64,000 bases of DNA from Adineta vaga (Eukaryota; Animalia; Rotifera). A program made the translations under genes and the position numbers. Location: positions 17,174,001 to 17,238,000 of the forward strand of contig CP075493.1 in assembly GCA_021613535.1 (NCBI GenBank). Reading direction: 5' to 3'. Below, piece after piece: positions 1-64,000 of this stretch. The notes beneath the pieces were generated by a model. It saw only the letters and a list, made by a program, of their open reading frames with translations. It was not told where the DNA came from and made no database searches. Numbering within the stretch: the stretch's first letter is position 1; each line of letters opens with the position of its first letter.

Positions 1-126
1 AAACAACTTTCAAGAAATATTCTTTTCTTTGTTTTCAAAATTTATTTAATAAAATTTCTACTTACTCCTCTCTTTTAGAGTTGTTTTCATTAGTAAACTA
101 TTCATTGCAGATGTTATAGTGTGTTG

Positions 127-727
127 TTACTCTTTTTCATCATTAATTTCCACCAAATGAACATGGAATGAACCTTTTCGATGTTCTAAAACATTACCTT
201 GAACATGAAAATCAGTTCCCATTGTTAAAATGACTTCATCTTCTTGTTCTTGATCAGTGTAATCTGAGATTTTCTTCCCACTTGATGTTTCAATGAGAAA
301 TATTGTTGAATTTGTTTCATTTCCAAGAAAATCTTTGATCACATGATAACTGAAGATGAACAAGAATTGACGCTCCACCATGTTAATTGTTGATTTTTAG
401 AGAAATTCTCTCCAATATCATTTAAAACACCACGTCAAACATTTTCTCGAACAGTTGGTAAATTGTCAAAGCATCACGATTTTCATCACGTAAAACTTTG
501 TTTAAAACTCGATATAAACTTGTTTCACCCCATTCCATTGTATAAATATAGATGGAAGCAGATTCATCACATGTTAAACCATGTTCCGATGGAAAATGAC
601 AACGTTTTTTTGCTGTTTGCACATAAAAAGGTAGTTGATGAATGTGTAATTGAATTGGTTGTAAAGATTCTTCAAGTGAAACAAGTTTTGCACTTCGATA
701 ACCATAAATAGCTGGAAGTCTTTTGAA
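127..727 (-). pseudogene. NAD(P)+-arginine ADP-ribosyltransferase-like gene, 5'-truncated and frameshifted
   Basis: The reading frame FKRLPAIYGY...HGLTCDESASIYIYTMEWGETSLYRVLNKVLRDENR is followed in another frame by TIFLIETSSGKKISDY..EQEDEVIL (ART E-x-E motif). The frame starts abruptly at a GGGTGTGGGTGTG tract with no ATG. Confidence 0.75.
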
Positions 728-746
728 GGGTGTGGGTGTGGATGTG
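727..746 (+). repeat. Telomere-like G tract at the ART breakpoint
   Basis: AGGGTGTGGGTGTGGATGTG abuts the last recognisable ART codon. Confidence 0.7.
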
Positions 747-1378
747 ATTGTAAATGAATAAATTCAAAGTATTGTTCGATAAAATAATTGATTTGAGCAG
801 AAGTTTGTTCATGATTGGAGATACGAATCGAGGTTATTTGATCAAGTTTCGATGAAATGTATGTTTGACCGATCGAATCAAAATCAGATCGAGATATACA
901 TCAGAAATCAAAGCCATGTATCCGACAATGGTTGGCAAGTATCAAATTAAATCGATAATTAAGTCCGCAAAATTCATGAAAAAGTTCACCCTTTAATAAA
1001 TATTCAAAACATTCCATTGAAGAAATAACTACTGTACATATATGAACTGTTATTGAGTTTTTTCTTCTTTTTTACATGTTACTATGGTAATGACAGAATA
1101 ACAATGAAGAAATCTCAAGCGATAGAGTGCGTCAAAGCAATTTAGTATTGTTAATAGTATGAGTTTTTAGTGGAAATTTCTCCAGAGCTGTGCATAATCA
1201 GTAAATGTGCGGAGCACTCAAATGTTGAAATAAAACATGTATAGAACATAAAAACTGCTCGCTATACATTAACAAACACAGCTTTTGCATAGATGAAGAC
1301 TATATACCAAAACTTCATACTTAATTCATTTGATTATCTTTAAGATGTGTATCAGAGTTCAAATCTTTATACATATCA

Positions 1379-1801
1379 TCAAGATGGATGTATTCTCAGT
1401 ATTTTCCGGCCACATAAATATTCAGTTACCAATATAGTAATAACCGCCAAACTAGCCAGTCCTGCTAATATACCAATTGCAACATTGTATCTCAGGTGTT
1501 GTGATATAGCACCTTTGGTGATTCCAAAAACTAAAATTTTAATCATGGTCGTTCCTGCAACGCAACCGGTTAGGTATAGGGGTTTAGTAGATGAACTGCG
1601 TATGTAAAAGGCTAGACTTACGGAGCCAATATAAGCCAACGCACAAAAAATTAGCAGAACTGCACTAACACTATGCAACCAATTTATACCAGATTCATAT
1701 TGGATATGAATGGAAATTATAATGAAAAGAGTGAGGCCAAGAGATGCCATGTATATGGCAATAAATCTATTTCGACGGTGAAAAGATGAAGTAGAATACA
1801 C
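1379..1801 (-). CDS. Small membrane protein with about 4 TM helices, function unknown
   Basis: 140-aa ORF with four hydrophobic stretches. The true start is uncertain (possibly the internal MASLG). Confidence 0.55.
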   Translation of the reverse strand: MYSTSSFHRRNRFIAIYMASLGLTLFIIISIHIQYESGINWLHSVSAVLLIFCALAYIGSVSLAFYIRSSSTKPLYLTGCVAGTTMIKILVFGITKGAISQHLRYNVAIGILAGLASLAVITILVTEYLCGRKILRIHPS

Positions 1802-2599
1802 TTCACAAATAACTTTTGATTGACTTCGTTAGCTCTTATAGTAAGAAAGCTATGGAATTTGAAATATTTCTCACAAAAAATGAAAACTGACTATAAATTC
1901 AATCTATATTGAGATGCATTCAATAAAAGTCTCTTGGTTTCCTTACAACAAAATGTTTTTCGCTTGGATTCATTTTGTTATGATCAGCTGCAATATCAAC
2001 GCTTTTATCGTATTTTCCATTTTATTTCCGAATACATTGTCAGAAACAGTGTTGTCGATTTTTGGCGTATTTTTCAAGTTTGACTCTCGAGCAAAGAGTT
2101 TACTGTAAAAATATTTCTTTGGCGAACGCGAGATACAACACATTCGAAAATCCTAAACACAATTCAAATTCTCATTTTCATACAGAAATAATATCTCATA
2201 AATACAAAGTTTTTTTGTTTTTGTCACACGTATAATTTATTCAGTTTGACTGATTGAAGGTTCATGATTGAAATTTAGGTATGATTCCGTCGAAAAATTT
2301 TATGGCCGTAGAGATGGATTTATGAGCACATGTTTTATTTAAAAGAAAAATATGTTTTTCTAATCGAGTTAACACTTCTCGGCTACCCTTTATGAATGAA
2401 TGTATCAACGGCAAATATATGACATCATATTGTCGCATGAAAACGCTATTTTGAAGTTTGTTTTTGTATTTATCAAACATTTCGAAACAAAAAAAGAAAT
2501 GTTTTTTAAAGGTGAAATAAAATGTATCAATGTGCTGTATAGTTATGAAGAAAAGCATAGAATGTTTCATTGTTTAGATTTACTGGTCATCGACTATGA

Positions 2600-3519
2600 T
2601 TAAGTAAATCTTTTGCCTCGGAACAAACTACACACGTTTGGTGTTGAAGTTGCCTGTGGTTTACTATATCCATTAATAGTGATAAATCTAGCTACTAGCT
2701 GGTTTTTATAGCGATTGTTTAAATCATTAATAAATGCTTCACCTCCTTGACAAATACCACTATAATCACATTCATTAACTACATCGAGTATTGATGTACG
2801 TTGTAATGGATAAGGTATTTGTGGACATGGATCATTGTTATTTTGATATGGATTTGTTGATGAATAGACAGCTGTAGCAGCGATATTGGGTGTATTTAGT
2901 GCATATAATAATGCCATTGATGCTCTATTACTCCAATCAGATAGAAATATACGAGTATAGTATCAACATGAAGATTTAACATATTATAAATTATATGATT
3001 AATAAAATAATCGATTGTCTGAATGTCGACATTCATGTTTGGATCAGATCGATTGAAGTTTCGATACCAAGTATCCCAAGCAATACAATTAATTATACCG
3101 CATTCGAAATTTTTTGTTATTCGGGCAGCTGGAAGAAGTAAATGATAGCCAATAGATGAACTGTTCGTTGTATTCATCAAATTGACAGTCAATGCTTCTT
3201 TGATAAAGTTTGTGCTATATACTGAAGTTGGATAAACAAATGATGGTTGAAGCCAAACAATGAGAGGCAATGTTTTAGATGAAGATGCGATTAAAAGGCA
3301 TGCACAACGTGCTTCATTATTCTTATCCACAAAAGTCAGTAGTTGTCCCGACATGTTTTGGCACATCTAAACCATTTGATTATAATGGAGCATCAATTTA
3401 CTCGATGAAGCTGGTGAATTGCCATACTTTGTACAATTTGTTGAACTTCCGTTCGATCGAGTGAAAATAATTGAAAGATAAAAAAGAAAAAATAACAATA
3501 CGGATAGTATTGATCTCAT
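2600..3519 (-). pseudogene. Degraded secreted alpha/beta-hydrolase (bacterial esterase/PHB-depolymerase-like)
   Basis: Signal-peptide-like start (MRSILSVLLFFLF), LPLIVWLQP, WDTWYRN, D..TIDYFI, and a decayed nucleophile elbow (DWSNRASMALLY, read across a frameshift). Split over several frames; no introns recognised. Confidence 0.55.
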
Positions 3520-3982
3520 CAGATATAATAGTACTAATAAAGTACAAATGAAAGTTGAGAAAATATATATGATTTTATATCAAAAACATGTACAAATGAA
3601 TATATACCCTATATTATATGACTCAGAAGCGCTGATTTTATAATGAGAACAGTTAATGATCAATAATGTTTATTAACTTTTATTTCATAACTTAATTCTT
3701 ACTCATATTTATTTTTATATTCAAAAATGTACATCAATTACAGCGCAATTTTTCGTCAATTTACATATGAAACAATATAAAATGGGTGTGACAAAAGCAA
3801 AAGCGAAATAATGATCTTTTTTATCTGAAGTGACTTTTCGTACTTTACTATTTTACCACATTTTTGAGTTCTTGCAAAAGTCCCCAAAAGCATTTAGCAT
3901 CCTGCTGATTTGACATATATGTATGAGGATACCTATATATTATATATAATATTCTTAAGATTAATTCATGCGTTGGAATTAA

Positions 3983-4700
3983 CGGCGTAACCAGAAATTT
4001 CAGAGTGGTGGGGCTCAGTCCCCATGCTATGTATACTTTTAGTGATATTAAACGACTAATCTAGTTTTTGACATTTTTCTGTCGCGAGGATCAGACTGAT
4101 ACGCCATTTTGATAACAAAGTTACATCCTCTTATGCTTAGCATGTTCTGAGAATTGGTGCGGAAAATCACAAGGATGTCTCATATACTTATATAATTTTA
4201 AAAGAAAACATGTTGGATTCTGAATTAACTCTTTTTTTAGTTAAGTTAATGCTTAAAAACCAAATGCGCTTCTATAAGTCTCTTCGGAATATTTGCCCAG
4301 GTGTATTTCTTTAGAAAAAACACATTATGTTCAAGACAAGACTAAAAAAGACCTAATTGATGCTTCAAAGGTTACATTACTAAATTTTTGAACACTGTAT
4401 TAAAGTACATTTAGAAATCTATAAGGTGATTGATCTCAATGAATGATCAACTCATGTATACATGCAAAAAATATTCTAAAAACAAGGAAATAAGATAATT
4501 TTTATTTCAGTATAATCTGACAACTGTTTTGAACGTCTTCCTTCCTAAATAAGTTCAATATTATGTTCAACAGAAATTAAAGAAATGTTACTCAATCGAT
4601 CATCAGTCGTTCTGTCTCTAATTGTTGTTCTGATCATTTCCCTTTCCGAGAACGTTCTTTTCACATATCTACAACGACACTAATTTCACTTCAAAACGAT
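3983..4700 (-). mobile_element. hAT transposon relic (dimerisation-domain fragment plus TIR-like end)
   Basis: The minus strand at about 4545-4660 reads RTFSEREMIRTTIRDRTTDDRLSNISLISVEHNIEL, like the hAT C-terminal dimerisation motif. GGCGTAACCAGAAATTT near 3984 resembles a hAT terminus. Confidence 0.45.
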
Positions 4701-7700
4701 TTACGCAAGAACAGACATTCATTTGTCAAATTTCATTCACCGTATTAAAATTTGGATGGGAATGATGTATTTCGGTTCGATTCGATCGATTTGAATGAAA
4801 ATCCCCTCGATCCGGTTCGGTTTGATTTTGCAAAATTACGAACCGATCCCATCACTGATTTTTGATACACTATTATCTTGAGATTGTAAGATAACTTCTT
4901 TTAATCGTTGTGATTGCATGAATGTATATTCTTGTTTATAGATAACTTTTGAATCTGATGACATGACTTCAAATTTTTTTAGAGTTTCTATTCGTCGAAG
5001 ATCAAAATTATAGGATATCTAATTAACTCATTCGTTTCTGTACAGATACCTTGAATTTTTCGTCAATATCATCATTGAACAAATGTACCATATATATAGT
5101 TGAAATAGATGGAAGTTCTTGAGTACGTTTAAGCACATTTACATTGATTAAATTCGAAACAATGAATATAGTATAGAGTTTTCTTACATTATAGTAATAT
5201 GATCGAAATACACATCAAAATTACTAAATATTTCAATATTGTTAGTTAGTATTTGTACTTGTTTGATTATTTCTATTGTAGATGAATCAATAGCTAATGC
5301 AATAAGAAGAACACTGAAATTTTGAAAAGGAAAACAAAAGAATAGTATTTGAAAAATCATCATCATCCAAAAAGTGTCACGTCTTGATATGCAGAATCTT
5401 CGGGATGTTTAATATCTTTATTATTTAAAGATATTGTAGATATATATCAAAGAGAGAGAGAGAGAGAAGAGAAGACAAAAAGTATAAAACATCCCGACTA
5501 CCGCATTTAGTATAAGCTTAGCTTTGATATACGAGAAATATTGAAAAATGCAATGAATGACTGTACTACTGTCAGATCGAAAAATGGCTTAAATATTAGA
5601 ATACTTAGATCCTACCACTTGAACATCATTCCAAGTCAAGTGTAATGATGCGCGATCATTCGAACTCTTAGTGCGCTATTGTTTATATAAAATCCCTCGG
5701 TTAATATGTGTGAATTATAAGAAATAAGTTATACTGTACTAGAACACATTATAATAGTTTCTTAAACAGAACATCAAGTGATATGTAATGTGTGTAATTC
5801 AGCGTTAGTTTTGTGCTAATGGCGAACAGAAAAATTAAAACTAACTGTCTCTCAAAAATCTCGTGTGACACGAACCAGTTTAATATTCGTCATGTACATA
5901 CTGCGTACTGTAAATGTTAACAAGTGTGAAAATTCAAATGACAGGACATTGGCCAGTTATAGTTCATTTTCTGTCCATAGGTGGCACGAGAAACTAGTAA
6001 TTTCACCCTAGTATATGCAGTATCTCGGGATAGGCTAATGATAAATTCCTTATTTTCTTTTTGTGTAATAATGAGCATCTACTAGAGTAGCATACTCAGA
6101 AATTTTCATAAAGATTGATCAAGAGGAAGTGGAGTTATTCACGTTTTACTAATAGAACTACGAATGGTACAATAATTTTGTAATTCATCCATATATGTGA
6201 ATACAGCTGACGTAATCACAACAAGCAAAGAAAAATAACATTATTTTCCAGCACATGGAGGTTGAAGAACATTTTGAGCAAATTGATTAGCAAAATTTTC
6301 AGCAGGAAAATAATTGGCAACAACATCACATGTAGTACCAGCTGGTGTACAACAAATACCAATACCAAAAATTGTAGTTGATTTCCAAACTAATTAAGTG
6401 AAATGTCCTGTCGATGAGGAAAAGCCAGGTGATGACCAATTGTAACTATTTATTTCATTATACCATGCAGTAACTGGATCTGAACCTGAAATATATGATA
6501 TATCAATTAAGTAAATCGTTTGTTTATTCTTCTTAAACTATATATTTACCATTAATATTGACTATATTAATTACACTTGGTGAAGATATTTGCCATATAT
6601 TTTCACCTAATGATTGTCCTTGATATGTATTACCACTATGTGCAAAAGAGTTTGTATTGCATAATTGTTGAACATAACTTTGTGCAATTGATCTTAAATT
6701 ATTATCTATTGATAAAGCAGAAGTACATTGACTTGCACGATATATATTTGTCTGTGCTAATGCTTGTTGTTCAAATAGACTATATGCCACTGAAGTTGTA
6801 GTTGCATTCAAAGCATTTGTTGATGTTACACCTATGATGAGAATAAAAAATTTACAGAAGATGACTATCTCATACATTACGTCAATGATGATTTCAACTT
6901 AGAACTAATTATTTTTTTACTTTCATTGATTTTTCTTTTTATAATAAAGTATAACTGAATCGTGATATGATCAGTAAAATTCTATCTGTCGCAACTATTT
7001 TTGTTTTATTTCTGTACTTTCTTTTTTTTAGAAAATAAGAAATTCATTGTTATTTTTCTTTTCGTACCGATATTCTTATAAAATAGTTGAGTTCTATTGT
7101 TCTGACTAGTTATTAACTCATGAAACTATTTACCTGCCGGCGTACTTGAAACATTGGTCGAAGACAATGACAATGAACAACTGACGGCTGATTTGCATAT
7201 TATAACATTAGTAGTAACCGTTTGTCCATCGGAAAATGTTAATGTTAAAGGAAAATCAGTGGTATGAGTATTCATAAGATTTTGAATATTATCAAAAAAA
7301 CTTTCCTTGCAAACTTTTGATATACCGCACGATATCGGATAAACAATAGCAATTGTAATGTAATTATTTGCAAACGTTCCATTCACTGCTTTTTGATTAC
7401 ATTGAGGCCTCAATAAAATATTTGAAAGGAATTATTACATCTCATTTTAGAAAGGATATACTTACGTCTGACGTTTGCTGTATTGACGACCAGTACTTGA
7501 ACTACTGCTATCAAGCTCAACTCTATAGACATGTACTGAATCAAATGACAAACCAATAGCTGATTCTAACTGGAATTTTACAAATTTTATAGATAATAAA
7601 ATAGATATATCGGAATATAAAATGTCTTGAAAAGTGTTCTATCAACGAGAAAATTGAATATCTTCATCATATGTTTACAAAAGAAATTCTATTGAACTTT

Positions 7701-7730
7701 TCTTCTTTTCTATTGTTATTGACTATGAAA

Positions 7731-9911
7731 GGATTGGTGAACGATGAGCACAAGGAACGATGAGCGCGGAACGATGAGCACGGAACGATAAGCACAGAAT
7801 CGATGAGCACAAGGAACGATGAGCACACGAAGTTTGAGCGACATCAATTATGAGCACAAACAAAAAACAAGTAAGAATTTTATTATATAATCAATAAATA
7901 AGCGATACATAGAAGCAAACAAATTTTTCAAGAACTACAGAATAATGTTATGTGCTATTGAGTCGATTTGAGTATCAATATTTGAATGAGGAGTTGAAAT
8001 TAAATTTAATAAACGTGCTTCGAAATGTTGATGTTTCTTCTTAATTTTCGGCGGTTGACCAGCTTTAACTTGTAAAATATCAGCATGAGTATTACTTTCT
8101 TCATCGATTAACTTCTCCAAAAATATCCATAGAGTTGGATGTGCACATTGAAACACAGATCCAATGCGACGGTGATAAGCTTCAGCGGAATTGTTGGTGC
8201 GCATTGATGACTGAGTTGTACGCCCATGCATGTTCCAAAAATCTATCTCAAACATAGGTTTACGTCGCGTATTATTTGGTCGAAGTCGACCTAAAAAACA
8301 ATTTGCTTATGGTTAAATGGAAAGACAAAATGCTTACCAATATATGTTTCTTCAACATAGTCAATCATGTCTTGATACTCGTCACCAAGAGTTAATGATA
8401 ATGTTTCAAATCCTTTAACTACATCATTTAATTCCAAGAATGCTAATGCATCAATTTTATGTATATTATGAGCAAAAGTGGAGTTGGTTTGATATTCATT
8501 CTGTTGTCCTAATGACTAAATTAAGAGGATTAATCAAAGTATTAGTTTTTATAATAAATCATATTTACTTGTAATTTACGATGAATGCTTTGTTTCAGAT
8601 GGAAATAACAACCAGATAATTGTGCATTTGGAAAAATTTTATGGTACGCGTTAACACAGGCTTTTTCATAATCAATCATCATTGTTTCAGGTGACCATCT
8701 CGATGCAAATTTCAGAATTTCAGTAAATAATCTTTCATATGTTTGTGCATCTTTTCGTCGTAATAAAGCATAGCAAACAGGTATAACATGATCTCTGTAA
8801 ACCGCATGTATAATATATAATTGATAAAATATCTCTGGCACAACTTTAAAAGTACCATCTGACATAAAATGTTCTGCATTCTCTAGAATTCCAACCTGTT
8901 CATTACTTGCGAAGATTAAAATTCTGTCTTCGCCTAGATAAAAAAAAGCAAACAAAGATATAACATATCAATCAAGATATCAAAGGTGTACCTGGACCAG
9001 TATCACAACGCAAGAATCGACTGTCCCGTTGAGTACTGCTCAATGTAAGTGGAATTGAAACAAAATTAGGATCATTTGGCACAGCTGCATAATCATTTTT
9101 TGCACGTATTTTTCTAATTCGGCGTTTTATGTGGTCACGAACAGGTAGACGACTAATTGCTTGATCAGACATGCCTGATGAAAAAAAAGCAATCACAATT
9201 TTTCAACTAGAAAAGATATTGTTACCTTTAATACAATTAGTGATGATGATCTCTGGTGTTTCTTGTGTATTCTTGGCGCGATCGATCAATTGTTGCTCGA
9301 ATCTTCGAATTTCAACTGTAATAGCATCGAATCGGCAGGAATGTTCAGTTGGTTCTTTTTTAATATTATTGGTAAAAATACATGTATGTAAACGGGAACG
9401 GCAATGTTGTGTCGAATATCTGCTACAGCGCCAGTAAATTTTATCATCTCTTCGTCTATCTTGAACGTAAGAGTAACCCATATAATTCAGAAGTGGTTTT
9501 CTTTTTGTTGTTCCACGAGTAGTTATTGTTGCCATATTCGAGAAAAGTAAATGAGTAATACGAAAAAAATGCTCTGTCTTTTTCCTCTTATAAGGAAATT
9601 TTTGTCTTATTTGTGAGAAATGAGATTAGTACTCATAATTAGATTAAATTAATTAGTTATCGGATTAAAGCCGAGAGATAATCTTGTCAAGATAATATCA
9701 ATTGACTCTTGCATAAAAATTAGACATATCTAATTAATGTGCTCAACTTTCCTTGTGCTTAACTTTCCCGTGCTCATCTTTCCTTGTGCTTATCGATTCT
9801 GTGCTTATCATTCCGTGTGCTTAACGTTCCGCGCTTATCGTTCCATGTGCTCAACGTTCCGTGCTCATCGTTCCGTGCTCATCGTTCCTTGTGCTCATCG
9901 TTCCGATTCCC
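7731..9911 (-). mobile_element. Mutator-like (MULE) DNA transposon, apparently intact
   Basis: Perfect 9-bp TSD ACTATGAAA at 7722-7730 and 9912-9920. The inverted termini are built from GGAACGATGAGCAC units, and an internal transposase gene is present. Confidence 0.95.
7935..9535 (-). CDS. FLYWCH zinc finger + MULE DDE transposase, 5 exons
   Basis: Motifs GYSY..KIYWRC..C..RLHT..H, MSDGTFKVVP..FYQLYIIH, MIDYEKA, GCYFHLKQ and RTNNSAEAYHR. Four GT-AG introns (9225-9175, 8991-8934, 8568-8516, about 8337-8291) join the ORFs without stops. Confidence 0.9.
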
Positions 9912-10688
9912 ACTATGAAAATAAGAAAAGTTTTTTTCTTTTTTTGATATTATAACTCTTAAACTATATATATATAAATACTTGTCGAGCAACATTATTT
10001 GTATTTGTGATATTTGCATTAAGATAGGAAGCATAAATGTCTGTAATCAAATCCGATTCTGAAACATATATATGAAAACAACACAAAATAAACGTACTAT
10101 ATTTTATCTTTTTATTGCAGATTGCATTTCTTTCATCAGAAAATTGACGAAAACAAATATTTTTATTCTCACCTTTTGCTTCATCAGTTGGTGTGTTTGA
10201 TGCAGTATTGTCAAAAAACGCAGGGATTAAAGAAACGACAGTTACAATTGAAAATAACAATAGACCCAAACAAATAATTATTCCAAGATCCTTCATCACT
10301 TGTTATGTTCCTAATATGTTCTGAAAAAGAAAAAAAAGCATTTAAATGTTAGTTTTAATGAGTATACATAAAAGTGGCTATTGATAGTACGAAGATTCTG
10401 GCATTGTATCACGTTGTCTGCCGAAATCAGACATATATTTTTGTAGGGTTTCAATAAAAATATGAACTTTGACTATAAAATAAATATTTTTGCCGTGATA
10501 TATATATATATATATATATTACAATTAGATGTTAATTAACAAGTAATATGAATGCGTCAATGGCTGTTATCGGAAGAAAATATGTAATTACTTATTGTTT
10601 GATAGTCATTGATGTAATCAAGTACTTTTTTCTATACAAAAGTACATATTTATCAGTTGATAGAAACAGTAACAATCTATATAATGAT

Positions 10689-10751
10689 CAGAATGGGTGT
10701 GGAGTGTTGGCGAATAAGGGTCTTTTGATGATTTATACCCACATTCTCATC
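10689..10751. repeat. Degenerate inverted telomeric cassette
   Basis: GAATGGGTGTGG ... TATACCCACATTCTC, immediately followed by an orphan ORF tail (DEHCQIIRSDPSRAWEC...SE*). Confidence 0.5.
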
Positions 10752-11987
10752 TGATGAACATTGTCAAATCATTCGAAGTGATCCATCGAGGGCATGGGAA
10801 TGTAGTGCTAATTTGGAAATTTGTAATATAGATTGGTCTGAGCATTCAGATGGATCTTTGTCTCCTCGATCAGAATAGTAAAAATAGACTTAACTTTACT
10901 ACTTTAAAATATTATACTTGTTTTAATTTCTCTTCTTTGCGTTGTCTTTATTAAAAATAATTATACACTAGATTTATCTTATCATTTGAAAATGTCCAAA
11001 AGTGGCAGCTAATAGAAGAATTAATTACTCTCATTCATTTTCTCTTAATAAAATAATCTTTTGCAGTAAATAATGCATGATTGATGAATGAAATCAATCT
11101 GGGTCTGGGTGTATTCGCTATCGATGAAATTTTAACCCCGAGGTATAATGGCTTTGTAGATAGGAACTGAAGTTGAGATAGAGTTGGAGCGAGATCTGTA
11201 CGAGAAAGAATGGTTTTTTGCAGAGGGAATTATATAAGAAGATCTTGCAGTGGTAACTGTTAGGAGACGAATGAATTTGGAATGCTACATTAGATATGCG
11301 CGACAGGATATGTTGTGGTATAAATGGAGAATTTCAAATAAAAGCCTCTGTGCGTTTTCTGACACGAAGTTTTCAGTCTGGAAGGTTCTTGGCCATCATC
11401 GAGTACCTCCGCTAGTAGAGTATAAAAATGATGAATTTTTTGTCATGTTTCGATGAAAAGATACGTTCGTACTGTTCAGATTTCTCTGGAAAGTACATAG
11501 AGCGATAGAGTATGAGACGGCACACTTTTTGATGGGAAAAACAATTTTGTTTACGTAAGCTTTCGAAGCGAATGGTACCTCCGAAAGTCGTCCACTCAAT
11601 ATAAGAACTATGCTTAATCGCTTTCTTTTCTGTAATACCAATGTATTGTTATTTAAGTGGAGCAGATCGAAAGTTATTATTAAAATAAAATAAACCTTCA
11701 TGTTTAACATTTAAAAATGTGGCAATATCTTCATAATTTGGTACTGGAACACTTAAACCAACTAAACGAACAACTTCTTGAATTATTTTAATGGTACGAA
11801 TAATTCGTACGATGATCACTTCAAGAATTAGATCACGATCAGAATGTAAAAGATGTATTTCATCAAAAATAATTAAATGAATAGATAAATGTTCATCGCC
11901 TTTACAAGTGATTATATCCCATTGATCAGGTGTACAAACGATTAATTGACTTTTATTGATTTGTTCACGAGTTATTTGATAACCTCT

Positions 11988-12039
11988 AGGGTGTGGGTGT
12001 GGCTAATACACTTCTCTTCATCTACACCCATCCACCCTT
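11988..12039. repeat. Inverted telomeric cassette
   Basis: AGGGTGTGGGTGTGG-spacer-CTACACCCATCCACCCT. Confidence 0.8.
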
Positions 12040-12534
12040 GCTAATGCAGCAAGTTGTTCATTTGCATTATTTGGTACAATTTCAGAAAAACATTTTGATG
12101 ATGAATTTAATACGAATGTTAAAGGAGTTTTCTTTACAATTCAAAAAGCATTACCACTTTTAGTTGATGGAGCTTCTGTTATTCTTAATGGATCAAATTC
12201 TTCAAATAAAGGTGATCCTGAATTAACTGTTTATTGTGCAACAAAAGCTGCTTTACGTTCTTTTGCATGTTGCATGACTGTGGATTTAAAAGAACGAAAA
12301 ATTCGAGTTATTACATTAAGTCCAGGTGCACTTGATACACCTTTTTTAAGAACAATGGGTGGAAATGAACAAGAAATAGAAAAGAATCTTTTCATGTGGC
12401 AAGCAGCAACACCAATGAATCGTCTTGGAACACCTGATGAAGTTGCTAAAGCTGTTGTTTTTCTCGCCTCAGATGATAGTAGTTATATTACTGGAATTGA
12501 ATTATTTGTTGATGAAGGTTTATCACAAATTTAA
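12040..12534 (+). pseudogene. Short-chain dehydrogenase/reductase, bacterial-type, lacking the N-terminal Rossmann motif
   Basis: Open frame from 12040: ANAA..FNTNVKGVFFTIQKALPLL..YCATK (YxxxK)..IRVITLSPG..RLGTPDEVAKAVVFLASDDSSYITG. No TGxxxGIG upstream; the frame begins right after the telomeric cassette. Confidence 0.85.
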
Positions 12535-12606
12535 TTATCTCTCTTAAACATATAATAGAATTCAATGTCATTTATTCGTCTTTATTAAAATAAAAATATA
12601 TTCGTA

Positions 12607-13879
12607 TTAATCATCATCTTCACTTTCACTGCTTTCTTGATTATCAATCGATGTTGGTAAAATGATCGGTTTTAAATCTGGACTACCTTCAAAAGAAGCG
12701 AATTCATGAATTTCACGATATAAAGTTGATAGAAGTGATCGTGCATCTAAAATTGAATTTTGTAAATGAGATGATGTTGATTGTTGAAAACCATTTGAAG
12801 ATGGAAATTTAAATGCAAGAACATTGTGAACAGCTGTTGCTGTATTATTTGGTAAATTAGAAAAACCTTGTCGACCACTTGTAAAATGATACATTCCACC
12901 ACGTAAACGTAATACAAGATGTAAAGTAGTCCCCCTTTCTATAGAATAATCTGAAAGTGTTTTACCATCTTCTAATTGAATACTACGATTTATAAGACGT
13001 TGTTGATCGGGAGGAACTCCTTCTTTGTCTTGAATTAATTCTCTAACAGTAGCTATATCCATTTCTGAATTGACATTTAACGTAAGAACTTTTCCAGTTA
13101 GAGTTTTTATGATTAGTTGAAAATATGAAACATTTGAATGAATATCAGAATCCTTGAAAAAGAAATATGAATGAGTATTTAAAAAGAAAGAAGAAAGGTT
13201 CGTTTACATTTTTATTGATTCTTTTTACCATAAGAATGAAATTCTTTTGATATAATTCTGTTAATAAAATTGTATCTTCTAATTTTATTGATTTTCCTTC
13301 AATCCAATTCTTTTCATTTGGCCTTATATTTCCATTAATTTCACATCTTTTCAATTGAATATCATCAAAATTTCGTTCTTCTTTTAATTTCATTTTAATT
13401 TTATTCATATTATCAGTTAGAAGAACATTTAATGTAATCTTTCCTGGTAAGAAATCTTCATAATATCCAATCCAAAGAATAATTTCTACGTATATAACAA
13501 ATACACATCCATGATCAAATTTTGAAACAGTTGATTTTAATTGACATTCATTTAATGGTGAAATATTCTTGTCTTTTATTATTCCAATTTTAATCAAGTC
13601 TTGTAAATATTTAGGTACATAATCTTTTTTATATTTTCGAAGTATTTTTTCGATTAATTCATGTTCCATGTATTTCTTAGTTGTTCGATTTCCATATGGA
13701 TCAATAAATATAAATGAACGAGATTTGATTTGATTTTCAACTTTTTTCTCAATTTCATATCGACTGGAAAGAATATTTTCTATTTGAATCATTTGATTTT
13801 GAAGATTTTGAACTTGAGATACTAAATCTTCGTAAACAAATGATGTTGACATATTTCGAATTACTGCACTAGTTGCCAT
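12607..13879 (-). CDS. Ubiquitin-domain fusion protein (N-terminal region + ubiquitin + C-terminal tail), 2 exons
   Basis: An intron at about 13207-13153 joins the 253-aa ORF to [55 protein letters not shown]. Start taken as MATSA. Confidence 0.8.
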
Positions 13880-14677
13880 TTGATGAATATCTAAAAGAAA
13901 TTTCATGATTTAGTTTCATTTTAACGAATGATATTCATTCGAATTAAACCTATAGTTTCGTAGATATGAGATAAATAAAAAATGTAGTTATAGTTACTAT
14001 TAATGAACAAAAAGACGATTAAATCGGCGAATATTTATTTTAGAAAGAAGACGAAAAAACCAAATTACGGTACGCAATCAAATGAGTAATGGGTAAAAAA
14101 AATGTTTTATATATGTATAGTACATAGTTGGAATGACGTCATCATTACATTTACAGAAAGAAAGGATGTGAGTCATGGTGTTTGTGATGTATAAAGTATA
14201 TTCCTTTACATAAGAACTTTTCCATATACATTCTATATGTGTTTTTTTCCTATATATGCATATATACGTTTAGTTCTCTATCTTTCATCTGTTTCGGTTG
14301 ATTCCTAATAAAGAACTCTCCATATATTTACTTAAATATATACATTCATCCTACGGAACCTGGACGACGTGACTGTGTTCTTACGTAATAAAAGTCAATG
14401 CTTCTGTATGAGATGCAGGATATCAAAGTGAATTGACTTTGTATGATTAAGTCGTAAGATATTGTGATGTTTGATTCTTGATAACCAGTTGTACTGGTAT
14501 CGACATCTATGCATTCCGAAAATAGATTATATACGAACAAATTTAAATATTAATTTAATACAGGTGGAATAGCGTTTTCAGTACGGATAAATGACATTTC
14601 TGTTTATCCTGTATCGGTGCATTTTTATTTAGCGTTCGACCAAAGGAAACAATTATAAAACTAATTCTGTAGCTAAT

Positions 14678-15535
14678 TTAGTTCCATTTAACACCAATTT
14701 CGTTCAAAAGTTTTTTAGCTGTTTCCACAGCAAGATGGAAACTATCCATGGACGACATATTGGCATAAGTTTCATTCGTGATGCCACTTGGAGCAGTTAG
14801 AGCGACAGCACCCGAGTGAGTTAGATGTGGTTCAACGGTGAGTGAACCACTCCAACTACGAGCAAAAGCATCACGTAAAATCTTCTCGATCTGTGCGTTT
14901 CCTAATCCGATAGGAACGTGCATATTCTCCGAAGTCGAATCTTTCAAATGGAAACTATCGGTTTGCTCCGCCAGACTACGCCATACAGCATAGACATCCT
15001 CATTATTCTGTTGATAGTTATCAAAATCGAAAATCAATTTGAAATTTGCACCGCGAAGTTCAGCAATCTCCTTCACATTAGCTCCGAGGTCGCCATAAAT
15101 ATGACGTTCGTTCTCGTGATAGAGCACTAAATCTAACTTTTTCGCTTCATCACGCAGACGAATAAGGTTTGCCAGTGACTTTTTATGCCATTCTACATGT
15201 GGAATTTCTGTCTTGTTATAGTAAGAGAAAATACGAACTGCATAACAGTCTAGTATCGGTGCAAGAGTGGCAAGATGGTGGAGTTTTTCAATATCAACTT
15301 GTATATCGTCCAGAATATCGATTTTGCCAATCGGTGAGCCAAACATCTGTACGGAAATTCGGGCCTTATCCAATTTATTTTTGATAATTTTTGCCTTATC
15401 GAGAGGCAGTACTGTAATATTGAAACTATCGATGTTGCGAATATCAATGTGTGAAAGACCAGCACGTGTCGCAGCAGTTATTTGCTCGTCGCATGAAAGA
15501 TTGGCTTCATCAGTAAACGCTGAAAGTATCCACAT
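14678..15535 (-). CDS. Sugar-phosphate isomerase/epimerase (xylose-isomerase-like TIM barrel), bacterial-type
   Basis: Motifs LSAFTDE, GSPIGK, VRIFSYY, LYHENE, FDFDN, FHLKD, VPIGLG and LTVEPHL. Intronless, with GC above the flanks. Confidence 0.85.
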   Translation of the reverse strand: MWILSAFTDEANLSCDEQITAATRAGLSHIDIRNIDSFNITVLPLDKAKIIKNKLDKARISVQMFGSPIGKIDILDDIQVDIEKLHHLATLAPILDCYAVRIFSYYNKTEIPHVEWHKKSLANLIRLRDEAKKLDLVLYHENERHIYGDLGANVKEIAELRGANFKLIFDFDNYQQNNEDVYAVWRSLAEQTDSFHLKDSTSENMHVPIGLGNAQIEKILRDAFARSWSGSLTVEPHLTHSGAVALTAPSGITNETYANMSSMDSFHLAVETAKKLLNEIGVKWN

Positions 15536-15788
15536 GATGATATTACTGATAATACCAAGTCGTGTCTATTCTAAATCTATTTACACAAAATAATTGGAAA
15601 ATATTCATCTGTTGTTTTCTATATGAAACTTTGACTTGAGTGTGATTATCAACATAAGAGCAACGATAGTAAAATATATAGAAATGAAAAATAATGTTTT
15701 TTTTTCTCTCATATCATATCACAATCGTTGTGAAATGAGATAATATATTCACATGGTTTGATAACGAAATAAATTATCATTTGCAACA

Positions 15789-15848
15789 CATCTTGAGGGT
15801 ATGGGTCAATGTGGAGAAGAATGTAAAAGATATCGACATCCACATCCT
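15789..15848. repeat. Degenerate inverted telomeric cassette with CATCTTGA extension
   Basis: CATCTTGAGGGTATGGGT ... ACATCCACATCCT. Confidence 0.6.
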
Positions 15849-15991
15849 GTAATTATTATTGAGTAGAACGGATAGTATTTTTTTTTGTTTTTTATTCGTT
15901 TTGTGATGAATAATGTCTACGCCTCGATGTTTTTTTCGATAATATCACTATAGAAAATACTTGTATGCGTGATTAATATATTTGATATATC

Positions 15992-16366
15992 ATGGCAACT
16001 GTTGCAAAGAATACAACTGAAAAAGCACCTAGTGTCTTTTCATATTGTGATTGTAAAGAATTAGCTAATCATGTTTATAAACATTTAAAATCAAAATTAA
16101 AATGGCCTGTTTGGATGGATAAACATGATGCTCATAGTGGTAGTTTTAGTTCAAAGTAAAATATTTTATTAGTTTTGTTTTTCGAAAAAATGAAAATTTC
16201 TTTTCTTTTATTATTTTAGTATCGCTGAAGCTATTGAAAAATCTGCTGCTTTTGTATTTTTTCTCACTCCTAACTATCAAGCTACACCATAGTTTGTGAA
16301 AGAGAATTAACATATGCTGTAAATTTACGTAAACCACTTATTCCAATTATTGTTGATGAATCAAAT
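15992..16366 (+). pseudogene. TIR (TIR_2-type) domain gene fragment, 3'-truncated
   Basis: Not in the ORF track. MATVAKN..VFSYC..KELANHVYKHLK..WPVWMDK, an intron at about 16156-16219, then IAEAIEKSAAFVFFLTPNYQ..CERELTYAVNLRKPLIPIIVDES. It has a frameshift/stop and ends at a telomeric cassette. Confidence 0.75.
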
Positions 16367-16464
16367 AGGGTGTGGGTGTGGGTGGGTGCAGATGGATGTG
16401 AATGAATGATAGATGTACACCAGAAACCTCACCCACACCTACATCTACACCCACATTCACCCCC
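16367..16464. repeat. Inverted telomeric cassette
   Basis: AGGGTGTGGGTGTGGGTGGGTG-spacer-CACCCACACCTACATCTACACCCACATTCACCCC. Confidence 0.85.
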
Positions 16465-17360
16465 ATAGTCGAAATGGGCGATTTGCATTTCGAAAACGTA
16501 TCGAAGCTCTAGGTCCATATTGTGTTTACCTGTTACTTTAGTGTCCAATACACATCAACATAATTTTGCTTACCGATACCAACACTATTACCAAGACCAA
16601 TTGCGACCGATGCCGTATTGGTATTGTGATATCCCCACGTTTTAGAAATGTGAATACCTCAGGCACTATTTACAGAGAGCAGCAGTTTGTCAGAACAATA
16701 GATAACGTCTAAAGAAACAGCTATTTAGAGCAAGGTAGATGATATGTTGCAGTCACAAGGATAAGAAACAAGCAAATGATAAGTGAGAAATATTTAAAAG
16801 TGAAGGTGTAAAGCACTAAACGCTTGTAAAACATTCGTTCGCTCGCTGAAAATTCTGTTACATTTTGATAGAGACGGTATAGATCAGTATATTATTTGCT
16901 TCTGGTCTGACGAGGGACTCTGTATGGCGGTGTAATGTACCTTATCAGATTCCATTCATCGTCCGGCAGGCTGTACGTTTGAGAGGGTGAATGTGGTTAC
17001 GAGTACGTTCGTTCCTTGTAGTGACGATGCAACAATTAGTCTTAGATCGTGTTTGATTTCGTATAACACGATTCGATATATTTCTATCAGATCGGGAAAG
17101 AGTAATGCTTTCCTCAAACACTTCTCGTAAAGACAAAGCCGGTAGAGATAAGTTTTGAATAGCGTTGTACTTAAGGATTTCTAAACATATACAGAACTGT
17201 TTCGAAATAGTTTCTAGCAGTGCAGTGTCTCTGTATTAAATTATCAATAAGGGCATGAGTTGCGACAAAGAGTCCTAGATTTATTCTGATATTCCAAGTG
17301 ACGAAAGAATTCTTTCAGATATCTGTTTTTATTTATTTCAATAAAACGCGTTAGCATACT

Positions 17361-18428
17361 ATGACAAGTTATGAACAAGTTAAACTTAGACAGCTGCTGA
17401 CTGCTATCCAATTGATTTGCTTGTCTTTCTCGATAGCCTCTACACATAGTTTTCAAACTAAATTTAAACTTAACCAAGCAGCGCATCCCAATGCGTCTTC
17501 TGCGAAGATTAAACATCCTATTGGTGATCACACTCGATTCACAAGTTCGACAAATACCACACTGCAATACTTTGGTTATTGGGGTTTAGGCATGTATGGA
17601 CTGGATGTTAATATATCGGTTGCCGCAGATCATTCTAACTTAGTTTTCATAAGTGACATTTCATTGGAAGCTTTAGAAATTAAAATTAGGCAAGCGGAGA
17701 ATTTTCAGTTACAATCCATGATTATGGTGCAAGGTATGGTTTTTCCCTGGCGACAGTTTTCAATGTATGTGGATTGGCAATCACGTTGGGACCAATTCCA
17801 AACAACTATTGTAAATAATCATGTTAACAGTATCGCAGGTTTCTATATTTTCGATGAGCCCTTTCATAGTTTCGATGTCAATTATAATGGTACCGATAAA
17901 CAGACGGCAGCACTCAAATTCAATTGGCAATTGACTCAGCTAGCGAATTATATCAAAACAAAAAATCCAAGCAAAGTAGTTACTCTAACTTATGCATATA
18001 TCGAACTAGAGCCTTATGTTTCCAAGTTTGGTATTCAAAGCTCAATCGACTGGATTGGAGTCAACTGCTATCTAGAGTTCGGTTCAGTTTGTTCCGAAAC
18101 AAATTTAGTGAAGTATTTTACCATCCTGAATAATCTGAGAGAGCCACAGCATCAGTTCATGTTAACGCTAGATGCATATACCAGTCAACGAGTATGCCTC
18201 GTCAACGAATCTAAACAAGAAGCAATAATCAATCGCATCGATTTTGTTTTATCATGGACTCGATCGAACATACCAGTTATCGCTCTAACACCATTTTTAT
18301 ATCAAGAACTTCATGATTCTGCTGAAGACTTGTGTGGAGCTGGTAAAATGCCATTCGTTTTTGATAAACTGAAGGCTATCGCCCAAACATATATTCATAA
18401 AATTGTTGTTCCGAATTTAATTACTTGA
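17361..18428 (+). CDS. Secreted glycoside-hydrolase-like TIM-barrel protein, foreign-type
   Basis: 355-aa intronless ORF with a signal peptide and the motifs YFGYW, IAGFYIFDEP (clan GH-A-like acid/base position) and IDWIGVNCY. Confidence 0.6.
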   Translation: MTSYEQVKLRQLLTAIQLICLSFSIASTHSFQTKFKLNQAAHPNASSAKIKHPIGDHTRFTSSTNTTLQYFGYWGLGMYGLDVNISVAADHSNLVFISDISLEALEIKIRQAENFQLQSMIMVQGMVFPWRQFSMYVDWQSRWDQFQTTIVNNHVNSIAGFYIFDEPFHSFDVNYNGTDKQTAALKFNWQLTQLANYIKTKNPSKVVTLTYAYIELEPYVSKFGIQSSIDWIGVNCYLEFGSVCSETNLVKYFTILNNLREPQHQFMLTLDAYTSQRVCLVNESKQEAIINRIDFVLSWTRSNIPVIALTPFLYQELHDSAEDLCGAGKMPFVFDKLKAIAQTYIHKIVVPNLIT

Positions 18429-18645
18429 ATCATACCCAAAGATGCGGAAAATACTATGTGACAATCTATTTGAAATTCTGTTTCGTAGAAATCAAGTTAG
18501 GAAACAGTAACGCATTTCGCAATTGTTGTAGTTTTTTGCCGTTGCATATAGGAAATCAGAAAACAGTATCACTATCGCCCTTTCTCTGGTCATCAATTAA
18601 GATTTCTGTTTCATTTTTTTACAACAAGACTAAAACATACGATTG

Positions 18646-19010
18646 CCTTTTTGTGTACTCCAAAAGTGAGTACACTACTAAAATCGAGTTCGGAAATGAG
18701 AAGGATCGGTCGAGAAATGGCTGAGATATCGTAAAAATTCTAAAAAATGACCCCACGAGGCCTGAGGGAGAGTACAGGGATTTTGAAAAAAAAAACTTTT
18801 TTTGCCACATATATTGCTATAGTCAGTTTCATGAGAGCAACCACGTCCTGAAATGCTGTCCCAGAGAGGTACCCTTGGGTCCTCAAGTCCTGCATATTCG
18901 ACTTTGCCCGTAACTTTTGATGAAAGTAATTAATGTAACGAGATTCCTCTCAAACATAGACAGCCGAAGAAGGAAAAATTTGCATATACAGATCATGTTC
19001 TGTTTATTCG
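18646..19010. mobile_element. Helentron-associated (DINE-1/HINE-like) non-autonomous repeat
   Basis: The terminal hairpin TGTACTC-CAAAAGT-GAGTACA-CTACTAAAATCG matches the reverse complement of 48755-48798. The right boundary is approximate. Confidence 0.45.
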
Positions 19011-19346
19011 TATAATATAGAAGAAAAAAATAATAAGTTACTTACACATGTTTGATATGTTGGCAATTGCTACTTGTAGATGATACTTCGAATACTAAAG
19101 GAAGATCGACATTTGTTCATTTCCAGTGGGTTTAATTTATCGAATATTTGTTATTTTCCACATACCGTAAACTGTAACTGGATGTTTAAATGATTTAGGA
19201 TATTTATAAATAGCTGGTTAATTTTTAGAACTTTATTGATATATATACAGGGCTGTGCATAACCTTTTGCTAGGGGACTAGCGTTATCTTCTCAACTTGG
19301 ATACGTAATGAATTTTATAGCAAATGAAAGCCCGTCAAAAACTGAA

Positions 19347-19396
19347 AGGTGGGTGTGAATGAAGAGGATATACACACATACACCCACACCCACCCT
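19347..19396. repeat. Inverted telomeric cassette
   Basis: AGGTGGGTGTGAATG ... CATACACCCACACCCACCCT. Confidence 0.8.
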
Positions 19397-19615
19397 ACGG
19401 AGGAAGACATCGGACTTTGTCGGCTCCGATAGGAATTTGTCGGAAGGCGTCGGAATCCTTGGTATTGGAATCCGATCGGAAGTTGTCGAATGTCGGAAAG
19501 TGTCGAACATGTTGGGGATCCTGACAGAACCCTGTAAAACCAACACTTTCCGATATCCAACAGCTTTCGGTAGGATTTCTGTACCAGGGATCCGATGGGG
19601 TAGATTTGACCTGGG
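19397..19615. mobile_element. One end of a CMC/CACTA-like non-autonomous element (left part lost)
   Basis: GC-rich, with dense TCGGA/TCCGA subterminal repeats, ending GATTTGACCTGGG (CCCAG terminus). Bounded on both sides by telomeric tracts. Confidence 0.5.
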
Positions 19616-19655
19616 CACTCTCACCCACCCACACCCACCCACACCCACCCTCAAG
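19616..19655 (-). repeat. Telomeric C tract ending in CCCTCAAG
   Basis: CACCCACCCACACCCACCCACACCCACCCTCAAG. Confidence 0.8.
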
Positions 19656-19821
19656 CTTACGATTGTTTTCAATTTTAATTAATGTAATAAAGGAAGAGAT
19701 GAATAAAACAAATATTAATCTGTATTGATTGATGTTAATAACTAAAAATAAGATAAAAGAAATAATTTGTTTTTTTTTCTATTTGAAGAAAAGATTACAT
19801 CATCAGATAATCGAGATTGTA

Positions 19822-19897
19822 AGGGTGGGTGTGCATGCGGTGTGAGGGTGCTACATCTATCTAACACCCATACCTACACCCCACCCACACCCTCAAG
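19822..19897. repeat. Inverted telomeric cassette
   Basis: AGGGTGGGTGTG..GTGTGAGGGTG-spacer-ACACCCATACCTACACCCCACCCACACCCTCAAG. Confidence 0.8.
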
Positions 19898-20460
19898 TAT
19901 TTCTATTCAATAGGATTCGTATATAAGTCTTTAGATGTTCACCAACAAAAGTAAAAACTTTATAACGTAAAGATAGGCAGATTTAATCAAGAAAAGTCTC
20001 ATAAAATTAGTCAGACTATTTCTAGAATACTTTTATAGATTGAATTATTGCGTTCAGCGCTATTTAGTTTATAATATTAATAATAAGAAACCACTTCAAT
20101 TTTGATATCATATGAAAATATTGTCTCATAATAGGATGTTTTTTGACACTTTTTTTATTTCCGATCGTTTTCATATGAGTCGATTTTCTCGTAATTCGAC
20201 ATGATGTCTCTCACTAGTCCATTGGAAATGGAATAGTTACTCACAAATTTAATAATAATGCGTTTGCGACGATTTCACCTAGCGCCGTGAAACAAAACAT
20301 CACCAAGGCTGTATGATAACCGAGAAAAAAGGTGAGAATAGTCAATATCTCTTTAGTAGATGCACTACTCTGCTTTTTCTTTTATATCACTTATCATTTC
20401 ATCTTTTCGTATTAGTAAATATATGTTGAAAAATATACCATAAATACTCGATTGTGTAAC

Positions 20461-20934
20461 ATGAACGAATATAAATCTAAGCCAATTTTTCGTTGTGTTG
20501 ATGATTGTGAAACTCAAGAATGGAATCATCCACATCGTGGTCATGTAAAATGGTGGGAACTTATCAATGGTGATATGACGTCAACAACAGGGATCACTAT
20601 GGGTATAGCAGAAGTGCCAGTAGGAGTTTCTCCTCCAAAGCGTGGCCATACGCATGATGCAGAAGAAGTGTAAGTTGTGTATTTATCATCATTTGAAATC
20701 ATATACGTATGTTTTTATTCATTCAGGTACTATTTCTTAAGTGGAATTGGAAGAGTTCATATCGATGGTGTCGAAACTGATGTCAAATCCGGTGTATCAG
20801 TATGGATACCTGCACATGCTGAACATTTTTGTCATAATACGGGTGCAGAACCGTTAAAATTATTATTTATATTTGCACGTGATAAATTCAGTGATGTACA
20901 TTATTGCTTTCCTGGAGAAACGGAATTCAAATAA
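20461..20934 (+). CDS. Cupin-domain protein resembling DddW-type DMSP lyases, 2 exons
   Basis: Intron 20670-20726 (GTAAGT..TTCAG) gives W.ELINGDMTSTTGITMGIAEV..HTHDAEEVYYFLSGIGRVHIDGV..GVSVWIPAHAEH..FARDKFSDVHYCF, with complete cupin metal ligands H-x-H, E and H. Confidence 0.85.
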
Positions 20935-21097
20935 TAAACTTATTTAATATCAATAAAGCAGAACGTAACTCACATGTTCTTTTTAAATGTATTGTGATTG
21001 TTCTTATCTTCTTCTACTTTAACCTTTTCTCTCATACTTATATAAATACAAATAAGAGAATAAAAGAATCCAAAACACACGTGGTGTAATCATAAGT

Positions 21098-22285
21098 ATG
21101 AAAGCTGCACTCTATTCAAAAAATTCTACTGATGGTATCAGACTTGCCACTGTTCCGCGTCCAACATTATCATCAACAGTGTATGATTCGACATCTACTA
21201 CTATTGTTCGTTTTGTTCTCTTCAAAATAATCAATAGTGTATTCGTTTGCATTGGTTATTTAATGTGCCTATTACGTTGGCTAATTCCAAGTATTCCAGG
21301 TCCTTATGGAGAAGTTGCCGATCGTCAATGGGTATTATGTCGCGTACATTGTGGTGGAGTTAATCCAGTAGATGCGAAATTTCTTTACGGAGATAAATTA
21401 CCTCACTTCTGTTTGCCTCTAGTAAAATGGTTTGTTGAAGATCGAATCTGTGGCATTGATTTTAGTGGTGTAGTTATAGAAGCTCCTTCAGGATGTGGAT
21501 ACACAGCAGGAGACGCAGTTTTTGGAACAATTCCTCCATTCTGTGGTTCATTTGCAGAATATGTACGTGCACCAACAGATTTCATTAGTCATAAACCTAA
21601 GAATATGTCGTTTGCTGAAGCATGTACAATTCCTTTAGCTGGCTTAACCGTCTTACAAGCATTTGAAGACAATAATTTAACGGATGGACAACATGTTCTA
21701 GTTCTAGGTGCGTCTGGTGGAACTGGATATTGTGCTGTACAAATAGCAAAAATAAAAAAAGCAAGAGTAACTGCAGTGGCTGGTTCACGAAACGCCGAGT
21801 TTGTTAAGAATCTTGGTGCAGACGAAGTTCTCTTCTATGATTATTCTGTAGATATTTTAAAAGATTTACATGCTGCTAGATCCATTTATGGTCCATTTAA
21901 TTTAGTCTTTGATTCTGTATCTTCTCATGATCCACAAGATTCGAATTTTGCTTATGAAACTCGAATCCGTAATTCAAAGCCGAAATTACTTACTGGAATG
22001 TATATTTTGATTGGAGGTGTCGTAACCGATTGGATACTTGCACATATGAAACGATTTTTTGGTATCGATTGTTTTACCAAGGGTAGACAACTATTCTGGG
22101 TTAGATTTCCGAATAGTGCTAAGAGACTCGAATTACTTCGTCAATTTTGTGAAGCCAATCAATTGAAAGTTACAATAGCCAATCGTCTTCCATTTACAGA
22201 AGATGGCATTCGAGAAGCATTTCGATTGCAAATGACTCGTCGTACTGTAGGCAAAATAGTTATTGAAATCGTGTCTGAAAAGTAA
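21098..22285 (+). CDS. NADPH-dependent medium-chain reductase (quinone/enone oxidoreductase-like MDR)
   Basis: Motifs GVNPVD, DFSGVV, GDAVFG, GSFAEY, LAGLT.LQA, VLVLGASGGTG..AVQIAK and GKIVI. Intronless, with a hydrophobic N-terminal insert. Confidence 0.9.
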   Translation: MKAALYSKNSTDGIRLATVPRPTLSSTVYDSTSTTIVRFVLFKIINSVFVCIGYLMCLLRWLIPSIPGPYGEVADRQWVLCRVHCGGVNPVDAKFLYGDKLPHFCLPLVKWFVEDRICGIDFSGVVIEAPSGCGYTAGDAVFGTIPPFCGSFAEYVRAPTDFISHKPKNMSFAEACTIPLAGLTVLQAFEDNNLTDGQHVLVLGASGGTGYCAVQIAKIKKARVTAVAGSRNAEFVKNLGADEVLFYDYSVDILKDLHAARSIYGPFNLVFDSVSSHDPQDSNFAYETRIRNSKPKLLTGMYILIGGVVTDWILAHMKRFFGIDCFTKGRQLFWVRFPNSAKRLELLRQFCEANQLKVTIANRLPFTEDGIREAFRLQMTRRTVGKIVIEIVSEK

Positions 22286-23032
22286 TGAAAGTTTAGAATA
22301 AAATAATTTCTAATTAAATTTCCTTTTTCGAAAATAATTTCCATTGTGCATTAGCATTAGTTTAGTGTGAAAGTGCAAGAAAAGATGAGTGTATGGTCTT
22401 ATCTCGAACTATCATCCTCAAGAACGATTGAAAATAGTTATTAATCGGAATAATTTGATTGTTTTTTTTTTATTTCGATATATTATTCTATTGTAATAAT
22501 AAAGTAGATGATGATTAAATTGAAAGGTTGTTGTATGATATTTTCAATATAAAACATTAAAAATCGCAACTTTCTTTTCAAGATTTTTACATTTAATTTA
22601 ACTGCTGAAGAATTTTTCAGGAAAATACACTATAGTGTTTTTACGGGTTCTCATTAATAAGATTAACTACAGATTTGAAACTTTCAGAAAGATTCATCTT
22701 TAAAAAATGAGGAAACGATAACTTTCAAAATTTATTTCAGAACTTCTGGGTCACTCTTTATATTCGTGGCCATTTCAATTTCAATTATCTGAACATCTTT
22801 CATCGACATTTCAAAAACCAAAATCTCATCTTCATATTCAATACAATTAAAGGTAAAATAAATAAACTCAATAATTATTTTTCCGATTGTGAAAACGTTA
22901 TAAACTCCTCGATATATTCATTTATCTCGCCCTGTAGATAATAATCTATTACATATCAAAATAATAATTTTTTGAGATAAATCTAGTGTTATCGTTTTCA
23001 TGAATCAATTGAATTGATATCATTAAAGTGAT

Positions 23033-23106
23033 CATCTTGAGGGTGGGTGTGGGTGGTTAGTGACAGTGGCTTGCACGCATAAACACCCACACTCACCCTC
23101 GAGATG
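23033..23106. repeat. Inverted telomeric cassette with the extension on both arms
   Basis: CATCTTGAGGGTGGGTGTGGGT-spacer-ACACCCACACTCACCCTCGAGATG. The flanks (AAAGTGAT / GCACAACT) show no TSD. Confidence 0.85.
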
Positions 23107-23375
23107 GCACAACTTAAGTGAAAATCATCGATATGTATAAATTATTTTTCAACTGCTTCCTATGAACTGTAAGATATTCTTTTGAATTTATACAAATGAA
23201 AAAGCATGTCGATCTTTCAGTCGAAAATTAATGAAAAACTATTGTAGATTAGAAAATAATTTAGCAGATTTTCGAATCATGCTGCTCTCTCTCACGTATA
23301 GATTTAATACTAATGAAAAAGTATAAAAGAAATCGAGTTTGATATCATAGAAAATTTAGCATTTGAATTTCTTAC

Positions 23376-23760
23376 CAGCAGTATTATTCAATTCTAGAAA
23401 TGTCTGGATTTCTTCATTGTATCGATGCAGTGACATATATATTTCCATAACTATCAAAACTCAACGTTGTTGGACTGTTCAACTGATTGGGCATTGAACC
23501 AGTGTGATTGTAACATTGAACGATGTGTTTCCTGCCACTATAATAGCCTGATTTTATCCTAATAGAATAGGTTGAACTCGATGGTTGTTACGATCTGCTA
23601 CGTATAAATCCGAATTGGTATCAAGAAAGATACTTCGAGGTTCATCCAACATATCTGGAGTAGATCCTGCAGTACCTGTACCAGTATTTGTATCAATGAA
23701 AATATCATTTGGATACGAATCAGTCGTGTTATAATATGTAAAAGTTGTACCATATTGCAT
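23376..23760 (-). pseudogene. NHL-repeat gene remnant
   Basis: GTAGSTPDMLDEPRSIFLDTNSDLYVADRNNHRVQ, then in another frame GSMPNQLNSPTTLSFDSYGNIYV. Internal deletions and frameshifts. Confidence 0.7.
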
Positions 23761-24364
23761 TGGAATGAAACTTTCAGTCGATCATACGAAAGTGCTAAAA
23801 GATAGAACAGAAATACATGACTAAGTAGATGATAAAATTTCGATAAATATTTATTGATGTCTTACTCGAAATTTGTTTCATAACCATCAAAATCATAATC
23901 CAAAGTTTGAAAAGATTATAGAGATCTTCATCGAAAATCGTTACACTTTCTTTCACAATGAACACGCAATAGCAAAATAAAACAATTAACTTTACTTGGA
24001 AAACTGAATATGTCAAAATTGTAATGAATCCAACAACTATTCACTGTTTATATTCTCTACTCGCCGACTTCTTTTCTTTTATTAGTAATCAATAATGTAT
24101 GTGTCCGGAAAAGGATCTTCTTTTCTACAATGTTAACTTTTTCCTGTAAATAAAATCAATTTTATTTGATCTTCGGTAGTTTTTTCTTTCTTTACAGAAA
24201 AAAATAGGCAATATTTTCAAATAAAGATGTGAGTTTTTATTGCGAATATGTAAACAAAAAAAAATTGAAATCGATACATTTTGTTCGTTTTATTTATTTT
24301 CAAAGTCATATTTGATAGAATTGTCTTTCATCTGAAATGTGAATAGAGGCTCATGTATTTTTTT

Positions 24365-27300
24365 TTATGATAAAATATCCAAAAGTCGTCGTATAGTCGT
24401 TTGATATCCAACTATAGATTTACGAAGTTCTTTTTTATAAAATTTTGATGGTATTACAAATATAAGAAAAGTAAGCATTACTGGAATAAATGAAACAAAA
24501 TATTCGGAAAGAAATAACCATGAATCATTCGTTGATTCCATACATTTTGATATATAAGAAATAATTAAACGTGGTAATGCAAGAATAACTAATGAAACAG
24601 GTGCTATAAATAAATGTTTATGTTCTCGATAATTTTCTTGTAAAACATCTTTAAAATTTCGTTTTTGTTGAATATTTGATTGTTGTTGAGATTCTTTTGT
24701 TATAAGAATAAGAGCTGAAATGAAATTAATAATAAATGGAACAAAAAATTGAAATGTATGTATAAAAGAATTATATGTTTGTAAACTCGATGATGAATAA
24801 GTTACAATACACCAAATTCGTTTTTCATTTTCATCTTCATCAAATTCATGAAATAAATGTCGATAAATGGGTTCATGAATAAATGTAAGAATATTGAAAA
24901 TGAAAAGAAATAAAATGATTAATTTGGCGAATTGTTTACTTTTCTTTTTAATAAAACGAGTACCTTGACTAATTGTTATTACTCGTTCACAAGCAACACA
25001 TGCATTTAACCATTGATCCATATGAAGACATATTCGAAGAAAATACATTGAATTTGTAAAAAGAATCGATTTGATACCGAATGCATTTGTATCAAAATAA
25101 AAATCCAGAATTTCAATCCAAGTAAAATTGTTATTATCAATGTTGTTATTGATGAACCTAATAAATATAAACCACAACCAGTTGTACGTAAATTGTTATT
25201 TTTAAATGTTATCATCGTAAGTATTCCATTATATAAATCTATGATGAGAAAGATAAGATTTAAAATAATACTTATTTTAATAATATTTGATTGATTAAAT
25301 AAACTAATTAATGGTTGAATATGATAAGCTAGAATTGTATCAATTGATAAACTATGTCCATTTGTATTAAATTGACATCGTTCTCCATAAAAACATGAAT
25401 GACAAAGACATGTTGATTTTTTCAAACAGTTTGATCCAATTTGAAAGCATTGACCATCATTAGCACATTCATTTTCTCTTGAACAACTACCTTTCATTGT
25501 ATGATTAAATTGAAAACAATTACTTAAACGTTGTCCATTATAATAATAATAACATAGACATAAATGAATATCATCATAAAAACATGAAATATTTAATTTA
25601 ACATTTTGACATAGTAAATGATAATATTTCATACGTCGAAGAAGATAATATTGTACAATTGTTTGATTAAATAATTCATTTATATGTGGACAACGATCTG
25701 TTAATTGAACTTGTTTAATTAATTTTATTTTATCAAATACATTATTTTGATTAGCAAGTAAATAAAAATTCTTTTTCAAATCTTCCATAAAAATAAGATT
25801 AAATAAATCCGACCAATAAATATTAGTTGAATATTTCATAGATAAAATTGTTTTAAATGTAGTAAATCGTTTTTTTACAAGATTTTTTCAATATGAAGAA
25901 AATGAATAAATATTGTTTTTAATAAAGAAATTTTTTTTTCAAATGATAAATTAATTTTATTATCTTCATATTCACAATAGTCACCACTAAAACCTTTTGA
26001 ACAAAGACATGTACACGGGTTTGTTGAATGTTTATTTAAATCAGGTAGAATACATTGACCATGATTATTACATATTCTCTTACCATTTAAACTACATATT
26101 CTCTCATCGATAAAACATCGAGGTCCAAATTTATGCATAGGACAAATACATATCGATCGATTATAAGCATCAATACCAAGACGTAATGAATCCGATGAAC
26201 ATACACAATTAATAATCGATGGAATATTACAATATTGTCCATACCAACCAGAATAACATTGACAGAAACTTTTTTCTTGTTCACTATTGAAATATTTCAA
26301 ACATTTTCCATGAATACATCGATGATTTCTCGGACAATGTTGACTATTAAAATCAGTTGGTGGAATATCAATTGTTAAATTAAAACGATGAACAGGTAAA
26401 AATAAATTTCTTATTGGAAACGATAAACTTCCACGATAATCGAATGTATTTTTTTCATAAATATCAATATGTATGAAATAATTCTTTTCTTGATCTTTTC
26501 TTCGTGTTGAATAAAGTAAATAATAAAATGATATTAATTGACAATCTCTTACAAATAAATAAGTTAATTGAATATGTGAATGAATAGTTCTTTCATTACT
26601 ATTATCAATAAGTTGAATGATTATTTCAAATAGAGTTTGTCGAGAATCTAAAAATGTTTGAAATTTAACAGATAAACTTACACGTTGATTTTGAAATTCA
26701 CAATGTGAACCATAATAACTTGGTGGACAAACACATATTAATTTTGATTAATTCATCCTGATTTAACCAAATGTGTAAAAGAAGTCCACGATGGCATGGA
26801 ATTTTCTCCTCAGATGTCGATCGTTTCGATATTTTCTATAAAATATCGAATGAAGAAAAATAACAAATTCTAATGAGAATTCTTTATTACATACATTTTG
26901 TTCATCAACTGCATTCAGACAATCAATTTGATCATCATTTATTTTATTATTGGATAAACATATTAACTGTTTTGTATGAATGGAAATACATTGATATTCA
27001 TTAGAAGAACAATTTGATATCAATGATTTAACACAATGAAATTCATCTTCACTATTTACACAATTCCAAAATCTATTACAACGTGTATATAAATTATTAC
27101 ATGGCCAAAAATCACATTCACTTTCATCAATTTCATTCCGTTCATGAATCAATTTTGGTAATAATTCAGTATGTCGATTACAAATGGATTGAAATAAAAC
27201 AGGATGTTTCTTTGGTTGACGACTGTTTTTATCATTCTCACATAAATAATATATATATTCACCATCATGTGGATATAGATCCCCTATACTTGGTATTTCA

Positions 27301-28589
27301 TTATCATTAGAACAATCGATTATAGGATATATGAGATTTGATTCAGATGACTTGATTGTTGGGCGTGAATTATATTGTTTAAATATATTGTATACTGATT
27401 GTAAATATTCAATGTTAAGTGACCGCTTCCGATCAGAAGAAGATGGAATATTCCCACGATAGCATTTTTTACCATTAAATAATACCATTGAATTACTAGC
27501 AAAATAATCGTCATAAAGTGAATTATTATAACAAATATAAGGTTCTCGAAAACTTCCTTTACATAATTCAAATACATCAGTTTTCTCATAAGCAAAATAA
27601 ATATTATTAAATAGAATTGGAATAACTGGTATATAGAACATATCTGAACGATTATTTTCAATCCAATTTAGACATTCATTATCCCAACAGAAATTATTAC
27701 AATGCGAAGATAGAGACTTATCTATTATCGAAAGGAGACATATGAATGCTAACATACAATTAGACGATACAGAACCATCATTAATAGACAACATCGCTTC
27801 AAATAACCGCTCTTGACGTCCTCGGACGCAAGAACTTGTCAGAACTAAGTTATGACATTTTGCATCTTCAACTAAGAGAGTTGGTAGAATTCCTTCTTTT
27901 CTATCATTGGTATATCTTGTGTCTATTCGTTCATAGACTGGATCGTTAATGTCTACTTCAGAACAATATTCTTCATCAAATGGACCATTTAAACAATCTA
28001 CTTTTCCATTACAAACTTCAGTCCAATCCAAACAGACTTTCGATGAATAAAGATCACACTGGATAAAGATATAACAAGTCAATGTTTCTGAAAAAGGTTG
28101 GACAGCATAAAAATCTTTCACATAAACTGTTATATCATCACTATATAACTCTTGATTAAACTGATATTGACACATTGAACCAAATCTATTTTCTGTACAA
28201 TTGTAGAAAATTTCTTCTTTTATTTCATTACTTGATATTTCAAGGTTATTTAAATATAATTGATAATGTTCGATAAGATCAATTGGTGCAAACCAAGAAT
28301 ATAAATCTCCATTGCTTATATTTCTTTTAGAAAGTTCAGCAAAAGTAAAATTCGAAGTATAACCACTAGGTTTCACATGAAACTTTGGTGATAGTTCATT
28401 CATACAATAAGAAAATGATTCAAATGTTCTGATAGGTTTGTTTTCATCCAGATGAACATAGAAACAATCATAATATAGCGCATTCTTACCATTGTTATTT
28501 ATTACATCTGTATTATATAAATACAGATTAGGTATTGCAATAATCGAATGTAAAAGAATAAAATACAATGAATAAATTGCAGAAAACAT
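24365..28589 (-). pseudogene. LDLa + EGF + rhodopsin-like 7TM receptor gene, frameshifted
   Basis: Signal peptide, LDLa repeats (CLDWTEVCNGKVDC..DE, CNRFWNC..EDE), EGF repeats (CQCYSGWYGQYC, CLCSKGFSGDYCE) and a 7TM region (WLNACVACER, LALPRLIIS). Broken by frameshifts near 26800, 25870 and 25150. Confidence 0.8.
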
Positions 28590-29379
28590 TATTTCATTAA
28601 GAAATTGAGAAGAATCATTAGGCTTTATATTCTCTTCGTTTTCTATGACGTCAATTTTTGGTGAACTTTTTAGATAACAAGTATCGCATACGCAATAAGT
28701 TGATGTATTTTCCTGATTATTTTTTGTGATTAATTAAGGTTTTTCTCTGTCCTTATTAAGATCAATGTACAATTTTTATTGATATCTGATCATTCATGGT
28801 ATATGCACATGTTTCCACGGTTTTATTATTTAAAATAGAAAAAATATGTTAATTATTGCAAACTTTTTTTGGCGTTTATTTAAGCACTACTTCAAAATGA
28901 TCATCAGTGTCTATTGGATTCCTTTTCTGGATTAGTCGACTCATATATTTATTTCATTAGAAGAATTTTAATAAATAAGCAAAATAAATGTTCTGCGAAT
29001 AAAGATTTTTAAATATAAACCGCGAAAATAATTAACCATAGCATTAAAGATGGAACAAGAGTTTTTGTTGAGTGTGATACCATCGGTTTACTTGTTAAAA
29101 TCGCAGCATATTTTGTCGTTGTTTCTGATTCTTAAAAACATAAATCGAAAAAAAAATGATGAAATTTAGTTCTTGCACAGAAGCACGAACATCCGATGTT
29201 CGTCGAAAAACTCCTATTTTTATAGTTCAACATGTTTTCTGAGAAAGTTATATATGAACTTCTCGTCATACAAAATAGTATTATTGAAACAACATCTCAA
29301 GTAATAATACGAAATCTAACCATATATATTTTATCCCTTTAATCTTAGTATAGGGCTATGAAAAACACTCGGTCGACAC

Positions 29380-32350
29380 TTACCACATGATCTTTCCGAA
29401 TAAAAAAATTTTTGAATTCGACGATTATTCGAATCAGCAACATAAATGTTTCCATAACTATCAAAAGCCATTTGTTGTGGTCCCAACAATTTATAAGACT
29501 CCCCATGTAACACTGAAACGCAGAAAAAACGCGTTTAGACGCGTTTAGTCTGCGTTTGAACGCGTTTAGTGTTTCAAATGATACATGTACCGCGTCTAAA
29601 CGCATCCTATGGGCGCGTTCGAACGCATTCCTAGTAGAAATGCGTCCAGACGCACATGAAACACAAACGCGTTTGGTTTCTATATCGCGTTTTTGCCCGT
29701 TTTCAGAGACGAAAGCGTTTAGACGCGTTTAAAGCACGCGTTCTGCTGCGTTTGGACTGAGAGAACGTTTAAACGCGTCTGAAGCACGCGTCGTGATGCG
29801 TTTGAATTGAGAAAGCGTTTAGACGCGTCTGATGTGTGCGTTCTAACGCGTTTGAACTAAGAAACGCGATTAAACGCGTTTGGAGTAGGGACGCGTTTCA
29901 CTGCTGTTGATATTCAAATGCGTTTTAGGGATAATCTGGATGATAAACGCGTTCAAACGCATTTTAGATGAGAATGGATTTCGATAGAAAAGGTCTGAAA
30001 ACGACTTTTTGATATAAAGACAAACCTATGGCTTTAGAATAGATTTTTGCGTTTGTTTCAATCAGTTTGAGGGTTATTATTGATCAAATACGACGCATCA
30101 AATATTTTTATATAATTGTGTCATCTTAGAATAGAAGTTAATATCTTTATCATACAGACAATTTTATCTTTGTGTTCATTGAAATTCTGTTCTTTAGTCA
30201 GAAGTTTCAGTTTAAATTACGCAAATGAGGAAAACAAGTATTTAATTAAAAATACGAATCGCAGATGTAGAATAGACATAAAAATAATGATTTTTATACA
30301 CAAAAATTAAGTATAAATGATCTTTTAGCATTATTGATTGGAAAGAAAACCAATCAAATGTGCAAAGAAGTTTATCAACAAAATAGTAGAACTCAAGGAA
30401 ATAAAAGGTTTATTTATAAATAATATTCACATAATTCTCATTTTTCTTTTGTTTTTCATTTAATATTTAGAAAACAAAGAGTTTACTATTGTTATTATAT
30501 ATAAATAAATATATTTCGTTTTTGATCTTGTAGAAAAGAAAATATCAGATAATAATTATTCAGTTGTAATTATTTATATTATTGAATTTAATTTATATTT
30601 CATATTTTAATGGATCTTTTTACGAAATATTGTTAAAACTATAAGATTTTTGTTTACATTTGAATTAAATATAAAAAATAGAAAGATAAACTTATTTCTC
30701 CGTCGAAATAAATTTTTTTTCATAATAGTTCAAAAAAATGATTCTCGAATTTTTATGTTTTTTTGTATTATTAAAATTCGAATAAGATTCATATTTTTCT
30801 TAAATAATTCTATTTCATACTTCAATTACCTTATTTGTTTTCCAATATAGATCAAAATAAACTAAATATGAAAATATATACGAGTTTTGATAAAAGATGG
30901 TTTTTGTTATTGAACTAAATATTAATTAATTATCAATATCAGAAAATATGTAATCTAATCTAAAATACAATTCTTTGCTATAAAGACATTTATTATCTAA
31001 GTAGAATTGAATTTTAAAATGATATCTATATGTAAATGATAGTTCATCGAGCATATATGGCTCAATCGTAAGTCACTTGTTTTCTATTCACATGTTCATA
31101 TGTTCTAGTCTCGTTCATCGCACAAATCAAAATTAATTATGTAAGTCATAAAATATATTCTATACTATGCCTCTAGGATAGAGATGACCATCATGAGGTT
31201 CTGATGGTGACGTAGGTCAAATCTACGAGTACAAAAAAATATTTTTTTTTGCAATTTTTTCGAAACGCGTCTGACGCGTCAGGTGTTTCATAAATTATTC
31301 GGATGCGTTTGAACGCGTTTTGTTTTCGAGTGCGTCTAAACGCATCTGTGAAACGCATCTGAACGCATCCTCGAAACGCATCTAGACGCATCAGATGTTT
31401 CATGTAGGACGCGTCCAGATGCGTTTATAAGACGCGTTTCGGATGCGTTTTCAAACGCGTTTATAACCAAAAAAATTTCACATGGGTCTTTACCACCAGC
31501 TGCACATCCAAGTATACATCGAAAATCAAATGATCCACCACGAATAATACGATTATTATCTTGATCAACAATGTATAAATAACCATCACCATCAATGGTG
31601 ATCCCAGTCGGATTCTTGAGAATAATTGTAGGTTTGATCGATTTCTCGCCTACAACAGTCGTTGCATTCGTTTGTTCTGATTGAAACAACTGTATTCGAT
31701 TATTAAAACAATCAGCAACATACAAATTAGAATTGAGATCAACAAAAATTCCACATGGACCATTCAAGGTACGAGAAGACATGCCAGAAACACCAGTGCC
31801 AGCTATGGTAATTGGCATTGTGCCATTGTCACCTAACCATTTTTTCATAATTTTATGATGAGTATCTAATGAACAGTATAAATAGTTGCTAATATCAATA
31901 AAAAGAGCATAACATAATTCAGGAATATCCATCTGGTAATTGTAGGTTTGGGCAGGAGTGTTTGAACATAAATTTCATTATCATTTTGAACAAAAATTGA
32001 CTTTGTGATAACTGGAGTGGGTAACATAATTTTCGTGAGCTTAATCAAGTAATTGAACGAAACATAAATACCAGATAATTCATCTCCACCAATATAAATT
32101 GAGTTATTAGTTGTAATAAATATAGAATATGGACGTATGTCATCCAGTGTTGGAAAATTTGTTTCATACGAATTCCAGCTTGCTGATGCGCAAAGTTTTG
32201 GTTGATTAAATGACAAACCTTCATGAAATTTTCAAGAATATTTATCGTATTATGAACAAGAAGCAAAGTATCGGATTTTTTATTTACCGGACAATAGTCG
32301 GATCATAGAGAGAATTAAACATAATTTGAAATTCTCAATTGAAATCATTG
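29380..32350 (-). pseudogene. NHL-repeat protein gene split by a transposon
   Basis: SFNQPKLCASASW start region and NHL repeats (LYVADCFNNRIQ, YLYIVDQDNNRI). Removing 29502-31486 plus one TC copy restores GCAAGGKE-SYKLLGPQQMAFDSYGNIYVAD. There is an additional frameshift near 31935. Confidence 0.85.
29502..31486. mobile_element. Non-autonomous CMC/CACTA-type DNA transposon, about 2 kb
   Basis: Termini CCCATGT...ACATGGG with a 2-bp TSD TC (29500-29501 and 31487-31488). Both ends carry dense ACGCGT/ACGCAT subterminal repeats around an AT-rich non-coding core. Confidence 0.85.
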
Positions 32351-33080
32351 TATTTCACAAGGAATGATGATCTCAAGTTGTTGCACTTTTTATAAAAACA
32401 AAATTGATTTTATTATCATTACTAAAATAGAAAACGGTAAATGAAAGGAATGTTCTCACCAGATATTTTAAAACTCAATAGTAATCAGAACGTGCTTTTC
32501 ACACACATACGACTAGAATCACTCATTTTCAATCGAAGTTTCGGAGAATGTTCTGATGGAAATCAAAATTTGTGTTACTACATATTCTCTTAGACAAAAA
32601 GTAAAAATTTTAATGAAAAATAATATCATATGTCGCATAAATAGAAAATATATTTATTATGTATTTAAGAATTAAATCCGGTAGAAAAAAGGTGTTTTTT
32701 CATTGATAAAAATAATATGTGCACAATTTATGTTCATATCAGTATTAATTGAGAGAAAACGAATTATAGAAACAAAACTATGCTCAGTCGCTTTTCTGTA
32801 AAAAGAGTTTCTGAATTTCAAAAAATGAATAATTGGTGGAAAAATTTCAGATAATAACAGAATATACAGATATACTAAATTGATATAGGAAAAATATTGA
32901 TACGAAATCGTGTCTTAGTCCAATTGGGTAAAATTGCCATCTGAATATTCTGAAAATATCTCACCAAAACCTTAACAAAAGGAGAGAAAGCATTACAGAA
33001 AGACGTCATTACACCAATGTTTTCTTACGTCAGTATAAAAGACAGTGGATTCGAGTATTTTCGGCTAATATTTGCTTATA

Positions 33081-33124
33081 AGGGTGTGGGTAGTTCTCTT
33101 TTCTTCACCCACACCCACACTCTT
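33081..33124. repeat. Inverted telomeric cassette
   Basis: AGGGTGTGGGT-AGTTCTCTTTTCTT-CACCCACACCCACACTCT. Confidence 0.8.
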
Positions 33125-33126
33125 AG

Positions 33127-33350
33127 ATCATTGAATTTTGCAATTATCATAAAAATGATCTTTAACCAGAATTTGCTCATGATAATGATCCAAATAGGGA
33201 TATTTATGAACCTAAACGGTATAATGATTGTGAAGATTTCTGCTTGAAAAAATAGAACAATAAAATATTTTGTTTTATAGAACTGATGATATTAGTGAAT
33301 GAGATTTAAACTTTATACGACAATTTACTGTACAAGATGGGACAACTTTT
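33127..33350 (+). pseudogene. Skp1-like fragment
   Basis: Not in the ORF track. IIEFCNYHKNDL*PE..D.D....KR, an intron at about 33219-33280, then TDDISE*DLNFI..QDGTTF. This matches the Skp1 pattern WC.HHKDD...KRTDDI..WD..F...DQGTLF with two in-frame stops. Confidence 0.6.
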
Positions 33351-34359
33351 TGTTCTATATTTCTATGCATATCAGAGTAGAATTTTCTTAGAATCAAATC
33401 ATCTCAAGAACAAGGGGAAATATTTAACATTTCATATGATCCACCATGTGATGATACAAATGTCATTTCCAATGAATTGGCGGATACATCTGCTTGTAAT
33501 GACATTGAAGTTACTAATGAAAATATGTCAACAAACCAATAAAACGTATCATAATTAGAAAATTAAAATACAAATCTTGAAGTTCACTATGAACCGATAA
33601 GTTTTTAATCGTAAAATAAAGCTAAAATCTAGGTTATAATGATAAACATTCAATTGCGCTTTTACAAGATGAATATACGTTTTTTTCACCTCGTTATACA
33701 CTCCTTTCTCTCTATTTCTTTGACATAGCGTAATTCATTGAAGTAGAAATACAAATCATCAGCGAAAATTATCATATAAAATAAATTTATTCATGTATAT
33801 ACAAGCGGAAGCTAACAAACAATTAGTCATTAATTTTTAGCCGAAAGTTTTTCTTCATAATATAAAAATCGTTAAATATAGAAGATCTAATACTTAGATC
33901 AATTTTCATTCTATAGAAATGAAAAATTATGTTTGTAAAACAATTTCAAATATATTTAAAGACAAAATAATCGAAGAACTAAAGGAAGTATTAAATCTTT
34001 CATATATATTCCATCGACAACAATTACAAACACTTGGTTTTCTTGAACCTGATATTAATACTAAATAATTACTAATAACTTGTATAGAGAACTTGATAAA
34101 TAACATTCATAATGAACTATTGTTAAGAATATCATGTAAATGTCACATTTTGCACTAAATATATATATATATTTTATTAATCTTTTATATGATCTGTCGC
34201 TTAACTTATTCTGTAAAAAAGAATTAATTTTTAATTGAAAAAGAATCTCTAAATGTAGACAGAAAGGAAATGATCAAACATTAAAAAATTAGATTATTTA
34301 AGCATATTTTACAATTTGTATAAACTTTAAAGAGAAAAAGTCATTTCTATTAAAAAAAG

Positions 34360-35411
34360 ATGTCTTCATCTTCATCGTCAATTTCAACATTGAATTTAAT
34401 TTCTCAACAAATCTTTATCTATGTAGGTTTAACTAGTTTTATTCTTGGAATAATCGGTGGATGTTCAAATATATTTATTTTCTCAAGTCTTCAAACATTT
34501 CGACAAAATTCCTGTTCATGTCATCTTATTTTTATGTCTATCTTTAATATACTTCAATTAATTGTTGGCTTTTTAAATCAAATTTTACAAATTGGTTTAA
34601 ATATTTCTTGGATATTCAATACAATATTCTTTTGTCAATGGAGATCATATTGGCTTTCAACATGTATATCAATTACAATAACAAGTACATGTTTGGCAAC
34701 GATTGATCAATATTGGGCAACTTGTTCTCGTCCTAAATGGAGAAAATGGTGTAATGTTAAATTAGCATTTTATTTAAATATTATTTCAATTATCTTTTGG
34801 CATTTACATTATATTCCATCTTTAGTTTTTTCTCAACTTGTTATTCCTTCAACTACAAATCGAACAACATGTCTTATAATAAATGATATTTATCGACAAT
34901 ATCGTGATTATATTGTAATACCTTTGATTAATAGATTAATACCATTAACATTTACATTTATATTTGGTTTATTATCTTATTTGAATGTTCAACAAATTGC
35001 ATATCGAACAATTCCAATTGTTCGACGTCAATTAGATAAACAATTAACAACTATGGTATTAGTACAAGTAATATTTATTTGTTTAACATTTACACCATAT
35101 TTTATTATTTATTTAATCATAACTTATAGTAATCTTACAAAAGATTCAACTATGGTGGCAATATTAAATTTAATAAACAATCTTATTTTATGTTTATATT
35201 ATATTTATTGTTCTGTAAGTATTCCTAACTTTGTATGAATATCTTTTGATTAATACGTATATGTATGTGATAGAATCCATTTTATATCTATTTGTGCGTA
35301 TCAGAACGATTTCGTCGACAATTTCTTTATGTATTTAATCGTATTCGTACAAATCAATGTATTCGACGACATCAAAGACCTGCAAATCAAATAATGCCAG
35401 AGAACTTATAA
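34360..35411 (+). CDS. Orphan rhodopsin-like GPCR, 2 exons
   Basis: Seven hydrophobic segments with the motifs GIIGG.SNI, CLATIDQY and QLTTMVLVQ. Intron 35215-35273 supplies the NPFYIY (NPxxY) exon ending in TAA at 35411. Confidence 0.9.
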
Positions 35412-35425
35412 ATATTTATTTTCAA

Positions 35426-35490
35426 TCTTTGAGAATGGGTGTGGGTGTTAGTATTACATCTATATAATATTCGCACCCATACCTTCAAGA
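35426..35490. repeat. Inverted telomeric cassette just 3' of the GPCR stop
   Basis: TCTTTGAGAATGGGTGTGGGTGT ... GCACCCATACCTTCAAGA. Confidence 0.7.
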
Positions 35491-36386
35491 ATCGAACTAA
35501 ATATTTGTTATTTCGTTTATTCTGATTAAAAACAAACAATCGTTTATCACATCAGTAATAATACAAAGAGTAAACAAACAGATATACTTTCTTTTTCTTT
35601 TTCCTTTTATTTTGATACGATTGATTGCTTTTTCTTTAGAATTGTGTATAACTTATGCTACATATTATACAGTACAGTGTAAAAATAAATCATCGTTTAA
35701 TACATTGTTTTTATTCGAATAAAATCAAATGAAAATGATTAATGTCCTAAAGTTGTTAACATACACCATAGCAGCATCATTTGGTGAATTCTGATTTATT
35801 TCTAATCGAATTACATTTTATATTGAATTAAATATGAAAATAAATAATTTCTAATGATTAGCTAATGAACTTTTATTGAAAATATTTAAATATTTCGATA
35901 TAATTCATTTTCGAACTATATTGAAGAGAAATTTTCATATAATTTGTTAAGAATACCTCCCAACAATGCATGATCAATAATATAAATTCATTACAGATTT
36001 CAAATGATAATGATACTCTCGAATAAATAAATCTTTTATTTTCTAATTTTTTAATCATCGTCGTTTTATGTATTCATAAAAATGAAATTATAAGAATTAA
36101 TAAATCGATATTGATGTTACATATAATAGATTTTCGTGAATAATTAAAACATCTGTTTGTAATATAAATATACATATAAATGAAGTATTCACATATTTTT
36201 TGTATAATTTCTTACTTGTGTAGGAATCATTAGGTCTTTATAATATTTATTTAATTTGACTCGATTATTTATAATAAAATCAGATTTTATTTATGAAAGT
36301 TATCTAGAAAAAAAATTTTATTCGTAAGTTGTATTTGGAATTTATCAAATTTATCTTCTTGTCATTTGAATGATATGAAAGGTGTG

Positions 36387-36608
36387 TGTGACGATTTTAG
36401 ATAGAAGAGGCTCTAGCGCTGATGGTATTACGCTTTCCTTTGTTTCTTCATATCATATATCGCATCGTTCTCACATAAAACAGTCACTTATATACACTTC
36501 CGAAAGAGAAAAGGACAAAGGATTATAAGAATAAAGTACAACATAAGGACAAAGCGCAATGTAAGGACAAATATCAGCACATGCGACGCTTTTCACTGAT
36601 TCGTCACA
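36387..36608 (+). mobile_element. About 220-bp TG...CA repeat, solo-LTR-like (copy 1)
   Basis: Termini TGTGACGA...TCGTCACA, with internal TATATA and AATAAA. Highly similar to 48099-48319. Confidence 0.6.
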
Positions 36609-36663
36609 TCTTGAGGGTGTGGGTGGTACATTTATTCATCAATTTTATTTACACCCATACCCA
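36607..36663. repeat. Inverted telomeric cassette with CATCTTGA extension
   Basis: CATCTTGAGGGTGTGGGTGG-spacer-TACACCCATACCCA. Confidence 0.8.
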
Positions 36664-36664
36664 T

Positions 36665-37023
36665 ATTGGATGGGATTTAATCCGAACAAGTGTTTTAGAA
36701 TTATTGGCATCTGCACCTTTTACTGTAGATCGAATACATTTCAAGAATCATGTAGGAAGTTTTTATCGATTAGAAATAAATCCTGATAAAAATCGATGTA
36801 AGTTTAGTTCTGAAATTCCAGTTCGAATGAATTAATATATATCTTTTAGTATTAGATAGTGTTAATACTGAAGCAGCAGAATAATGCTTTTCATGGTTGA
36901 AAAGATATGCATCAATCATTTCAAGTGTGAATTGGCTACGAGCTCTTGTTTATATGCTGACCTTGTTTCATTTGAGAAATTTGTCTTATGTACGACGTAA
37001 ACCATCTGATGTCTTTTCTGTAG
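36665..37023 (+). mobile_element. KDZ (Kyakuja-Dileera-Zisupton)-like transposase C-terminal fragment
   Basis: FTVDRIHFKNHV....EINPDKNR, an intron, then LDSVNTEAAE*CFSWLKRY. This matches the KDZ pattern D.FH..NH...NP...NTE.AEQ.FSWL. Confidence 0.6.
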
Positions 37024-37948
37024 TATGTAAATTTATATTATAAATATTATTACTTTTTGTTTAACAATTCTTTCTTTACCTTTTAGTATGATGTTGTACC
37101 GGAAGTGTCAAATATTTTACTTTGTCACTCAGCTAACACAATTATTGAAGGTATTAACATAACTTCTACATCAATCGCTGGTTATGTTTTCAATACTGAT
37201 TAAAATTTAAAACTTTTTGGTCTCCCTCGTTCAACTACTGACTGGATGCGTAAAGTTGATGAATTACATAAGAAATCTAACTTATGAACAAAGTTTTATT
37301 TGATGTAGCATATACATCAATGATCAAAAATCGAACTTTTATCTCACATGAATTCGAATCTTTTATGTGTCACTTATGATTTAATCTGATAATTAGTAGA
37401 CTAATAAAAGAAGGATGATGGGAAAATATAATCATGCTATTAGTTGTAATACGAGTTAAGACTAAATAGAATTCCAATTATATTTCTCCTGTAGTTTTTG
37501 AATTCTATGCAGAATTGTATTCATTTGAGCAGTATATCATTTCTTGGAAAGTATAATGCAATTTGGTTTTCTGCTAGGATGGATAGAATTCTATCAAATT
37601 TCTGTTGCAGTTTTTGGATTGTATGCAGAGTTTTCATATGAGAGTAGTGCTTAGGTCGAGTGAGTGTTGGGTGTATATGTGAGGGACGTATGATTTGATC
37701 TTGATAAACTAAATGCTTATTTTATATGGAGAAGTCCATAAAATTCTGAATTCTGTTGAGTTAGAATTCTGCAGCCCCAAAGTATTATATGAACTATTCA
37801 ACTTTTGCGGTTTATTTTAAGAATTTGGAAATAGATATGGAAAGGTAATAAATGGAAATGATCGAGAAGAGTAAAGAAATACGTTACTCTTTCTAATCGA
37901 AAGAGTAAATCAAGTATCCATAAACATATATAATAGAGTCAATATTGT

Positions 37949-40900
37949 TTAAACGGTTAAATTTCGAAATTCAGTTGGGGTATTATTTTCAAATCCATAA
38001 TGTTGACTCATGCGAGATCCCACTTGGTACCAGGCCTTCTTCAGAACATTCTCCCAACTTTTGTCATTAATAATTCTGATGTTGCGCCATGCGGGAAAGT
38101 TCTTTTTAACATGTTCAAGAAAATTAAGCCCTTGACTATGTTCATATTGGCCAACTTGTACTTGTTTTTGTGAACCAGAAGATTCAACATAACCATTAAA
38201 TGTTTGAACGGAAGCACCGGAATGGGTTTGTACACGAACTTCAAAATTTGTTTTCGATCCAGCCTTACCTTTTGGTCCACTAAAATAATGTACAGACACG
38301 GTGTAAATTCCACTCTTAGCTGGTCGAAAATAGACGTTTTCAATTGGTGTTGTTGATGAACATTTATTAGCCGGACATGTGCCATCATGATAACATACAT
38401 TCATATCTCTATCTAAATATCCTGAACACGTTGAACACTTTGTGTGTCCGTAATAAAGATCTGTTCCACAAGGACATGCCACATGTAAATCCAGATCATT
38501 ACTATCGTGCCAGATTAATGATATAGTAACTTCACCTTGACCAACTGAGTATTGATTCATTCTTTCCCTAATTTCTTTGTTTTCATGAATTGATAATTGA
38601 CTTGATGCGTGTTCTTTCCATTTACTATGTCTAATTGTAAATTCACTATTACATAAATCAAAAACGAAACCTTTTCTTCCATTTGGAAGTACTTCATAAG
38701 ATTCATTAAATGCCATTAATCGATGTTTATTGGACTGATGTGTATCGTGACGTCCTGCGCCCTCTTCACATTTACAACCACAAAATGGACATTGTTCAAT
38801 GCATCCAAGTGCTTCTTGTAGATTTGTATCTTTAACTTGATCCCTTTCTTTTAACATATCATCAGTTAAAATAAATTTCGATTCAGAAGTATCCATTTCA
38901 GCTTGATAAAGACTTTGAATTTTATTTGTAATAGCTGCTAAAAATACTTTTGGATTAGTTATTGGATAAATTGAAATATTTTTAAATAAAATATCTGGAT
39001 TATCTAATTCTTTTGGATGAGAATATCGTAATTGTAATGAATGTTTTTCATTTAATTTTTTTAACTGTTCCAATGCATTTCGTCCTTCTAAATATGGTTT
39101 GAAAAAATCTCGAATACAATCGGAATCATTATCAACTTGTACATCAGTAGTTTTAGAATCTTTAAAAATAGATTCGAGTTGTTTCAAATTTTCAATTAAA
39201 TTTTGACATTCTTCATTAAAAAATTTTCGACAATCATTTTCACATTTATTTTTAACAATAACATCTTTACCATCAAAATATCTTGTATAAACTTTTCTCA
39301 TATATTCTAACATTTTTGTAATATAATCATAAATATCATCGCAATTATATTGTCCATTTTTTTCATAGAAAACTTCATCCGATTTTCTAACCAATTCAGT
39401 CGGCTGAAGAATAGTTTCTTGTTTTAAATTTCGTTTGTATTCTCTTTCTGTTTTTGTTAAACATCCAGTTTTGATATTATGAAATAACTTTTGTGCCATA
39501 CATTCACCATTATCCATATCACTAAATGTTCGATCAAGTCTACTTTGAAAATCTTGTAATAAATTATGAATATCATCGATAGCTTTTTTTTCAAGTTTTT
39601 CATATGTTTTCTTTTCATCTGTAATCATTTTCTCAAGAATAATATCATATAACCATTCAACTAATTCAGTTCCAAAAGTAACAGTAAATTCTAGATCATT
39701 ATCATCTAAAAATTTTTGACTTAATTCCGTCATTTTTGCTTGAATTTCTAAGAGATGTTGTTTTAAACAAATAATTTCATATTCGGCTCTTTCAAAAACT
39801 TCTTTTCCAATTTTGTTCTTTAAATAATCACTCATTTCAAAAAACATTGAATAAATCAATACTAGTGCATCTGAATCGATACAAACATCGTACAAATCAT
39901 TTAGTTCTTGTTGATTTGCTGAATTACGTTGATTTTGTACTTGATTTGGATTTCCATTCTTTGTTTCTGACAAAAATGGTACTAAATCAACAACAAATGC
40001 AGTAAATTGTTTCCATTTTGCCACTATTTTATTTTCAGATCTTTGAATATGAAGTTTTTCGTGTGTAACACGTGCTGGGATAGCAGGAGTATTGGATGAA
40101 CTTGGTTTGTTTGTTCTTGCTGCTTTTCTCCTATTATTCATAAGTATTGGTATTTTCTTCAGAACTTCTTTATTTCTTAAAGCTTGTTGTTGACATTCAA
40201 TTAATGTAATAATATTATTACATGAAGAAATCATTTCTGCAGCTTTTTGTTGAAGCGTAATAACACTATAAAAGACTTTTTCTACAGGTATTGTTCCAGT
40301 TGCTGATATAATTTGATTTTTAACAAAATTACGCCATTGCTCAATAGTTTTCTTATTCGCGTCTAAATTTTGTTTGATTTGTTTTAATGTTTCATCCATT
40401 GAATTTTTAAACCAAATTTTAAGTTCATCTTTTTTCTTATTCACTGCATCATCAGAAATATTTTCTTTAGCTTTTTGCCATTCAAGAATTTTTGTTTCAC
40501 TACGCATTTGTAGATCTGCTAGTGCAGCCTCAATTTTACCTTGAATTTTACGTTTTTGAGCAATAGCTTTATATTTTTGCACTGCTTGTGTTTTACTTGA
40601 TTTTATTGCATAACATAGTCGATCATTGTATTCAATAAGTAATTTTTCTGCATATGAACGTTTTTCCGTTTCTTGTTTAAATTCATGTTTGACATTTGTT
40701 GTAAAAATTTGTTCTTCTTCTTCAAAACGTTGCTCAACATCGCAATCAAAATTATCCGAGTAATTAACAACCGCTTCTTGTTCTGTTAAAATTATTTCAA
40801 GTTTCGAACGAAAACTTGTTTTTTCAGCATTTGGTTCAATATAATTTTGCATTATTCGTGTAATAATTTCACCAAGTTCTTTTCTATCATTAATTTCTTT

Positions 40901-43900
40901 AATAGAATCAATCATAAGAATACTATTAAAAAGGTTAAGTGTTGCCCAAATTTCTGTTGCTTGTTTAACCCAATCAGTAAGACTCTTAAATTTTTTTTCA
41001 TTTTTACTAACTATAACAGCTTCATCGAAAACAATTTTTCGTAAATCTTGAATAAGTTCAGCAAATTTTGCATTTGTTGTTGATGTTTGAAAAAGTTCTT
41101 TATCTTTATTATAAATTGAATCTTTATTGAATGCAGTTAACATTAGGAAAAAAGCTTTTTCTTCTTTAAAATCAAGAACTTGAGCTAAATCAACTTGACA
41201 TAATTCGCTAACTTCTTTTAATTCTCTTTTAATACTATCAATCATTTCTTTTTGTTTATCAACATTTAAATCCATCATATTTCTTAAAATAAATATAATT
41301 ATTGGACGAGTTTTAAACATTTTCAATTGATTTGCAGCAAAAAGACTAATTGTTAAAATTTTTTTCATTGCTGCATTTATTTCTCCATTTAAATTAATAA
41401 GCATAATTTGTGAACATGCCATTGAAAATACAGTTAATTTTTTATCATATTCTTCATTAGCTTTTTCAATCGACATAAGTCCTTCTGTATCAAGTACCAT
41501 TAATGTTTTTGCATTTGGATAATTAGTTTTGAATAAAGAAGCATATAAACCTTTTGTACAACGACCAGCACTCATTTGAAAATTACTTCCAAATAACATA
41601 TTTAATAGAGTTGATTTTCCTGTACTTTGTGGTCCAATAACAGAAACAACATATGGTTCATCAATTTCACCAAGTTTACTTTCAAGTCTTCGAAATATTT
41701 CAGCAACAATTTTTGTATTAAATTCATTATTATCACCATCAATAATTTCAATTTCATTACCTTTACTTATATATTCAACAAATGCATTTATGTATGAATC
41801 TTTGTTGAATGAATTTATAGAAGATTGTTTTGTCAGAAAATCGTCATCGCCAAACATTGATAGTAATTCTCGCATAAAAAAGTCTTTATTAATTGTTTGT
41901 TTATCGATTGTATCCGAATTTTCAATTTTTTGTTTTTCTAATTCTTCTTTAAACCGTTTAGCTTCAGTCAATTCAGCTGAATTTTTATTTTGCATTTCTA
42001 ATGTTTGAATTTTTGTTTGATAAATCTTTAGTTTATCCAAAATAGCATTTCGTTGTTTAAATAATGGAGATAAAATCGGATTTTGCCAAGCACATACTCG
42101 TTTATCCATTTCGATAATACAATCAAATTTTTGTTCGATAAATATTTTATTATACTCCAATACTAAATCACTGGGTACAATTAAAGCTTTATTTTTGGCT
42201 AGCTGATTAATAGATTGATCAATTAAACTTAATGTGACAGCTTTTTCTTCAGAATCTTTACCGATAAGTTTAGCTTTCTTTCTTCTTTCTTCTTGAATTT
42301 TATTATTTGCTTCAATATGTTTAAATAAATACGATTGTAAATTTCGCATGTTTCGATCAATACTTTTTAATAATTTATCAATATGGATAGAAAATTTTTT
42401 TGTTTGTTCATCTTGAATATCAAAATAAACAGTATCAAATTGTTGTGAATATACTTTATTTTCAATTTCAATATAAACATTATAATCTTCTTCTCGTAAT
42501 TTACCGTTATTTGGCAACTTAGCAGTTTTTTCTCCAATCCCAATTAATGTAAAAAGTTTTTCTCTTAAAGTCACTAAATTTGAATCGAACTCAGGATTGC
42601 CATGTTCAATTTTACATATAGATAAAATATGTTCAGTTTTCTTTTGTTGAAGTTTTTCTTTGTGTTCGTTAGTTAATCGTCTATAATCCCTCATGATGCA
42701 AATAATTTGATTATCATCGAATGAGAACGATTTTAATATTTTAAATATCATATTCGTTTCTTCGAATGATGTTGTTTGCAGAAATATCCAACAGTTTTTC
42801 ATAGGTAGTATATAACAAAATATTTTTAGAAGATTTTCCAGTTGAGGAACATGACCATGAACATCAAATATAGTAAAACCACAAGAAAATTCTGGTGTAG
42901 AAAAGATAGCATCAATACCACCATTTATTCTTCCAACTTTATTAGTAATAAATTGTGTATTAAAAATTTTATTTAATAGTGTACTTTTACCAATAGAATT
43001 TGATCCTAAAGAAATAACAATTGGACAATCAGTAGATAAACAATATGAATAAGCTCGAAGAGGTATTTTATACATTAATTTGTTATTAATTATCCATTCA
43101 TATGCAAATGGTAAAGCAATACTGAGTTTTTTTAATAAAGAAATAATATAGGTTTGATGATTTTTATAGCGTTCAATCATACATACTATGATTGTTTTGT
43201 AATCTGTTCCATAAACTGATAATGTATCATCCCAAAATATTTCCGAGGCACTAAGTCCAGAAAGATCAATACCTTTTTTTATTTTGTTCACTATAAATGG
43301 TAACATTATATCGATCAATGGTTGATTATGTTCATTTATTCCTTGTTTAACAATATTTTGAAATTTTAGAAAATCTAAAAGTATTATTTTTGAAAACAAA
43401 TCTTCCGAATAATATTCATCACAACCAAGCATTATGTTTTGAAGATCTTTTATACTTGTATATTTCTCATCATCTTCTTTTGGTTTACTAACCATATTTT
43501 GTATCTTTTCATTGTTGTTAATCGCATTGATTAATAGAGATAAATGTCTTTTAATCATTTTAGGAGTAATTAATTCAATAGCTTGTTCAATTCCGTTTTC
43601 AAGAAGACATTGAATAAATTGATTAAACAAAGATTGTTCTAAGACTTTGAAATTATTATCTTTCCAAATTTTAGCAAATTCAATTTCTAGTAATTCTTTG
43701 TTTGTTTTTTCTTCCGATAATAAACAACCCGTATCAGTTATGTTATTGATTTGGTTACGAATATCTTTGTTATTTGTTAATTCAGATTTAATTTGCATAA
43801 AATCTTCAGGTGTACATTCATCTTCAAGCATTTTTAATCCAGTAGTAAAGTTTAAATTTAATTCAGAAACTATCATATCTATCATATTTTCAGTAATATG

Positions 43901-46241
43901 ATGTTTTTTCAAAATGTTTTTTAAAATACTACTTGAATTCTCAATTGGCTCCGAGGACAATTTTAAGTTCCACAGTTTTTTCAATGTTTCGTCTGATTGA
44001 ATCTTGTTAATGAGATTTTTAATTTTTTTAGGAATAACAATATTTTTCAGGTGATCATTAAGAATATCAGTAATTTTATCTTGATCATCAAATAATAAGT
44101 TGAAGAGCGACTCATAATCGACTTTATCTGAAGGAACATTTTCAGATTTGAAATGTTTAATCATTTCAATTCTAAATTCGTTATAAATATTGCTAGCAGG
44201 ATCCTGTTTATATTGTTTTCTAGCCTGTCTAATTTCTTTAATCTTCTCACTTTCCATAAAATTATTTTTGAATTGTTCGAAATCAACAGGTAAAAGATAA
44301 TCTTCCATTATTTCGAAAATAGTAATATCGTCATCAAATAATCGTTGAGCTATGTTGTGAAAATCCAGCTCGTCAGAAATTTGGTATCGTCGCCACAATG
44401 ATTTCAGCTCAGTTTCGAATTGAGCAAAATAGTCACATTCTGGTAATGCATTTGCGTCAGATGATTTTGCTTTCCAAATGTTCTTTATTTCAGGATGGTT
44501 AATAAATTTTTCTTGAAAAGATTTGTATTGATGGTCCATCAATATATCTTTAATATTCTCCAACGCTTCTAACTTTTCATCGTACAGAAGATTGCTAACT
44601 TGATTAATGTCTATTTCTTCTAGTGGAGGTTCGTATTCGCGTAGAAGATCAATTAGTGTATTTCGAAATTTTTCAAATAAATTTTCAGTTTCAGTTGTAG
44701 CTAAAATACAAAAGCGAAATGAATAAAGGGTAGAATGTCCATTTAACAATGACGCCTAGATTTTATTCTTTGAAAAATGGCCTTCCGATGAAATGTTCTT
44801 GAGAAAAATGTCTTTTGAAATATAGTTCCATATGTAAAAATATCTTTCATCCTGAATTCAAGGTATTAAATAAGATCAGGTCGATGTGCAGATGATGCTA
44901 TAGTCCAAGTAGATCTTACAAATAATCAGGACGGGTGTGAGTGAAAGTTAAACCTAATATCCACACCCACACGCTCAAGTGCTACAAAATGGCCCAAAGT
45001 ATTCAAGTAGCTGGAAGTACGTCAAATTAGCTCAAAGTATTTGTAAAGTAGCTCAAAATATGCGTAAAGTAACTGAAAGTACTCAAAAGTAACATAAAGT
45101 AACTTCAAGTCCAAAAGTCCGCTGTTTCCTCCTTGGTGTGTGCATTCATCTAACTCATGTATGTCTCACAGCCACATCCTCCAGTCTTCGCACCAAACCT
45201 TTTAGTCCGTATGATGTATAATACTCCTTTCAAAATCTGGTCGAAGTCAGTAGGCTTACCTGAATTCGTTGTCGGTGATGATGACGCATTGTTATGAATT
45301 GATTCGTTGGATTCTTGTATTGAAAAAGACTCCGGTGTGGAGACAGGAGACTCGATCATAGCTTTAACTGCTTCGAAAAGTGGATTGTATCTGACCGGTT
45401 GAATCCTTGCCTTCACTGATTCAATACCAGCTAACCAACCCATTTTAGTAACATTCTCTGCTGCTAATTTGTACAGTTGATTCTTTGAGTCAGGAATTTT
45501 ATGTTGTTTGAACAGTTGTGGAATTTTTTCAAAATAATAAATACGTAACGCAAGAAATAATGCTGATTGAGGATCGTTCAGCTGTTCATTTAAATCATCT
45601 TGTGAAATGTATTGAGAAAATTTATGGCAAGCCTGTAATCCCTCATTTGTGATACATCTCCATAAATTCGTAAAAACGCTCTCATTCTTCAAACAATGAT
45701 CATCAATACCACAAAACAACATTTGCAGCACAACTGCCAGGATTGAAGATGACTGTGTGTAAGTACTACCATATTCAGCTGTGTGTTGAAGAACAGCCTC
45801 AAAATGGTCACTATTTTCGTTCTTTACTGTGGCCATAAATTCCCAGATCTTTGGTTGACTTAAACAAGCTGCTTCCCATTGCTCACCGACATACTGTTTA
45901 ATTACTTTTAATAGCGGACTTTCTTTCGTTAACTCTGATGTAAGAATTGAATGACGATCAGCAGAATTGTCAATTTCAGCTGAGTAAACTTCAGGAATAA
46001 GGACACCTTGATATTTAACTAATGCTTGGCGACCATTTGTCAGCACGTCGGAAATGATTTGGTCTTTTTCTTCTATGAGTGTCAACTCCAAAATCTGACT
46101 AATTTCTTCCACTATTTTACCATCAACTGGTGTGCTTGAAGTCATATACGTGTTTGATTCTGTAGATTGAGTAGTACAGTTTGTGACTGATGAAATTATT
46201 GAAATACTGTCAATATCAATAGTCGGCCCATCAGACGCCAT
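37949..46241 (-). CDS. Very large inducible GTPase (VLIG/GVIN-like) of about 2577 aa with two GTPase-like domains and an inserted YfaP/DUF2135-like domain
   Basis: Exon 1 (46241-45260) and exon 2 (44700-37949) splice in phase (TTNSA-TTE). P-loops LGSNSIGKSTLLN and VIGPQSTGKSTLLNMLFG..SAGRCTKG..LDTEGL; VLIG C-terminal GC.EQCPFC...C..H..H..HR; then ISLIWHDSNDLDLHV..LDRDMN..PIENVYF..G.YTVSVHYFSG. Confidence 0.9.
44933..44979. repeat. Inverted telomeric cassette within the GTPase intron
   Basis: GGGTGTGAGTG-spacer-CCACACCCACACGCTCAAG. Confidence 0.7.
44980..45132. repeat. About 11-bp degenerate tandem repeat (AAAGTAGCTCA-like), probably the subterminal end of a truncated DNA transposon
   Basis: Repeated AAAGTA cores ending in CCGCTGTTTCCTCC. 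The other end is absent beyond the cassette. Confidence 0.45.
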
Positions 46242-46584
46242 TATTTCTTTCAAACCTAATAATTTGAATTGACGCTGTATAAAATATCTAAAAGAAACTA
46301 ATCGTAAGAATTTTCAGAATCTGTGTAAATGGGATTATAAATAGTGAAGAAGTCTATAAAGATCGATAACTACATCCAAATTCTTTAAGACAGCCTTTGC
46401 CATCTGTGTGGCAGACCTATATCATCTAAACAGAAGTAATATCCTATCGATGAGATTATGATTCTAAGCATATGTCTGGAACAGCCATCCAATTCTGCAA
46501 TGTTGAACATCGCGGAATAGGATATATTCTCTATGCCTGAGTATCAACGGAAGTATTCTGGAAGATATATTGTGAAAGAGAATA

Positions 46585-46781
46585 CACACGCTAAAAAATA
46601 GGAGTTTTACCGAACCTACATCCGCGGGAAGATCCTTTGAGGTTTCGTAGCGATTTACGGAACCAAAAACGTTCGGTAGAATGTTCACCAATCTGTTTTT
46701 AGTTCGACAAATCGATATGAAACCTCAAAGGATTCTTCCCCTGGATACAGGTGTCGGTAAAATTCCTATTTTTTTAGTGTG
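46585..46781. mobile_element. Palindromic MITE
   Basis: About 85-bp inverted arms, CACGCTAAAAAATAGGAGTTTTACCGA.. / ..TCGGTAAAATTCCTATTTTTTTAGTGTG, flanked by TA. Confidence 0.75.
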
Positions 46782-46845
46782 TAGCAGACACGTAGATAAA
46801 ATACACATTATTTAATTACTATCCATTGAAGAGGATGAATAGTTA

Positions 46846-46932
46846 GCAAGGGGGGAAAAGCGAGACTTGATCTACTTTAGGTAGTATTTTAAAGTACGAT
46901 GAAGTAGATTGGAGTCTCGCTTTTCTCCTTTG
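46846..46932. repeat. Short imperfect palindrome (mini-MITE)
   Basis: GGAAAAGCGAGACT..TCTACTT / AAGTAGA..AGTCTCGCTTTTC. Confidence 0.6.
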
Positions 46933-46999
46933 ATAGTAGATCATAAAATCGAAGGTATTGGAACTCTTTAATGCCCTTAAAAGTTAGACATAACTTACA

Positions 47000-47335
47000 T
47001 TAAGGTAATGGAGGTGGTCAAAATTCATCAATTTTTCCACACGCTGAAAATAGTATAAAATGAAAGTACTCGACGAGCACATCTGTAATTTCACATTCAT
47101 ATCCCCAGGTCTTGTCTTTTATTTTTAGCTGTTTTCCCGTATTCTGTGTGCCATTCTCATTCAGATTCAAGGTAATAACTATTAAAAATGCCATAGTTGA
47201 GACAGACTCTCTATAAGAAAGGGATGAGATCAACAAAAAAGAATGTGGAATTAGTGATGTACTCGTCGAGCACTTTCATTTTATACTATTTTCAACGTGT
47301 GGAAAAATTGATAATTTTTCGACCACCCCCTTTAT
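47000..47335. mobile_element. MITE with about 90-bp TIRs (possibly Kolobok-like)
   Basis: GGTGGTC..TCAATTTTTCCACACG.TGAAAATAGTATAAAATGAAAGT.CTCGACGAG is inverted at 47242-47328, with TTAA-like flanks. Confidence 0.7.
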
Positions 47336-47689
47336 ACTGCACTGAAAAAAAAGCGAGGAATAATTAACTATCAAAAAGTGTTTTTGCCCACTAAATTAAT
47401 TTATTAGCGTGCTCTAACCTTTCATAAAACCTTTTTGTCAGAGAATCAGGTAAGAGTGTGTCCCGTTGCAAACTGATATACTCTTGTACTGGTTTTTGTC
47501 TTGATAAACCCTGTTCTGAATAATTCAACAGAATTAACCCTCAAATACAGATTTCACCGGTATCTATAACAAATGCACCATCTTGAGGGTTGATTCTGTT
47601 GAATTATACAAATACATGCGGAAACTTCGAATTTTATCCGAAAGTTATGTGTACTGCAAAAAGTGTATGAGATAGAAGAAACAGGAAAA

Positions 47690-47895
47690 TATCAGTATTT
47701 TTTCAATAACTCAGCGATGGCTCGTCCAATCAGGCTCATCTTCGAATTCGAGCGAGATATTGGCATAACAATACTCTAGCAAATTTCCTCATAATCGGAT
47801 TAGCCGTTCGGGAGTTACCATGTAAACGAACCGATGGACGGACACGTCGAGTGATTCTAGTAATGCGCTCACTTTTCCTGTACACTTGAAAAAGT
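47690..47895 (+). mobile_element. HINE/DINE-1-like repeat, homologous to 48600-48798
   Basis: Both share GCTCATCTTCGAA.TCGA..GAGATATTG, AAATTTC..AATCGGAT, GAGTTA...TGTAAACG and a GGACGGACAC microsatellite. Confidence 0.55.
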
Positions 47896-48058
47896 ACAAG
47901 GTTCTGAATCTCTTATCAATACCATATTGTTGGTACCTGGATTTTGTTGATCTGAGACCTTCAAATTCAAAGAAATTCTGTTATGAATGAATTTCAACAT
48001 TTTCCACCAACTAACCCACTTAAAATGACTTTTATAAAGTGAAATAATACAAAGAAAA

Positions 48059-48596
48059 CTTGGCTGAAAGTCACCAAGGTCTTCCTGCTGACCCCCACTG
48101 TGATGATTTTTGATAAACGACGCTTAAGCGCTGATGGAGATACGCTTTTCTTTATTTTTTCATATCATATATCGCATCGTTCTCACACAAAACGGCCACT
48201 TATATACCCTTCCGAAAGAGAAAAGGACAAAAGATTATAAGAATAGAATACAGAATAAGGACGAAGCGCAAAGTAAGGACAAATATAAGCATTTGACGTT
48301 TTTTCACTGATTCGTCACACTCACCCTAATGATGCCTACCACATTTTGACCTTTGTCTAGACCTAGGGAAGCACCACGAAAAGTTTCACAGCGTTATCTA
48401 TCACGGAACCACCTGGGTGAAATTTCACCCAGACCACCTCTCCCTACCCCCTACTCTTATACCAACACTTGCTCGACCTTTTACTAGACCTAGGGAAGCA
48501 CCATGGAAAGTTTGATGATCTTAGCTATTACAGAAACTGAATGGATAGCGAACAGGCAGACAAACAGAGAAACATGTTACTTTATATATAGAGATA
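48059..48596 (-). mobile_element. Non-autonomous Helitron-like element with a nested solo-LTR-like repeat
   Basis: The minus strand starts A-TCTCTATATATAAAA followed by a TGTY microsatellite. It has an internal duplicated CTAGACCTAGGGAAGCACCA and a 3' hairpin near 48059-48078. Confidence 0.45.
48099..48319 (+). mobile_element. About 220-bp TG...CA repeat, solo-LTR-like (copy 2)
   Basis: TGTGATGA...TCGTCACA, with flanks CCCAC/CTCAC (near 5-bp TSD). Confidence 0.6.
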
Positions 48597-48599
48597 TTG

Positions 48600-48798
48600 A
48601 GAAAATTTTCTGTAAGTGAGCAATAGTACAACCGACTGAGCTCATCTTCGAACTCGACTGAGATATTGATGAAACAATTATGTGTACAAAATTTCAGCTC
48701 AATCGGATGTGGGTATGAAGAGTTATCGTGTAAACGGCCGGACGGACACACAGACCGATTGTAGTAGTGTACTTACTTTTTGAGTACACTAAAAAGGT
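48600..48798 (+). mobile_element. HINE/DINE-1-like repeat
   Basis: GGACGGACAC microsatellite and terminal hairpin GTGTACT..TTTTTGAGTACAC. Homologous to the copies at 47690 and 18646. Confidence 0.55.
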
Positions 48799-49312
48799 TC
48801 TTTTAAAGGGTAGAACACGTTGATAAACGAATTTGGCAGTCAAAAACGACTTTTAAAGGCTATTACATGTCGCATTTTTTTCTTCATTGCAGTAATAAGT
48901 TTCGTCAAAATCGTGCAACTAAAATGTTGATTGTATGTTGTGAAACAAAATGAAGTGTTTTTTTCTTCTTACACTCTGAAAATGGCTAAGGTGGGCTTTT
49001 GCCCACTGTGCCGAATCAGAATATATGCATTGTTTTTTCTTTAAACGAGTTTCGTTTGAGACGCAATAAATCAAAATAAATTTCAAAAATACTAACATTC
49101 ATTTGCGCATATAGAGGACAAAACCCTACTATGTATTTTGTTCTCTGGGTTTCTTACCGTAATCGGGGATAAAAATATGTGAATGAAGGAGAAAGACCAG
49201 CAGATAAAAGATAAGAAGATAAAGAGAGCACTGCTGCAAAAATCATGACTCTTATTCTAATCAGAAACAAAAAAACTATTCAGCTTCTGTGTCCTGTCTG
49301 GAACACATGATC

Positions 49313-49351
49313 GGGTGTGAGGGTGAGGATGCGGGATAAGGGTGAGGGTGT
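49313..49351 (+). repeat. Telomere-like G tract with TGAGGG variants
   Basis: GGGTGTGAGGGTGAGGATGCGGGATAAGGGTGAGGGTGT. Confidence 0.6.
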
Positions 49352-49456
49352 AAATCAAGGTAAAACAGATTAATTTATATATGTAAGATACAAATTAATC
49401 TGCTAATTTCAACTTTTGTTGTTTAACAAACGATATAAATCAACAATGCTAAATCA

Positions 49457-49550
49457 AATCATGAGGGTGCGGGTGGGTGTGAATGTGGAATGTTGGTGTG
49501 AGTACTCCTGTCTTCTGTCACCCCACACCCACACCCACACCCTCAAGATT
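49457..49550. repeat. Inverted telomeric cassette with the extension on both arms
   Basis: AATCATGAGGGTGCGGGTGGGTGTG ... CCCCACACCCACACCCACACCCTCAAGATT. Confidence 0.85.
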
Positions 49551-49552
49551 CT

Positions 49553-50921
49553 TCTACAACAATGAAATGCACAGTTACGATATTTGTAGTTAGATAAATG
49601 AATAAAACTTCATTGTGATTCTATAAGTTTCAAACAGATCAGACTTATTGTACAGTTTATTACAACAAATATACATTGCAGTAAGGTACTTGCACAAAAG
49701 GCCCTCATTTTTAGAGATATTATTCGAAATATGATAGAAAACAAAAGTATATTTTCGAGTTCTTTTCATGTAAAAAACAAGGGAGGAAGGACGAGTCACG
49801 TATTATCAATATCTCAGCACCTTTTGATGCCGACGTAGTCATACATTTTCGGCTAAAGATCGAGGTGGTAACCTTTGACCATTAGCCTAAAATATATGAG
49901 CACCTGAGTTCCTAGCCAGCACCTATCATCATTTTTGAGTGCTTAGGTGTCCGCACTCCAACCCCTTGTAAAAATATTCCATTTTGCCTGATAAATACGT
50001 TTTCGTTTTGTTGATATTGGAGATTAAGTGGACAGATGATCGATACAAAATGTGAAAAAAGACTTTCGAATCTCTAACGATCCTAACAGGTCAAACTTTG
50101 TCTATGAATATAAGTATTCAACTGTGATCATGCTAGTTGATCATTAGCCAGACAAGTTATCCGGTAATTGTACACTTCTCATTCTCTTTTTAATGATGAA
50201 GATAACATGTTCTTAGCGAGATTCACAAAAAAAACTCGATTTTTTCTTACCCCGGTTGTTCAAAACGATATCTTTAATGTATAGGAGGATTGATCAATAC
50301 TATTCTTTCTTTTGTAACATTTCAAAATAAAGATATTCGTCAAGTTGAATGTGGAATTTATCTTCTCACAATTAATATGTTTACGATCAAATTTTGGTTT
50401 GTTCTACTCAGTCAGATCAATATCTCTACAAGTTTTTCTGTTCATCGAGGAGGTTGTCGATCAATTGAATTTCTTCTAAAATTATTTCTCTATTGGGATG
50501 GCTGGCTGAATGCTTGTGTCGCTGTAGAACGAGCGATAAATGTTTTCAAAGGTGTCAACTTTAATTAAAAAAAAGAGTAAACAATTCGTACCATGGATTA
50601 TCATTATTCTCTCGTTTTGTATCATGGGAAGTCTGATTCACGAGCCCATATATCGTGGTTTATTTGTATTTCAAACTCTAATAAACAGAACTATACAAAA
50701 TGAGGCATATGTCGATATGATTAATGGTGATACAGGAGAACGATATATCTCATGTATCATTACTTATCCTCAATCTGTTCAAGATTATAATACAGTTGTT
50801 CTATTTTTCCATCTCGTCGGTCCATTTATTGCGAATCTTTTCTCTACATTGTTCATCATGTTTGGAGCTGCTCGAAAACGATCAGCAGTGCGAACTGATC
50901 ATTAGTCCAATAGTTTTATTT
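49553..50921 (+). pseudogene. 7TM fragment of an LDLa-EGF-GPCR paralogue, interrupted by a transposon-like insert (about 49590-50280)
   Basis: STTMKCTVTIFV, then after the insert GGLINTILSFVTFQNK..CGIYLL..WLNACVAVERA..LIHEPIYR..PFIANLFS. Paralogous to 24365-25300, with frameshifts and deletions. Confidence 0.7.
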
Positions 50922-51705
50922 ATGTTTACAATCTCTATTGCATTTTTCAGACCCTTAACACATTGTATTAAAAGCAAAAATACACAAGAGGGTCAGTGCT
51001 GCACCGCCGCATCAAATTTTATGAAAGGTGTCGAGGTGCTGAAGCTGCACTTTCATTCTTGACTTCGCGACAGAATTAAGTGAGAATGGACCAATATGAG
51101 TAGAAAAAGGGAGATGTCCGCATCCTCAAGATTTGGTATGTGCTCAAATCATAACATCAGTGAATTGATAATCGTATAAATCATTGAGAATCGATCTATT
51201 TTTTCGGAACAATAAATCAATTGTTCATAGTCTAAAGATGAATGATAGCTTCCGTTGTATTGATATCCTCTTTCTTATTAATATGTCATCGTTGTCTAAA
51301 AATTGTTCTCCATATTTCGCAGTATGCGATCTTTATAATAAAAACTAAACATTAACTCGGATCGATCAAGATCGATATGCGTATGTGTATTATTTTGATC
51401 CGCATTCTCACTCACCTTTATTCGCTTTGATTTTGTTTTTCAATATAGAAGAAACGAATGAAAAAGAAGATTGATGGAGGTCTCGTAACGTAGCCAAGGA
51501 ACAAATAAAACTGTACTGATTGAAGAATGAATCAGATAAACTGGTAAAACTCTGACGGAGTGCAAACGAAAGAAAAAAGAATTCTGTATGTTGTAACTAA
51601 TCAATATTGACGACTTCTTCTCAAACAACACAACAACAATTACACTGTTTTTCTAGCAGGGATTCATTTTTACACATTATTCGTTCGACTAGTAAACCAA
51701 TATTG

Positions 51706-54700
51706 ATGTCGCAAAAAGTTCGTTGGTCTCTTCTCACCGTACCTGTAGAAATTGTCTATCATGTTTTGGATCATCTCGATGAATTAACAATCTTATATTC
51801 GATTCGTAATGTTTGTAAGCGATTGAATACCATTACAAATACATATGATCGATACAAGGTAAACTTTATTTTTTCCATCATTAAGTTCAACTTTCAACTT
51901 CGAGACTAATCAATATCAATGAGAGCATTTTTCAATTGTTCTTTTATAACTGTAAAAGCTTTTAGCATAATTCCTGTCAGATTAAGAGAATACATCCTAT
52001 TTCTCGATGTTGCACATCGTGGTATTGATTCTGTCTAATTCCCACAATCATAAGTTCTATTCCCTTTTCAATTCATCAACCACACCAATTCCTGGAACTC
52101 AGTGATCATTGAACTATACGGTCACTTATTTACCGCAAGCAATTACAACCAACGCTGGAACGAAATTCTGGAAATATCGGTGGACAATGTGTTGCTGGGT
52201 TGCGGAGAATCTGTCATACATCCAGTTGACACTCGCTTATAAAAAGAACAGACCAGACATTACCACCTGACCTTCATATAATAGCAAAAGATAGTTAATA
52301 TCAATTGTTGATACATAAGTGATATTTAGGTTCAAGATGTTGGTAGCTATCTCTCATAATACTATCGTCTAGAATTTGATGAGTAAAAAAGAATTAAATG
52401 ATTAATAATCTTTCTTTTGCAATTTTCTAAAAGTAGAAAGAAGACAAAGACATAATCATATTGTATTTCTACTTTTCAAATAGACATTTACGACACTCGA
52501 CTTCAGTCGCAATGAAATCAAAGAACAGGGGGCTCAACGTCTCACACATGCACTGGCACGCAACACTGTAAATAAGCATTAAATAGTCATCTCCGTCATT
52601 CTCATATCTGTGTATACTTTTCAAATAGACACTCACTATAATCAATCTTAACAGCAATAAAATTGGTGATAATGGCATTGATTACCTGGTCAGAGGCCTG
52701 AAAAATAACCAAGTGATATCCAATTTACTTTTGCTATCTTTATCTAGTCAATCTCTACTTTCTTCGCAGACACTTACTATACTTAATCTTAATTACAATG
52801 ATATTCATGAACTAGGAGCACAAGATCTTGCTAATCTTCTTCTAAATAATATGGTACTTTCCTATTTACTATTGATCGCCTTGTCTATTTGTCTTATTCA
52901 TACAGACACTCATTACGCTTGAGCTTAGTGGTAATAAGATCGGTGTTGCCGGAGCACAGTATATTGCCAATGCTCTGACAAAAAATACGGTACTACATAG
53001 TTTACGATTGGTTTTTGTTGATCCTTAGATTAGTTTTTATATAGACACTTACTACACTGGATATTAGCTGTAATGAAATTCAAGACCAAGGAGCACAATA
53101 CATTGGTGCTGCACTCACAAAAAACAAGGTAGTACACAAATGACTATAGTCATCTTCATTTTGTTAGCTTTTTGTTTGCGTATAAAGACTCTGATTACAC
53201 TCCATCTTCAAAGTAACCAAATTGGAAGTCGAGGTGCACAGCAATTTGCAAATGCCTTCACAGTTAACAACGTAATATTTATATATATATATAGAATTAC
53301 AGATTGTCAGTTAGTCAAGTGTCGTATTCTTTGCAGACACTCACGATATTGAATCTAAGCTACAATGCTATCCAAGACACTGGGGCAAAACAGCTTGCCA
53401 ATGCCCTAAAAACGAATATGGTCAGTTCGAATTTATTGATGTAATTGTCTTACTAATTTACAAATTTTCCACAGGCTCTCACCACACTCGATCTTACACG
53501 AACCCAAACTGGAGAATTGGGAGCTAAAGAATTTTCTAATATTCTAACCAAGAACAAAGTAATAGACAATTGTTACTATGCATGTACTGGCTAATCATTA
53601 CCGCATCATTTTTTTGTAGACACTCGCCATACTTAAGCTTGGAGATAATCAGATTGACAGTCAAGCAGGAGTATATCTAGGTAGTGCTATGAAACATAAC
53701 AAAGTAAAAATTATTTATTAGTTAAGTTTGTATTGCCAAAGTGTGTTTTTCACATAGACACTCACGACACTTGACCTTAGCGAAAACGACATCAGAGATG
53801 CAGGAGTCATCAGTTTGGCTAGCAGTCTTACAAATAACACCGTAAATAAAACGTTTTTCTCTTAGAGATGTACAAACACATTTGTTCATCATGCATGTAT
53901 TCTACATTAAGTGAACATAAGATTAAATCATCACTAAGATATACGAATGAGATTCGTATTTACGCATGTCTTCATCTGATAATATTCTTTTGTGTTTGAA
54001 TCGTTCCCTTGTTCTCAAACAGACACTCGGCATACTCGATTTAAACAAAACTGGAATCGAAGAACAAGGTGCACAACATCTTGCCCGTGCACTGATCAAC
54101 AACACTGTAATTCATTATTCAAGTATTATTCGTCTCTATTTTTGCTCATGGTTCCTTTTCGTACGCAGACACTCACCATGCTCGATCTTGGATGGAATCG
54201 AATAAGGGACTCGGGCGCAGAATATCTCAGCCATGTTTTCGCAAACAATACGGTATTGTACAGATTTCTCATAATCCTAGTCCACGTTTTTTGTTCAGGC
54301 ACTGACTTCGCTCAATCTAGAGAATAACGAAATCGGAAATCAAGGAGCACAATGTCTCGCGAATGCTTTGGTCAATAATAAGGTAAAATAATATGATTTA
54401 CTTACTTTTATCTTTGTCAATATTCTGGCAAACTTTTTAAACAGACACTTGTTTCACTTAACCTTTCGGTAAATAAAATCGGAGATCAAGCTGTACAACA
54501 GCTTGCTATCGTTCTAACAAATAATAACGTAAAATACTATCCACTATTGTTTGCCATTGTGACCACGTTAATTTTCCACTTTCCCCCTAGACACTTACTA
54601 CTCTCGATCTTTGTCAAAATCAAATTAGAGACGATGGCGTACGATATCTTGCCCAAGCTCTCACAAATAATACGGTAAAACATGATCTATTCTTCTCTTC

Positions 54701-55126
54701 GTCTCATCCATCTCGCCTTGTATACATAGACATTGACCTTACTCGATTTAAGACATAATCAAATAGGTAATGATGGTGCACAACATCTCGCCAATGTTCT
54801 CAAAACCAACCGAGTAAGAGAAAGTTCATTAGTTATCTTCCTTGTACGACTCGATATACTTTTACATAGACACTGACCAAACTTAATCTTCAATATAATT
54901 GTATAAGAGAAGAAGGAGCAGCACGTTTTGCAAGAGTTCTCGCGGACTCCACAGTAATCATTGTTTTTAGCATTTTCTTTCTACTTTTTCGTTCTTATCT
55001 TCTCTACATATATAGACAGTAGCAACGGTCTATCTTCGTTGGAATAATTTTGGACAAGAAGTACGACCACGATTATGGAAGCTGGCAAACGACAATGAAC
55101 GATTAGCACTGTCAGCTATAATGTAA
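51706..55126 (+). CDS. F-box + ribonuclease-inhibitor-type LRR protein (NLRC3-like repeats), about 19 exons
   Basis: Exon 1 is an F-box (LLTVPVEIVYHVLDHL..RNVCKRLN). It is followed by 17 phase-0 exons of about 84 nt between 52483 and 54953, each T-L-x-x-L-x-L-x-x-N-x-I-x-x-x-G-A-x-x-L-A-x-x-L-x-x-N, and a terminal exon at about 55016-55126. Confidence 0.9.
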
Positions 55127-55335
55127 CGAACATGTATTCGTTATTGAAGGACAAGTTTTTGGACGTTATGAAATGATTTTTCATAGGTTAATTAGAAAAT
55201 ATTTAATTGATAAACTCTTGAGAATGAATATGTAACAATGTTGATTTTATAGTATCCCCACTCTCACACCCATCACATCCTGAAAATGGCTGCTGTAGCA
55301 ATGATGAATTGAGTCTTGTGCGGAGTTTAGTTGTA

Positions 55336-55392
55336 ATCTTGGGTGAGTGTGGGTAATACTCGTCTTTTCACTCATACCCACACTCACACCCT
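55336..55392. repeat. Inverted telomeric cassette
   Basis: ATCTTGGGTGAGTGTGGGT-spacer-ATACCCACACTCACACCCT. It is followed by a lone hAT-like end (..CCTGGCTACGCCATTG at about 55461-55477). Confidence 0.8.
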
Positions 55393-55547
55393 TTGTCAAG
55401 TTAAACATCTTTTGCCTATCGACAAAAATTTCTCTCGAAATTAGTCGTTTGTCGGGAAATCCTGGCTACGCCATTGTTCTAATGTGAGAGAGAGGGATTC
55501 AGTATTATGTCTTCAAATTCTTTTGTAAAAATAGTAAAATATATTTA

Positions 55548-55612
55548 AGGGTGGGTGTGGGTGTGCATATTTTCTTTCATTACCTTCACCTACACCCACA
55601 CATATCAAATAC
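55548..55612. repeat. Inverted telomeric cassette
   Basis: AGGGTGGGTGTGGGTGTG-spacer-CACCTACACCCACACA. Confidence 0.8.
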
Positions 55613-56126
55613 ATAAAAAGTGTTTCTTTTTATTTTTTTGTCTCTTCAAACACACTTATATGGATATGCACTTTAAAAAAGATAATAAAAGATCCTTTTC
55701 TCGTTTTTATTCATTTTCAAGAAAGATTACTTCACGAGAAGAATGCTATTAACTTTTTAAGGGAAAGTAACACAGACTTCTTCTGTATATGAAAAATCGA
55801 CGATATTTTTCTATGAAACTATAGCTTTTATCATACTTTTTACCATTTCGCATTGCTTGGACACCTATTGAATAGATGCAATGTAGAAAACTGAATTGAA
55901 TATGTGAATTTCGAAACCTTTGAAGTGGTCAAGATAATGAAAGATAGGTTTCTTTAACGTTTTTAGAGGTTTTTTAAAGTTCAGTAGTAGAATGTTTCTA
56001 TAACATTCATTATTTAATAGTGATAGACTCATTTTCCGATGTACTCTGATTTGATTGAGAATATTTTGAAGATCATTTATAATTGAAGTTGTAGAGAGAA
56101 TGTAATAGTTTATTGATATTCCGTAG

Positions 56127-58017
56127 TTAACGAATCCATAACTTAACAAAGGCTTCACAGCAATCATAGTCTGCTACTTTAATTGTGAATGGTAGAGTCG
56201 ATTTCAACCATACGACAAGATCAGGACATCTTCTTCGTGATGAGAAAGAATAGACGTATTGTTCTTCGTAACTTTGTACCATTAATAGTCGAAGATTGGT
56301 CATTTTGTTAATAAGCTCAATTATACATTCCTTGTTCTGAACATTGATGGTCAGTACTTCACATTGTTTGTTCAATGGCGAATGACTCAATTCAGTGCAT
56401 TGTTGAAGATTAAAAAATATGCCATCAGTAAGTGAAACAACTTTGGGCAAATTGAGATGATGATTCGATAGATATTTTAAATCAACTAGAAAATATTTTA
56501 AAGTTGTCTTCGAAGAATCTGTAATATGCAATGAATGTAGATTTGGTGTTTGTTTGAGTAAGATTCTTAAATCAGATTGATTTGTGTAGTCAGCAGTCAG
56601 TTGAACATCAAGTGAAGTTAATTGATCAAGCTGTGGGATAAACTTGGAAAAGTGCTTATCGAATGGAAGTCTTACATGAACTTCAGAAGTATTGGTTAAA
56701 TTCGAAATCTGACGTGCAATATCGAAAGAAGGACTCAACGCTGTTTGTTTTAAATCTTCTCTCCCATTGAAATTCAATCGAAATATATTCATAATTCTTT
56801 TACCATAGTCAATTGTATCCAAATTGTCTGAATTTGAGAGTTTTATTGGAGAGTAAATTTTTATAAAAGAATCATGAACAGATTTAGACAGCCAGTAATC
56901 ATTTTCATAGGGACAAGTTGATGCAGACCAAAGACAATCACTCAGAGCCATTGAAGAAATTGAAAAGTAAGGTAAAGTATAATATAAAATGTAATATCGC
57001 CCTTGAATATCTGATTTCAAATGACATTGAATAAACCATTGGTCTTTTTCAAGCCAAAACTGACTTTGAAATGAGCGTAGATGATCATTCACTAACTCTT
57101 TTAATTTTTCTAATCCAATCCAATAAATGGCCATTGTACATCGAAATATTTTCAGTTTAGGTAAATCATTATTAATAATATTTTCCCATTGATATCCATC
57201 CATGAACATGGATAATGATTTGACTGTTAAGCAACATAAATTAGGTACTTTTTGTAAAAACATCTTTAGTGTATGTGTCCCACCTGTCCTAAAAGGAATC
57301 GAATTTCAATGTAACTAGCGAAGGAAGAATTGGTATAGAATTAAATTCACTCCCAAAATCTGAATAAATATGGAGATACCGAAGATGAGATGTGTAGTGC
57401 AACATCTTAGATAATAAATTCTTATTTATAGAATTGAAATTGTCAATAGATAAATATTTAATAGACGACGAATTCACTGATGGACAAAGCTGTTGATTTC
57501 TTTTACAAACTCTTGGAGTAAGATAAAAATTTATTAATGTTGACATATTCCATATTTTGTCAATTAGACTTTGATTGACATTATCATTTGACGATAAACA
57601 ACAATCAATTAATTTAATATGAATGAGACGACGAAGATAACTACATTCTAGGACTATTTTTCTCATAATCTTTTCTGAATGAATATGATATAATGAAAGT
57701 GATTGTAAATTAATAAATTGACAAAAACGAAAATTATAATAACGGAAAAAGTCGATTTGGAATGGAGTTTCATTACCATTTGACACAATAATAGAAGTAA
57801 TCTGATTAACCATTTTTGATAGCTCTGATTGAAAAAAGATGTGGGAATCATTGAATGATATGAAACGAAGATCAAGACGACGAGACATTTGTAGATAGGT
57901 AAAAATGAGTTGGTTTAAACGTGAATTAAGAGATTGAAAGGAACGTAAAATGTGGTCCCTACTAAGATAATTAAAAATATCAAATAACAATTCATTAGCT
58001 AATAACTCTAATTTCAT
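56127..58017 (-). pseudogene. F-box/LRR-like protein gene with a single frameshift
   Basis: MKLELLANELLFDIFNYL..FQSLNSRLN (F-box-like), then FLQKVPNL..L..MDGYQWE..LPKLKIF..FWL. The two ORFs are offset by one base at a T-run near 57290 (a real mutation or an assembly error). Confidence 0.75.
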
Positions 58018-58293
58018 TGTTATTTTTGATCAGATGGGTGGTATACAGTCGGAAGTGAAAATAAAAGCATCGACTAGTAATGAAAGTCCTTTTATTTCTC
58101 TTTTTCTTCTCTTCTCCTTCTATTTTCCACATCGTTTTTCTGTTCACTCACGTCAGTTAATACGTTGACAAAACTATAATCATGATTTTTCTTTCTCGTT
58201 CAGTTAATAAATAAAATATCCCTTTGAAGATTCGGAAATCATCTAACTATGAAGATGTATGAATTTTTCTTAACTAATTCACAAGTGATGCAC

Positions 58294-58331
58294 GGGTGTG
58301 GGTGTGAGGGTTGTTTTGATACACCCACCCC
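58294..58331. repeat. Inverted telomeric cassette
   Basis: GGGTGTGGGTGTGAGGG-TTGTTTTGAT-ACACCCACCCC. Confidence 0.8.
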
Positions 58332-59019
58332 GACTATTTAGTTGGTCGCTATCCTTCACTATTTGAATTTGAACTCAGTAGTGTCCAAAAACAAATTCGA
58401 ATCAAAACGACAGGAGAAATTTATCCCATTCACTCGAATGATCCATTAAAATATGCTGCATTTCTCATTCAAGATGATATAGCACTGATGATAGAAGGAG
58501 ATGATGGACAATATTATCTCAAAGCTGGTACCATTCCTCTGGCTGGTTTCTGGCGTTTAGAAAATAAATTCCATATGTCTCTCACTGAAATTCATACATT
58601 GGGTAATGTACCAAAATTTCGAGAGAAATTACAGTTGAGCATGGAACGATTCTTTCAAAAAATGGTGTCCGAAAATAATTATTCTATTCAAACAGATGGA
58701 GAATTAGCTTGGTCAAGTTCAATTGGCTCTGAAGATGCATTTTCGTAGTGAGCGACAAGTACTTCGACGTTTGCCGCATAGTGGAGCTATTCTTTTCATA
58801 GTTCACACTTATTTTCTTCCTGTGATCGATATTGCTCAAGAACCAGGTATTCCTGGACGATTAGCTTCAGCTCTACGCAGTTGGGCAGATGAAGTCGTAC
58901 GTCATAAAGGAAGAAAAGTCTACGAAGACGTTCTCTTGAAATATCTCGATGAAAAACATGCAGAACAATGTACCAACAGTTTTGGATCAACTAATTCAAA
59001 TTACGACAATAATAATTAA
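58332..59019 (+). pseudogene. DUF3445 / heme-dependent oxidative N-demethylase alpha-like gene, fungal-type, 5'-truncated
   Basis: DYLVGRYPSLF..DPLKYAAFLIQDDIALMIEGDDGQYYL..GFWRL..KF.MSL.EIH..VP..KL..SMERFF, then HFRSERQVLRRLPHSGAILF..HTY. The frame starts at the cassette edge and has an internal frameshifting deletion at about 58740. Confidence 0.8.
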
Positions 59020-59896
59020 CATAAATAAACACTCTCAATAGGATTGTTAAAAGATGACTATTAGCATGAAATCTAAAATATATTTGCTTCCTTTATGAAG
59101 GATGCATTGTTCAGAGTAGCTAGTCGTTCGTCGGCGTCCCGTTGGATCGGCTCTCACTCATAGATACGTGGCACTTGTTGTTACTTCAAAGAGATTATTT
59201 TTCTATGCTACATATATAATTCCTGTGAAAGATTTATAAAACACTTAGATGAATCGTTTGAAAGCATATTCAATATGTTCATGGTTAGATAAAAAAATCT
59301 CAAGTTTATAGTGCTTGTAAAAAAAACAATATTCTTTCATAGAACGGTTAGCTCAAAACTTCCATTTATTAAAGGTAACAGAGCTTTTTTTACAGGATCA
59401 CATCGTTATATAAGAGATTTGATTTGATGTTATAATCGTTCAACAGACTTTGTTTGTTTTTTTTCACTTCAATGTATAGATTGTCATCTATTTTCTTCTT
59501 TTTCGCAGTTTACAGCGTCACAAAAAAACGTAACAGATGTCGTCAAATACGATTTTTATTTATAAAACATATGAATTGGTTACTCCTGAAAGACTCATTG
59601 ATCATTTTAGGTGTTATAAGAAAAATTTGTTTCGAAACATTTTATTCAAACCTAAATATCATTGCCATATGTGACAGTTTATAGTAAGTTAAGGAAAATA
59701 AAAGAAAAATGAATATTCTCTTATCTTTAACCGTTCTCAATGTATCTTTTGTAGAACCTTATGGCGATTTAAAACGTTTTTTTTCTTCTAAATCATGACT
59801 ATAAATATTATTTGAAAAAATTTGTTACAGTATTTTATCAGTGTCTAGTTTTTCCAAACAGTAAGTGAATTTTAGATCTATATTATTAAAAAAGTA

Positions 59897-62800
59897 ATGT
59901 CATTGAACATTAACTTTCGCAGACATCTGACACTACTTAGATCTTATCTACGCGAATTGAATCTATTTCAAAGTGGTATCACAAATGAATCTGTCATACG
60001 AAATGAACGTCGATCAACCCATCTCTATTTGATTCTTTCAATCATATCATTTATTATTATAGCATTCTACTATTCTATCGAATCTCGTGAAAACACGATT
60101 GTAATCAAATCGCCTTCATTCGTCAAATATTCAAGTCTAACTAAAGAAGTATCCTTGCAATGTCCTTGCACAACACTGGCGGTGAAGTACAAACAATTCG
60201 TTGCCATTGAGCCTGTATATCATGAATTATGTCAAAGTGACTTTATTGCTGAAAGATTTTTACAACAATTATTGGCTCTGTACAAGAAAACTTGGAATAA
60301 CTCAATTCAAACTGATTTTCATCGAATAGCCATATTTCAATTTAAAACACTTGGTATATTTTGTCAATTGGTACAAGAAACAATCAAACATGCAGTTGAA
60401 ACATTTCTGCAAACAGATTTTATTCAATCACATTTGCTTGCACAAGATTTTTTTCAAAATCATATTGAACTGTTATTAAGAGATTTTGTCGAATTGACTC
60501 CAAAAACATTTTTGAGAACATTAACATTTACTCAAGATATAACTGCACAAAATTTATTCATGACTGGTGCCTCAATAACAAGCGTCTTATCTTTTAGTAG
60601 ACGCAATCCAACTTTTAATGACTTTGGAAATTTACCATTTCATGGAATAAATTATATATTCTCAGATAACTCTTCATGTCAATGTACAAGTTCAACTGCT
60701 AACACTTGTATGGGTTTAGCAACATTCAAGAATGATTCTGTACGTGGTTTTTACACAGGCTGTTATATGGTCAGTGCACTTCTTAAATCAACACTCGAAA
60801 TACTTTACAATCAAACTATGATTGATAGTCTCACTAACTCATCGAACATTTTTCAAAAACTAAATTCATCTGCTTCAAATTCGACAATAAAAACATTATT
60901 AACTCGAATGTTTATTATTCATTGGTCTAATAAAACATCTTTTGAACAATATTTTAATAATTGTGCATCAACTTCATGTCAATATACAATCATTCAAGGT
61001 AACAGTTTCTTATTGATTGTAACATTATTAATTGGTCTGTATGGTGGTTTATCGTCCGTTCTAACTATTATTTGTCCTATTATTATTAAAACAATATGGC
61101 CATTTATTCGAAAACTTATTGTCAGACGACGAAAAACAATTGCTACACAAAATACAAACAATGGAATTAGTAGAGGTAAATATAAATTTCACATTAAGTG
61201 TATAGACGGTTCAAAGATTAGTTATAGTCGTTATCATGAAAAATGTTTAAAATAATCTTTATAGAAATTGAACAACATCACAAAAAATTGTTCCATTCTA
61301 TTTTTCAGAAACTTCCGTCAATGATCGTATAAAACAATTTTTTCAAGTTCTGAAACAAAAATTGATCGAATTAAATCTATTCAAAAGTATTCCTCCAACA
61401 GACGATATCAATATTCTTCAACAACAATACATTACTACACGACTTTATCTAATCTGTGTACTTTTAGCTGTAATTATTCTTACTGTTTTTACATCAATGA
61501 GATTACCGAAAATTCGTGTTACTATTCGATCACCCTCATTAGAAGATTTTATTTATCTTTATGATCAGTATCAATTATCACTCAACTGTCCATGCAATCA
61601 AATATCAATAGAAAATCGATTAATTTCAAATATCATGCCACATTATCATGAAGTTTGTTCCAGTAAATTTGTCACTTCTGCTTGGATCAACATTCAGTTT
61701 GTTCAAAATTCATCGAAACTATTATATACACATGATATTCGTTATCATTCTCAATTTTATTTTCAACTTTTATCAACATTATGTCGCATAGCAAATCAAA
61801 CAGTTTATGATTCTCTAGAATCATTCTATCAAACTAAATTTATCTCAAATCAAGCGCTTAATTCTCAAACATTTGAAACACGTATAAATATACTCGTAGA
61901 ACAATTCAAAAAAACAGTACCTGAGTCATTTGAACGCTCGTTGAATTTATTAACAACAAACTTTGAAATCAATCAATTCGTTTCATCCATGAACTCAATC
62001 GTCGCAAAATATGATCTAACAGTCAATGGCACATATATTCCTCAATTGGAAATGTATATATACTATTGGTATAAGAAATCCAAATGTAATCCAAATGAAC
62101 TAGTCGGATTGCACGACTGCTTGTGTATACCTATGGGATTTGATGAATGTCGTCGAGAAATCGTGATCAGTGAAGGTGAGACAACACATGTTATTCCAGG
62201 CATGTTTCAAGGATGGTTTCCTTTACAGTCACTTCTTATGTCAACATTGGAGTGTTTTTATAATCAAACATGTTTTCTTCAGATCACAGAATTTATTAAT
62301 TCAACAGTATCATCAACCAATTTTTCTATCTTGAAAGAACCATCATTCTTATCGACTAACGGTAAATATCAACAAATTGGTTCATTAGCTAACAATCTCT
62401 TTATCCAATCGTGGAAGAATAATAGTTCATTTCAATCCTATTTCAATCAATGTCAACCTGTAGAATGTTCATATACTTACACAAGTCGATCAAGTCTTAT
62501 TTCTATGATAACAACGACAATTAGCTTGATTGGTGGTTTCAATACTGCTCTACGTTTATTCCTTCCATTTATCGTTCAATTGGTGACTAAAATTTGGAAA
62601 TATTTCCAGCAACGACGAAGTAATATTATCATAGAACAAGAGACAAATTATTCAAGAATAAGTATGAAACTCTATTTTCAATTATTATATAATAAAATCA
62701 TCTATTGAAGGATTTTGTGATTATTTTCGTAATCTTGTTGCATCTGGCAAACGAAAGATCGTACAATTAAATCTTTTCCCTACAATTCCAAGATCAAACG

Positions 62801-64000
62801 ATCCCAAAATTATTCGCAGAAGTCAAAGAACAACTCGAGTATATTTAATTTTACTATTATCATCTTTATTCATTCTTATTCTTTATACATTATTAAGGCA
62901 AGAAACTTTTATAGAGATTATTCAAAATCCATCAGTATCAAAATATAGAGAATTATTCTCTCAATATTCTTTCAAATTGCAATGTCCTTGTAGTCGTATT
63001 GCAATTAAACACAATCAATTTATTTCTCAACTCAAACCACAATATCATCCGATTTGTCATAGTATATTTGTTTCTCCACGATGGTTAGAAAGTCTAATAG
63101 GCCCAAGTTTCTATGGTCTTTTAAGAATGTCTTATGGTGATGATTATCGAGCATTAATTCATGTACAATTTCAGACAATAGCAAAACTTTGTAAACTTTC
63201 TAAAATTATGTTGAATATATCAATGTCACGATTCGAACAGACGGATTTTATGACAGCAAATCTTATCTCCAATGACGAATTCAATCTTCAAATAGAATTA
63301 TTAATAGAACAGTTTAAACAAACAACATTCAATCAATTTATGGAGACATTCAAATTAATTCAACTAATAAATCATGGAAATCAATTAGCGACAGTGTTGA
63401 AGTCGAATTGGAATTTTATTTTCGAAAGATCTTCTGATCACAATGAAACTCCCAGTCTACTAAAAGATATGTTGGCTGTACCACAACAATACGGTGCAGA
63501 GAACTGTTCATGTGACGTGCAATCAAACTGTTCAAAGTATCCTGGTATTTACGTCGAGAATCCGAAGAAGCTATTCACCGAAACGATACCAGGATTTCTC
63601 GTCGGATGTTTACCATTGAATGCTCTTCTTCAATCAAATTTAGATTGTCTTTTTAATGAAACATGTCTATCTATAATGCGAGCATTTATTTTCTATGTTA
63701 ATCCTATTCCATTCGAAGTCTTAAAGTATTCATCATTAGCAATCCCAAATACAACGATCGATACCATTCTGAATCAATTGTTTGTTTCCGATTGGTTGCA
63801 AAATACATCATTCGATCTTTATTTTAATCAATGTGCCCCTCAATTGTGTCAATATTCATATTTAACGGAATATAATACAGTTTATGTTGCGACCACTTTG
63901 ATTGCGCTCTTTGGTGGTCTAACTATTGGTCTACGTTTCTTTGTGCATTATACAGCACTAATAATACACAAAATTACTGATAGTCGTAAGAAAAAAAATC
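59897..64000 (+). CDS. Large membrane protein made of tandem TM-Cys-rich ectodomain-TM modules, runs off the window
   Basis: Three homologous exons (59897-about 61174, about 61309-62660, about 62712-64000). Each has LNLF, T(R/H).YL-TM, L.CPC, P.YH..C.S.F, QF...L..LC, GC/ECFY, W....SF..YF..C....C.Y and a final TM with GL.GGL. Confidence 0.8.

Follow-up and report, generated by a model that had tools for sequence, protein, structure and literature searches.

Paired, inverted telomeric-repeat tracts between unrelated DNA blocks in an Adineta vaga subtelomere: a candidate footprint of telomere-capped breaks that were later joined

In de novo telomere addition, as seen in yeast, in ciliate and nematode DNA elimination and in human cells, G-strand repeats are placed directly on a truncated unique 3' end with 0–4 nt of homology; Kramer and Haber in 1993 reportedly found that new yeast telomeres, too, begin with copies of one particular template segment. 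In work by Nergadze et al. from 2004 and 2007, telomerase is said to have inserted short interstitial repeats during double-strand-break repair in primates and rodents, without a TSD, the tracts reportedly having a single orientation and lying between otherwise contiguous sequence. The ciliate telomere-bearing elements (Oxytricha TBE1 and Tetrahymena Tel-1) are segments bounded by inverted telomeric repeats in the C...G orientation; they are true transposons, which encode a transposase and produce a TSD. The human 2q13 fusion (PMC9413910) and telomere-spanning arm fusions in cancer genomes (PMC11293586) show the G-then-C order of the organism's own repeat and involve whole chromosome ends with subtelomeric flanks, the arrays meeting directly. 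The Athena/Terminon arrays of bdelloids (PMC6431247, PMC3846280) carry telomeric stretches between units and captured host genes. Bdelloid subtelomeres are known to contain short telomeric stretches (PMC2861651, PMC8494291); in A. vaga lines, breakpoints of new deletions carry telomeric repeats, for which neotelomere formation has been proposed (PMC13564844), and de novo telomere addition has been suggested for deletion breakpoints of this species (PMC13564844, PMC11347171).

The window (the whole stretch of 64,000 nucleotides analysed here) lies in the right subtelomere, ∼0.9 Mb from the end of an 18.1-Mb chromosome (assembly of 100.8 Mb, six chromosomes, 31% GC), and contains 14 distinct complete cassettes, each with a G tract, a core and a C tract, together with solo tracts (Table 1). 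The tracts consist of the telomere repeat of the species; telomere-like sequence is present at all 20 positions given in the initial annotation, clearly at 17 and in weak or degenerate form at 10689, 11101 and 55255. Compared with de novo telomere addition, the healed ends are internal and paired head-to-head roughly once every 3 kb; they have a fixed leader, and a non-repeat core always lies between them. In contrast to the human fusions, the flanks are cut genes or small fragments, the arms are always separated by a core of 8 nt or more, and the sites number hundreds to thousands. As in the primate and rodent repeats, there is no TSD and the tracts would be telomerase scars of break repair, but they form inverted pairs between unrelated flanks. 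The C...G repeats that bound inter-cassette segments are chromosome-like, as in TBE1 and Tel-1, but the bounded segments are heterogeneous gene pieces. The organism group, the chromosomal compartment, the telomeric stretches between units and the captured host genes are shared with the Athena/Terminon arrays, which however have direct tracts and retroelement units with reverse transcriptase and hammerhead, neither of which was found here. The cassettes are best read as the footprint, seen across the genome, of broken ends that received telomere repeats before being joined.

Searching with at most two mismatches to GGGTGTGGGTG gave 21 G and 26 C tracts in the window, compared with ∼2.3 and 1.4 in order-3 Markov shuffles. 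G-then-C pairings at most 150 nt apart numbered 20 (the 14 distinct cassettes) against 0.02 expected, and C-then-G adjacency was found once, where a solo C tract stands beside the next cassette. Genome-wide, the exact pattern GGGTGTGGGTG N8-70 CACCCACACCC has 650 matches per strand (control 6) and the C-then-G order has 7, a ratio of ∼90:1; a spacer of 0–7 nt occurs at one locus, versus the 650 matches at 8–70 nt. The proposed G-then-C bias is thus borne out in the genome and in the window (14 versus 1). The related statement that copies always have the same polarity carries no information on strand, because an inverted repeat is identical on both strands; the telling contrast is G-then-C versus C-then-G.

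Table 1. Telomeric-repeat features and truncated blocks in the window
Feature	Position	Strand	Remarks
Solo G tract GGGTGTGGGTGTGGATGTG	728..760		C arm not clear
Weak degenerate G...C cassette	10695..10750		Decayed beyond scoring
Weak G tract GGGTCTGGGTG	11101..11140		
DEAD-helicase gene fragment	11614..11987	-	Cut at cassette; 81% to L004, which runs past the break
Cassette, helicase fragment to SDR fragment	11989..12038		Core like purine-rich family-C tails (by eye)
4.3-kb fragment	12039..16367		Copied from C1:711.4-717.0 kb, 92-95%
Old decayed cassette with ATCTTGA leader	15790..15850		Also in paralogous block
Cassette after truncated TIR gene	16368..16476		Junction ...CAAATA/GGGTGTGGG
Cassette	19348..19396		Core like purine-rich family-C tails (by eye); repeat fragment begins at right edge
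Solo C tract, CCCTCAAG leader	19616..19656		Inner end joined to non-telomeric DNA
Cassette, family-A core CTACATCTATCTAA	19823..19897		Homology blocks end 19822, start 19895; different loci
Cassette, leaders on both sides, family-G core	23036..23102		
Cassette	33082..33122		Left block ends 33081, right starts 33121; different loci
Cassette, decayed leaders on both sides, family-A-like core	35427..35492		GPCR paralogue homology ends 35426; unrelated block from 35489
Cassette, left leader, family-H core	36610..36665		After natural end of 220-bp repeat
Cassette	44933..44978		No informative homologues found for flanks
Solo G tract, TGAGGG-rich	49313..49352		
Cassette, leaders on both sides, 24-nt perfect C arm	49462..49548		
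Weak solo C tract	55255..55275		
Cassette	55341..55393		
Cassette	55549..55602		
Cassette	58294..58333		35-bp, 100% copy at C3:17309397
HODM_asu-like (formerly DUF3445) gene fragment	58335..58745	+	Starts at cassette; without first ∼55 profile positions

Comparison with homologous sequences shows that each cassette separates two apparently unrelated blocks of DNA, often truncated genes. All four cassettes that are informative on both sides have flanks matching different loci (in one example chromosome 3 and the far arm of chromosome 1), which overturns the earlier view of them as two sides of one deletion, and no subject locus runs on beyond the far side of any cassette, so that no empty site was found. 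The longest direct word common to a cassette's own 20-nt flanks is on average no longer than in mismatched flank pairs (4.09 versus 4.04), in agreement with the reported lack of a TSD. Distinct homology-block ends fall within 8 nt of a cassette edge in 12 of 127 cases (2.3 expected, P = 3 × 10−6), and in local-only data 9 of 146 ends lie near cassette edges (3.0 expected); nine of the junctions were judged from match coordinates.

At the sequence level, paralogues run past the break at window positions 12038 (L002 and L003, which extend upstream of it), 11980–88 (L004) and 16367 (L030), and at L008:366 (L007); paralogues of the HODM/DUF3445 gene and of a GPCR likewise extend beyond the break. 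Pfam profile coordinates confirm the truncation of the SDR gene (match at 12040, beginning at profile position 84–87), the DEAD-helicase gene (beginning at position 88 of 167) and the HODM_asu-like gene (beginning at position 56), and the ORF of L030, the intact paralogue of the TIR gene cut at 16367, carries TIR_2. The missing 5' half of the SDR gene is absent elsewhere in the assembly. Among the truncated frames listed initially, SDR (12040), TIR (16367) and DUF3445 (58335) were therefore retained, and Pfam gave no match for ART (left flank of 727) or KDZ (36665); two truncations, the DEAD-helicase gene ending at 11987 and the GPCR paralogue homology ending at 35426, were not on that list. 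One of three supposed half-deleted transposons was recovered, as a repeat fragment at 19394–19597 (92% to three other copies).

In both blocks flanking a cassette the 3' end is prolonged by the G-rich strand, so that an inter-cassette block resembles a small linear molecule, 5'-(CCCACA)n-block-(TGTGGG)n-3'. G-strand repeats extend both 3' ends of the 4.3-kb fragment, which is cut within the SDR gene on the left and the TIR gene on the right. Exact gene cuts, G-strand 3' extension, the lack of a TSD or an empty site and the G-then-C excess are the marks expected of telomere addition at two ends followed by head-to-head joining.

The tracts open with a constant non-repeat leader, ATCTTGA, and ATCTTGAGGGTG occurs at 1152 sites genome-wide (control 2). 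The leader is also present in Adineta steineri and in two other bdelloid contigs. The outer bases of 55 tract ends are A in 37, TTGA in 22 and ATCTTGA in eight, and the junctions show a graded register on ATCTTGA/GGGTG (...a/GGG, ...at/CTTGAGGG, ...ctt/GAGGG and ...tc/TTGAAGG; the slash marks the join). The two arms of a cassette are independent in length and pattern: complementarity is 10.35 for a cassette's own pair and 10.17 for other pairs (P = 0.29), and arm lengths, which range from 11 nt to ∼390 nt, are uncorrelated within a cassette (rho = 0.09). The cores have a telomere-like composition, C-free and then G-free. They had been described as differing between copies, which holds inside the window but not genome-wide, where they form recurrent families with identical copies at many loci with unrelated flanks; the 41 bp at 11991–12031, for instance, have a 100% identical copy with different flanks at C3:18389085, and read contigs also show the cassette at 11989..12038 with other flanks.

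The cassettes are probably head-to-head joins of telomerase-extended DNA ends. The cuts at tracts, the G-strand 3' extension and the absence of a TSD or empty site support the telomere addition and fusion proposed initially, whereas its single deletion and simple ligation had to be given up: because the cores are obligatory and belong to recurrent families, plain ligation of two neo-telomeres is too simple. The constant leader and the recurring middle sequences show a joining more specific than simple ligation, and identical cores at loci with unrelated flanks imply that the middle was supplied by more than extension and ligation.

Breaks caused by desiccation or other damage would leave chromosome ends and free fragments, on whose 3' ends telomerase may prime where 0–4 nt match the 3' part of its template. 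Synthesis would begin with a copy of the leader ATCTTGA, then GGGTG and then ordinary TGTGGG repeats, in which case the telomerase RNA is predicted to read 5'-...CACCCACACCCUCAAGAU...-3', with a predicted template flank of ...CCCUCAAGAU. Two ends extended in this way would then be joined through their G and C tracts. Every junction holds a short A/T- and purine-rich 'tail' from a limited repertoire, which could be copied from older cassettes upon invasion by the G tail (SDSA or gene conversion) or could stem from reverse-transcriptase read-through. Repeated rounds would turn the subtelomere into a mosaic of gene fragments and repeats, probably with foreign genes as well.

Several observations argue against telomerase-based joining. 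Spacer-free fusions are essentially absent. A contig from another bdelloid (L040:14100-14400) has two cassettes that meet directly at the palindrome TCAAGATCTTGA, without an intervening fragment, which telomerase action on the two ends of a fragment cannot yield. A chromosome 3 copy of the cassette at 33082..33122 shares the left flank and the whole cassette but not the right flank. These findings suit the main alternative, which is possible although clearly the less probable: a pre-formed unit (leader, G arm, core, C arm, leader) captured as a filler or adaptor at breaks joined by microhomology. Its source might be a small double-stranded or hairpin DNA, or a short RNA that an enzyme of the Athena or telomerase type reverse-transcribes with a free 3' end as primer; the flanks would still be break junctions, with arms not built in place by telomerase. 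The leader might just as well be such a unit's fixed end, trimmed by microhomology joining; its constancy and the leader-to-leader arrangement in L040 speak for this alternative. Obligatory cores that form families and do not derive from sequence within ±1 kb also favour a pre-formed unit, as does the priming of EN-deficient Penelope-like elements on exposed ends via reverse-complement telomeric repeats (PMC6431247, PMC3846280). However, arms of 11 to ∼390 nt with uncorrelated lengths, no more alike within a cassette than between cassettes, are not expected of such a unit, and the leader stands on neither, one or both sides at approximately the rates of independent acquisition (counted by eye), which speaks against a template whose 5' end is fixed on one side. 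In addition, no hammerhead ribozyme or other Rfam family was detected in the window, and the sole retroelement-like repeat bordering a cassette does not contain the leader.

Serial terminal addition of Athena/Terminon units, in which the tracts would comprise both telomeric repeats capping 5'-truncated copies and (ACACCC)n 3' tails, the host genes between them being captured, matches how bdelloid chromosome ends are known to be built (PMC6431247, PMC5537684), and one repeat copy in the window ends in a short C-type tract, CTCACCC, like such 3' ends. It is nevertheless improbable here, since it yields direct tracts (C...C on the element sense strand), a polarity contradicted by the paired cassettes; moreover, the inter-cassette blocks are pieces of ordinary genes whose intact paralogues lie elsewhere, and neither a hammerhead motif in the window nor a reverse-transcriptase domain in the large ORFs scanned was found.

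An ordinary MITE or TIR DNA transposon whose inverted repeats are telomere-like, inserted with a TSD, would explain short multi-copy units with inverted termini, a conserved outer motif and recurrent internal sequences; it is contradicted by the lack of a TSD and of an empty site, by flanks from different loci in four of four informative cassettes, by genes that are truly truncated and by arms that are not mirrored copies, and is thus very improbable. Short spliceosomal introns or introner-type elements are the least credible, for although cassettes abut open-frame ends and CTTGAG/GT...CTCAAG would give GT...AG on either strand, the frames do not resume beyond the cassette, intact paralogues continue with sequence absent from the window and the far flank is another gene on the other strand.

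The old decayed cassette at 15790 is older than the duplication, being present in the paralogous block, and the one at 16368 is not an assembly artefact, since short-read contigs from three studies bridge 16326–17000 with zero differences.

Telomere-like tracts are present at all 20 positions at which the initial annotation had placed inverted telomeric cassettes, three of them being weak. A cassette comprises a TGTGGG-like G tract, a core or spacer and a CCCACA-like C tract. With at most two mismatches to GGGTGTGGGTG allowed, the window contains 21 G tracts and 26 C tracts compared with about two expected, and 14 distinct G-then-C cassettes compared with 0.02 pairs expected from order-3 shuffles. 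In the assembly containing the window (100.8 Mb, six contigs, GC 31%), the pattern GGGTGTGGGTG N8–70 CACCCACACCC gives 650 matches per strand and six in the control. Because an inverted repeat is identical on either strand, the informative asymmetry is that between G-then-C and C-then-G order; the genome-wide scan returned 650 of the former and seven of the latter (∼90 to 1), in agreement with the polarity originally claimed. The window, C1:17174001–17238000, lies ∼0.9 Mb from the right end of the 18,146,847-bp chromosome C1 and all of its tracts are internal, none being terminal. Cassette matches on C1 occupy the left terminal 0.7 Mb and the right side from ∼11.5 Mb onward, with a single one at 2.16 Mb. 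As an assembly check, window positions 16326–17000 are bridged by contigs from three independent studies with zero differences. In the Logan contigs, laboratory-clone runs match the assembly, and most of the block is missing in the divergent isolate X16.

The right flank of the cassette at 11989–12038 is an SDR gene that shares 95% identity with two further copies (L002 and L003), both of which run on upstream with sequence missing from the window; the window gene matches its Pfam profile only from position 84–87 onward. To the left of this cassette lies a DEAD-helicase fragment on the opposite strand, 81% identical to a chromosome 3 locus that also extends beyond the break at 11980–11988. The cassette at 16368–16476 has as its left flank a TIR-domain gene whose paralogue (L030) is longer by about 65 codons, and a fourth case with the same pattern is found at position 366 of locus L008 on comparison with L007. 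At the sequence level, the telomere repeat directly abuts truncated sequence with an intact version elsewhere in all four cases (12038, 11980–11988, 16367 and L008:366), and Pfam profile coordinates confirm truncation. The SDR and TIR frames are truncated at cassettes, as had been proposed, with their paralogues continuing. The block 12039–16367 is a 4.3-kb copy (92–95%) of C1:711.4–717.0 kb, truncated within a gene on either side, and both of its 3′ ends run into G-strand repeats. A search of the assembly did not find the missing SDR half, the reciprocal break product, elsewhere.

Homology-block limits also lie a few bases from cassette edges at 19394, 19822, 19895, 33081, 33121, 35426, 35489, 36609 and 58332; these nine junctions are based on match coordinates rather than on paralogue sequence, and the blocks on their opposite sides match different chromosomes. 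Block ends fall within 8 nt of a cassette edge in 12 of 127 distinct ends, compared with 2.3 expected (P = 3 × 10−6). Read outward, the G-rich strand prolongs the 3′ end of the truncated sequence at 12 of 12 junctions, which is equivalent to the polarity of 650 versus seven. The cassettes mark joins of broken ends. This holds both for the best explanation, the head-to-head joining of telomerase-extended ends, and for its main rival, the capture at breaks of a pre-formed or RNA-templated cassette.

The flanks are not the two sides of one deletion, as had been supposed, since the fragments derive from different loci. Flanks map to different loci in all four cassettes that are informative on both sides, and no far-side continuation was found across any cassette among the matched subject loci. 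The reported lack of a target-site duplication (TSD) was borne out, the longest direct word common to a cassette's own flanks averaging 4.09 nt compared with 4.04 nt for mismatched flanks. The mechanism put forward in the initial annotation, telomere addition followed by ligation, is partly supported, the join being more specific than ligation.

The two arms of a cassette behave like independent telomerase products as far as their sequences indicate. Their lengths run from 11 to about 390 nt (the longest at L028:5787), and they are built of irregular TGTGGG, TGGG, TGTGTGGG and TGAGGG units. Complementarity is 10.35 within a pair and 10.17 with the halves of other cassettes (P = 0.29), and arm lengths within a cassette are uncorrelated, a result that rules out a hairpin or a TIR unit whose arms mirror each other.

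Many tracts begin with a constant leader. Among 55 well-defined outer ends, the base preceding the first GGG is A in 37, and TTGA, CTTGA and ATCTTGA occur in 22, 12 and eight, respectively, far above the base-composition expectation. The sequence ATCTTGAGGGTG is found at 1152 sites genome-wide compared with two in the control; in the C1 interior its exact copies are scattered, roughly one per 0.5 Mb (2446963, 3887626, 5290257 and 9065135/9065605), and one of these could be the telomerase RNA gene. In Adineta steineri, and in two further bdelloid-like contigs carrying the orthologous ADH gene, telomeric cassettes are bordered by the same leader. Junction starts defined by paralogues are graded on ATCTTGA/GGGTG (the slash marking the join), namely ...a/GGGTG, ...at/CTTGAGGG, ...ctt/GAGGG and ...tc/TTGAAGG; trimming of a pre-formed unit would give the same picture. 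In the simplest reading, non-telomeric 3′ ends would anneal to the 3′ portion of the telomerase template, and this portion would be copied in the first round to give the leader. Such copying would also account for the TGAGGG variant repeat, and the telomerase RNA template region is predicted to contain ...CACCCACACCCUCAAGAU.... By eye, the leader shows no consistent association with the side that carries the tail of the core. Two other origins for the leader were rejected: as the 3′ end of a 220-bp repeat, since one of nine exact copies carries it and the others have different following sequence, and as the 5′ end of an RNA cleaved by a ribozyme, since Rfam shows no hammerhead motif in the window. 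What follows the end of the repeat in these nine copies is a G tract in two, a short CTCACCC tract in one and unrelated DNA in the rest.

A spacer is obligatory, as one of 0–7 nt between perfect arms occurs at a single locus genome-wide compared with 650 matches for 8–70 nt. Cores are depleted of C in their left part and of G in their right part (31 violations in 827 nt; 73 ± 8 in controls) and look like degenerate, A-rich extensions of each G strand. Recurrent core families (TTAGATAGATGTAGTA, GTGAAGAAGATGTA, TTAAGAGTATAGYC, GCGTGCAAGTCAGTGTC and ATTTATTSATCAAT) are found at many loci with unrelated flanks, and window cassettes have perfect copies of 35–41 bp on chromosome 3. Local templated insertion of the Pol-theta type is rejected, words shared with the ±1 kb around a cassette not being in excess. 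The core may stem from invasion of an older cassette by a G tail that copies it, in which case a C-rich 3′ end with which another G tail could pair would also be produced. Subsequent gene conversion from one cassette to another is a second possible origin, and read-through or template switching by a reverse transcriptase is a third.

Capture of a ready-made or RNA-templated cassette is a serious rival to the joining of extended ends, albeit one considered unlikely. Two observations fit a pre-formed or reverse-transcribed unit better. On an ENA bdelloid contig (L040:14100–14400), two long cassettes that are mutually inverted copies abut at the palindrome TCAAGATCTTGA without an intervening fragment, and a chromosome 3 copy shares one flank and the entire cassette, the other flank not being shared. 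On the bdelloid contig, a C arm ending in TCAAGA looks as if it was once a physical DNA end. Serial addition of Athena/Terminon elements, which are EN-deficient Penelope-like elements, predicts direct tracts and is contradicted by the paired cassettes, whose tracts are inverted (G-then-C). These elements also carry an RT ORF and, beside the (ACACCC)n repeats of the 3′ tail, a hammerhead motif, whereas in the window no Rfam match, hammerhead or other, attains the gathering score of its family and the ten largest ORFs contain no RT domain. A MITE or other TIR DNA transposon is contradicted by the absence of TSDs and empty sites, the genuine gene truncation and the unmatched arms. A spliceosomal intron or introner is dismissed because neither frame nor homology resumes beyond the cassette.

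Like sites of de novo telomere addition, the cassettes have the species repeat abutting truncated unique sequence, with the G strand extending its 3′ end, but the tracts here are internal and not at a chromosome terminus. With the interstitial arrays left by end-to-end telomere fusion they share two repeat arrays in G-then-C order; however, arrays in such fusions meet directly or within a few bases, whereas the spacer here is nearly always at least 8 nt, and the flanks there are former subtelomeres of two chromosomes, whereas here they consist of truncated genes and short fragments whose paralogues are intact. Head-to-head arrays are marks of fusion in humans and cancers (PMC9413910, PMC11293586). 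Bdelloid subtelomeres were already known to contain foreign genes, pieces of genes and short stretches of telomeric repeat (PMC2861651, PMC8494291). For EN-deficient Penelope-like elements, exposed ends serve as primers, and the 5′ ends of the elements subsequently receive telomeric repeats (PMC3846280, PMC6431247). Neotelomeres have been proposed in A. vaga on the basis of telomeric repeats seen at newly formed deletion breakpoints (PMC13564844). TIR DNA transposons make up 48% of the transposable elements in the published assembly (PMC8494291); caution is warranted, as blocks between inverted telomeric arms could be mis-called by automated tools and annotated as TIR transposons. In the part of the literature that was searched, neither the density of the cassettes nor their paired, polar structure with leader and core is described, and an earlier description is possible.

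Bdelloids withstand massive chromosome breakage. To our knowledge, their foreign-gene load is above that of any other animal and mostly subtelomeric, and we know of no established mode of fragment assembly in their subtelomeres. The cassettes are a sequence-level record of this assembly at hundreds to thousands of junctions, each showing which ends were extended, the register used and the partners joined. From them the telomerase RNA template and its flanks can be predicted and the prediction tested; they also provide a marker with which to date and count repair or capture events, and a possible explanation of how foreign DNA becomes chromosomal. A speculative and rather improbable extension is a dedicated bdelloid 'cap-and-join' route, in which a telomerase-type reverse transcriptase would furnish every free end with repeats, a leader encoded by its template and a tail outside the repeat pattern, and pairing through the tails would allow two capped ends to be sealed. 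Linear fragments of any kind, whether endogenous or foreign, could in this way be concatenated into subtelomeres, giving a physical route for massive horizontal gene uptake, and the sequences flanking the telomerase RNA template would be legible in the leader and tails.

Further features of the window and of related loci
Feature	Position	Strand	Remark
Possible ART fragment	425–727		Candidate
Tandem arrays, 14–16-nt unit (GAACGATGAGCACA)	7739–7831; 9738–9905		Inverted, about 2 kb apart; may be element ends
Cupin and zinc-ADH gene pair	20413–22289; L035:9142–11195 (A. steineri); L036:9052–11193		Syntenic across bdelloid species, all neighbours differing
Tandem repeats of ACGCGTTTAG-like units	29529–29879; 31335–31462		Periods 10, 21–23 and 50
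∼220-bp repeat	36387–36609; 48099–48319 (inside 47592–48807)		Belongs to a subtelomeric repeat of ∼1.2 kb that has hundreds of candidate copies; natural end ...CACTGATTCGTCACA
2266-aa uninterrupted ORF	37949–44749	-	URGCP-like/RHD3-type GTPase domain; between two cassettes
Internal irregular (TGTGGG)n array, ∼390 bp	L028:5787–6234 (C1:17159787–17160234)		Followed by family-A core and 60-nt C arm
Inverted duplication, 4.6 kb	L017:1–4598; L018:803–5388 (C1:16.93 and 16.95 Mb)		99.4% identity, ∼20 kb apart; several telomeric tracts

In the comparison with other species, which sought the pre-break state, the cupin–ADH pair was the sole syntenic part. A cassette lies about 60 bp past the ADH stop in L036; in A. 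steineri cassettes are found upstream of the cupin gene and the ADH gene is followed only by a degenerate G tract. Outside rotifers, the ADH is closest to protist proteins, at about 45–55% identity. The 272 bp preceding the long array in L028 are a 98% inverted copy of L028:2175–2446, an arrangement that resembles a fold-back inversion followed by healing.
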